Part shown: piece after piece, positions 1 through 64,000 of the stretch
Numbering within the stretch: position 1 is the stretch's first letter
How the letters are laid out: every line of letters starts with the position of its first letter
NCBI GenBank assembly: GCA_051294375.1
Contig: CM119263.1
Coordinates: 30,319,376-30,383,375 of the forward strand
Direction: 5' to 3'
Origin: Paraspadella gotoi
Lineage: Eukaryota; Animalia; Chaetognatha
Length of the DNA: 64,000 nucleotides
The notes under the pieces: generated by a model
The model's database searches: none
Told to the model about the DNA's origin: nothing
The model's input: only the letters and a program-made list of their open reading frames with translations
Made by a program: the position numbers and the translations under genes

Positions 1-1455
1 CGAAAAACGTAGAAACAGTCAAAACGTATCAAGCATACTTGCGATTGTACTTCTATGACTCACCGACTGTGAGGAGACCAGACAGCGATACCAAGACACC
101 CGTCATCAACCGCCCATCGTAGCTCATCTGCGAGAATTTGAATACAAGCGGTTGAGCGTCAACAGAATAAAGCAGAGGCTAAAATTGCGCCAAAAGCTCA
201 CCTGAGTGATCATGTAGAGGAAAACGAAGGAGTAACCGTAGAGGACGTACTTTAACTCTCGCTCCATGATCGACTTGGACTCTGTATCGAAGCTGCGGCC
301 ACCGCTGTCGAGGAAAGGATTAAAGAGGGGGGGGGGTAATAGACCCCGTTAATAATAACGAGAGTTACAACAGTTGAATTTTATTAATCAACCTGTAAAC
401 GAGATTGTCGAACTCCGGTTTCATTTCCCGAGCCACTTTGTAAAAGTTTTCTTCAAAATCTCCGTACCAAAGGGCGTAGCGATGTGCATGCATGTTCCAA
501 TGAAGGAGTACGGCTTTGGCTCCTGAAGAAAGGCGAGGAATGACTTGCGCTCCGTCTCTCTCTCTTTCTCTCGCTCACACACACACACAACCTGCGATCG
601 AGTCGTTGTTGTTCGATTGCCAGAAATTGCTGATGGTGGCAACAATGTAATGTTTGTCGACTCTGGTGCGAAGATCTCGCAACGACTTGGCGAGATCAGC
701 CTAGGGAGGGAGAGAGAGTTTTAATCCTGAGATAAAAAGAGATGGCGTTTGATTTTATCTTCTTCACCTCCGTCATATTCATGATCTTCTTCTCGTCGTA
801 ATCCCAGAGACGAAGGACGCTAAAGTTGGCGCAAGACTGAAGGGGAAAGCAAAAAAATGTATAAAATAAACCATTTCTATAAAGCCTATGTACATCGTAT
901 AATTAAAATATAAATTCTCTCACCTGAAACTCCTCCATACGAATGCACCTGTCTTCATAGTCGCTCCGGTGACTCACGATTCGATGGTGCATCCTAAAAT
1001 CAATCAACAAATTCTCGGATGAAAAGCGAAGAGCAAAATTCAAGCTGAAATGAGAGATCACGAGTTTTCAAACAAACCGGTAGAGATTTTTTATGACGTC
1101 CGGCCTTAACACGTTTTCGCCGGAAACGATGACGGATTGAATGAAACCGTTGGGCACCGGAGATTCTGAGGAAGTGTTTTGCGGGAAATATTTGTCGAGC
1201 CAAAGTTTGTTTTTGTGCAGCGAAGACTCTTTAGGCAGCCTTGGGGATATAATGATGCGAATTAGGTTGATGCCATTTTGTCTTTAACTCTTTAACTTCT
1301 TACCAAAGGTTATAGGGGTCTCTCTCGTCGTTCATCCAGAGGACGCCGAGCATAGAGACGAAGACGATGGCGAAAGTCAAGTAGATCGTCGTCATCGGGT
1401 TCGTCGAGACGACGTGACCAACGCGGAAGAAAAAGTTGGAGAGGAAGGCGAACAT
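1..1455 (-). CDS. Patched-domain/NPC1-like sterol-sensing membrane protein, 5' exons (copy 1; continues off the left edge)
   Basis: ATG at 1455. Spliced translation MFAFLSNFFFRVGHVVSTNPMTTIYLTFAIVFVSMLGVLWMNDERDPYNLW|LPKESSLHKNKLWLDKYFP... has an N-terminal TM helix and the LWxPxxS motif typical of PTCHD/NPC1 proteins; GT-AG introns. Confidence 0.7.
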
Positions 1456-2029
1456 TTCAGAGTTGAAATACTAGAAAAGGAATTGGAAAGAAATGAGTAA
1501 GGAATTTGTTAAGGGTAAGTTAATGACAAAAAAAACTTACCCTCGCGCATTTTCCGCTCTTTTTCGTCTCATTTTTCGAGCTTCGTCGCTTCATCGATGA
1601 ACGAGAATGAAAAATGTGAAAAAATCCAAAACCAAATTTTACAGATTTTTTGTTAAATCGCAGAAAAGCTTTTTTTTTTCTCTCTGAAGAGAGAAAAAGT
1701 CGAACCAAATATGGAAGGAAAGAAATTCTGGAAAGTGGAATGACGATCGTGAGAGAAAAAAAATAAGACTAGAAATACAAATATGGCTGCGAGAATTCAC
1801 AAAACTTAACCTTAAACAATTCGCGTAAGGTAAAAATATTTATTTTAAACATTTAATGGTATCGTATAGGAATTAAGGTTGAACGTTTGTATATTTTGTT
1901 CCGAAAATTAATTTTTAAGTTTTTTTAAATTAATATTTTTGAATCGAGAGAAAAGCCGAATGAAGAGACTTTCTTCTTCAAGGTGAATTTTAGAACTAAA
2001 GTCTTTCGAAAAAAAAGACAAGCGCGACT

Positions 2030-2170
2030 TCAAAGGACATTGAGGATGGCCTCCATCTTGTGGTAAAGGTCCTCCTTCTTGGCGTTGGAGGCGTGCTCCA
2101 GATCCATGTACTGACCGCGACTCATCTTCCCCGCCACGAGCTTCTCCGCGTAAGTGACGGAAAATCCCAC
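2030..2170 (-). pseudogene. Orphan duplicate of the RPN1 terminal exon
   Basis: Matches 7811-7951 ([46 protein letters not shown]), with no upstream RPN1 exons in this copy. Confidence 0.75.
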
Positions 2171-2220
2171 CTGTAAAGCGAGGTAAGTTAAACCCGAGAT
2201 ATCTTTTAATAGGGTAGTGC

Positions 2221-2293
2221 GGGGTAATTCGGAACAGGGGTAATTCGGAACAGGGGTAATTCGGAACGGGGGTAATTCGGAACGGGGGTAATT
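2221..2293. repeat. 17-bp tandem repeat (ggggtaattcggaacr)n interrupted by the DIRS-like insertion; resumes at 4661-4685
   Basis: Four units plus a partial unit before the element, and aattcggaacgggggtattcggaac after it. Also at 8002-8070 and 10410-10435. Confidence 0.85.
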
Positions 2294-4664
2294 TGTGGTT
2301 CCAAATGGAACCGGGATTCTTCATGGTTCTTCCCCATCAACAAAGTGAGCATCTGCTCTGAAAACGCGACATCTCCCGAGAGAAAAACGAAGAGGAAACC
2401 TCTTCCCCGCCTTCTCTTCCCCCTCCCGTACGCTACCTCAGTACGCCGACACGAGACAGAATCACTCGTAACCAAGCAAACCAAGAGGGGGGAATCCCGC
2501 GAAGACTTCCGGTGAAGCGCCACGCCCACTTGACAGGACGTCGTAGAAGGGGGGGGATGAGAAACCGCAAAAAACCAGTCCATGGACGAAAACCGGGTCT
2601 GGAGAAACTGACAGCCGGACGAGGCAACGGCCGAAAGAGCTGTCGGGCGATCAGTCGGCATCCTTAGACGTCCCTGAAGCCCCGCCCCTACGCTTGGGAG
2701 GCGGCGAAGACATGCGAGGCCGGTAGGGATGGCGAGCGGGACTACGCGGACTGCCACGCCCACGCTTGCGGCTAACAGAACAGGCGCAATTGTGTGGCGC
2801 CCCGGAGCGGAGAAGCGAAGAATGGAACGCTTGAGTGACGTCTGTGAAGCGGTCTCCGAAAAAGAATGACATGGAGGGCGGTGAACTGGACAGAACTGTC
2901 TTGAGATCCGAAGGGGCAGCGTCGACAACTAAGCGCCGAGACTCGGAGAGGGCCAAAGCAAAAATTGCCGCCAAACCCGACGAGGCGTCTCCAAGGGGCT
3001 TGGCAAGATCAAGGTGGCCTGCGTCCACTGCACCGGGCCCCTCCGAGCGAAGGGCCTCAACCATGAGGTGGAGAGCGTCAGCGACAGAAAGGACAGCATG
3101 AGCGGACGCTCCGGCGTCTCTCATGATGCGCTCAAAAACCTTGAAAGCGCACGTCGTCTTGGAGTCCTTCCGAGTGGCGTCGAACTGAGCGTCAAGGCAA
3201 CTCTGAGCAGGGGGACGAAAATCCGCCGGCGAAGAGACATCCGACCAGCGCCTGAAACGCGTATTGGCGGAAAACACGTCCCACGACGGTAAAAGAACGT
3301 CGTCTTGGCCAACTCTGCGAAAGTCCCTCCACTGCTGTAAGACCCACTCCAAAGGCTGTACAGAAGCACGACGAGACAGGAAGTCGAGTCGTCGACTCGC
3401 GCAGGTGGGGCTCGACGAGGAAGGCGTGACACAGTCACCCTCTCGGAGCGTGAAGGCCGATCCGCCACCGAAGAGGCCGTCAAAGAACGCGAAGACTCCA
3501 AGTTGCTGGCGTACAAACGAAGACCGACGAATGGCGAACAGAGGCGTCCAAGAACCATGAAGAAAACGTACATGGAAAAAAGAGAAATCATTGAAAAATG
3601 ACAGTCTCAAAAAAAGAACCCCAAAAAAACACCCCACCAAACAAGACAAGCGAGCCTGAGCCGCCCTCCACCACCGGTGGTGCCAGGGGTGGACGGTGGG
3701 TGGTTGTTGGTGGGGAAGAACCATGAAGAATCCCGGTTCCATTTGGAACCACAAATTCTATCATGTAGTTCTTCCCCACCAACAAAGTGAGCCTGTAACA
3801 AGACCAGGCGAAGGCCCGACAAAAAACAAACAAAGTCGAGTTAGGTGGGGCACAGGAGGAAAACCCCTCTGTACGCCGAATGTACGCCAAAAAAAGGCGA
3901 AAAAATAAAAACGAAAAGAGACAACTCACCGCCGAAGACTCTCCAACTCGGAACGAGACGAGCGGCGAAACTCCTTAAATTCGCGACGAACGCTAGAGAG
4001 AGCGTTGCTAATTTGGAGAAGAACTGCCTCCATCTGAGAGGGCATGACTTCGGCCTGACCAGAGCAGCCCGGAATGGCTGAGGGTGGAGGCGGTGGAGGC
4101 GGCGGAAGAGACATGAGGATAGTCAAGTTGAAAAACGCGCGCCTCAGTCCAAAAAACGGAGAGCACTGGACAAACAAGGGGGCCGAAAACAAGTTCTCCC
4201 CCCTGCAGCCGTACTGGCGCACTGGGCAAACAGAGGGGCCGAGTCCAGCTCTTCCCCCCGCAGCCGCGCAGGTGCGTCGAGGGCAAGCGAGAGGCCGAGT
4301 CAAGGCTCTTCCCTCCGAAGCCACGCACAACGAAGACAGAAAAGATGGCGGCCGGAAGAGAGAACTTCAAAAGCCACGTGTTGAAGAATATCTGTATTCT
4401 GAACTCCAAAAAAAGAAAACGAAAAAATATGCAAATTATTCAACAAAAATAATCAAAAAATATTTTTGAAAAAAGCCGGGAGACTGAGCGCAAAAGCGCG
4501 AACAGAAGAAGTGATTCTGTCTCGTGTCGGCGTACTGAGGTAGCGTACGGGAGGGGGAAGAGAGAGCGGGGAAGAGGAGGTTTCCTCTTCGTTTTTTCGG
4601 GAGATGTCGCGTTTGCAGAGCAGATGCTCACTTTGTTGGTGGGGAAGAACTACATCGAAGAATT
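2290..4664 (-). mobile_element. Non-autonomous DIRS1-type tyrosine-recombinase retrotransposon (gag only), copy 1
   Basis: About 140-bp inverted terminal repeats (~2325-2466 and ~4510-4650), unique terminal extensions, an internal complementary region at 3704-3792 joining the reverse complements of both ends across AATT, and AATT at both boundaries. No RT, RNase H or recombinase ORF. Confidence 0.85.
2651..4114 (-). CDS. Putative spliced DIRS gag-like ORF1 (exon 1 4114-3930; exon 2 3505-2651, with one frameshift near 3386)
   Basis: MSLPPPPP...ESLR followed by GTGAGT; acceptor TACGCCAG at 3506. C-terminal [31 protein letters not shown] resembles the RR..L..P..(L/F)FG motif of DIRS ORF1 (recalled, not searched); basic tail. 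Confidence 0.5.
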
Positions 4665-5052
4665 CGGAACGGGGGTATTCGGAACTAGGACATTATAATG
4701 AAATAAAATAATTGTATATCTTTTTTTATTTAATGATACAACTACCTATATCATTTAAGTAAGAAGACAGGGATTTCTAGGCGAAACCAAAGTGGATTTT
4801 ATTCTCAGGAAAATAGACCGAGAAAGACGGTGTCAATTTCGGATTGAGTGAATCATGCTAAAACTAACGACTATTTATACAGTAAGGCGTAGTGAAAGTT
4901 AAATACGAAAATTCTAAAGTCAATTATGAAGAACATACCATCAGTGAACATTATTTTTAAAAAAAATTAATTTTATGTTTTTAATTTTCGCAGTAGGCTA
5001 TATTTATAAAATCTAAAAATTTCAAATNNNNNNNNNNNNNNNNNNNNNNNNN

Positions 5053-7238
5053 TGCCGACTGCGAAGGCAAGGGCGTCGGAGAGGGACGTCACGAAGATGG
5101 AGAGACCTGGTGGAAACGAAAGGTGAAGTGATATTGTCTAATGTCTCGTCCTGTAAACCAAGGGAGAAATCCGACCGACCTACGTCGTGAAGGATTCGCG
5201 ACAGAGAGTCGACGACGACGGTTTTGACTCTGATTTCCGAAGTCGCGTTGTTCACGGATTCCATTTCTTCTCCGTTCCATCCCGACGTCGTCAGCGGATT
5301 TATCGTCGTTGTTGATCGTCGTTCGACTCTTTCTTTATATCGATCCGTTTGTATTCGATTGCTCTTTTGTTTTTCAAAGCCTGATATAATAAAATAATTC
5401 CGTTTTTAACTCATTGATAGTTTTTGTATTATTAACATCGACGACAGCAACATCGAGAACAATTTAAACTCGCGCGCAACGTGCGCGATCGAAGCTTGAG
5501 GAGAAAGGGGATGGCTGAAGGGAGTAGGAGGAAGAGGAGCTTGCTAATAATTCTAATACTAATAACAGTAAACAGTGAAAGTTAACCTGCGTCACAACGA
5601 ACATGTCGTCGATCCCAATGCCGAGTAAAATAGCGGGAATAATTAGATGAACGTTGGACCAGAAATAACCCATGAGAGAACAAAATCCGACCATGAGGGA
5701 AACAGCCAGGCCTTCAAGTGAAAACCGGTCAGGATTTGGACAAAGTAAGATAAACTAAAATGCGTGAAAAGCGGTCAGTCTACGAAAAACGTAGAAACAG
5801 TCAAAACGTATCAAGCATACTTGCGATTGTACTTCTATGACTCACCGACTGTGAGGAGACCAGACAGCGATACCAAGACACCCGTCATCAACCGCCCATC
5901 GTAGCTCATCTGCGAGAATTTGAATACAAGCGGTTGAGCGTCAACAGAATAAAGCAGAGGCTAAAATTGCGCCAAAAGCTCACCTGAGTGATCATGTAGA
6001 GGAAAACGAAGGAGTAACCGTAGAGGACGTACTTTAACTCTCGCTCCATGATCGACTTGGACTCTGTATCGAAGCTGCGGCCACCGCTGTCGAGGAAAGG
6101 ATTTAAAGAGGGGGGGGGTAATAGACCCCGTTAATAATAACGAGAGTTACAACAGTTGAATTTTATTAATCAACCTGTAAACGAGATTGTCGAACTCCGG
6201 TTTCATTTCCCGAGCCACTTTGTAAAAGTTTTCTTCAAAATCTCCGTACCAAAGGGCGTAGCGATGTGCATGCATGTTCCAATGAAGGAGTACGGCTTTG
6301 GCTCCTGAAGAAGGCGAGGAATGACTTGCGCTCCGTCTCTCTCTCTTTCTCTCGCTCACACACACACACAACCTGCGATCGAGTCGTTGTTGTTCGATTG
6401 CCAGAAATTGCTGATGGTGGCAACAATGTAATGTTTGTCGACTCTGGTGCGAAGATCTCGCAACGACTTGGCGAGATCAGCCTAGGGAGGGAGAGAGAGT
6501 TTTAATCCTGAGATAAAAAGAGATGGCGTTTGATTTTATCTTCTTCACCTCCGTCATATTCATGATCTTCTTCTCGTCGTAATCCCAGAGACGAAGGACG
6601 CTAAAGTTGGCGCAAGACTGAAGGGGAAAGCAAAAAATGTATAAAATAAACCATTTCTATAAAGCCTATGTACATCGTATAATTAAAATATAAATTCTCT
6701 CACCTGAAACTCCTCCATACGAATGCACCTGTCTTCATAGTCGCTCCGGTGACTCACGATTCGATGGTGCATCCTTAAAATCAATCAACAAATTCTCGGA
6801 TGAAAAGCGAAGAGCAAAATTCAAGCTGAAATGAGAGATCACGAGTTTTCAAACAAACCGGTAGAGATTTTTTTATGACGTCCGGCCTTAACACGTTTTC
6901 GCCGGAAACGATGACGGATTGAATGAAACCGTTGGGCACCGGAGATTCTGAGGAAGTGTTTTGCGGGAAATATTTGTCGAGCCAAAGTTTGTTTTTGTGC
7001 AGCGAAGACTCTTTAGGCAGCCTTGGGGATATAATGATGCGAATTAGGTTGATGCCATTTTGTCTTTAACTTCTTTAACTTCTTACCAAAGGTTATAGGG
7101 GTCTCTCTCGTCGTTCATCCAGAGGACGCCGAGCATAGAGACGAAGACGATGGCGAAAGTCAAGTAGATCGTCGTCATCGGGTTCGTCGAGACGACGTGA
7201 CCAACGCGGAAGAAAAAGTTGGAGAGGAAGGCGAACAT
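5053..7238 (-). CDS. Patched-domain/SSD protein, copy 2 (5' exons through the sterol-sensing domain; truncated at the gap)
   Basis: Contains IIPAILLGIGIDDMFVVTQ (GxxxDD motif) and HDVG|LSIFVTSLSDALAFAVG, both hallmark SSD/RND segments. A T7 homopolymer at ~6868-6874 (T6 in copy 1) frameshifts exon 2. Confidence 0.75.
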
Positions 7239-7810
7239 TTCAGAGTTGAAATACTAGAAAAGGAATTGGAAAGAAATGAGTAAGGAATTTGTTAAGGGTA
7301 AGTTAATGACAAAAAAAACTTACCCTCGCGCATTTTCCGCTCTTTTTCGTCTCATTTTTCGAGCTTCGTCGCTTCATCGATGAACGAGAATGAAAAATGT
7401 GAAAAAATCCAAAACCAATTTTACAGATTTTTGTTAAATCGCAGAAAAGCTTTTTTTTTTCTCTCTGAAGAGAGAAAAAGTCGAACCAAATATGGAAGGA
7501 AAGAAATTCTGGAAAGTGGAATGACGATCGTGAGAGAAAAAAAATAAGACTAGAAATACAAATATGGCTGCGAGAATTCACAAAACTTAACCTTAAACAA
7601 TTCGCGTAAGGTAAAAATATTTATTTTAAACATTTAATGGTATCGTAAGGAATTAAGGTTGAACGTTTGTATATTTTGTTTCCGAAAATTAATTTTTAAG
7701 TTTTTTTAAATTAATATTTTTGAATCGAGAGAAAAGCCGAATGAAGAGACTTTCTTCTTCAAGGTGAATTTTAGAACTAAAGTCTTTCGAAAAAAAAGAC
7801 AAGCGCGACT

Positions 7811-10800
7811 TCAAAGGACATTGAGGATGGCCTCCATCTTGTGGTAAAGGTCCTCCTTCTTGGCGTTGGAGGCGTGCTCCAGATCCATGTACTGACCGCG
7901 ACTCATCTTCCCCGCCACGAGCTTCTCCGCGTAAGTGACGGAAAATCCCACCTGTAAAGCGAGGTAAGTTAAACCCGAGATATCTTTTAATAGGGTAGTG
8001 CGGGGTAATTCGGACAGGGGGTAATTCGGAACAGGGGTAATTCGGAACGGGTAATTCGGAAGGGGTAATTTGTGGTTCCAAATGGAACCGGGATTCTTCA
8101 TGGTTCTTCCCCACAACAAAGTGAGCATCTGCTCTGAAACGCGACATCTCCCGAGAGAAAAACGAAGAGGAAACCTCTTCCCCGCCTTCTCTTCCCCCTC
8201 CCGTACGCTACCTCAGTACGCCGACACGAGACAGAATCACTCGTAACCAAGCAAACCAAGAGGGGGAATCCCGCGAAGACTTCCGGTGAAGCGCCACGCC
8301 CACTTGACCGGACGTCGTAGAAGGGGGGGATGAGAAACCGCAAAAAAACCAGTCCATGGACGAAAACCGGGTCTGGAGAAACTGACGGCCGGACGAGGCA
8401 ACGGCCGAAAGAGCTGTCGGGCGATCAGTCGGCTCCTTAGACGTCCCTGAGCCCCGCCCCTACGCTTGGGAGGCGGCGAAGACTTGCGAGGCCGGTAGGG
8501 AGGCGAGCGGGACTACGCGGACTGCCACGCCCACGCTTGCGGCTAACAGAACAGGCGCAATTGTGTGGCGCCCCGGAGCGGAGAAGCGAAGAATGGAACG
8601 CTTGAGTGACGTCTGTGGAGCGGTCTCCGAAAAAGAAGACGTGGAGGGCGGAGGAACTGGACAGAACTGTCTTGAGATCCGAAGGGGCAGCGTCGACAAC
8701 TAAGCGCCGAGACTCGGAGAGGGCCAAACAAAATCTGCCGCCAAACCCGACGAGGCGTCTCCAAGGGGCTTGGCAAGATCGTCAAGGTGGCCTGCTCCAC
8801 TGCACCGGGCCCCTCCGAGCGAAGGGCCTCAACCATGAGGGGAGAGCGTCAGCGACAGAAAGGACAGCATGAGCGGACGCTCCGGCGTCCTCATGATGCG
8901 CTCAAAAACCTTGAAAGCGCCGTCGTCTTGGAGTCCTTCCGAGGCGTCGAACTGAGCGCAAGGCAATCTCTTGAGCAGGGGGACGAAAATCCGCCGGCGA
9001 AGAGACATCCGACCAGCGCCGAAACGCGTATTGGCGGAAAAACGTCCCACGACGGTAAAAGAACGTCGTCCTGGCCAACTCTGCGAAATCCCTCCACTGC
9101 TGTAGAGACCCACTCCAAGGCTGTACAGAAGCACGACGAGACAGGAAGTCGGAGTCGTCGACTCGCGCAGAGTGGGGCTCGACGAGGAAGGCGTGACCAG
9201 TCACCCCTCGGAGCGTGAAGGCCGATCCGCCCCGAAGAGGCCGCAAAGAACGCGAAGACTCCAAGTTGCTGGCGTACAAACGAAGACGACGAACGAAATG
9301 GCGAACAGAGGCGTCCAAGAACCATGAAGAAAACGTACATGGAAAAAAAGAGAAATCATTGAAAAATGACAGTCTCAAAAAAAGAACCCCAAAAAAACAC
9401 CCACCAAACAAGACAAGCGAGCCTGAGCCGCCCTCCACCACGGTGGTGCCAGGGGTGGACGGTGGGTGGTTGTTGGTGGGGAAGAACCATGAAGAATCCG
9501 GTTCCATTTGGAACCAAAATTCTATCATGTAGTTCTTCCCCACCAACAAAGTGAGCCTGTAACAAGACCAGGCGAAGGCCCGACAAAAAACAAACAAAGT
9601 CGAGTTAGGTGGGGCACAGGAGGAAAACCCCTCTGTACGCCGAATGTACGCCAAAAAAAGGCGAAAAAAAAAACGAAAAGAAGAAACTCACCGCCGAAGA
9701 CTCTCCAACTCGGAACGAGACGAGCGGCGAAACTCCTTAAATTCGCGACGAACGCTAAGAGAGCGTTGCTAATTTGGAGAAGAACTGCCTCCATCTGAGA
9801 GGCATGACTTCGGCCTGACCAGAAGCCCGGAATGGCTGAGGGTGGAGGCGGGGAGGCGGCGGAAGAGACATGAGGTAGTCGAGTTGAAAAACGCGCCTCA
9901 GTCCAAAAAACGGAGAGCACTGGACAAACAGGGGGCCGAAAACAAGTTCTTCCCCCTGCAGCCGTACTTGCGCACTGGGCAAACAAGGGGCCGAGTCCGC
10001 TCTCCCCCCGCAGCCGCGCAGGGTGCGTCGAGGGCAAGCGAGAGGCCGAGTCAAGGCTCTTCCCTCCGAAGCCACGCACAACGAAGACGAAAAGATGGCG
10101 GCCGTGAAGAGAGAACTTCAAACCACGTGTTGAAGAATATCTGTATTCTGAACTCCAAAAAAAGAGAACGAAAAAATATGCAAATTATTCACAAAAAATA
10201 ATCAAAAAATATTTTGAAAAAAGCCGGGAGACTGAGCGCAAAAGCGCGAACAGAAGAAGTGATTCTGTCTCGTGTCGGCGTACTGAGGTAGCGTACGGGA
10301 GGGGGAAGAGAAGGCGGGAAGAGGAGGTTTCCTCTTCGTTTTTCTCTCGGGAGATGTCGCGTTTGCAGAGCAGATGCTCACTTTGTTGGTGGGAAGAACT
10401 ACACGATAGAATTCGGAACGGGGGTAATTCGGAACTAGGACATTATAATGAAATAAAATAATTGTATATCTTTTTTTTATTTAATGATACAACTACCTAT
10501 ATCATTTAAGTAAGAAGACAGGGATTTCTAGGCGAAACCAAAGTGGATTTTATTCTCAGGAAAATAGACCGAGAAAGACGGTGTCAATTTTCGGATTGAG
10601 TGAATCATGCTAAAACTAACGACTATTTATACAGTAAGGCGTAGTGAAAGTTAAATACGAAAATTCTAAAGTCAATTATGAAGAACATACCATCAGTGAA
10701 CATTAATTTTTAAAAAAATTAATTTTATGTTTTTTAATTTTCGCAGTAGGCTATATTTATAAATCTAAAAATTTCAAAATAAGCTTTTTTTAATTTTGAT

Positions 10801-13800
10801 TGCAAATTTGAATTCCTCGTCAAAAGTTAATAAAAGAAATATAAATCATTTTTAAAAAATTCTTTCATTAAGTGGGTTCAAAATTAAAAAACTATATTTA
10901 ATATATAAAAAGTTAATTTTCATCTTAAAATATAGCTTTTTCTAATTTTTGACCCACTTAATAAAGGAATTTTCAAAAAGAGTTATATTTCTTTTTACCA
11001 ACTTTTTATGACGAATCCAAATCTGTAAAAAAATCTTAGAAAAAACTGTTTTGAAATTTTAACATTTATTGGTTTAGTATTAGTATAAATATGGCCTACT
11101 GCGTAAATTGTAAAATTTATTATAAATTTTTTGATTATATAAATGTTCATTAATATAATGTTGTTCGTTCCTCACTTTTAGAATTTTAATTAAAGTTAAA
11201 TTTAGAAATTTTACTACGCCTTATTATACAGTTTAAACGGATCAAAGACACAGTTAAACTTTGCATATAAAATGAAGCCCATTCCATCATTGGCCGGTGC
11301 CATTGGTGGCTGGACATCAAGTCGTTGATCAGATTCCGAATATAAGTTCATGATTTGTCTGCGATCATATCTTTCGCTCACCTGTTCCTTGAAGGAAGAG
11401 TCGAGCTTCTGATATTCCCCGACCTTCTCCAACACGTCGCCAGTGGCGCCGTTGAGCTTCAAGGTTTCAACTTGGAAGGCGACGACGGAGGCGAACTGCT
11501 TGTGCTCTTGGTCGAGACGCTTCCTCGTTGAGGAGAGAGTCGAAGAATCCTTGGACTGCTTGAACTTGGCGATGGCGTCGTCGTAGGAGCGGTAGAGATC
11601 GGCTCGGTGGGAGTGGATCGTGTGGATCTTGAATGGAGCGGAAGGGAAAAAAAAAGTAAAATGAATGAGCCTTAAAAATTATTCAAGTTTGATATATAAA
11701 AAATTAACATTGGGTACGTCAGAGATCTCGGTGGGAATGTCCGCATTCGATTAGGAAGAAGCGAATAAATTGAATTCATCACGTCGAAATTATTTTAAAA
11801 ATAAATAATTAACATAATATAATTTGTTAGAAAAGCAAATGACCTCCTCAATCGTTCCGGCAATCTTCATCTTCGACTCAGACTCGACGTCGGGCGAAAT
11901 CGTGAAGTCGCATCTCACGTAGACGATGACGAGAGAGAAGAGGAGGAAGAAGGCGCCGATGAGGAGGAGGGGTTCCTGAGAGGAAAAAAGACGAAACGAT
12001 TTAAAGAAACAAATATTAATAAATATTAACTATTAATTAAACTATTGTCAGGCCAACTACGTGAAATCTGACACGAGAGTTCAGAAAACCTTCCATGTCG
12101 CATCCTTTTATTTCTTTGGCGCTCGTTAATTTAACGACGATGAATAAGAACTGAATCGTCATTTACTCAACCGGAGCGCTTTATTTCATTCCAAATGCAA
12201 CAATGATATTAAAACGCACCTGAAGTAGAAGCATCTTTGTGAAGGTGTAGCGAATTTTAAAGGGCTGGATGTGCGCCTCCACCAGATTTGTTTTCTCAGC
12301 GACGACGACGACCCGGCCAAGAGTGTCTAGATACGTGGAGAGTTTTTCATTGGCACGACGCTCGACGTCATAAGGAGCAGAAAACCGAATGTCCGTTACA
12401 CCTTCGGGCAGAACAACCTAAGATACGACGGATCAAACTGAATAAAATTAACTGAAAAACCGCAATTGATTTAAAATAATGCAACCTTTAGGGTGATTTT
12501 GTCAACCACCATATCGTCGTAAATGTGATCCAAAAAAGGCAGGGTTAGCAGAAAATCACTGCCAGAGACAAAAAGCGACTCGTACGAGGGGAGGTTATAG
12601 CCTAAGGTGTACTTGGTCTTCCAGCCGCCAAAGAGAGGAAAGCGCGGGCGAACTTCAACCTTGAAAAAAAACAAAAGTTTAATTAAAATATTATTTAACA
12701 TTTAACAAAGACTCATACCTCAATAGCATCTCCTATATCCTTAAGATTAGAAGTAGAAATATTGCCAATTGCGTCACGATAGTAAACATCTCTGGCAGAA
12801 GCTGGCAGCACAGTCTTGAAAGCCTTGATCGAAGAATCAGGTCCCGAGGTCCGCTGATAGTCGTAGCGAGAGAAGGGGCCTGTGCAAATGAGTAAAACAT
12901 ATCTTATGTATCTTTGTTTCTGTGCAAGTTTTTTTTTTTTAAATATGAATATTTTTTTTCAGATCTCGGTGGAAGGAATCCTCAATAGTGGGTCAGTTAG
13001 CCAATATTCTTAAGTCATCATTTTTACAAACAGAACAACAAATAATGAGAAACCAAGAAGCTTACCCTTTAACTTGGCTCCTGAATGCCTCATGTCTATG
13101 TCCTCTTCTACGGCGATGTTTCCCCAATGAGACACTTCCACAAGCCTTGTCATTTCGGTTACCTGATAATTTATACAAATTATAGTTTAATTTTAAAAGT
13201 TTCCAAAATCCCACCTCAATACTGTACCGTGAGAAAGGGAGAGTTGTTCTCATAATGGACGGAAATCTCCTTAGCGGAGTGAGGAGCGAGGTTGGAGAAA
13301 GGGCCGTAGAGGATGATCGAGTCTTTCAGAGAGTTCGGTTTAATCTTGAACAAAAATATAAAATAAGTTTTAATGTACAACCTTTAAATGGATTTAATCA
13401 AATAATATTATGTATACATATGATCAGAGATCTCGGTGGAGGTGTCCACATCCACAATAGTCGGTTAGCGAATATTCAAAATTCATCATTCATACAAGCT
13501 TAAAGAAAAACGAATATGTAAACAAACAAACCTTTGTATGAGATTCAATCTTGCTGGAGCCCAACTTGACTTCGGTGGTAGTAGAATCGGTGTTATACGG
13601 AACAAGCAGATGAAGATTTCCCGTGAAGATGACCTGTATTGGAAGAAGGAAAAGTTAGAAAATATTAGAATTTTAAAAAAACTAAATATATAAAAAAAAA
13701 ATTTCTGTCAGGCCAACTACGTGAAATCTGACACGAGAGTTCAGAAAACCTTCCATGTCGCATCCTTTTATTTCTTTGGCGCTCGTCAATTTAACGACGA

Positions 13801-14645
13801 CGAATAAGAACCGAATCGTCATTTACTCAACCGGAGCGCTTTTTTATTATTTTCAAGAGAGGAATCGAACGGGTGACCTTCTGAGCCTCGGCCTGCGCAA
13901 TCTCCACCGGGAAAGGCGTGAGGGCGTGGGAGAAGACTTCCTCGATCTCCAACGTCGCCGCCGCGTCGACGCCCAAAGGCGAAGGGAGGGAAATCGTTTG
14001 ATCGCCACCAGCTGATGAAATCTCCAGCGGAATCGTCTGGGTACAAAGAATAATAATGTTTAAATATTCAATCAAATTTTTAAGAAGATAAAATTATAAA
14101 AAAAAAACTACCTTTTTGCCCTGCTTGGCGACGGCGCTGACCGAGGCGAGGTGAGTGAGCAGCAGTGGATCCGTTGAGAAAGTGAGGGTCTGAGCGACTG
14201 ACCCGCCCGCGTTCTTAACCGTGACGGAGGACGAGATCTTGACGAGGTGAGTCGTCGCGTCGATCGTCCTTCGTGCCTGAGATGGTGTCGAGGGGAAGGG
14301 GGTGATTAGTGAAAGGGATGGTGGAGCGGGGAAGTGAGGAAGATGGAGTGGAAAGGAGCCGCATTTCAGAGTGAGCTGAGTGTGTCGACAGATCTATGAT
14401 TAAGAGTTGGATTATTGTCATCATAGACGCGGAAGGACAAATGTTTATTCTTTTAAAGTCTTTAATTTAGTTTTTGGTTTATTTCATAAACATTAAAACC
14501 CGCCAGCCTTCGGCCCAAATCTATGGATCGATGGCCTCACCTTCTCGACGATCAAATCGGCGCCGACGTCGCAGACGAAGAGAATCGCGAGAGCGAGACT
14601 CAACATCTTCGTTCTCCTCGAAGTCGTCATCGTCGCTCTCCACAT
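7811..14645 (-). CDS. RPN1: Ribophorin I, oligosaccharyltransferase subunit
   Basis: Signal peptide [16 protein letters not shown], then DLIVEK|[61 protein letters not shown] and a TM helix. The last exon 7951-7811 (AEKLVAGK...AILNVL*) lies beyond a 3.4-kb TE-filled intron. Confidence 0.93.
8067..10413 (-). mobile_element. DIRS-type gag-only element, copy 2 (many indels), in the last RPN1 intron
   Basis: Same ITR/ICR/AATT layout as 2290-4664. Right end actacacgatagaatt nearly matches the ICR junction sequence. Confidence 0.85.
10630..11228. mobile_element. AT-rich foldback/MITE-like long imperfect palindrome (~600 bp)
   Basis: Paired arms taaggcgtagtgaaa/tttactacgcctta, cgcagtaggc/gcctactgcg and attaagtgggt/acccacttaat, centred near 10910. 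The left arm also occurs at ~4878-5027. Confidence 0.75.
11719..11782 (-). ncRNA. Box C/D snoRNA, U24/SNORD24-like (copy a)
   Basis: GTGATGA...CCACCGAGATCT-CTGA with an ACGT terminal stem, intronic and sense to RPN1. The guide resembles U24 CCACCAAGAUCG-CUGA, antisense to LSU GAUCUUGGUGG. D' guide is degenerate. Confidence 0.8.
12043..12181 (-). ncRNA. Candidate box H/ACA snoRNA, RPN1 intron (copy A)
   Basis: Hairpin gcgctc...gagcgc, H-box-like AAAGAA, second hairpin agg..tctga..tcaga..cct, and ACA 3 nt from the end. Near-identical copy at 13703-13841. Confidence 0.65.
12959..13021 (-). ncRNA. Box C/D snoRNA, U24-like (copy b)
   Basis: ATGATGA, AGAATATTGGCTAA-CTGA (D'), CCACCGAGAT-CTGA (D); both U24-type guides present. 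Confidence 0.85.
13424..13489 (-). ncRNA. Box C/D snoRNA, U24-like (copy c)
   Basis: ATGATGA, GAATATTCGCTAA-CCGA (D'), CCACCGAGATCT-CTGA (D). Confidence 0.85.
13703..13841 (-). ncRNA. Candidate box H/ACA snoRNA, RPN1 intron (copy B)
   Basis: Paralog of 12043-12181 with about 3 substitutions; similarity stops at the predicted RNA ends. Confidence 0.65.
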
Positions 14646-14834
14646 TCGATTCTCTCTTTTCGTTCACAAAAAAAAAGTTGACGAATCACAAATCGACCTG
14701 AAAAACAACAACGATCAACCAAAAACTGATAAAAGGAGAATAAAACGCGAGGAGAAGATGGGGAAACAAAAAAAAAACAAAAAAGAAAAGGGGATCATTG
14801 GGATCACAGATAGAGCCAAGGGAAAAGTGTCTCT

Positions 14835-17800
14835 TCAGGATTTCCGTCTTTTCGCCGGAGGTTCATCCTTTTCATTCGTCGTCTCCATCTCCTCGTTATC
14901 GGCGTCATTCGAGTTTTCCGCCGACTTTTCCATCGGCTTTTTGGGCGTCACGGAAAATCCGGGCACGACCGGCTTCACCAGTTGAATGACCATCTTCTGG
15001 TGCTGAACGTCTCTTCTGTCGATGGAGACTTGAACGGAGACGGGATCGAAGGTTCTCAAGACGACGCCGCCGCAGGTTTGACTCGGAACGTCTTCGTCGA
15101 AGATCCAATCCGCAGAGTTCGTCTCTGAAAATGTAAGGAAATAAGTCGATAAGACTAAACGAAATCTAAGGAAAGGAAATCCGACTAGGTGTGACTTACC
15201 CTTTTTCCGTTTATCGGCGAGGAACAAGGTTCCTTCCAATCCGTATTTGGGAATCAGAATTTGGAGAGCGTTTTTCCTAAGGAAACGAAATAATGTGGCA
15301 AAGTTAGTTTTGGTTTCTTTTAAACGGGTTGGGGCGGTATATTCACACCGCCTCACATCCACCATCGTTCAGCCAATCCCATTGGCTCAGACGGGGAACG
15401 CACCATCCCAAGAGTTGCGTTCCATCCACAGTCATAATGATTTCCCTCACACACATCAGTATGTGCATATATAAAAATATATAAAAATTTAAAATTGTTT
15501 CAATGTACTGACCTAACGAAGAGAACGTATCCTTGCTCCACTTGTTTCCGGTTGGCGAAAAAGAGCTGCGTGTGCAGCGCCACCGACGCGCGACCCGCGT
15601 AATCCGCCATCCGCTTTCGGTAGTTGAGGTTGTTGCAGACTTTCTCAACTTTCTTTTTGTCCAGCATCTCAGGGTAAGTCCGATCCTGGTTGGGAGATTT
15701 AAGGTTCAGAAATTTATATCTCATATCTTTTTTTTTTAATTTATAAAAATAATAACTTCAAAGTTGTTCAAAAATTTCGCTTACGATCGAATTTGACGTC
15801 AAGACGAACAGAAAAAGTACGAGATTCTCGAAAATTAAATCGATTTGGCAGCCGTCTGCCCAGAACCGACACGGAAAAGAGTCGGCGCTGATCTTATAAA
15901 CTGCGGATCGATAGATGGCCAGTGGCCACGCTCACCGAAAGACTTACCGATTGGATGAGCGACGCCAAAAGGCGATGGACGAGGATGTCGCTGTATCTCC
16001 GAATTGGCGAAGTGAAGTGGGTGTAGATGGGGCAAGCGAGACCGTAGTGGGCGTATTCGGGTTCTGGAAGGGTGCCCGAACAGAAGTAGAGAGCCTATGA
16101 AAGCAAAAGATATATAAACTATTTTGTTTTTTTTAATTTTTAAATGTATTATGTTTAAATTTAAACGTGTAGGCATTCATTAAACAAAAGAACCAACCTG
16201 CATCATGCATCGCGTGGCCAAGATTCGCAGCATGACGTTGAAGAAAGGAAATCCCGGGACCTCGGCTTGACCCAGCGTCGTGGCCAGACCTTTGTTGGAG
16301 TTGACGTCGAGATCGAAACCTTTGGCGGCGGCAATCTTCACGATTGGTTCGTAGTTTGACGGCGGAGGAGCTGATAGGTTAAGAGGAGAGATACTTTAAG
16401 TGAACAATTAAACCTGTACTAAATATATAATAGGACGCGCAGCACAACCTACCCGGATGCCTCCTGAGAACGGCGCACTGTCCGAAGGCTTCCAAAGTCG
16501 CCTCCGCCGTCGAAATGTTTGCCAACAACATGAACTCTTCCACCATGGACATGGTCTCCAGAAGCTGCTTCGTTTGAACCTGCAATTGTTAAATAACGTA
16601 GTTTATTAACTTAATTTGCCAAAATACCCATTGAAAAGCATTTATCACAAAACAAGATTAACAAAATACAGCATTCATAATATTCTTTCCTAGCCTCTGT
16701 TTCCCCAAGTCCCTAAGTCCACCTTTTCACATGGTGTAGGTATAAGATAATTTTTTTGTTGTATTTTTTTGTTGCAAAGAGAGAATTTTTCAATATCATA
16801 GAGTGAATGGATAATTTTATAGGCCTATGAGTTGTATCAATTGCATATGATTAGCTACATTATATTATTGCATTGACAAGTTATTGTCTATCTTTACCTC
16901 GACGGGATCGTGCGTCTCCGAGTCTAAATGGAACCGAACTTCGGTGGAGGCGAGCGACAACGCCCCGGCGTCGATGCGGCGCCGCTTGAGGATCTTGGCG
17001 AGGCGGTTGAGGCTGCGGAGGCCGAGGGTGAGGACGTCGTCGTCGGGGCCGTCGATGCGCATCTGGGCCTCAGCGTAGGTCATCGCCGCCTTGGAGAGGA
17101 TGGCGCTTTTAGTGAAGCGGGTCTTCAAGATCTGGAAAGGAGAGCGATAAAAATTTTATTTTCAAATCAACAGTTTATAATATTTCGCTGTTACTCTCCC
17201 TTGCCTCGGCATTTTGAGTCATTTCCCAAATGCAGGAGAAAGCGAGACGCTCCTCGCCGCCACGGAGCGAACAGAGATTCCCCGAGAGAAGCTCGGGCAC
17301 CATGTCGATTCGTTTGTCGACGAGATAAACCGTCGTCCCTCGAGAGGCCGCCTCCAAATCGATGGCCGAGCCTAAAATTGGATTAATTCTAAATAAATTA
17401 TGTTTAATATTGAAAAGTTTGTAAATAGACGAATACCGAATAAGATTAGGAAGTGTACAAGACGCCCTCCAACATCGCTCTATTTTAAATCGATGTCAAA
17501 TTAAAAAAAAGGAAAACGCCTCGAAGATTTACTCTTGCAGCTGTCTGCCCAGAACCGACACGGAAAGGGTCGGCCCTGATCTTATTGACTGCCAAAACTC
17601 ACTGCCCCCTCCCGCCAACGTACCTGGTTTGATGAAGTGAGAGACGTCAGCGATATGAACGCCGACTTCCAGATTCCCGTTCTCCAGCGGGCGACAGTGC
17701 AGGGCGTCGTCGATGTCTGTGCAGCCGGGCGGATCCACGCTGCAGATGTTGAGGTGGCGGAGATCCTCGCGGTTTTCCAGCATCTCCTCCGTGATTCGCC

Positions 17801-20545
17801 AGGGTAGGGAGGGGAGGCATTTGAGAACGGAGGCGGAGAAAGGGCCTGGAGTGGATAGAGAGGGAGTGACGTAGGGAGAGAAGAGAGGAGGAAGAAGAAA
17901 GCAGAGAGAAGAGAGGATAACGGAGGGTGAAGGGAAACTAAGTACGGCTAACTAAATGAGTCTCAATATCGCATCATCCTAAGCGTTTGTCAGGAATGGC
18001 TTTATCTTCAACTCGTGATTCACAGTTGGGGAATCCAGTCTCATCATAATCAACTCTACCCCCCCCTCATTTCTCTCTCTTCTCTCACCGTGAGGGACGT
18101 CGTGTTCCAAGAGAAGGACCTCGTTCTCCGTCTCTTTGTCTCCGATGGCGCCGAGTCGACGGACGAAATGACCCAAAGGGTAAAAGGAGTTGCGAGGCCA
18201 AGAGTCGATGGCCACGATGATGCGTTGATCGATCAGAGAGGCCGCCTGGATTAATTACTATTTAGTAAGTTACGTAATTCCTAATTAATATATCAAATTG
18301 GAGTCGGTGCCTCAGTGTTATTAATTAATATTATGAATTATCATCAATTGAAAAAGCGAACCTGCCTCGTCTCGATTCTGATCTTTGGAATTTTCTTCTC
18401 CGCCGGGATGAAGAGATGCCTGACGGTGTCTTTGATGGCAGATGGTTTGAGGATGCCGCAATACTGACGCCAGTTGCGTTTGATGATGCCGACCACGCGA
18501 CCCGTAGGTTTAGCGTCCGAGTCGTTTCTCGTGGTGGGAGGATCTGAGAAAGCGTCAATAGAAATAAAATATTTAATAATTATAAGTTAATAATATTTAA
18601 TAATTATCAAAAACAGAGGATCCAAAATGACTTAAAATGACGTAAAGGACATAATGACTGAAACTATATCAAGGAAAGATTTATCTTAACTTAAGGCCAA
18701 TACGACTATATGCAAATGAGATTAACAATATCGATCTCATTCTTCATCGAATTCCGTTTCATGTGAATAAAATTAAGCTAACAATACATAGGCTGCTTAA
18801 TGGCAAACTTTTATAGTAAACCTGATTAATGATTTTAACTCAAGACCAACCTTCTCCGTGGAGATTTTCTTTCTCGGCTTCGTCGTCCTTATCGTGAGTC
18901 TCTTCCATCAAGATGAGATTGGAAGGTCGACTCCATTTCGATCGATCGAAGACTTCGACGGCGACTTTATCTCCGTTGACGGCGCGATTCACGTGCGTCA
19001 TACCCTGGACGAGGATCGGGGCGGACCCGACGCCGTAGTCGTCGTCTCCCCCGCCGCCTGCCGGGTTTATAATTATATTGTAAAATATTCCAGTTGTTGA
19101 CTTATAAATCAAGCACAACTTTATACCCTTTTCGAAGCCCAGCTTTTTGTCCACCTCGTCCATCTGCGTCAAGACGCTTCCCTCCAAATAATTGTAAGCG
19201 GAGGCGAAGTAAGTCCCTTGCAAGAATTTGCCGGATTTGATTCCGGCCTGAATCTCTGCCATGGGAAGATGAACGGGAAACTCGAGCTCTCTCCCTCTCT
19301 TCTCTCTCCTCTCCGTCGCGTCCTCCTCCATCTCTTCCTCCTCTTCCCCTCTCCTCGCCACTTTGTCGGTCAGTCCCTCGCAACCCGACAGACTCTCCAC
19401 GTATTCTCTGGTGGTGAAGACTCGAAGTCCCTCGTCGGTCGCGCGTCGTTTGTTCTCGCGATCGTCGGTCAACATCACGACGGAGACTTGGGGGCAGTGG
19501 AGGGACAAGTGCCGCTGGTACCTGAGGATTCGAGAGAGAAATAATTTTTCATAAACTTATCATTAAATAATATTTATTTAATATTAATATTATTTAAACA
19601 GACCATTTGGCGGCGTGTCGAATTGCTCGATCGTTGCGATCGTTGGCAGTCTCGCCCTTCGCTTGTTCCACGTAGGCGTCCTTAAAAATGACGATATAAT
19701 TATGTTTAATGACTTAAGCAAAAAATCCAAACGACGACGTCAAGATTGTTTCTCCTCGTCCTCACCTTGTGATGCTCATTGACAAAAGCGTAAAAGTGTT
19801 TGTCTCCGTTGGCGAGAGAATCCTTAAACCGCTTGAGCGTCGGTCCCGAGCGATGTCGAACTTCTTGCAACACTGTCTGGGAGAAAAAGTATTTTTCGTT
19901 ACTTTAAAAGAAAAAGTACATAATGTAATTTAGTTAAATAACAATTGTAATGAATCCAAACCTGCAGGACGACTACGTTGGCGATGGCTTCGTCCTCCAG
20001 CACATCGAGTTGATGGAGAACGACGTTGGCGTCGACGACGAGTATGTGGGGGACGGGAAAGAGGGAGCTCTTGCTGGAGAATAGGAGTGGAAGATTGAAA
20101 TCGAAAAGTTTAAAATAAAAGTATAAATGATTGAATAAAAATTAAACAATTTATTCGCATTGTGTTCGTTAATCTAATTTATAATTTTATAATTATATTA
20201 TTGTATTCGAAAGAATTGGGGCGGAGTCCACATGAGAACCTCGTCACACCCGATTTGAACTTTGCTTTCCTTCCGTTGACGACCGACTCGGCGATGTGAG
20301 ACGCCGAACCGGTGCTTTTATTGGAAGGCCACAACTTATCACTGACCAGAATCAACTCACCTGACTGGCACGTCTTCGGCTATCAACGGCCCCACGACGA
20401 GCCCGCCCTCGAGAGCGTCGGCGTTGGGACATTCGGCGCAGCGGGGGACGCCGCAGTAAATGTCGTCGCGGAGGTAATGTTCGCGAACGACCTTGAGGAT
20501 GGAGCCTCGCTTCGTCTTGCGGATGAACGTCTTTTGTTTCAACAT
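14835..20545 (-). CDS. DIS3: Exosome catalytic subunit DIS3/RRP44
   Basis: [35 protein letters not shown] segment [12 protein letters not shown] motif [47 protein letters not shown]. Confidence 0.96.
15762..15905 (-). ncRNA. Possible H/ACA snoRNA, divergent paralog of 17451-17593
   Basis: Shares the 5' hairpin (ataagatcag..ccgac..gtcggttctgggcagac.gctgc) and has ACA near the 3' end; H box is not canonical. Confidence 0.4.
17451..17593 (-). ncRNA. Candidate box H/ACA snoRNA, DIS3 intron
   Basis: gcag...ctgc hairpin, H box AGAGTA, second hairpin cgaggcgtt...gggcgtcttg, ACA plus 3 nt. Confidence 0.6.
17990..18047 (-). ncRNA. Candidate box C/D snoRNA, DIS3 intron
   Basis: ATGATGA-GACTGGATTCCCCAACTG...TGAAGA...AAGCCATTC-CTGA; paralog at 36163-36217. 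Confidence 0.65.
20199..20329 (-). ncRNA. Candidate box H/ACA snoRNA, DIS3 intron 1
   Basis: ccttcc...ggaagg hairpin, H box AAAGCA, second hairpin, ACA-ATA end; a GC-rich island in an AT-rich intron. Confidence 0.6.
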
Positions 20546-20966
20546 TGTTTTTTTAAAGTTTTGCTCTTTAGGAAAACAAAAAAACAAATGCAAAAATTAT
20601 AAAAAGTTGGTGTATCACAAAAATTGTAAAAATAGCTCAGGAAATGGCGGACGGAATAATTCATTTTTCCGAGGGAGAGGGGGCGGCAAGGGGGCGGAAA
20701 GGGGGAGGAGGGGGAAGAAATGAATGAAAAAATCATGAGAAAAAAAATTGTTTCATATCAATTTTGGGGAATTTCGCATCGCAGAGGAATCATACTCAAG
20801 AATCGAAATCGGATAGGCGACTCGGGTAAAATCCGTTATAGTTTTTACTCGAGGCCAAAAAAAAAAGTCCCCTCCCTCTCCCCTTAAAAAAACCGATAAA
20901 AAAAAGGTTTTGACGTCTTGACGTTTTGACGTTTTGACGTTTTCTTCACGTTTCTTGACGTTTTCT

Positions 20967-23900
20967 TCACGTCAACGTCTCCGTCTCAATCTCTCTCCCC
21001 GCCAAACCGATCAATTCTCTCAACTTCTCCGTCAACAAACTCCTCAACTCTTCCATCCCCTCCTCCTCTTCCTCTTCCTCCTCAATCCTCCCACGAATCC
21101 TCTCCATCCATTCCTCGTCCGACTCCTCGCTCCTCTTTCCTTCCTCCTCCTCTTCCTCCTCCAACGCCCCCATGATCTCCTCCATCTCCTCTTCGTCCAG
21201 CCTCAAAATGGAACCGGCGACGCGTTTGGCTTCGAGAAGGGCGCCGTCCGACGCCGCTTCTCCTCGCGGCGTCGTTTTCGATCTCATCCTCTTCCTTCTC
21301 TTCCCCGCCAAATCTCTCCGCGTCCTCACGACGTCCCGAGCGAATGCTTCGACCGCGGCGGCGAGGGCAGCGCGCCGACGCAGCGACGCAGCCAGCGACG
21401 CCCGCATCTCGACGAGTTTGGCTTCGGTGGCGACGGCGACGCCGCGCATCTTGGCCACGGCGATTTCCTCCAGTTCGGAGAGACTGCGAGTCGATTCCGT
21501 CAATTGGCGGCGGGAGGATTTAAGGCTGGAGGGAATGTTAATAATGTTAATAAGAAACGTTGCTAAATACCATAAATAAATATAAAGCGAAAAATAATGA
21601 AAATATTTAACTTTGAAACAAAAATATAACGTCTGATTTAAAAAATACAACATGTAAATGAGATTAAGAGATTCAAGATTATAAAGAATCATCTCTTATA
21701 TCTAACTTTTCCTAAGAAGTTAGCAATTACTAAGCAGAAAACTTAATTCGAAGAATTCCTAAATCCAGGTGTCATATGCCTCTCACCTCTTCTCCTTGGC
21801 CAAACATTCTTCCTTCAGTCTCTTCACCTCCTCCTCCTTCGCCTCCTTCTCCTCCTCCATCTTCTTCATCTTCTCCCTCAGTCCCTCCATTCTCCCCTTG
21901 GCCGCCCTTGCCGCCTCCTCGGCCTTGCGCTGCCTCTCAACGCGGTCTTCTTCGGCGTCGAGGAGTTGGTCGCGTTCCGAGACGACCGACTTGGACTTTC
22001 TCTTCATCTCTTCGATGAGCGACCTTTTCGCGTCCCTGTCTCTCTCCAAAGCCTTCATCTTCTCTCCCACGCGGGTTAACTCCGAGTTCAATTTGTCCTT
22101 CTCATCCACGACCCGCTTCATCTCCTCCGCGACTTTGCTCAACTCCTCTTTCGCGGCCTTCGCCTCCGCCGTCCCTCGCTTCGTCTCTTCGCTTCTCTTC
22201 GTCGCCTCCGATTCGCTCGTTGTCGCTGCCTAAGTTTTAAATTTATAATACGATTTTTAATAATAAATTACGATAAATCTGCTTTTATTTACTAAGTATA
22301 TATTTTTTTCATTTCTTATTACATTAGTCACTCATTTTCAGCTTTAATTCCCATTTTTAATTTAATTTATTCAAAATAATAATAATAATAATAATATTGT
22401 AATTTTCTTATTTCCTCACCTTCCTCAACGCATCCACTTCCTCCTTCAACCCTTCCATCCTCCGCTCCGCCTCCTTCGCATCCTCCACCTTCCGCCTCAC
22501 CTCTTCGACAGCTTCCCTCCTTTCCCGCCTCGCCTCTTCGAGTGCACACGCCGTCTCGCTCGCCCGTGACCGCAGCGCCTTGATCGCCTTGCGGCAGAGA
22601 CGCAGACGATTGCGGAGGGCGGGGAGGTGACGGTCGACGCCGCGAGAAGCGACGGCGTGGGTGACTGTCTTGGCGACGGAGGATTGGAAACTGTCGCGGA
22701 GATTTTTTAGCGTCTCTGGTTCGCTGGAGGTGGGCGTGCCGTCGGGGTCGTCTATGGGATCTTCGGAGACGTCTTCTCCGTCGCGTCTCTCTCTCTCCAC
22801 CTCGCCAGTTCTTCTCTCTTCCAATTCCTCTCTCAATCTTTCCTTCTCTTCTTTCAAAACTTCAATCTCTTTTTCTAATTTTCCCATCACCTCCCTCTTC
22901 TCTTCTTCTCCCTCTCTCCTCCTCCTCTCTCTCTCCCTTCTCTCCTTTCCCGCCTCCGCCTTCGCTCTCGCCAATTCCTCCTCTAATCGCCTCCTCTTCC
23001 TCGTCTCCTCCGCATTCCTTCCCTCCTTCTCTTCCTCTCCCCTCCTCCTATTCTCCCTCAACTCCCTCTCCAAATCCTCATTAGTTTTTCTTAAAATCGA
23101 GATCTGCGCTTCCCTCCTCTTCGTCCTCTCCATCGCCTCCACCCTCAAACCTTCCTCTCTCCTCCTCCCCAACTCCTCCGATTCCCTCAACCTCCTCCCT
23201 ATCTCCTCCGCCTCTTTCCTCGTCTCCTCCACCTTCCTCCTCCACTCCTCCTCCCTCTCCTCGGCCTCTTCCGCCATCCTCGCCGCCTCGGCCGCGTGGC
23301 ATTCGACGACGGCTCGATTCTCGGCGAGTCTCGCCCGAAGAAGATCCGCCTCTTCCGCCGAATCCAAGATCCTCTTGGCCAACTTGGAATTCTCGTGGCG
23401 AAGCAAGACTCGCTCCTTCAAGACGCTCTCTACCGACTGCGCCGTCAAGGCCTTTCGCTCGCGATCCTCGAGCCTTTCGATCATTTCGTCCAGGTCGGAC
23501 TGGAGGCGGGCGACTCGCGAAGCCCGACAATCGTGCGCAGCCTTCAGAGTTCGGAGAAGGGCGTCTTTAGAATGAAGAGCGCGGCGAAGGTCGACGAGCC
23601 TTTGGTCGAGAGGTTGGGGGGAAGAGGAGGAAGAAGAGACTTTTTTCTTGAGATTTTTGTTTTTGTTTTGATTTTTGTTTTGCTTTCGTTTTGTTTCATA
23701 TTTGTTTTCCTTTTCGTCGTCGTCGTCGACGGCGACGACGGATTCCATTTTCGACACGAGTTCAGTTTTCTCGCGGAGTCTCTCTCGAAGGGCCGTCTTT
23801 TTGGAAATTGGAATTAAATAATCAAATTATCAAATAATACTACAAAACAATTCGAATGAGCTGAAATAAAATAATTACAACCCAAACGTTAAAAACTTAG

Positions 23901-26670
23901 TAAATGATAATATTTAAATAATTAATGATTTAAATTAGCTCGAAATACTATACTGTCAAACTCAAACTTCCCCATTCTCTATCGCCTCACCTGCTCCGTC
24001 CTCATCGTGATCATCTCCGCCTCGCATCGCAACAGGTCTTCAGTGACTTGACTCATCTTCCCTTGGCCGGTCGACGCCATCGAGACTTGCGTCTCCCTCT
24101 CGCGCTGCCGCACTTTCTCCTCCTGCTGCTCCTTCGCCGCCGCCGCCGCAGCAGCAGCAGCCTCTGCTCTCAGTCGATCTCTCACTCCTTCCGCTTCTTT
24201 CTTCTCTCGCTCCAATCGATCCCTCTCCCTCTCCACCCCATCCCTTTCACGCTCCAGCCGAGCCTTTTCCAGCTCCAGTGCGGCCACCCTGGCTTTGGTC
24301 TCCGCCTTGAAAGCCTCCAAACTGGTCTTCAGAGTCTGGGCGTCGGCGTCGAAGGTCGACTCTTGGCTCTTGATGACGCGCTGGGCGTCGGCCTGGAGGA
24401 GCTGGAGTTGGCGGATGATGTCGGCCTGGGAGGCGGCTTTGTCGGCTTCGGCCTGGCGTTTGTCGTGGAGGAGGATCATCTCCTTGCGGACGGACTCTAG
24501 TTCGCGTTCCTTAGTTTAATGAGTGTTTAAAATATAATATAAATAGATATTTTAATTATTTAATTATAATAATTTATATTACAATTAATTAATTCGTTTC
24601 CTCCAATTCTAACCTTTGCTTCAATTAGCTTCTTCTCCTTCTCCCTTTGCGCTTCCAAACCCTTGACGATCAATTTGGCGTCAGCGACTTCCTTCCTCGC
24701 CGCCTCCAACTCCCCCGCCCGACCCTTCGTCTTCTCGACGACCTCTTCCAACTTCCGCACCTTCGCCTCCGTCTCCTCCAATGATCGTCGACTCCTCTCC
24801 GATACCTTGCTCGAGGATTTCGCCTCCGCCTCCGCCGACTCCAGTCTTTGCTCTAACTCTTTCATTCGAATCTCTTTGTCTCTTTCTCTTTGCACCATCT
24901 CTCGCTCCATCACATCGGCTCTATGCTCCACTCGCTCCCTCTCGGCCTTTTCAGCTTCGGCTACTCTCTTCGCCTCGACCGCCTCCTTCGCCCGCTCCTC
25001 GACGGAGTTGTGGGCGGCGACGAGGGCGTCCCGGGCCGCCGTCGCGTCGGCCTCGAGTTCGGAGAGACGGGCGTCTTTGGCTCGGAGTATCCGCAGGACT
25101 TTGGCGTCCTTCTCTTCCGACTTTTCGCGCTCGCGACGCGCGACGAGATCCATTGACGCCGCTACGTTGGGGTTGGCCACCTTTAATCAGTACAAGGGGA
25201 GTTAAATCGCGGGGAAGTACAGGGTTGGGACCATATATCGAGACAAAACTTAACGTCCTGCCCTGTCTGAACGATTTCAGATACAATAATAAAATAGGTG
25301 CCAAAAGATTTTTCTGTCTTTTTACTTTCATATGCAATGAAACAATAACAAATTTTAAACCACTACGGGGCGTTGTGGATGTTTTCAAATCATTTAGTCA
25401 TTTTTATACGCGCACCTTATTTTGCATAGTATAAAAGCCATACTTGTTAATATTTTTCAGTGGTCGTTTCTGAACATGACAGTGTCTTATCTTCAATTGA
25501 CCTGATTTTAAGCTTTTCATCACTATCCAAATTAAACTTTTTTTTTTTTCAGGTAAGTAAAACAAAATTTTAAAAAGATTTTAACGAACAGACCTTAATC
25601 GTCAAATACTTTGTATTTCTTACCGTTTTAACCCTTTTATTGTGCATTCAGAAATCTTACAGGATTAACTTAATTATCTGATAATATCATTAATATTTTT
25701 TTCGATAAAAGTAATTTTTAGTAAAAATAAAACCAAACAATAACTTACCAGAACCTTACCTGCTTACTTCAAATTATTTTAAACCAAAATGCAATGTACA
25801 TCTTGCCAGAAGCATTATTTTACTATGAGTATTTCCAAAAAATATTTTTAACTGTTATGTTTCAGAATGAGATTAAATAATAAGTTTTCAACCATTTTTC
25901 TTCCAAACCGCGTGGAGAAAATCGAGCAGTTGCCTTTGCTGCATCAAAAAAAGGATTATATAAAATAATTTCAAAATTATTAAAATATCGTCTAAGAGTA
26001 TTATACAAAATTACAAATATTTATTCAGATTATAAAAATAATTAAGAATTTTAGAAAAATGATTTTTTAATTTTTGTCTCGATATATGGTCCCACCCCTG
26101 TAAGCCCGTTTAATAATATTCTTTTATAATTTTTAACTGGTTTTATGATTTAGAAAGTAGAATTTGCGGGTGTGACCCTTCTTTGGTAAAACATATTGGG
26201 AAAAGCCCAAGACTATGAAATAATTGTTTTCTGATAATAAATACAGATATGTTAGCTCGGCTGATTGCTTTAAAAATAGAGCAGGAATCCTCCTAGCGAA
26301 AAAGCTATTCTGTAATTAATGACAAATTAAAAATGAGATCGAGTCAATCTCATTTGCATATTATCGTATTTTGATTTAACAAATTAGCTTCCATTACGCT
26401 ACCATTAAGCTACAATTCATCTACCTGCAGCCTCTTCCACAAAGACCACACAAACTCCTTGTCCGCCTTCATCTGCGTCAACTCTCTCGTCAAGGCGGCG
26501 TTGGTCAAATTCAAGCGACTAATTTCCTCTTCGCCGTCAGAGGCGCCACGAGGACGAAGCGTCTCCTCGTCTCGTCTTCTCGCCGTCGGGAGATCGGAGG
26601 AAGACGAGGAGGAGGAGGCGAGGGAGGAAGGAGTGGAGGAGGCGATGGGGACGAGAGATGATCGAGACAT
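20967..26670 (-). CDS. CNTLN: Centlein-like centrosomal coiled-coil protein
   Basis: ELTQMKADKEFVWSLWKRLQ|VANPNV...REREKSEEKDAKVLRILRAKD matches the recalled centlein N-terminal signature. Long coiled-coil exons; C-terminal AGSILRLDEEEMEEIM. Confidence 0.8.
25220..26100. mobile_element. Tc1/mariner-type MITE (881 bp) in centlein intron 1
   Basis: 29-bp TIRs CAGGG(T/G)TGGGACCATATATCGAGACAAAA with 1 mismatch, TA on both sides, no transposase ORF. Confidence 0.88.
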
Positions 26671-28154
26671 CGTGGAGGCTTCGAGGTTGAAGGGAAGTTT
26701 GGTCAAAGTCTAACGAAGATGATCAAGTCTTTCAATTACTACATCGCGGATTAAGAGGGCATCTCCAGTCGGATCCATTTTAAAATCCGGTCTGAATAAA
26801 ACGCCCGAAGACAGAAATTTCCAGCTCATTTTTCGAGTTTTTGTTGATTTAGAAGTAAGGGACATTGTTTATAAGGTTTGACGGCTTGAGCTTCGATTAA
26901 GAGCTAACAAAGAAAATTAGAGTTTCGATTTCTATAAATAGAATCCATTTTGAAACAAGATGCGTCGTTTGTAAAAATTTGTCACCGTTCAATCGACGAA
27001 AACAAAAGAAATTCCGACAACAAAAAAAAGAAAAGAAAGGAAAAAGTTCAGCTCTCTCTACACGAGGAGGGTACGCCGAGTCGGCCACGTTGGTTTTCCC
27101 GGTTGAATTGTTTATTGCTTCGACAACAGTCGAGTCTCTCTCCGAAGCGACATCTCTCGCTTTCGCTCTCTCTCTCTCTGCCTCGTTTTCGATCTTCGCT
27201 TTTCGATTTTCCTCTTCCTCGCGAGAGAGATAGACTTTAATCTAATTTGCATATTCGAGTCGGAAAAAAAAAACACTTTTTCCCCTCCTCCTCTTCCGTC
27301 CGTCCCTTTCCTGAGTTTTCGCACTTGGGTTCGAGGAAGCGAAAGGATTTTAAGGAAATGAAATAAAGAGTGAAACTTGAAAAGGGAAATTAAATGGAGA
27401 GAAATAGAGAGCAAGATGAGGAAAGAGTGTTGAGTAGAGAGAGATGGAGAGGCAGAAAGGATGATTCAGAAAAAAAATAAGAGGAAAACAACAGATTTCT
27501 AAATTCGTGAACAATGTGAAAAATTATAAGCCCCGATTAGTATATTTAAAAATTTAAATTTTATGGATTCGAAAGATTTTTCATGAAACAAAAGCTACTA
27601 AGTCTCAGCTGGGAAATGCTTAAAAACACACAAAAGTTATCGTAATTATATATGATTTCAGGCATTCTTAAAATCAACCAAACTAACTTTGTTAACACAA
27701 TAGTGAATAAATATTTCTTGAGCAACCACCCACTCATCCGAATTCCCTTATCGAACCGTAGTGATCAGCTGATCGGCCCATGGGCGCCATGGAGACGGGA
27801 CTCTGCTTCCCGCGATGAAAAAAAAAATTGGCTAATGAGTTTTTGGCGAAGATGATTGGCGCAGACGCGCGTGAATCCGCGTGAATCATCACGAGTCGAG
27901 TTTGTGAACAACGACGAAGCTCAAATTCCTTCACATCTTTTTAAAATCTAAAGATTAATCCGGATTTTGAAAAGCTTTATTCGCCGAGGTGAGGATTTAA
28001 TACATCTAACTTACCCTCAACGACGTCTAATAGGTTTTCCACCAAATCTACTGCTGCCAGCGTAAAAAACAAAGGTCTCACTCATCTAACAAACGTTTCA
28101 AGGTTCACAAAAAATTCACCCTTGCCTCAAGTCTCCCCCTCTCCACCCCCGACA

Positions 28155-31100
28155 ATGGAGGGTCATCAACTGGAGAGTCCAACGGAGGAGGCTTCGGCGA
28201 TGATCAGCGGTCCGCCTCCGCAGATCAAGTGGATCAACGCCTCCGCCCTCTACAACCGGATGCAAGTCAATCCGCAGTCGCTGCTGCTCATCGACGTGAG
28301 ACCCGTCGCCGCTTTTGCAATCGCTCACGTCAAAGGTGAGTTCGATCGGAAGTCAATTCTGGCGAAACCTTACTATTAACCTCAAGGGGAAATTCGCTGG
28401 CTTACCGATTAAATATTACTGCTACACCTTTTCCCTTAAGTTCTTTATTCTTTATGAGCTGATTGGCAAATTAATTGGCAACAGCCAGAGACATTTTTCC
28501 AAGATAGAGACTACAGAGCACATTTCCTTGGTAACTAATACTTCGCGAGCTGGGGATTAAAAATTCAATCTGTTATCTCCTGCCATACTGTCCAGTATTA
28601 GTTAAAACGTTCTTTTCTTTCTTTCTTGAGAGTTACTTCTTATTAGCTGAAAACATTATTTTTCAAAAAAGTAATTGCTTTTTAAAATTAATCACTTTTA
28701 ACACAAAAAAAACAATATTTAAAAAGGAAAAATAATCTTATTACTCGAGAGATCGTCAAAAGTCAGGGATCTGGTACGGATCTCGTCAGAAGACAAACCG
28801 TTTATTGAGGCCAATTATCAAAACGATTTAATGATAATGTGAAAAACCATTTATTAGCCAAATAAAATAGTAAACACAATATATTTGAAATAATGATATT
28901 TATGCTAAGAGTGAATATGATAAAAATAATATATCGTATCAATGTAATGTGTTGAAAAATAATCCTTTGCGAATGAGTATAGGGACACGTAACGAAAATG
29001 TTATGACGATCCCTCGGTAAATTAAAAAAACAAGGTGATAAATTGTTGTATATGAAAAAATAAGAGAAAAAAAATAAGCGTCTTTACAACAAAAAACATC
29101 AGAAGGACAACAGTCGCGTTTATTTGGAGGGAAAGTGATACGAATGACGACGACGACCAAGAGAAAGGGAAAAACAAAATACCGTCACTCTCTTCACATC
29201 TCTCTCCCGTGAGATTAAATTTCTTATCCTGATTCACGAAGCTTTTCTCTCTCCCTTTTAAGTTCCATCTCACGAGTCAACACAATAGTTTCACTGGACT
29301 CGATATTTCCGCGGGAGAGAGAAGAGATCGAAACAATATTTTTTTTTCTCCCCTAACTTCACTTTTTTGTCGATCGACGTCGCAAAAAAAAAAATCCAAA
29401 TCACTTATTCTTGTGGAAAACGAATAAAAGAGAAGAGGATATTGTATGGAGAAACGAAAGATGCGAAGTTCCGACGAACGAATTGGGGAAAACCTCGAGA
29501 GCGTCAAAAAAAACAAAAAAAAGATGAGGCGAGGCGAGGCGGAATCATCCTTCAGCAGAACTTCCATCTGTGGCCGCACTCGTTGCAGAAGACGAACGTC
29601 GTCATCGGCTCGTCGGCCGATCGTGTCTGGAGTTGGTTGTACGAGCAGTTGCTCTTACCGCATCGACCGCACTGAGAGATTGGGGCGGGAATTGAGAAAT
29701 TTATATTTCTATATTAATTATTAATACTACAGAGCAGAAACCTACTCACCTTAAATAAAGAAGTAGTTGTGCCTCCTTGCTTCGCCATTTGGTGATCTTT
29801 TATGCTCTCCTTTGTGAACGCCTCCCTGATTTTTAAAGAGTGATGATTAGCGAGCTCCGATATTGACGCATATCGACTCACCCGAAGACTTACCTCAAAC
29901 CTTTCATTTCGGAAGATGCCATTTCTTCGGACGTCATCGTCGCCAGTTTTTCGGGGGATATTAAGCCGCACATCACATTGTGACTAAAAATAGATAAGTT
30001 TATGTATTTGTACTATTGTATTACTACATCTTTTATTACATCATTAAATGCCACGAATGACGACTTACCTGAGCATTGGATTCTTGGAATCTTTGAGGTT
30101 AAAAACTCGCGACCGGACGCAATTCTTGTACTTCATTCCCGTGTCCGTGAAATGATCGAATATCGCGTCCTCGATCTAAGAGAGACGAAACAGAACTAGA
30201 GTTTTTTTGTTTTGTTTTTGTTTTTTTTTAACCGAGCGAAGGGAAAACACTCCCCCCCCCCACACCTGTCCGGCCATGTCTTTGTAGTCGAGGCCTTCCG
30301 TCTCGACGGGCTTGTTGGCCTGCAATGCGTTGGAAATCATCTCGCGGCATTTTAGTCGGACAGGGTCGGACGTGTAGGACACCATGCCGGATGCTGTCGG
30401 TTTGGCTTATGAAAATGTGAAGAAAACAATTAATATTCAGAGTTACATATTATTGTATCAAGCTCGTTATAACCGCGCCAACCCAAACTACTCACTCTCG
30501 TCGGCGTCGTCTTTGGGTGTGGAGGCGCCGGAATCTCCACCCGGCGTCATCGAGGATTCGGCGTCGCTCTTTCTCTCCACTTCTTTAGCGCCGGCGCTGG
30601 ATTCTCCGGCGCCATCAGCCTTTGCAGGCGTGCCGCCGCCGCCGTCGGGCAAAAGTTTTTTCCAGGATTTGATAAGAGCTTTGGCGGCGGAGATGACCTG
30701 ATCGTCCTTGGTTCGCTTCCGGAGATTGTTGACCGTCATTCCGATCTTGGTTTTCTGAATGGCGGGAAAAAACAAAAGGGAGGATTCGTCGTGTTTTTTT
30801 CGCTGTTTTTTTTTTATTTGGAAGCCAAGAAGCGAATGAACATTTGCTTTTATTCAAAGGGTTCTTACACTGTCCACCACCTCATTCAACCCCTCTCATC
30901 ATCTCATCCCTCTTCAATCCTCTTCATCCACCTGCAAGACTTCAAGCGTCATCTCCGTCTCCTTGAGCCTCTTGAGGATGTCGAGGGCGGAATCGCAGTC
31001 GTCGGCTGAGATCTTCTTTTCCAGTTTTTTGCCCAACTTCATCACCTCCTCTTCCAGCCCCATTTTGTTTTTCCTTTGGTTTTTGGTTATTTAAAGCGAG

Positions 31101-34100
31101 GTTTTATTTTGAGGAGAGAGAGAAGAAAATATCTCCTTTTTTTAGGGTAGAGGGAGAAGTCAGGAGTTTGTTGCTGTCGCTAAAAAAGTTGTAAGTATCG
31201 AGGTTCAAAGGCCACAGAATACATATAATTAATTGACGATTTCGCCAAACAGATTTCCAATGAATAAAGAATTTGCACTTTCAACAAATAAAAACGGAAT
31301 CTACTGACGGCGAATAAGCGGTCCAAATTTTTCGAATAAGCGGTATATAATTTTTATATTGGTTGTACCAATTTCATATTATAAAAAAAATAATTACAGA
31401 ATCACCAATGAAACAAAAGGAATGCGGGAAAGACTTAGAGTCTTGACATATCGGCTGATGACTACGATCTATGGCCGAATAAAATATTACGGCGGACTAT
31501 CGCGATTCGATGAGCATTGAGATCGGAACTTCTAGAGTACGAATGGCCGCAGTCAGTGTTACAATTCGGTTGTCCTCAATTGGAGGATGCGGCGAGCGGA
31601 GCGGGGAATGGCTCGTCGACCGGCAACGTCCCCGCTTCTTCGATGCGAACGTCGTGAGTGGGTTTGTGGCCGGCGCCGACGTTGACTTCCTCGATGCGAC
31701 GAACGACGCCGAGACCGGACAAGACTTTGCCGAAAACCACGTGCTTACCGTCCAACCATGGGGTCGACGCTGGTGGGTAATCAAAGACTTCAAAATAAGT
31801 AACAATATGAATGTTATAATAATATTCAACGAGTCTCGCACCGGCGCAAATGAAAAACTGCGATCCGTTGGTGTCGACACCGGAATTGGCCATGGAGACC
31901 CAACCGGCGCCGACGTGGCGAAGGATGAAGTTCTCGTCGGCGAATTTGACGCCATAGATGCTTTGGCCGCCGGTCCCGTCCCCGCGGGTGAAGTCCCCGC
32001 CTGAAAACACCACAAGAGGAAGAGAGTGAGATAGAAATGTAAGATACATAATCAATGATTATTGATGGAAAATATTGATTAGCAATATTGTAAGACGGGA
32101 ATTCCTGAGGTGTTAAGAGAATAATTTTCCGAACTAATAATGCCCTTCGGAAACTCATAATAATCAAATACTAACATACCACCCCACAATAACCTTGGAT
32201 CATGAAGCCCTTAATGACTCGATGGAAGGTCGAGCCGCGAAATCCGCACAACTTGTTGGCGACGACGACTCGTCCAGGTTTTTTGTGACAAGTTGCTAAC
32301 TAAAGCGAAATTTGAGAAGGAGAGAAGTTAAGAAAATTCAACCCCTCGAAGGTGGAATCAATCGAGACACGAACCTCGACGAAGTTGTTGACCGTCTTGG
32401 GGACGGTGCGACCGAAGAGGCCGATCTCGATGCGGCCCACGTTGGCTTGGCCGTGGAAAATCTCAAAGTAGACCTGCGAGAATAAGCGATCTTCAGAACA
32501 TTGTTATTGAGGGGGGAGGTAAGGCATTTCCATTTCTCATCTTTTTCTGTCTTTCTACGTAGACGGTATAGTTATCTCATCCTTGGATTTGATTACCTTG
32601 TGAGTGACGAGGGGTCGCCCGTCCTTCGTGAGTCCCGTTCCATCATCTTCCTCTTTTGACCAGGGAAAATGGTACAAGACGAAGACTGTGAAGAGAAACG
32701 CTAATATTTTTAGTAATCATTAGTAATATTATTAGTAATAATGATACTGACACCGGATTCTCCAACCCACGGAGCATCCCACTTACCAAGGAGTAGGAGA
32801 CCGACGCAGACGGCGACCTTTAGCCGATTCGGCGAACGGAGCTTCAAGAGCGCCAGTTTATCTACGTTGCCAAGGTGATTTAAAGAGTTATCGACCCCTG
32901 GAAACCTCGATTAGATAATCTGACCGATGCTCTGGAGAAAGTCAGCCTCACATTTCTCGTTCATAAATATGAGTTTTTAATTTTCTAAGAATTTAAAAAG
33001 GAGACAAATAAAAATAAAAGAAAAACGCTTCCCTAAGTTTAGTTTGTAATATTTTTTTGTTTTTTAATTGCGTTGAACGAAGAAAACCTTTTGTATTACT
33101 AAATATAATAGATTATATTATTATCTATTATACCGAATCTCCTAATCACTTTCCTCGTTCCAACAAAGAGGTCGATCCGGCGACGGGAACCGAATTTGAA
33201 AAAAAAATAAAGGATGAAACTTGGAAGACCAGAAATGAAATTTGTCTTTAAAGAGAAAAACGAAGATTCGCGAGCGAATCGTTTTCTTATTATTAAAACA
33301 TTAATTAATTAGAATAAAAGAATCTCGAGCACAGGATTTTTTTCACATTCTTAACCGTTCGGCTTTAGGGAGACCGACGGCAAGCCGATGAAGCTTATAT
33401 GGCAGTTATATAACGAGCGGAAAAACACAATATATTCATGTATGTATAAGACGCTTTTCTCGCTCGACGGATATATCGTTAAAAACAATTAATATTATTA
33501 ATTCCTACTGCAATCAACGAGCAACGAGCGAGAATCGACGTTCGAGAAAAAAAAAAACCCCCAAAACAATAAAAAGGTAAAAAGGGACAGGTGCACGTGG
33601 AGAGATATATTGGTTGAACCAATTTAAAAGAAAGACACCGTCGGGAATTTAAAAGACACCAAGAAGTTTGTTTTCTTTTATCCAAGATAGTAAACGTCGT
33701 TGTTTGCACGACTTAAAGAAAAAATTAAAAACAATACTTTGGCGCAGAACGGGGTTTTGTATTTTTAACAGAATAAAAAAATGTCAAGGCGATGCGCAAT
33801 TCAATTTAAACTTGGTTGATTTTAAAAATTGTTTCTTAGAAGTCGTTTTGTTTTTGTATTCTTTTTTTTTTTGTTATGAATTAGTTTTGTTTACATTCGT
33901 TGTTCATCTAATGGATGACGTTGGGTTTTGAAAGGGAAGGCGGCGTGAGCAGCGAGCGTTTAAAACTCTTCGGGGGCGGCGTTTTCGTCTCCGTCGGCGG
34001 CCTGGGTCAACCGATTATATATGTAAGTTACAGTGACTCACCCAGCGATCGTTTATCTCCGCCCCCCACCACCTCACAACTCGACTTGCCTGAAAGCCCT

Positions 34101-37100
34101 CCTCGGTGGCGTAGAGGACTTCGGTGATCTGCCCGACCAAGAGGCCGATCTCGTCTTCGCCTTCTTTGTCCTGACACATGATCTCGATTGCGCGAAGTTT
34201 CCCGTAGTAGAAATCTCGTTCCTTTTCCAACGCTACAACCGAATTTTGCATCTCTTGCAACTGACGATTTCGAGGGGGGGGGGAAAGAATTGTTTATTTT
34301 ACTTTCGTCATGACGACACATAAAAATATCAAGCCGCACAACCTGTTCCTCCAGCTCCTTGACGACTTCGGGGTTGGGGCGGCCCTTCGCGACGCGGCTC
34401 TGCTGTTGCGGGGGGATCGACGCCTATTAATCGAAATCAAGATTAAACTTCAATATTATTTTATTCAAATTAAATCATATATAATTCCCCCCCCCTCCCC
34501 TTACCTGCGGCCGCTTCTGCGCCGCCGACGCTGAGGACGGCGCCTTCGCGAGCGGCGCCCGCGATCTTGCGGCGGGAGCGGCGGCGGCGGCGAGACCGCG
34601 AGGTTTGGCGCCGACGTCGACGTAGCCGCGGGCCTCGAGTGGGTCGTACTCCATCGATCCGTCGTAGTTGGCGTCGAAGAACTTCTTGAACCACTGCGTG
34701 TGTGAGGGGGGGGGAGGGGGGGAGGGGAGGAACGGGGATAATCATAAGAAGAATTAAAAAAAAAAAAAAACTTCTTCCTCACCTGAACGAACTCGAAGTT
34801 CTCCATGTATTTCCCTTTGACCAACTTCTCGATGGGGATGACTTTGTCGACTCCGTTCTTGTTGAAGCAGTTTTGAAGATGTTTGAAGTTGGAGATGTAG
34901 TCCGTCTCCAACTTGCTGTTGAATTTGATCTTTTTGATCGGGATGGTCGCTGAATGAACAACCGAAGACGAAGTTATAAAGCAATACCAACTAATAAGGA
35001 CTACGTTTAGAGAAAAACCTGGAAACAACATGTCCATGAATTGGCAATAGACGGCTCCGGTGCACAGTTGTTCGATCTTGCCGATGTTCATCTGAAATTG
35101 AAAGAAGATGTTAAACTCCCGCCTTTCCGCATCCCACCAACACCACACCCTTATCGTCGTCGCACCGAGAGGCTCTCGTTGATCCACATGAGGTAATCGT
35201 TGCGACTCAACGCCCCCGCGGTGACGACGGTGTTGTAAACATTGACGGCGGCCATCTTGGATTTTCGCTCGCGGAGAAGGGAGGGGAGGAAAAAAGGGGG
35301 AGGAGGTGGAGGATCGAGTGCTGAGGGGGATTGCGAAGTGGTGGTCGAATCTGATGCTGTACACACGGATTTGTTGGAATGTTAATAGATTTACACCTAA
35401 AAATTGTAAAAGATAACAAAAACGGATAAACAGCTCATTCCACAACAATGCCCGTCGAGAATAACAAAAAAATGGAAACCGAAATGACGGAGATAAAAAA
35501 GTTTATAAAAGTCAAAAGTTGAATTGGTCATCAGCACCGCTCGAACACTCTATAGAGGTCGTTGAGATTCGCCACATGGAGCACGGATCCGTCTGTCTCC
35601 AGTTTGGCCGGCGCCGCAAAGTCTCCGCTCCGCACGGCCCGAAACAAGACGTGCTCCACGCGCCAGGGCCACGCCCCTGGCGCCAAAGGGACCGTTTTGA
35701 CTCCGGCACCGCTGTCCACAAACTCGGGGTCGTCGGCGTCGTCGCCGCCCAACGGTGCCTTATTATTTAAATTAAGAAAAAACGATTATAACTCATTATA
35801 ACTCATTTGCATATTGAAAATGCTTCAAATAAGTGCAGCTTGAATCATGAGCTTCGGATGGCAAAGGGTCTTTGATATTGTAGTACGAGTTCATAATAAT
35901 ATTTTAGGGATGGTGTTCCTCACCTTGAAGGCATAAAACAAGGCCATCTGACGGCAAAAAGTGGAGAAGCAGAGTTTCTCATCTTCCCAATCTACTTCGC
36001 CGGCAGCGCGGAGGAGGAAGATGGGGAGGTGGTCGAGACAGGGCACGAAGTCGGGCAGGAGGAGAGGACTGAGAGGGAGGAAGAAGAAGAAGAGGGAGGA
36101 AAAGGAGGAAGAAATGAACACGAAGAAATCCCCTCAACTATGTATTTCATTGAGGAAAGCTCTCAGAAATGGCTTCCTCTTCACAATTAAATCAGTTGGG
36201 GAATCCAGTCTCATCACTGACACCCTAACCGCCGATCTTCGCATTTCACAATCTTCACAACTCACAGCGAGGTGAGATTCCCCCTCTCGTCGATATCCAC
36301 CGAAAAGTAGTCCAGGAGCATCTCGCGTCTCGACACCAAGAGATCGCGAACGAAGCCGGCGATCTCATCCTTGGCGCCATCCTCTGGGCCCCATCCCGAT
36401 GCCGGAAGGTCGAGCGCCAGCAGCGCCAGGTCGAAGATCGGCGCCGGCGTTGTCAGACGAAGGAGGGAGAAGTTGCCGAAATCACGGAGGAGGATTTGGT
36501 AGAAGAGTTCCTCCGTCGTCTGGGAGGACGAGGAGTCATTGAGGACGAAGAATTTACAGTTTTATTTATCGAATTTCGAGACTCCCAAAAATTCGAAAGG
36601 CAAAATTGATCCAAATAAATATTAATTAAAAAGAATCAANNNNNNNNNNCAACATGATAGAATAAAGATTCCTATGCGGCTAAATAAAATGACGAAATAA
36701 ATGTTATTATTACAGCTATATGTAAAATTAGATTATTAAAATGGTAAAATTCATAACATTCAGTATATTTGTTTGAAGCAGAAGAGATATGAAACTTAAG
36801 CATTACACTTCCCCCGCTCATCTCACCTTTTGAACGTTGATCAAATAGAGCGACGTCCCGTGCTGCAGCAAAGCCCTCTTCCGATTGACGCAGCCGACGA
36901 AGACGAATTCGGTGAACAAGGCAGTCAAATCGCTGCTCCGCTGCGCCTCCGCCTCCGCGCGGAGTTCGCGAATGCTGCGAAGTTTGATCATGCGCCGAGA
37001 TGTCACGTTGGTAGATGGGGCTTTTGACGATTCTGGGCCGCCCTTTGGAGCTCGGTCGGTGCCGATAGTCTCATGATCCGGGGCATCGTCCAGAGTTTCT

Positions 37101-40100
37101 TTCGAGTCCGTCGACGGGTTTGAATTCTCCGCATCGAGTCTCTTGACTTTTATTTCCTCACTTTCCCTCTTTCCTTCAATTCCATTAAATTCCTCCTTTT
37201 CGTCCATTTCAATTTCCACTTCTTTCCATTTACTTTCTATTTCCATTTCCTCCGTTTCGTCCACGAGTTTAGAACTCGAGGCCACTTCTTCCAAGTCATC
37301 CAGACCCTCGAGGGTCTTCGCGTCTTTCGACGTCGTCTCCGCCAACTCCTCCGTCCGCTCGGTCGCCTCACCCTTCTTTTTCACATCGAAAAAAGCGTCG
37401 AGTTTTTGAGATTTGCTGTCGGTCCTCACTAATTGATGATCGTAAACTTTTTTCTTGGCGGAGGAATCTGCCGAGGCGGCCGGCGCGGCTTCGTGTCTCG
37501 TCTTCGTCGGCAAGAGACTCTGTACGGCGAACTTTCGCGCCGACGAAGAGGAAAGAAGCTGCGACTCGAGTTTCTTCTCGATGATTTCGACGATCGAATC
37601 TGAAATGGAAAAATCGAAATTCATCGAATAGAAGTTCTCTAATGTCATTTGCATATCGTAGCAATGTATAGATGCTTTAGAAAAGCGTCTTGCTCACTTT
37701 TAAAACTCATCGCCCCTTTATACAGTATAAATACATAAATCTATTTTTGAGTCAAAACGATTCCCAAAAACCCCAAACTCGTTAAATCATGTTAAAAACC
37801 CAAACCATAAAAGATTTACCCTCGTGCAAAAAGTGAACTTCGTGTTTTGTCGGATGAACATTGACGTCGACGTTTCGCGAATCGAGAGTGAGAGAGAGAT
37901 AAGCGAAAGGATGAGATCCTTTGGGAAGAAGAGACGAGTACACGTTGGCGAGGGATTTGCGGATGGAGGCGCTGTCCACCAGACTGCATGGGGGGGGACA
38001 CAGACCATCAGTTTCACATCCGACCACGGAAAAATTCCTACCACCTCCATTACCCTTCCTACCGAGTACACAGACCATCAGTTTCACATCCGACCACGGA
38101 AAAAATTCCTACCACCTCCGTTACCCTTCCTACCGAGGTTCGAACTAATCTTGATCGTCGATCGCGTTTCTCACCGATTGTTGATGAACATGAGCAACTG
38201 CAGCTTCTTCGATTCGTAATTCGGGGACGAAACGAATCCTTTTAAGTTGAATTTAAATTTGTCCTCGACGATGTTCACCTTTGAAAGCAAATGAACAAAT
38301 AAGAATTTCACTACAAATTAACTATAACGGAAGAAGCGACTAATGAATTGTTACCTCGACCAAATCTTTCTCCAAGGCGATTCCGTAGATGGCGCGGATG
38401 TTCTCCCTCTTGGAGGCGTTGGCCGTCGTCTTGACGTCGGTGGAGGCGTCGCCCGACTTTTTGAGGGCGAAAGCGACGCCCGAGTTGTGGATGGCGTATT
38501 TGGTCACCACCTCCGCTGGATCAAGACAAATTGTTTCAATAGCAACAACCTTTGGCTTAAGGGGCTTCCTACCCTCAATGAAGCCGCCTGCCACTGGGGC
38601 GGTTACCCTAGGACGGTCTGGCTTTGCCAACACAGTGGGGATTCGTTAGAACGCACGGTTGGGATAGTGAAGTGTTAGGCAGTGTGAATATACCGCCACA
38701 CCTTTTCCATTTCATCATTCTCATTCTCACCAATTCTGGAATGTTCCTCGGCCGGATTGCTGAGCGCCTTCCGCCGAGTGGCCACGTTGTAGAAAAGGTC
38801 CTCGACGGTGATAACGGTGCCGACGTTTCCGGCAGCCGGACGAGGCTCGCCTTTGAGCACTCCGTCGGAATACGAGGCCTGAAAAACGAACAAAAATAGA
38901 GCAGCGGAAATTTTAATAGGGCCTCTCTTACAAGCAGCTTTGACTATCTAAATGACTCACCTTCCAACGGACTTACCTTCCAAGCGCATTTGGACTCTTT
39001 AGTCTTCGTGACGATGGTGACGTGAGCGACGTGACTGATCGACGCTAACGCTTCACCACGAAACCCGAACGTCCCGATAGACTGCGAAGAATGTCTTAAT
39101 CAGACCCTTTTCCGAGAAATGCTCCCGCTCCATCCTTTTAATTATAAAGAACCTGCAAATCCTCGAATTTATCGAGTTTTGAGGTGGTGAACCTTTCGCA
39201 AACGATCTTCATGTCCGCCTTCCCGATCCCGCATCCGTTGTCGCTGATCTGAAGGAGTTTCATTCCTCCGGATTTGATTGTCACGGCGATCGACGTCGAT
39301 CCTGACGTCAACCAAGATTCCTCAGTATAATTTCAATAGAATATGGGAAATTAATTTGAATTTGTATAATAAACATGATAGCTTCTGCAACCTATGTCTC
39401 ACAGTAAATTGTCATTTATATCTCAAGCTGACGATGTCCCTTTTTTCTCATTTGCATATTGCAATGAAAGGTAAAAATTAGATATCGTCCTGTTTGACCA
39501 GTCGCATTTCGCATTTCGCAATCGCACCTGCGTCGAGGGAGTTCTCCATCATCTCTTTTAAAGCGTTGGCGGGTCGTTGGATCACCTCCCCCGCCGCGAT
39601 CCGATTCACAACAGCATCCTCCAACTTCTTGATGGTTGGCACAGACGTTGTCGCCATCATTCGCTTATCACAGAAGACTAATTCTTTATCACCTCTTTAT
39701 CGCACACTAATGAATGGAGTTAACTTTTAGTCCAAGAACATGACAATCGCGACATGTTTGTCAGTTTTTTGCTTTAAAAAAAATCAGCAACAAGTGAAAC
39801 TATCACAGAATCGTAATATGAACTAGGAAGAGCCTAATAAAGCTACGGCCGACGTAAAGATGTAAAACTTGAAACCTTCACCTAACTAGGCATACCAAAC
39901 AACAATAATAATAAGGCTGGAATGTGAATAAATAGACTAGTTTTTTCCCGATTTTTGACAAATAAGAGAAGAAAAATGGCGAGGGAGTTACAAAGAGTTG
40001 AAAGCCCGCGTCACGAAGATTCTTCGTCTTTTTTAATAGTTAATCATTAACATTAATCAATCATCGTTTTAATTCTAACGTAACGCTTTAATCCCCTTTC

Positions 40101-43100
40101 TCCTTTCTCGATTCCACGAACGCCGCCTCCACGGCGTCGATGTCGGTCATTAGCGCCGCCGCGCTGTCGGCCAACTCCCCGCCCGACGCCTTCCGGGCGT
40201 AGTGGCGGGCGGCGGACACGTTGCCGACGCCGAGGAGAAGGCGGGCGAATTCGCGGAAGGCGGCGCGCGAGAGGCGAGACGTTTGGGTGGTGGAGGACTG
40301 GATTGAAGAGAAATGGAGGAGAAAGGGAAATGATAGAGACAGAGACGATGACAAAACGACTAGAGATGAAAAAGTATAATAGATGAACTTCTGAGTCAAT
40401 CCAAAATGAGATTACCCTTATCAATCTCATTTGCATATTGTCATATTGACATTGACTTGCCATAAACTCTATAGCTGTGTCATTTACTCCCCCCCCTCAC
40501 CTCCGTCGGCGTCTCCCAAATCCCGAATTCGACGAGCGACTCTACGAAGCAGGCTGCGCGGTCGTACTGCCGCATACCGAGCATGAGCTCCACGGCGCGG
40601 GCGAACTGTTCCAAGCTGATCAGCACCAAAATGGCGTAGCTTTTGAGATTGACGTTGGCGCTGCAGAGGTAATCCACGTAGCGCTTCATTACTTCCGCGC
40701 CGTCGGCTTCGCTCAGACGCGATTTCGCCAACCAGATCGCCTGGAGTTGTATTGGGAAGGATGATGTGTCGACAAAGTCGGTAAAATGTAAAACAATACA
40801 AAACAATACAAAGTATTAATTAACTAACCTGGTGCCACTGGCCGTAAGTTTGCAAGTATCGACAAGCGTCCAGCGCTTTGTCGATCAAGCAAAGGAGTTG
40901 ACAGCCTTGAGAGACTTTCCCGGCGGCGATCATGCTCGTCGCCACCAACTTGATGGTGCTCTGGAATAACGGGTAAGAAAACAGTTGAAAGAAGAATAAA
41001 AAGAAAATTAAAATAAACAGGTGCAATTGGATTTTTAATAAACCTGGGAGTCTCCATCGGCTCGGGCAGTGGCGGCGAGACAAGCCCTCAAAGCGTCTAC
41101 GTAGTGATTCGGATTAGTCGGCTCAGTCTCGAGCAAAAGTTGAACCGCTCGGTCGGTTAGACCTTGACGGAAAAGTGACAGCATGCGTTAAACGATATTA
41201 ATTGTTTACTCTAATTTTAAAGTAAACTCTCACCCAAATAAATGTAATTTTCGATGCACTGGCTGATTTGCTCGTAAGTAGAAGATCGAGAGTCTTGAAG
41301 ACTCAATCGATCCAATTGCTGAGTTTTGTAGGCGGCGTTGCTCATTAATACGTCGGCGCTCAGAGGGAGAGGCTCGGGGCTCGGGGCGGCGGAATCGGCG
41401 CGGAAAGGATCGTCCAGTGACGCCAAATCGACGACGCCGCCGACAACGAAACGCTTTCCCTCTCGTGCAGACTTTCGGCGCAAGAAAAAAAGCGCCACCT
41501 TAAGAGAGAGAAAAAACTTTCAAATTTTATTGACTATAAACTATTGTATACATAACGTCTCTGTATTTCCACCTGCCACAGATGCATAGCGGATTCGTCT
41601 CCGAAGAGTCGGGCTACGATGAGGCATCGCTCGGCGGTGCCGAAACGGCACGAGGGTAGATAATCCGTCACATCGGGGGGCATGGCGTCGACGCGCTGTT
41701 GGAGCGACTTGATGACGCTCGATTCGGCGACGACATCGAGGGGAAGGGAGGAGTTGGAGAGACGCATCAAGTTGAGATCGAATCCACTCGAAGACCAAAC
41801 CTGATTCTCCAAGAAACTCTTAAGGAAGATGGAAAGTCTGAAACGCAAAGGGAAAGTCAGAAAATTTAAGTCCTGTTAACGATACGCAACTCGCTTCGAT
41901 ATCCAGGACATGAGAAACCAACCCTGTCCCTTAGTATCTTTCAATGCATCTAAAACATTGTGTTTCACATTCGGAAATCGATATTCACGGACTTAATGAG
42001 AACACTACAGTCAAAAATTTTACTTGCAGTAACAATGGGACAGAAATTTAAAACATTTTAAACTGGCTAGGTTTTAGTCGCACTACGATAAAATTTATGG
42101 TTCCANNNNNNNNNNACATGATAGAATTAATACTGCAATATGAAGAATAAGAAGCCTAGTCTGAACTCGATCGCGATGAGATATAGCGCGATTCCCTCGA
42201 GTAAAACTCACCTCGGCGGCATCAAGTGCGGAGCGAAGATTTGCACGCCCAACTTGGAATCCTCGAAAGGCGAGCAGCACTTGCGCATCCCGAGGTCGAC
42301 GACTCGAAGGACGCCGTCCATGGAGGCGAGGATGGGCTTGTCGCTCGAGGCCCAGTCCGCGTCCAGGGTCTTCGCTCCGTCGCGGGGCGTTTTCAAGGAG
42401 GCGCACAGACGAACCTTCGAAAGGAAGAAAAACAACATATACATTTTCATGTCAATTATACACTAAAACCTAACAACGAATTAACCTCTTTGGAGTCCCA
42501 AATCTCGGCGCCGTCCCCGAAGACGACCACGAGCTTCATGTTTCCTCTTCCAGGGGCGAATTTAAGCTTCTTAATCAAACCGCGATGCGTCGGGACAGAA
42601 CGAGACACGCGCCCCTTTAAATCCCACACGTTTAAGTTGCCGTCCACGTCGCCGAGGACCTGGAGAAGAGAGGAAAGGTTAAAGAAAAATAAAAGGGAGG
42701 AAAGAAAAGAGAAAAGAGAAAAATGAAATAAAGAAGTTTTTGTATCGAGGTACAATGAGGACAATCGAGGGAGATAATCGTCCTCGTCATCCTGGTAAAA
42801 CCTCCATCTCATTTTCGCTTTTCGACTCTTGAACTTTGACGTCGACGAGAGGGAAACATTCTCGTCAACGATTTTAGGGTTCGCGTCGAAACACACTCAC
42901 TCACTCTCTCTCACCATAGTCTCGCTCTTCCAGGCGATGGCGGTGATGCTGCCCAATCCTCCGTCGGGAGAGATCTTGGATCCGTCCTTGATCACGTGAC
43001 CCTCGACGACGAAGTGGTAAAGGAGGCCTTAAGAGGAGGAGGAGGAAGAGGAGGATGATAACCGCTACTTAAGTTAATAATGTCTCGTTGACAAATCACC

Positions 43101-46100
43101 GTCTGTGTCGACGAAAACGAAATGTTCCTTCGCTGTGGCGGCGCCGGCGTTCGTTCCATTAGCGACGCTTCTCTGACTCGATTTTGCATCAGACTGAAAA
43201 ATCGAAAATAAGATGAGTTAATTTAAATTTTAAATTCATTTTATGGTATCATAAATAATAACCGACCCCAGTTTCGCCTCCTTCGAAGCCCTCGGCCGTG
43301 ATCGGCCAAAGTCCTGGCGCCGATCCGCCCGCTTCTACCGGCGCTTCGCTCCCGGCCGCGTCGACCGGCGCGGCGTCGCCGGCGCCAGACTTTTTCTTGA
43401 CGCTCTTGACCGAATGGGAGGGCGACCACTCGAGAGCGGCGACGGTCGGGCACGACTTGGGCATTTGGCGAAGAAGGGTCAGGGTCTTCATGTCCCAGAG
43501 TTCGAAGGGGCGACCTGAGGGAAAAGCAAAGGGGGTTGGGGATAGGAAAGTGGAAAGAGGATAAACAGATTTTTGGGATAATATCCTGATGGGATAAATC
43601 TAACTTGCATATTGTAGTAACCTTTTTGATCATTTTTTATGAAGAAAACAGAAAACAGCCGAGAATGTCGAAGTACTAGTAGTATAATTGGTAGGCATAA
43701 TGTAATTTTTTTCGAATCGCTGTTGATGTTAAGTTTTAGTTACGTTTTTTATTGTTTAAAAACAACGCTAAAATTGAAAGAATATTTTTCGCGCTAAAGA
43801 AGGCTCTCATCACATCAGAGCCGAAACTTGTACAATACATCTACTACTTCGCTTTGTAACTGTCAAAAGATTAAAGGTGAATAAGTGTTAGTAAGTTAGT
43901 TACCTCAGCTGCGCATTTTTATGTCCTTTGTCATGTCGTTGTTCAGAATACTTGAGAAATATAGATAGTACAAGCCCACTTCCCACCTTTATAGACTAGT
44001 ATGAAGTACTGACGCATGTGGGAGACGCGGACGGCCTCCAGCGCCGCCTCCTCTGCCGCTTTGACGCTCGTCACGCGTCCAGTGTTGACGTCAACGAGGG
44101 AAAGTTCGTTTTTGACGGGAGATGGGGAGGAGGAGGAGGAGTAGGAGGGAGGAATGATGACGCAGAAGGAGAGGAAAGATCGAAGCGTCACCCATTCAAC
44201 GCCCTTTAAAGATAAGGAAGCATAATACGCTAAAAATACCGTTGACATTGTTCACGAACCCGGGATCATCACCGACCTTAACCGCCGCGGTGTGCAGCGA
44301 AAATTCAAAGGCTTGAATCCCCGTAGAAAGATTATAAATCTGCACTGCGCCGGTTCGGGTCCCGACTGCGAGCAGCGGCTGGTAACTCTCGATGTTTTTC
44401 GTCGTCAGCGGCGGACACATTTTCAGAACGCAGACGCCCGCCGCCGCGCCGCCGCCGCTGGGGACGCCGGGGCCGATGGGCGACGACAGAGCAGGATTGA
44501 GGCCGGCCAGGAGCAGCTGCGGACGGCCGGGTTGAAGCAGGCGTTGACGGAGGGTCATGACGGGCGGGCGATGGGCGGAGGAGTCTCGAGAGTCGTCCTC
44601 GGCGTCGTTAGGTCCGGACGTCAGGTGCCAGAACATCGTGCGCCCGTCGGAGAGAAGGAGCGACAGGCGATCTTCGCTGACTGGGGAACAGGCGAAGCCG
44701 AAGACGTCCAAGTGCCGAGTAAGACGGAGGGGATCTTTGGAGAGAAAAGTATTTAATTAAATGAAGTAAAGGTTTAATATTAGTAATTAATAAGGACTTA
44801 TGTAGTATTTACCAGAAAAGCAAAGCGTCTCGTAATTCATCTCCTCGTCGCCGTCGGCGGATTTCGTCGCCGCCACTCGACGCCGCAGAGATACGACGCC
44901 GTTGTCATGGAGACAGAATACGGCGTCGCTTTGACGACAGGAAATGACACGGACGAACGAAGCCCCGCCGCGTTCGAGATTGATGGCGCCAACCGTCTGT
45001 CATTTAAAGACAAAACTATTTTATTATACAAACACTATTGACATAAGCTTATTATTAATCTAATCCTCCCCCGAAACGCACCTGGTTGATACCCAGATCC
45101 ATGACGAGGATCTCCTTGGGATAAACCATGAGGAGGTGTCGACGAACGGCTCGATGGTAAGTCAGTTGGAGACATTCGTTGGGGACGACAAAGTCTTCCA
45201 ACACTAGAAAAGGGGGAGGGTAAAAGATGAAGAGGTTCGTCTTCGTTTCACATCTCGTGGACGTCGAGTCCTTTTCGTCTTACTCCTTCCGGATTCCGAA
45301 TCTCCCGACACCAACATTCGCATTTTGGATCGAAGCGAAGTTTCTTTTCGACGTCGATCCATAGATCCTCCAGCGGCGGATCCTTTTTTAAAAAGAAGTA
45401 AAGTTTCCTTACCCTGGACCAAAAACAGGACCTGCCTCCGATTTCATATTGTTTAGCTGCACTTCAATCGCCATACTCACCAGCAGTAGCGGCAGCGACG
45501 TAGAGTTTGTCCCCATTGGTTGGCGGGCAACGGCCAATCCCGAAGTCCTCAACACAGAGGAGTCCATCGGCAGCGAGAAATGTAACTCGTGCGCCGTCGA
45601 AGGGATCAAAGGCGAAGCGGGTCAGAGGGTCGCTGGAAAAAATTTAAGAGTTACACGTCAAATCGAGAATACCACTTTTGCCACAACTACGATTTTTTTT
45701 TCCTACCTGTAAGTTTTCTTCCAAATCTTGGCCCCCGAGTCGGCGTTCCACAGAATCACCGTCGAGGGGGCGTGGAGCGCGACGAGGAGATCATGGGACG
45801 CGTCCTGCACGGAGGCCAACCAATGGAGGTCGGTGACGGGAGGCGTCGAGGCGACCGACGACGCCACCGGCTCTGAAAACTCGGCCTTGACAGACGCTTG
45901 GACCACGTCCCATATCAAGATTCGGCCCTGGAAGTGACAGAGGGGATTGCAAGAAAACGAACATCAGATCCTCTATTCACAAGGACTAACCTGAGCGTCG
46001 GCGGCGGCCAGCGTCAACGCGTAAGGATTAGAGAGGTCGTGGTGGTAATTCTCTCTGGCCCACTTGACGGCGACCACGGGACTCTTGTAGCGCTCCAGGA

Positions 46101-49100
46101 CCTGGATGACCTGCACCGTTTCGGGGTCCAGCACGACAACCGTCGACTGGCACCCGTAGGCTAAAAGGTTCGAACCCCATCCCCAGTCCACGGCGCCGCG
46201 GTTGGCCTTGCTCAGTGCGCCGGGCAGAGCGCACAAGGGGGTCTTCATCGTCGTTGATTGAACCTTCTTTGTTTTTTATTCTTTCTTTAAAGAAGCGAGA
46301 GGAAAGACTATCTTCCTCGATTCGATCGCCACATTTTGTAAATCAAATCCAAGTCAACGATTTTAATCCCGAATTTTCTGAAAGCAATATCTCACTTAAC
46401 AACTAGTTCAAAAATAAGAAAACAACGGCTCTAAGCGAAATGATTTACTAAAGTAGAAAAATAGAGTGATTTCGACAGAAGAGGATTTTAAAATAAGTCG
46501 TCCAAGGCTTCGACGCTTGATTCACTCGAACTCGTTCAAAACTAAAACTATCAACAATTCAACATTCTACATCAGAAATCTTTTGAGCCAAAAGAAACTT
46601 CTCGGCAAGCGTCTCGCTTCGATCGTCAAACTCCCTCCGACAATGATCATCTCACTACCGGAGCTTCTCGACGAGCAACTTGGCTCCGGGAACGTCCGAC
46701 GCCTCCAGCCGCCCCATTTCCGCCTTTAAAGCCGTTTTTAACCGTTCCGCCTCGCCATCGGCGCCACGCTGCTGCGAGACTTGCAGCAGCGCCAATACGA
46801 CGAAGCAGCCGCGGTTGATTCGAGTCCACGAGACGATCGAGTCGAGAGAAACGCGGGCTGAAAGGCGAGAAGCGAAGGCCGGGTGGGTGAGAAGAAGTTT
46901 CTTCACGCAAAGATGGCCGCCTAAAAAAACAAGAAAAATAAGAATTAAAACAAATGAAAAAAGAAAAACGTTATCTTAATAATAAAAAATAAGAAATAGG
47001 ACATTCACCCGCGTCCGCGACGGGATGCTCCTCGTTAGTTTCTTCGAACGGCGCCGCTACAAGATCGATGACTGCGTCAAAAGCCGAGCCCACTTCCGGT
47101 GGAAGGGCGTCAAACGCCACGTCCGCGCCCTGGTTACCGTCGACGACGCCCTCCAGGATTGTATAGAGGGCGACGGCGCCGGGTTTGGAGGCGAGAAGAC
47201 GAGCGGCGTTGGCGGCGACGTGGCGAAGGAGATGAGGTAGGGAGGCGGCAGCGAGTTCGCGGCGTCGGACAACGGGGTCTTTCTTCGAGGCGGCGTTGCC
47301 ATCACCTGAACATTAAGAGTGGCGTTTGTGAGGTTTCCTTCAGCCACACCTCCCCTTCCTTCCTCATCCAAACTCACCATCCTTTAAAATGGCCAACAGG
47401 TCGGGATGAACGTGTCGGGAGTCGCGGTGGTGCACCAAGTAGAAGAGGACCGTCCGCCCGTGCTTGGAGGCGATGACGGCCTCGAGGGATTCCGGCGACG
47501 ACGCCAACTCTTCCACGAGTGACTTGGACATCATCTTCGTGTCGTCGGTCACGTCGATGGCCGCGAGGAGGACCTGGGATTGTGATAAGAATTTTCTTCG
47601 ACAAAACTATTAAGATGAAATGCGGAAGGCAATCAACTAAAAAAATTGTATTAGTTTCATAATATTATTGTTTTTTAAAGTATCTGACCGATAAGAGAAG
47701 AGGAGCCAACATATTCTTTGTATTCTTTGATCACTTTTGGATACATTTGTTACTAAAAAGACATCTTAAGTTTTCTATGATTAGAATAACAATTAAAAAA
47801 GTTAAAATAATTTAAACTGAATAAAAAACGATTCAAAAATTTTACGTTCAACGTTGTTATCTGCAATATGCAAATAAGATTAAAGAGTCAATTGTTACCT
47901 GATACCCGTGCTCGTTAGTGGCAATGGTGACCACGTGACCTTTGAACGACTTAAGAATGACTTTTCGATCTTTCGCCGTTCCGTGCCACAAAGCGTGCAT
48001 GGCGATTCGCGCGCCAACGTGAGTGTGAAGGACGTGCACGACGGCGTCGCGAGTGCTCTCGATCACTTCCTGCCGCAGTTCGGGTTTGCACTGAAGGAAG
48101 AAAGATGAATTATAAAAATAATAAACTAATAATTATTAAAATGATATTAAAGCCTAAATTAAGATCTCTCCACACCTTTGACACTCTGAGAAACTCCAGT
48201 GTCGCCGCCTGCACGACTTGCGTGGTGAACGACTCCTTGTCCGCGTGACCCAATATCTTCCTCTTCACGTGATCCAATATGGAGTCTCTCGCTTCCGGTT
48301 TGGCGGCGAATAGCGCCTCTAGCGTCTGATGCTCCTCCGTCTTGTGAAAGGCGTAGGAGGGTCCGTAAAATTCTTCGACGAGAGTTCGACGTTGAGTCGC
48401 GTTGGTAAAGTTGGAGACGGAGTAGTCGAGAACCTGGACCATGAAGATTTCGTGAATGAACAACAATCATTTAACATTTTTGTTCGGCAAGTTTTCTTAT
48501 TTTCCTCACCGCCGAAGCGTCGGCGTGTTTGGCGATTTCGGGGACTTTGTCTTTGAAGGCGGCGACGACGACGTCGCGTTGCTCTTTTGTTCCGCGATCC
48601 ATGATTCGTTTGACGACGTTTTTCGCGTACTTGTTCTTCGACATCGCAACCTGGGGGGATAACCGGCGAAACGAAAACGTCCATGAAATGCCATAACTAT
48701 CGCCATAGATTAAGAATCTCACCAAATCTTCGCCTTTGATTTCTTGGAAAATGGCGTCGATCTGATCGCGGGTCGCGTGTTTGATGAGGCATTGGATCAC
48801 GCGTGAACAGTCGTGCATGAAGGACAGAGATCGGATGCGACCTTTGAGAATTAATAACTTTTAAACAAATTGATAAAATTGGGTTTTATTTTATGGAACT
48901 CGTTTAATTCTTTTTTACATTTTGTACCACATCTCACCTTTAACCTTCTCGAACAACTTCCCGCACAACTCCGTCCGCTTCTCCTCTTCCAAATTCTCCC
49001 TCCTCAACACCTCCCAAATCCGCTTCAATTCGACCGCTTCTCCCCATTCCTCGTCTCCCATTTTCCGTTTCTGCCTAAAGGCCTTTCGCTCCTTCTTCTT

Positions 49101-52100
49101 CATGGCGCTCAACTTGAGCTGATTCTCCGAGAGAGTCTTCTTCTTGAAGACCTTCTTATAGACCCGAGCGCTGACGCCTTTGGGCTTTTTCTTCTGCTCC
49201 CCAGCAACGGCCTTTTTGGCGGGCGACTTGGACTCGGCGTCGACGAGCCGCTTGGGCTTTTTGGCGGGCTTCTTCTCCGCGACGTCGGGTTCGTCGCTGT
49301 CCTCTCGTTTTCTTTTGTCGCCCTTGACGCCGGGCGAGTGTGCGGCTTCAATCGGGAAGGAAGTGACGTCCATGGTTGGAGTCAAAACAGTCGCTTCTTT
49401 TTTTTTCTTCGTCGCCATTTTCTTTTCTTTCTTGGGTTGAAGAACGATGTCGCCAGGGTCGACCGACTTGGCGGCCTCCGCCTTCCCGCCTCTCAGTTTC
49501 TTCTTTTTCTTCTTTTTCGTCGTCGTCGTCGTGTCATCGCCGATCTTCTCGACCACGAGATTGACGCCCTTCTTCCCGCCCTTTTCGTCTTTCTTAAGAA
49601 GGACGCGGTGGCCTTTGACGATGGCGCCTGTTGAATTGAGGGCGCGCATGATTTCTCTCTTTTGTTTAATCTGAAAGGAAATAAAACAAAAGATAAATAA
49701 GAATGAGTTGTAACAATGGGCAAAACCGACTTCAAAGTTTCAAGACGAACCTTCTGCTTCAGTTTGGCGACTTTCTTGTCTCCATCAAAGTCGAGTGTCT
49801 TCCTAGCCTCATCAGCGTCGCCGTCGCCGCCGCCGCCGCCGCCACCCTCAGAAACTCGCTTCTTTAGATTCGACTTTTTGCCGACAGAGTCTTTCTCTTT
49901 GGAGGGAAGACCCGAGGTGGACGATGACAAGGACATCTTGCCTGGAGGCGGGGAAGAGTGGAGATGACTATTTATCGAATTGCCTTACCTTCAACCAAGC
50001 CTTACCTTCGTAAAGCATGACTTTAGGACTGAATTTGACTTTTCTCCCTTCATTCTCGAGATTGAGGTGAATTCCTTTCTTCGGCGTTTTCTTCGTCGGA
50101 GTCTTTTTTGTCGGAGTCTTTTTTGTCGGCGTCTTTTTTGGCGATCCAGCCTTTTTTTCCGGCGTCGATATCACAGACATTTTTTACGGATTTTAGAGTT
50201 TTAACATTACTACTAATTTACTAGTAATATGAAAGTCTATTAAAATACGTAGCACGTATGAAATATTGGTACCTACGTACTAACATGAAAATACAAATTA
50301 AGAACTCGTAACACTCAGAAAACATTTTTTATCACAATTAAACTATATACATGTATGTATCACAGAAACCTCAGTTGACACGATTCATGATTTCACCGTC
50401 GAGTTCCTCGCATCAATAGAAACGGCGCCGCCCATCGACGACGCCGGCTTCAAAAGAACCACCGGCGCCAAGGAGACGGCGCTGGCAGCGTCGTTCGGCA
50501 GCAGCATCCGCGGCACGGCGGAGACGGACGACGCTCCTGCTGCCGCGTTTACGTTCAGAACGGGAATTGTGAAAGCGAGGAAATTGTGGACGGGAATCGC
50601 GGCGGTTGGTAATGGGATCGTGGCGGTCGTCGTCGGTACGTGCAAGGCGGTTGTCGGTAAAGGGACCGGAGTTGTTGGTAAGGGGTTGAGATTGCTAGGC
50701 ACAACAATGGGCTTTTTCGTTACGGAATTAGCAATGGAAGTAGTCATAAGACGAGATGGTGGAACGAATTCTCCAGTCGGTCTGTCCACTTTCTCTCTCA
50801 CACTTTCTCTTTCCAATTTCTCGCGATTCAGTCGATCTGCCGATCTTTCGATTCCGATTTCGGAATCCAAGGCCGAACGCGCGTTCGAATCCACGATTGG
50901 ACTCGTCCTTTCTTGCGCGGTGGTGACGGGGCGCGTCCTTACCCTCGCCCCTTCCTCCTGCTCCTCTAACCTTCCCTCTCCACTTTTCCCATCGTGCGTC
51001 GCCTCGTGAATCCTCAGCGCCTTCGAGCTCGAGTATCGTCTCTCGCACACTCGACATCGCAACTCTTTTCCTCCTTCGTCGACTCCGTGCGCCCTCGCCG
51101 CGTGCTGCGCCAATTTCTGCCGCGCGCCGAAGGCCTTGCCGCAGACGCCGCAGGAGTGCGGCCGGTGAACTCGGGCGAGATGGTAGGCGAGGCTGTTCTT
51201 GAAGGCGAATGCGGCGGAGCAAGTGGGACAGCGATGAATCTTTGAGGCGGCGGAGGCGGTGGATTCGCGAACGATGAGGAAGTATCTACAGAAGGGGGCA
51301 TTTTATAAAAGGGAACTAATAATATTAGGACGTTAATATCAATTTATGAAAATAAAACGTACTTTTTAGAATTCTTTGAGATTTTCTCCTCGTGCACGCT
51401 TTCGTGACTTTTAAGAGTTCGCGCAGTTTTGCACGTACGACCGCAGATGCGGCATCTATAGATTTGCTCGGTGTGCGATCTAAATCGTTAAGATACAAAT
51501 TATAGTTACATTAGTAATTATTGAAGGTCAACAAATTAGACGCGAATCGCCATCCTCCCAAAGTCACCTCCGATGTGCATTGAGCGAGGATCTCCACCGA
51601 TAACTCGCGCCGCAGTCTTGACAGACGAAAGGCCGTTCGGACGAGTGCGTCCGTTCGTGCGTCTTTAAATCGTGGCGCGTGTAAAAACGTCTATCGCATG
51701 TAGCGCACGCGTGACTCAGCTTTCGGTTATGGACGCGCCAGTTGTGTTTCCAGAGTTTTGTTTTGTCGGGAAAAGAGAAGGAGCAGACGGAGCAGGCGAG
51801 TGGAGCGACGGAAGAGTTTAGAGAAGCCGGAGGAGTTGCGGGAGTGACGGGATTGGGAGGAGCGGAAGAAGTCGTTACTTGGGACTTTGTTCTCCCAACT
51901 CGTTGATTCTCACGACTCCTTATTTTACGAGATGAAACTGATTGTGTTTTCCTTTGGCCTTCGTCGCTTTCTGAAGCGAATCTTAAGCGGACAATATTCG
52001 AGTGAAGATTCCGTTCCAACGATGAATCTTCTTCGATCTTTTCTCTCTTCGTTGTCTCCATCTTTCTCATCTTTCCAAAGTTCATCTTCTTTGAATCCAG

Positions 52101-54525
52101 ATTCTTTTTCTCTTCCAAGTCCTTTACTTTTTCTATCCTTTTGCTTTTTCTGTTGGCAATTTCAACTCCCATAGCATCGAACCTGGTATTTAATGTTTTT
52201 TTCTTCTCTGCCATCGAAGCAGATTTTTTATCAAAATCCTCGTTTCCCCCTGGCGTCGCCTCCCCGTTCCACATCTCCACTCTCCCGCCCCTCGTCTCTT
52301 CCACGCACTCGACGAATCTCCGATGCAAGACGTCGACGATCCTCTCCAGATCTTCACGCTCGAGACGTCGGACGCCGCGACATTCGGTCGTCGTCGCGAT
52401 GGCGAGGAGGGAAGCGTGGGAGGTGGAGAAAACGTCGGGCCAATGGTGAAGCATCTTGGGAGAGAAAGTTTTGAATAAAAATCATTATTATAAATTTTTG
52501 TTTTCATTAATAACAAGAACGATACATACTTAAAAATTCATCCTTGAAGCTGCATACCTTTAAAATTAGAAACTTTTCCGCGAGCGCCCGCAAAACTTTA
52601 TTTTCGGGCAGACATTTCTCCACGGAGTGAAGAGTCATGATTGTCTTCTTGTCCTAAATTGGATGAGACCAAAATTAGATCATCTAATAAAAAATATATA
52701 TTGAAACAGAACAAACCCATGGCACTTGGAATAATTTACTACTATATACAAATGAGTAAGATGAACTCAATCTCATACCAAGATATATAGTCGGGCATTC
52801 ACAACGCCCCATGGCAATCCTATTTCAAATCTTAAACTCGCCCTATTCTCTCCTTCCCTTATCCCGTCCCCCCCCCCCCACATTTCAGGAGCGATCAACA
52901 TCGATTGGGCGCGGAATCTTCAACGCGTCGACTTCGACGTCGAGGACGAGATCGTCAACCTCGTCGCCAATCTCGAGCTCGAGACTTCGCAGGCCAAATC
53001 TCTTTTCGAGGACAGGGCCAATAGGGATATCATTCTATATGGAGGTGAGCAACGTCCCAGATTGATAAAAATTTCGTAATATGTAAATTATTCGCTAGGT
53101 AAATTATAAACAGAATGGCACAGAGAATTTGGCATTTTTCAACATTACAATATCTGAATAGCACGAATCCTCCCCCCCCCCATAAAAACCCACAGGAGAG
53201 CAAATGGTCCAACTCCGCAACTTGTTCAACAAATCGTCGCCCATCACGCCGACGACGACGATGACGACGCAGCCTCGAAGCGTCAACGGGTTGATCGGCG
53301 ACGGCGGCGACGAAGAAGACGACGAAGACTGCGTCACGCTGCTGACTGGATCGGAGTTGGCTTGGTCCTTCGCCGAGGCGCTGCTTCACGACCTGGCTCT
53401 CAACACTCCAAGGGCGGGTTCGTGAAACGCAGAGCTTGGAGACCAAATGTCAACTATTTAATTAATTTATATATAAACTTAAAATCCTTCCCCCCTCCCA
53501 TGTCCCCCCCATACCCGCGTCCCCAACAGAAGGCTACCACAACGGATTCTGCGGCGCCAAGCCACCTTCCTTCCCCGCCGGCGCCAATGGCGATGTCGGC
53601 GCCCTCGGCGCCCTCGGAGGCGGGGTCGGCGGAGAGAAGGGCGTGATCAGAATCCTGGAGGGCGGCTTCGATCTCTTCGTCGACTCAAAACCTTTTTTGG
53701 TCGTCAATCATCAAAGGTTCACGGACGAGGATTATCACTTTCCGTCTGGTGAGAGAAAAAGCGGCGATGAAAACGATCAGTTCGAACGAGGATGTTATAT
53801 CTTTGACGAGTTAACAACGCCATCTTCGTCACCCCTTCCCTCATTCTTCCTCTCAGAGATCATCGAAGATTTTCTCTACCTCGGCGACGCAGATGTGGCC
53901 TCTAAACTGGGTCCCCTCAAAGAGCTCGGGGTGGAATACGTGATCAACGCGACGGCGGACGAACCTAATCACTTTCCCGACGAAATGAAGTATCTCAACG
54001 TCGAGATCGAAGATCGACCAGGAGCTGACATCGCCCAGCACTTTCAAAGTAAGGATTTGACCCAGCGAGCTCTCGCCAGCGATATCTCTAGTAAAAAAGC
54101 TCATCTTCTTTTCAAGGAGTGCTGGCGTTTTTGGAGGAAGCCCAACAGATGTCCTCCAAGGTGCTCGTCCACTGCGTCCTGGGAATGTCTCGCTCGCCCA
54201 CCATCGTCATCTTCTATCTCATGATGACGAGGAGGTGGAGTCTCAGCAAATGTTTCGAATTTGTTTTCCATCAGGTGATTCGAATGAGATTTCTTTTTTC
54301 AGTTTTCAATTCATTAGCATGACTTAATATGTTTTCCAGCGACCGTGCATCTGGCCAAATAGCTCTTTCCTGCGGCAGCTTATCGAGCAGGAGGCGCTGC
54401 TGTTCGGCGCGGATCGAGTATCCATGCGGATCCCACCGTCGGAATCCGAGACCGACGATGAGTGCAACTTTAAATACCAATGGAGGGATCCAGCGACGAG
54501 AGTTTGGACCAACGTCCTCAACTAA
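28155..54525 (+). CDS. MAP-kinase-phosphatase-type dual-specificity phosphatase (rhodanese + DSP); exon 1 28155-28335, remaining exons 52889-54525
   Basis: Exon 1 ends [19 protein letters not shown]|GTGAGT (phase 1); 52889 resumes after TTTCAG with (G)AINIDWARN. Later exons give [11 protein letters not shown]|[10 protein letters not shown], the intact catalytic loop [10 protein letters not shown] and [14 protein letters not shown]. Confidence 0.8.
29552..31063 (-). CDS. TCEA1: Transcription elongation factor S-II (TFIIS)
   Basis: [29 protein letters not shown], zinc ribbon [39 protein letters not shown]. Confidence 0.95.
31576..32964 (-). CDS. Cyclophilin B/C-like peptidyl-prolyl isomerase with N-terminal hydrophobic anchor (start uncertain)
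   Basis: VTHK|[35 protein letters not shown]|[40 protein letters not shown]. Confidence 0.9.
33960..35255 (-). CDS. MAPRE1: Microtubule end-binding protein EB1 (RP/EB family)
   Basis: [23 protein letters not shown] domain [37 protein letters not shown], terminal EEF*. Confidence 0.93.
35531..39660 (-). CDS. MLH1: DNA mismatch repair protein MLH1
   Basis: [65 protein letters not shown], terminal LYRVFERC*. Confidence 0.96.
36163..36217 (-). ncRNA. Candidate box C/D snoRNA, MLH1 intron
   Basis: GTGATGA-GACTGGATTCCCCAA-CTGA (D')...GTGAAGA (C')...AAGCCATTT-CTGA (D). Confidence 0.7.
37998..38136. repeat. Two tandem ~70-bp units in an MLH1 intron
   Basis: acacagaccatcagtttcacatccgaccacgga(n)ttcctaccacctccrttacccttcctaccgag occurs twice. 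Confidence 0.85.
40088..46248 (-). CDS. WDR11: WD repeat-containing protein 11
   Basis: [91 protein letters not shown]. Confidence 0.93.
42092..42128 (-). mobile_element. Both termini of a collapsed DIRS-type copy flanking the N gap in a WDR11 intron
   Basis: AATT-tatggttcca[N]acatgatag-AATT matches the element left end (AATTtgtggttcca) and the right end/ICR junction (acatgatagAATT). Confidence 0.75.
46655..50180 (-). CDS. PUM3: Pumilio homolog 3 (Puf6/KIAA0020 family)
   Basis: Lys-rich N-terminus, [75 protein letters not shown]. Confidence 0.9.
50385..52638 (-). CDS. C2H2 zinc-finger protein (about 7 fingers)
   Basis: [75 protein letters not shown]. Confidence 0.85.
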
Positions 54526-56122
54526 CAAACAACTCAATTTGTAAAAAGACTTCTGTGAATTATTTTAATATTATATATAATTTTATATTATTATTCATTA
54601 AAAACTGGGGTTGTCGCAAATAACTCGAAAAAGATGTGGACGTTCGCCAGTTTTAACGAAATTTCATACTCGTTCTTTTTCATCATTCAATAAAAGATAT
54701 TCTCCTTTCGTCACTTTTACCTGCACGATATTTATCCCACGATATTTATCCCTCGTACCATGTCCTTCGTCCACATAACAACGCTGTTTCTTTCCATTTT
54801 TTCAATTCAAATTTCGAAGGCGACCATTGCATTGTTTATAATCAGTAACAATTGTATTCCTAAATAAACTGCGATAAATAAACGCCATAAATTTCAAAAA
54901 TTATGAGATTGAATGTATTTCAGGTCAAATTTACACGACTTAAAAATGTATACTGTAATGAAGATTTGTCTCAGTAAATCTACCAATCATTTTTTTAAAA
55001 AGATAGATACATGCCTTGAATGAAGGCTCTTCAATAAAATATAGCTGGAAGGCAAAAAAAAAAATAAAGTGGTTTGATGAAAGAGTTAATACTTTTTTCA
55101 ATTTTTCTGACCAGAAATACATCTTTTCAAAAAGTGCGTCAAAGACTAAAGGCTAAATAAACAAAACTGCTGAAGTAATTACATCAGTCTAAATTCTAAA
55201 GTTGAATGTGAGAAACACAGAGCATTAGGGAACGAATGAGTCCGCTGTTCAGGAGGCATACTGACAATTTTACTGAATTAATTTACTTAATTACATAATT
55301 CTTTATCAAAACACGATAAGAATTTTTGATTGCATTGGAGCGCGAAAAAGCAAAATCGCATCTATAGCTGAAAAAAAACTTGGATGGTCGACTCACAAAA
55401 ACTAATAAGGATAGTCTAATTGTAAGAGACGAATATTTAATCTTATCTCAAATGAGATTGAATTTCTCAATCTTATTTACATATTGCAGTATTAAATCTA
55501 AATGCTTCTATTTTCATTTTGGATTTAAATATTAGTTCTGTTTTACGGTTTTTCAGTAGCTAAATTTCTAAATTTGCTAAATTTTTTCTTATCAGAGTTA
55601 AATCAGCATAAGATTAACATCCTTAACAGTTAATCACTAATAGTGCTAAACTGTGCCAAATTGTTTTACTCTTCTTTTTCATCCTTCTACTAGGTAAACA
55701 CCTCTTTTCATTTTATACCGTTCTCCCGGTTACTTTTTGACGGCAAGTTACATGGAGAAAAAGTGGCAGTTTGTCTTTTGCAACTTCATACCACAAGTGA
55801 AGTGTCAAACCACTGTACAACAACTCATTTCTAGTTCTCAATCCTATTCAGACCAAATATAGGGAATGATCTGGCCACATCTCTTACATAAGGATGGAGG
55901 CCTTAAACCACCAAAGCCTGTCCAAAGTCAGGGGCAAGATAGCTTATTTATTAAATGAATGGATAATTTTATATTGGTTGTACCAATTTCATAATTATAA
56001 TTAGAACATTGAATAGACTTGTGCAGAAGGGAAAGTAGGGACTCCCGATGGAATAGGATTTAAGTTTTTATGGCACAAAATTTTCGGCGTTATCCCCGAC
56101 GCTCGAACATCGTTCACCGCCA

Positions 56123-59100
56123 TCAATTTTCCTCAATCGTCACGTTTTGAAAAGTTTTTGTTGTTCGATTGTAGAAGCAACCTGGAAAAAAAATGTCACT
56201 TTTTCTCTCCCTTTTTATAATTTATATCCCTTTTCTCTCTCTATTCTCACTTTACCTCCCTATTCTCTCTCACCTGGAACTCGGACGTGCATCGATTTCG
56301 TTATCATCTGCGTCTGTCGTCCGGGATAAAATTTGGCTTTAACGACTGCAAGTGAGAGTGTTGATCCCATTTTGAAAGCGAGTTGCTTCTTGGTATAAAC
56401 GATCTGACGACGTTAAAAGAACCAATACATGAAATGCTATTTTACTAATTAGCCTCACTTGTTCATTCAACAATCAACCTGCTCTTTTTTCGATCCTTTC
56501 TTCTTCTTCTTTCCTCCGGATTGCAGAGTCCTCAAGACTGCGGCGCCGAGTGCCGTCTTCCGATCTTTCCCTTCGACGCCAATCGCCGGACCCTCGACGA
56601 CGGCGCGAGGACTCCTCTTCGTCGACGAAGATGAAACGCTGACTTGAGACACGCCCTTTTGAGAAGAAGGAGACGAATCCGCGGTTTGCGATTTCGAAGA
56701 TGACGGGCCGTTTTGCGTTGGCGGAGAAGAATCCACGGTTGGCGGAACGCCGTTCTGCTGCGGATGCGAATTCGAAACGCCGTTCTGCTGCTGCTGCTGT
56801 TTAAAGTCCACATCCTCCTCGGTCTTTCGAGCGCTCATTCGTCTCAGGACGTTGACTCTCGTTCTCGTCCCATCTCGTCCCCCGTCTCGACGTTCACCGG
56901 GTGACGCGGTCGGATTCTCGAGATCATCCTCCATCGAGGGACGATTTGATGACGAGTCCGACTTGACGCGACGCTTCCTCACCACCTTAGGCTTAGGCGG
57001 TGCGGGCGAGGGCTTGAGACGATCCTCGCCCGATACTTGCGTCAAGGTCAAGCTCGACTCGTCCGAGTTCGACGATCGATCGACGGAGAGATGAACCCAT
57101 GGCGCCTCCTCCCAGCCGCCGATCGACGCGTCCGGCTTTGATCGAACGGGACGCTTGGTCGGCAGCGCCGTCGGCGATCCCAATTCTATCGCAAGGCGGC
57201 CAGCCAGGCCCGTTCGAGTAACAGCCTGACGGAGCTTGCCGCGGGTTGCCAGTTCTCCTAGTGGACCCTGTAAAAACGAGAGAGAAGAGAAAAGAGAGAA
57301 GAACACGAGAGAAGTAAAAATATAGAGAAGAGAGAGGAAACAAATGAGAGGGGAAAGAAGCAAAAAAAGAGAGAGAAGAGAAAGGAGAGAAGAGAGAAGA
57401 AAGAGAAGAAAGGCGATAGAGATTACGTAAAAGATTGAACGAGTTTCACCATTCTCTCGGCGCAACAGAAACCTTTGTTCACCTTAGAATGGAGATACTG
57501 CCACATTCCGCGACGATTCTTCATTTCAATGCTCAAGGATTTTGTGCCGTCGTCGTCTTCGCTGTCGTTGTTGTTGTCGTCGTCAACTTCCGTATGCGTT
57601 TGAAGTTTGACCGACTTTTTCTTCGCCTTCTTCATGTTCAAGAGATCACACACACGCGGAGATATGGCGCCTTTGGCCGGATCAGTCAGCGACTTAGTGG
57701 GCGATTTAGCAGGTGAACCGACGGGCGTCTTAGCAGGCGAACCGACGGACGATTTGAAAACCGAACCGACGGGCGATTTGACAGGTGAATCCACGGGCGG
57801 CGAAACTGGCGGCGACACGGGAGGAGTGATCGGCGCAACGCCGGGCGCGGTTTTTGAAGCGGCGGCGGCGCCGGCTGAAAAACGAGGTCTCCCTCGAGGC
57901 TTCTTCACCGGTTGACTGAGACTGTCGGCGGAGTTGGGATCGGCGACAGGACGGGGAACGACCACGGGAGTAGATCGGGGCCGACCGCGTTTTCTGAAAC
58001 AAATTATTAGGCCAATAAATAAATCAATAAATAAAGAACCCAATCAAGTTTTACTTATTTGCCTCTAGACCCAACCAGTCCGAACCTAGTTCCTGCTGAC
58101 CGTCTCTTCCTTGTTGTCGCCTTGTAATCTTCGCCGCCGAGGTCGTCGTCTCCCAACTCCATGACGACGCGCCCAGTATTTTCCTCCTTCACCACCACGC
58201 GCCCTCCCGGCATCTTAGTCTCCTTTGTCTCCACGTCGCTGTCTTCAGAGTCGGACTTTGAAAGGGGAAAGAGAAGGATAGATTTGAAGAGAAAAGTTGG
58301 ATAGGTTGGATCGGGAGAGGAAATAATATATCTCTGCTTACCATCAAACGTTGGTCGCCCTGCTGTTTTCGTTGCTGTTTCTGTAGGGCTTTTTCTTCGT
58401 ATTCTACAATAAAAATAAATGAAATGAAGTTCAGCAAATAAATTTATATATTTTTTTAAATTAATATTGCTGACCTTTCTTGTCTTCCTCTGTGAGAGGA
58501 ACGAGCTTTAGACCGAGAAACCACTTTCGACGGCAACTGTAAGAACTTTGAGGGACTTTTCTCTTAACTTCTTTGATGATGTATCGAGTAGAACCGAAAA
58601 AAACCTAATGCCATTAATATTCAAATAATTCAATTGGTACAACCAATAAGTACCAGACTTTGAGCCGACCGAAAAAAACTCCTGGCCATAACCGTATAAT
58701 TAGTTAGTTAAATAATTGTATAATTAATTACACAAACAATAATTAGAATTCATTTAATCTTCACTATACATTCTGGGTCCCAACCAACTCGCCTTCTGCA
58801 TATCTGTCAAGGTGCAATAAGACTGAGCGTCATACTTGACGCTCATCTTGGGAATCGGGCGAAAGCGCTGCAGCCTCGACAGCTCCTGCCGTCGGCGGCG
58901 GCGGATATCGTCAACCTCCTTCCTTTTCTCTGCCAACTTCAGCAGCAGCAAATCATCGAACTCCTGAAGGAAAAACAGGAAGTGGGTAAAATTGAGGTAA
59001 ATACAATTGAGAAAAATGAATACATTAGTAATAAGATGCCAAGCTAAAAGTAAATAGGGAACACTTTACATTATCTTCCATATAACTTTATAAGATATCG

Positions 59101-59285
59101 CAGAACTCAGCGAGAGGAGACAAATCAAAGCTGAAGCGACCCACCTCCTGCAACCTCGCCTCTTCCTTGATCGGCTTAATCTTGGCCGGCTCCAACGGTT
59201 CGATCATCTGGTCCAATCCTCTGGGATTCCAGTTCTCCGTCGCCGGGACGCGTTTCTGATGATTCGGAGGTGGAAATCGCGGCAT
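56123..59285 (-). CDS. Uncharacterised low-complexity protein with two AT-hook motifs
   Basis: Multi-exon GT-AG model from MPRFPPPNHQ...; RKRGRPR and KKPRGRPR; SP-rich repeats. Start and end uncertain. Confidence 0.6.
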
Positions 59286-59789
59286 TTTTCCGAGATGAAA
59301 CCACTTTTTACCATTAAAGGCTGATAATCGAATGTCCCAACAGATTAAATTAAATGACACGCGGAATATGACTTGTTGAAGACGCTGTCTGATTCCGATG
59401 CGAGAAAAAAGGCTTCTTTATTGTCACTAATTTAGACCGGTGATTGTTTACAATGATCGAAAAAGAAGGGCAAAAAAATAAAGGGGATAAAATTCAAGTA
59501 CCCCTACTATTGGCTAATTCCAATTTTCAAAGCAGGTGATAATACTATGGCGATAACAGAGACGTAAGTACAATAATTGTCTTTGTAGGAAGTTCTGAAT
59601 CCGCCAGTAGAATTGTCAACGACATGATACAATTTTTTTTCTGTAAAGGAAAAGATAAAAACAACATGAATATAAAATATTGTGATACAATCGCGTTTTG
59701 ATATGAGTCTCCCTCACCATCGCGTTTTCCCACCCGCCGAACCGGAGGCGGCCATACTCTTTCCTGGTTCAGCGGCCAAATCATTTCCC

Positions 59790-60176
59790 GCCAATCGGAG
59801 CTCTCAATGAAAACAGAGGATTTAGAGGATTTTTATAGTTTTTTTGAAGAAACCCCTACAGGACATTATTACAATATCGGGAATTATAAAAATATAATTA
59901 CATTTATAAACTTACTAAAAGATATGGTTTTACGAAAAACTTTTTGATTTATAGACGATATTTCCCTAGTTAATTATTGTTGAAGCGTCAAGGTTAAAAA
60001 TTGCGTTCTCATGCACTCTACGTTGATTGGCTAATCTTTAACTTATCCGATTGTCCTCCACCAATTATAAACGCGTTGAAGTGTATCGTGTTCGATTATT
60101 GGATCTCAAATCCGACGAATAGAAAAGCGGAAAAATTCGGTTCAACCAATCAGAATCGCGCCCGTCGCCTAGCGAC
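59790..60176. promoter_or_regulatory. Probable bidirectional promoter with several CCAAT boxes and an RFX X-box-like palindrome (60164-60176)
   Basis: CCAAT/ATTGG at about 59791, 60026, 60061, 60098 and 60146; GTCGCCTAGCGAC about 270 bp upstream of the CFAP45 ATG. Confidence 0.5.
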
Positions 60177-60446
60177 ATCGTCAACTAACGAAGGAACGGA
60201 AAACACAAACAGGCTCACTTACCCAGTTACCATTATTATACTTTCGAAATTTAAGAATAAGGTTACAGTTGTAGTTTATAAAGCTGTTAAAGAAAAACTA
60301 GCGTTCTAAATTTTGACAATAGCATAATTTTCCTCCCTACAACTAACTTCTCTCGAAAAATGCATCGTGATATTGATCTAATCTAGTATTAAAGCAAAAT
60401 TTATCGTAAAAATTAGAAAAAAACTTCATCGCATTTACGGGACGCA

Positions 60447-62904
60447 ATGGTAAGAAAATCGAATTGAATTGAATTGAATTGAATGCCATTTCTATTCCCT
60501 AAATTTTATTTTTAATCTTTTGAAAAAAAATTAGCCTTCGAGTGGCGAAGCGTCCGTCGCTACGGCGAAATCTTTTTCCTCCCGGCGTTCTGTCGGTCGA
60601 TACAGAACCGTCGCTCACGCCTCCAAAGTGGACGAGGCTCTCTTCGGTCGTCCGCTCAACAAACAGGTTCGAACATTACCATTTTCCGGACCATCAATCA
60701 ATCAATCACTCATTCGATCCTTCTCCATACAGTTCATCGATCAGCGTCGCAAGGAGAGAATGAATCGAGAACTGGCCGACTTTCCCATCATCCAAGATGC
60801 GCTGGAAAAGAAGCAGCAGCGTCAGGCCGACGCAGATCGGGAGATCTACAATGTCGTCACTAAAGATCTCGTCCGGAAACTCAAGTCAGTGAAATCGGAA
60901 TAACGTGGGAGGGATTAAATATTCTTTTAGTGAACTAAAAAGGTTTCGTTAATTTTTGCTTGTGAATAGGTATTGGAGAAATCATACATGTGTGGCAGCA
61001 AGACTTAAAGCTGCCTCACTGCTGTCCATCCTCAGCCTCGTCTCAATGGCTGAGCAGGCTAAATCATCTCATTCCATCCGTGCGTCCCGGGTTCAATCCC
61101 CGGGTATCCCGGTTCTGGCTTAAATGTGACGGTGCCGGTATAAACATGCCAGTGACAGGAGGCGGTCACTGAGGGTCCGCAGCCCCTACGCCAGTTAGTG
61201 AGATACCCCGCGCCCCGGGTATCACAGGCTATCCTCCCGTTGCCATAAGTGGTGAGCCCTACTATCGAACACGCAACCGTTGCGCACCGTGCGCCCACGC
61301 TTACATCGCTTAGGGTATGCATATCACGCCTATGCCCTACTTCTCTGGTAACGCTCCAGACTCGCTCGCTCGCTCGCCCGCTCGCTCTCACTATGGCAAT
61401 GAGATCAAAACCTTCTCTCAGACATCTCCTCAGGATTGAGGCCCCTGTGGAGAAGTCTGGTGGGGGGATCCTGTGGCAGCAAGACTTAAAGCTGCCTCAC
61501 TGCTGTCCATCCTCAGCCTCGTCTCAATGGCTGAGCAGGCTAAATCATCTCATTCCATCCATGCGTCCCGGGTTCAATCCCTGGGTATCCCATTTCTGGC
61601 TTAAATGTGACGGTGCCGGTATAAACATGCCAGTGACAGGAGGCGGTCACTGAGGGTCCGCAGCCCCTACGCCAGTTAGTGAGATACCCCGCGCCCCGGG
61701 TATCACAGGCTATCCTCCCGTTGCCATACATGTCAATATCATGCACTTGAAAAAGTTTATCGTCGCTTATCCGATTTCCTTTCTTCATGACATTGTTTAC
61801 TCTGAAAAGTGAATTGTTTTCGAGTACAGGGTGCCGCGTGAGGCGCCACCGGGACACAACGTCATGATCGACGCGCTTGAATTGGGGAGAATCAAGAACA
61901 ACGCGCGCGTCATCACCGACGCAGAGATGGAGGCCAACGCCAAGAAGCTCAAGGAAATCAACGAGCTCATGGAGGTTTGTTGTAGTTGTTGTTGTTGTCG
62001 TTGAAGTGTGAGGACGACAGATGGGGGTTAGGTTTCGATCATAATAAACAAAATACGATTGAATGTTTTCGATTTCCGCTTCTGTTTTCCCTCAGCTGCC
62101 ACCCGAGGGCGGTTGCCCGAAGATGCTGTGATCTTTCGCCTTTGAGCATTTCTTAGAAATCGATATTGATTTTCAAATCTTTTTTTATCTGATGAGTCAA
62201 TGAGGGGAAAATACAAACGGAAATCGATTCTTCGAAAATAGTGACTTTTTTTTTTGAAAGGAACTTTAGAAATTAGACATTAGATGAATTATGTTTCTTA
62301 CTCCAGCATGACTGAGTATCTCTTTCATTCCTTCTTTCTTGTTGTTTATCTTTCTTTCTCTCTCTCTTTCTATCCATTATTGTTCAAATCCTCCCACACA
62401 TTCCCCACCGCCACCATCCCCTTTGCCCCAATCTCCCCTCCGTCACCCCCACAGGACCAAGCCCACGAACGCAAGAAGCAACTTAAGGACTTCGACCTCG
62501 TCCGCGGTCACAACGAGCAGCTCAACGACCTGGAGGAGGAGGCGAAGAAGAAGGCGGAGGCGCTGCTGCAGATGGCGGAGCGGCAGCGGATGGAGCAGGA
62601 GGACGAGATCAAGCATCTCAACGAGCTCATCCAAGAAGCCAAGTGTCACGCCATCAGGGACATGCAAGTCGTCGAACGACAGCAGATCAGCAACGAGATC
62701 AGTGAGGATTAATTGCAGTTTGATTGGACTGATTGATCGAATGGTTGAATCGCTAATTGATGACGTAATTGATGATGTAATGATTGACTGAAGTGATGAA
62801 TGATTGACTAGTTGATTTACTTATTCGTTTACGTATGTTTGATTAAAATATTTATTGGTTGATTTATAGAGTTGATTGAGGGATCAATTGAATCTTTTAT
62901 CTAT

Positions 62905-62955
<51 letters not shown>

Positions 62956-64000
62956 TTTGTCTCTAATCTCAGAGTCGGAAGAGAATCGTTTGGACCAAAT
63001 GATGGAAGCGGAGAGACTTAATTCCATCCGAGTTCAGGAGGCGATGGAGGAAAGGAAAAAAATGGAGCGGATGGAGGTAAGTTAATGAATGAAGAGGAGG
63101 AGGCGAGGAAGTGGTAAGGGTTAAAATAAATCAAATATGCAAAATAATAAAGGAGATTATTGCCTCATTAATCTTTCGAATAATACGTCTAATAATGAAA
63201 ATAGATCGCTTTGTTCGAGGCCGCTTGTATTTTAGATTATTTTAAGCATCGTTTACTTCCATGTTTTAAATTTTGTTTCTTCCACTGTTTTGTCCTCCGT
63301 TTCTTTCTCAGTCTTGTCCTCTGTTTTATCCTCTGTTTTCTCAGCCTGGCCTCGTTTCGTTTCCAGGGCGCGGCGGTGATCGTGCAGCAAATCAAAGAGA
63401 ACGAAGAGCAACGAGTCCTGGACATGGAGAAGAAAGATCGGGAGAAGGAGGCCGTCAGAGGTCACCTCAAGGAATTGCACAATGAGGACCTCAAGATTAT
63501 AGAGAAGAGGAGGATGGATCAGTTCAAGCTCAAGTGAGAAGACGACGACGTCGACGACAAAGACGACGACGACGAAAGTCGATCCTGACTGACGTCGTCG
63601 TCGTTGTTGTTCTTGTTAATTCTCTCCCTAATTTGATTTGAGACGATGGAAGATGATTAGAGATGATTAGAGATAATGGAAAAAGAGAGCCTATCATTTA
63701 AAAAAAAAAAAGAAGAACGAAAGCTAAAAAGAAACGCTGAGCTTTAATATTGAACTTTGGAAGCGCCATTTTTTTTTATTTCTTTTTCTTCTCAATGGTT
63801 TAGTTAATCTAAAAGTTTACTAACCGGTCTTTATACAATCATACAAGACCCTCAACATTCCCCGCCCGCCTCAATCACCACCCCTACCCCTCATCTCCAT
63901 CCACACCTCCCCCTCTCCCCTCTCCTCCCCCCTCCTCTCTAGACAAGAGCTTGACGTCGCCAATCAGGAGATCATGAGACAAAGGCAACTCATGAAGGAG
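60447..64000 (+). CDS. CFAP45: Cilia- and flagella-associated protein 45 (continues off the right edge)
   Basis: ATG|intron|PSSGEAS...RYRTVAHASKVDEALFG, VVTKDLVRKL, RMEQEDEIKHLNELIQEAKCHAIRDMQ, EENRLDQMMEAER. Confidence 0.9.
60991..61728 (+). mobile_element. TRIM-like miniature LTR retrotransposon in a CFAP45 intron
   Basis: Two 257-bp direct repeats (60991-61247 and 61472-61728; 4 substitutions), TGTGGCA...TGCCATA ends, CATG target-site duplication, PBS-like TGGTGAGCCC at 61250, G-rich tract before the 3' LTR, 224-bp internal region. Confidence 0.88.
62900..62958. repeat. (TTTA)n microsatellite
   Basis: About 14 tandem ATTT units in a CFAP45 intron. Confidence 0.9.

Follow-up and report, generated by a model that had tools for sequence, protein, structure and literature searches.

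A gene of the chaetognath Paraspadella gotoi that encodes a rhodanese domain followed by a dual-specificity phosphatase domain very likely carries seven other genes within its first intron. The window analyzed here is a stretch of 64,000 nucleotides from contig CM119263.1 (assembly GCA_051294375.1, positions 30,319,376 to 30,383,375), and in it all seven genes lie on the minus strand, opposite to the host, and are wholly enclosed by a pair of host exons that read in a single frame. Judging from the DNA sequence, we estimate a probability of about 70% that the host is made as a single long transcript, from which the block is removed in cis as intron 1. The layout is known in kind, with annotated parallels, and is unusual in size and cargo.

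The host model consists of seven exons with canonical splice sites, which together form a frame of 1314 nt and 437 residues with a single, terminal stop codon:

28155–28335, plus strand: host exon 1, with the ATG and the N-terminal part of the rhodanese (CH2) domain (profile positions 15–40), ending in a phase-1 GTGAGT donor
28336–52888, plus strand: putative host intron 1, 24,553 nt, GT-AG, 53% of it antisense coding sequence
52889–53044, plus strand: host exon 2, continuing the rhodanese domain (profile positions 43–69), no start codon
53196–53417, plus strand: host exon 3, a low-complexity insert; holds the first internal ATG after exon 1 (residue 116)
53530–53748, plus strand: host exon 4, likely the end of the rhodanese domain and a short linker; its Atlas look-alikes combine PF00581 and PF00782, which is a lead only
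53857–54048, plus strand: host exon 5, N-terminal part of the phosphatase domain (PF00782 positions 1–60), with Asp312 as candidate general acid
54117–54274, plus strand: host exon 6, catalytic loop HCVLGMSR (residues 342–349); PF00782 positions 64–110, 59.3 bits, over the cut-off
54340–54525, plus strand: host exon 7, with the TAA stop; an AATAAA follows at 54689

The sequence-only reading that preceded this work had proposed the exon coordinates, the phase-1 join and a second exon lacking an ATG, and all of these hold in the open 437-residue model. The exon at 52889 is preceded by a C-rich pyrimidine tract and CAG, and the open frame that extends upstream of it contains no in-frame ATG. The remaining five host introns are 65–151 nt long. 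Intron 4 (53749–53856) is 108 nt long and contains no in-frame stop; as this length is divisible by three, a transcript retaining it would encode 36 additional residues where the phosphatase domain begins.

The genes between host exons 1 and 2 are as follows:

29552–31063, minus strand: TFIIS, 7 exons, 307 residues; PF01096
31576–32964, minus strand: a cyclophilin with an N-terminal hydrophobic segment; PF00160; first coding exon uncertain
33960–35255, minus strand: EB1 (MAPRE family), 7 exons, 270 residues; identified as EB1/EB3 by PDB sequence
35531–39660, minus strand: MLH1, 11 exons, 787 residues; identified by PDB sequence; a 10-N gap (36640–36649) lies inside the intron 36520–36826
40088–46248, minus strand: WDR11, 19 exons, 1257 residues; identified by named homologues; a 10-N gap (42106–42115) lies inside the intron 41838–42211
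46655–50180, minus strand: PUM3 (KIAA0020), 10 exons, 855 residues; identified by PDB sequence
50385–52454, minus strand: a C2H2 zinc-finger gene (Pfam C2H2), 3 exons, 634 residues; 434 nt from host exon 2 in head-to-head orientation

Models open from ATG to stop were obtained for TFIIS, EB1, MLH1, WDR11, PUM3 and the zinc-finger gene, that is, for six of the seven; for the cyclophilin there are three candidate first coding exons, all of which start from the ATG at 32964. What had been described as seven complete housekeeping genes thus stands as seven minus-strand genes, while the housekeeping label does not extend to the zinc-finger gene and the beginning of the cyclophilin is uncertain. Inner coding sequence makes up 12,954 of the 24,553 nt, leaving out the 5' exons of the cyclophilin, and the spacing from stop to start is 204–512 nt at five of the six junctions between inner genes. 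Exons in this region are GC-rich and the genes are intron-rich. The earlier observation that most other introns here are shorter than 300 nt was borne out both by the short downstream introns of the host and by 50 of the 54 introns modelled in the inner genes (median 85 nt, maximum 472); 53 of these are GT-AG, and the sole non-GT donor is the GC of the last EB1 intron (34001–34090). In a quick tree, WDR11 is 59% identical to its homologue P0001 and 40–41% identical to seven other homologues. The plus strand of the interval had been said to hold no gene, and this agrees with our scan, in which a single frame-keeping internal exon candidate passed the splice-score cut-offs (49205–49288, antisense to PUM3 coding sequence). 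No Rfam family was found in the 64-kb window.

That exon 1 and exons 2–7 are parts of one gene is supported above all by how well the first two exons fit each other. We scored the join with a home-made rhodanese profile, built from 40 bacterial domains selected by PF00581 after exclusion of 80 near-identical GlpE loci. Against this bacterial profile, the two exons joined reach 29.9 bits, compared to 11.3 for exon 1 and 3.0 for exon 2 alone, so the score on the joined protein, a check set beforehand, favors the join. It is also colinear: exon 1 covers profile positions 15–40 and exon 2 positions 43–69, with the junction residues filling 41–42. As controls, exon 2 was joined to every plus-strand GT or GC donor upstream of it that lies in phase 1 behind an open frame of 15 codons or more, and exon 1 to every AG downstream of it that adds at least 10 codons. 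Within the 64-kb window, exon 1 ranks first among the 2517 donors for exon 2 (next 15.0 bits, median 3.1), and exon 2 ranks first among the 1380 acceptors for exon 1 (next 21.4, median 12.0); the runner-up acceptor at 21.4 bits has a negative acceptor score. A six-frame scan of the 2358 open pieces of the window likewise returned exons 1 and 2 as the top two, on complementary parts of the profile. Pfam and PDB searches with exon 1 or exon 2 singly gave no rhodanese match (none to PF00581), and in the Atlas a rhodanese-like cluster is the third match for exon 1 at 0.82, again a lead only.

Codon usage and splice signals bear on the same question. Exon 1 scores 0.65 per codon with a GC3 of 0.73, matching the codon use of the inner genes, and coding-type usage ends at its limits, with −0.41 upstream of the ATG and −0.11 past the donor. 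The open frame upstream of exon 2, by comparison, scores −0.28, which is non-coding codon use. The exon 1 donor reaches 12.4 bits, and none of the 54 inner-gene donors is higher; the exon 2 acceptor is middling, with 37 of the 54 inner acceptors scoring higher. The reciprocal best join, together with codon use that is of coding type in exon 1 only from its ATG to its donor, supports the earlier view that the two pieces form one gene.

An apparent nesting of this kind could also arise if the block had been wrongly placed inside an ordinary short intron during assembly. The assembly is indeed gapped, and it contains a tandem duplicate of ~5 kb (1–5026 and 5783–10778, 97.7% identical, with many small indels) beside a 25-N gap at 5028, which is probably a gap-filling or assembly artefact of the first 11 kb. 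However, each of the two gaps inside the block falls within a gene whose exons keep order and phase: MLH1 stays in frame from one side of the gap at 36640 to the other, and homologues of WDR11 can be aligned colinearly with the sequence flanking the gap at 42106. Misjoins at these gaps, which the sequence-only reading had named as grounds for dismissing the nesting, are therefore unlikely. Moreover, both boundaries of the block are gap-free, two misjoins would be required, and the flanks have no repeat in common (direct matches between them reach at most 25 nt, and none has E < 0.3), so we regard a misassembled block as improbable. Next to each of the 10-N gaps, and on the same side of it, stands a similar stretch of 11 bases (36650–36665 and 42116–42130), which suggests one repeat family behind both.

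If the host is indeed spliced in cis, transcription would start from a promoter near 27.8–28.1 kb and read through the entire block, the very strong donor of exon 1 would commit the transcript to splicing, and cryptic signals antisense to the inner genes would be skipped. The intron of 24.5 kb is ~290 times as long as the local median intron, AATAAA occurs 32 times on its plus strand, and the exon 2 acceptor is equalled or exceeded in score by 31 of the 1398 AG sites there. No strong recursive splice site was found among the 47 AG-GT sites in the interval. The arrangement may be tolerated because all inner genes are antisense, their real splice sites being invisible to the host transcript. Nearly ubiquitous activity is to be expected of the inner genes, so the host is probably expressed weakly or in few cells.

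The same protein fit is predicted by trans-splicing, in which the exon 1 transcript ends before TFIIS, exons 2–7 are transcribed separately and the halves are joined as RNA. Each half would then use a promoter common with its divergent neighbor (for exons 2–7, the zinc-finger gene), the polymerase would never cross the block, and the gene would be one broken by rearrangement and rescued at the RNA level. Six AATAAA or ATTAAA hexamers in the 1.2 kb past exon 1 and a divergent start codon 434 nt from exon 2 are consistent with this, and mod(mdg4) and lola are precedents (PMC4387717). The best duplex between the intron ends has a predicted energy of −30.0 kcal/mol against −26.4 ± 2.1 for shuffled sequences, but this is marginal (2 of 40 shuffles were as low) and was picked as the best of many windows; U1-binding pseudo-donors in the 5' spacer are unremarkable, the best matching 8 of 11 positions, and they are poor donor matches. 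Cis-splicing is the simpler reading, because the exons lie on the same strand and in the right order, and we consider trans-splicing unlikely.

A third possibility is that a recent rearrangement split the host, leaving exon 1 stranded and as yet undecayed, so that a short form starting near exon 2, or nothing at all, is made. In the 600 nt upstream of exon 2 there are eight short candidates that run from an ATG to a donor, one of them closing at 52755 on a GTAAGA donor, which would give an intron of 133 nt; candidates shorter than 15 codons fell outside the ranking of 2517 donors. A nearby first exon is thus possible, the internal ATG at residue 116 offers a further start, and for ceh-10/polq-1 it is documented that the nested gene drives a short transcript of its host (PMC12274878). 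Yet exon 1 retains its ATG, open frame, codon bias and top-scoring donor, breakpoint repeats are absent, and a short form could coexist with the long form without refuting it. We therefore take a broken host to be quite unlikely, and think that a short form without half of the rhodanese domain may be made beside the long one.

The predicted protein combines an N-terminal rhodanese/CH2 domain (29.9 bits with the home-made bacterial profile) and a C-terminal DSPc domain with an HCX5R signature, as PF00782 is over its cut-off in exon 6 and the loop HCVLGMSR keeps the catalytic Cys and His. This is the domain order of the MAP kinase phosphatases (MKPs), in which the rhodanese/CH2 domain also precedes DSPc and HCX5R is also kept, so the earlier label "MKP-type" stands as far as the layout goes. 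It does not stand for the kinase-interaction motif (KIM): according to PMC8907265, consecutive arginines are needed for MAPK docking and MK-STYX is without them, and no RR, RK, KR or KK occurs in the host protein before residue 362, where its only basic pair lies within the catalytic domain. We do not assign the host to the MKPs on this account, and the absence of the docking arginines likewise weakens the idea of a MAPK-feedback gene; the delay that the sequence-only reading proposed for such feedback finds no support. The pseudophosphatase STYXL1/MK-STYX was considered as well, its cluster being the first Atlas match for the frame of exons 4–5 (0.86, 137 of 256 features, a lead only). It shares the domain order and the lack of docking arginines with the host; in STYXL1, however, the catalytic His and Cys are replaced (PMC8907265), whereas both are intact here, and we do not assign the host to STYXL1 either. 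Its rhodanese region also contains a low-complexity insert of some length, by which the host differs from both the MKP subfamily and STYXL1. Its sequence indicates that it is probably an active rhodanese–dual-specificity phosphatase without a KIM/MAPK-docking motif. No full-length orthologue was found in searches with exon 1, exons 4–5 and exon 6: none of 15 candidates from the protein search with exon 1 was related and none of 979 with the exon 4–5 frame, while a metagenome scan with exon 6 reduced 364 pattern matches to one locus, an unrelated intron-less contig. A tblastn search of plasmids gave no match.

Some indication of how the layout came about is provided by the surrounding genes. 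Upstream of exon 1, on the minus strand, are a coiled-coil gene, with which exon 1 stands head-to-head, and what we take, from reading the translations, to be DIS3 and ribophorin I. From ~11,400 to 58,400, nearly all genes except the host share the minus-strand orientation, and several of them are separated by 200–500 nt from stop to start, a spacing for which operon-like transcription may be considered. The block looks like part of one co-oriented run of genes, with exon 1 set into a spacer. Because the seven inner genes are unrelated, tandem duplication is not sufficient to explain them, and a block rearrangement or a move of the exon is needed. We see about even odds that exon 1 was moved or copied upstream, engulfing a resident gene run, as against the seven genes jumping in; the co-orientation of the block with the upstream genes and the head-to-head position of exon 2 and the zinc-finger gene favor a move of exon 1. 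A remnant of exon 1 near exon 2 was not found.

Several other elements were observed in the window. A decamer, ATGCAAATGA, occurs six times in introns and spacers (18710, 26350, 35803, 37645, 39448 and 40427) with similar flanks, and its copies are probably what is left of a small dispersed repeat. In the ribophorin I-like gene, a 175-nt repeat with 90% identity is present in two introns (12012–12185 and 13669–13845), and a Patched/sterol-sensing exon lies at 5470–5700 on the minus strand. An intron of a plus-strand TPH-domain gene, presumably CFAP45-like by our reading, holds an element of 738 nt (60991–61728). Its two 257-nt direct repeats are 98.4% identical and enclose a short central segment, the ends of which are primer-site-like and purine-rich; CATG is found on both sides, and the whole resembles a young miniature LTR element (TRIM).

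Multi-gene antisense nests are also annotated in Caenorhabditis elegans, where the inner genes include laf-1 and swsn-3, which are core genes, and pho-9. These three belong to the 10 mixed antisense genes listed for the host cox-6B, while nhr-27 has 9 mixed antisense genes and amdh-1 has 9 antisense paralogues, srg-1 to srg-9 (PMC12274878 Table S1); they are the three hosts with at least seven antisense genes among the 567 pairs of sheet 1, counted by eye. That three hosts have 9–10 antisense genes, of mixed kinds in two cases, weakens the claim that an arrangement like the present one is rare. Like our host, cox-6B and nhr-27 belong to a compact genome and each extend over a large number of antisense protein-coding genes that are unrelated to one another, but their nesting is defined by coordinates, and the table is silent on whether a single intron is involved or a coding exon lies beyond the inner genes; here, one intron cuts a domain inside a conserved motif and holds seven multi-exon genes. 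The srg array in amdh-1 likewise places many antisense genes in one host, but it grew by tandem duplication, whereas the seven genes here are unrelated.

In Drosophila, ~10% of genes are nested, 71% of these antisense, inner genes are small and intron-poor, and multi-gene nestings exist (PMC5174743, PMC3814207); nested genes of mammals favor long 5' introns and are more tissue-specific (PMC11694760). Opposite-strand bias, multi-gene nesting and nesting in long 5' introns are documented in PMC5174743 and PMC11694760, and the opposite strand, a long 5' intron and several inner genes per host are common to all three settings. Yet the inner genes of flies and mammals tend to be small, intron-poor, often young duplicates and tissue-specific, and their hosts are large (PMC5174743, PMC3814207, PMC11694760), whereas those found here are old and conserved, have at least 55 introns and amount to ~10 times the coding length of their host. 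What is unusual is the presence of seven unrelated, conserved, multi-exon genes in one domain-cutting intron among tiny introns. No published report of this nested gene set was found among the listings of the open-access literature searched. PMC10282587 counts 2432 nested genes in the sponge Aphrocallistes and mentions that some gene finders disallow nesting. Such programs would truncate the host, and cases of this kind may therefore be undercounted in compact genomes.

If confirmed, the locus would be a natural test of transcriptional interference as a limit on nesting, since host transcription would run against seven genes that converge on it and are probably always active, and past 32 antisense polyadenylation hexamers, in a region where introns are ~85 nt long. 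It would also add a second route to nesting, in which a host exon engulfs resident genes, beside the fly-type insertion of young duplicates.
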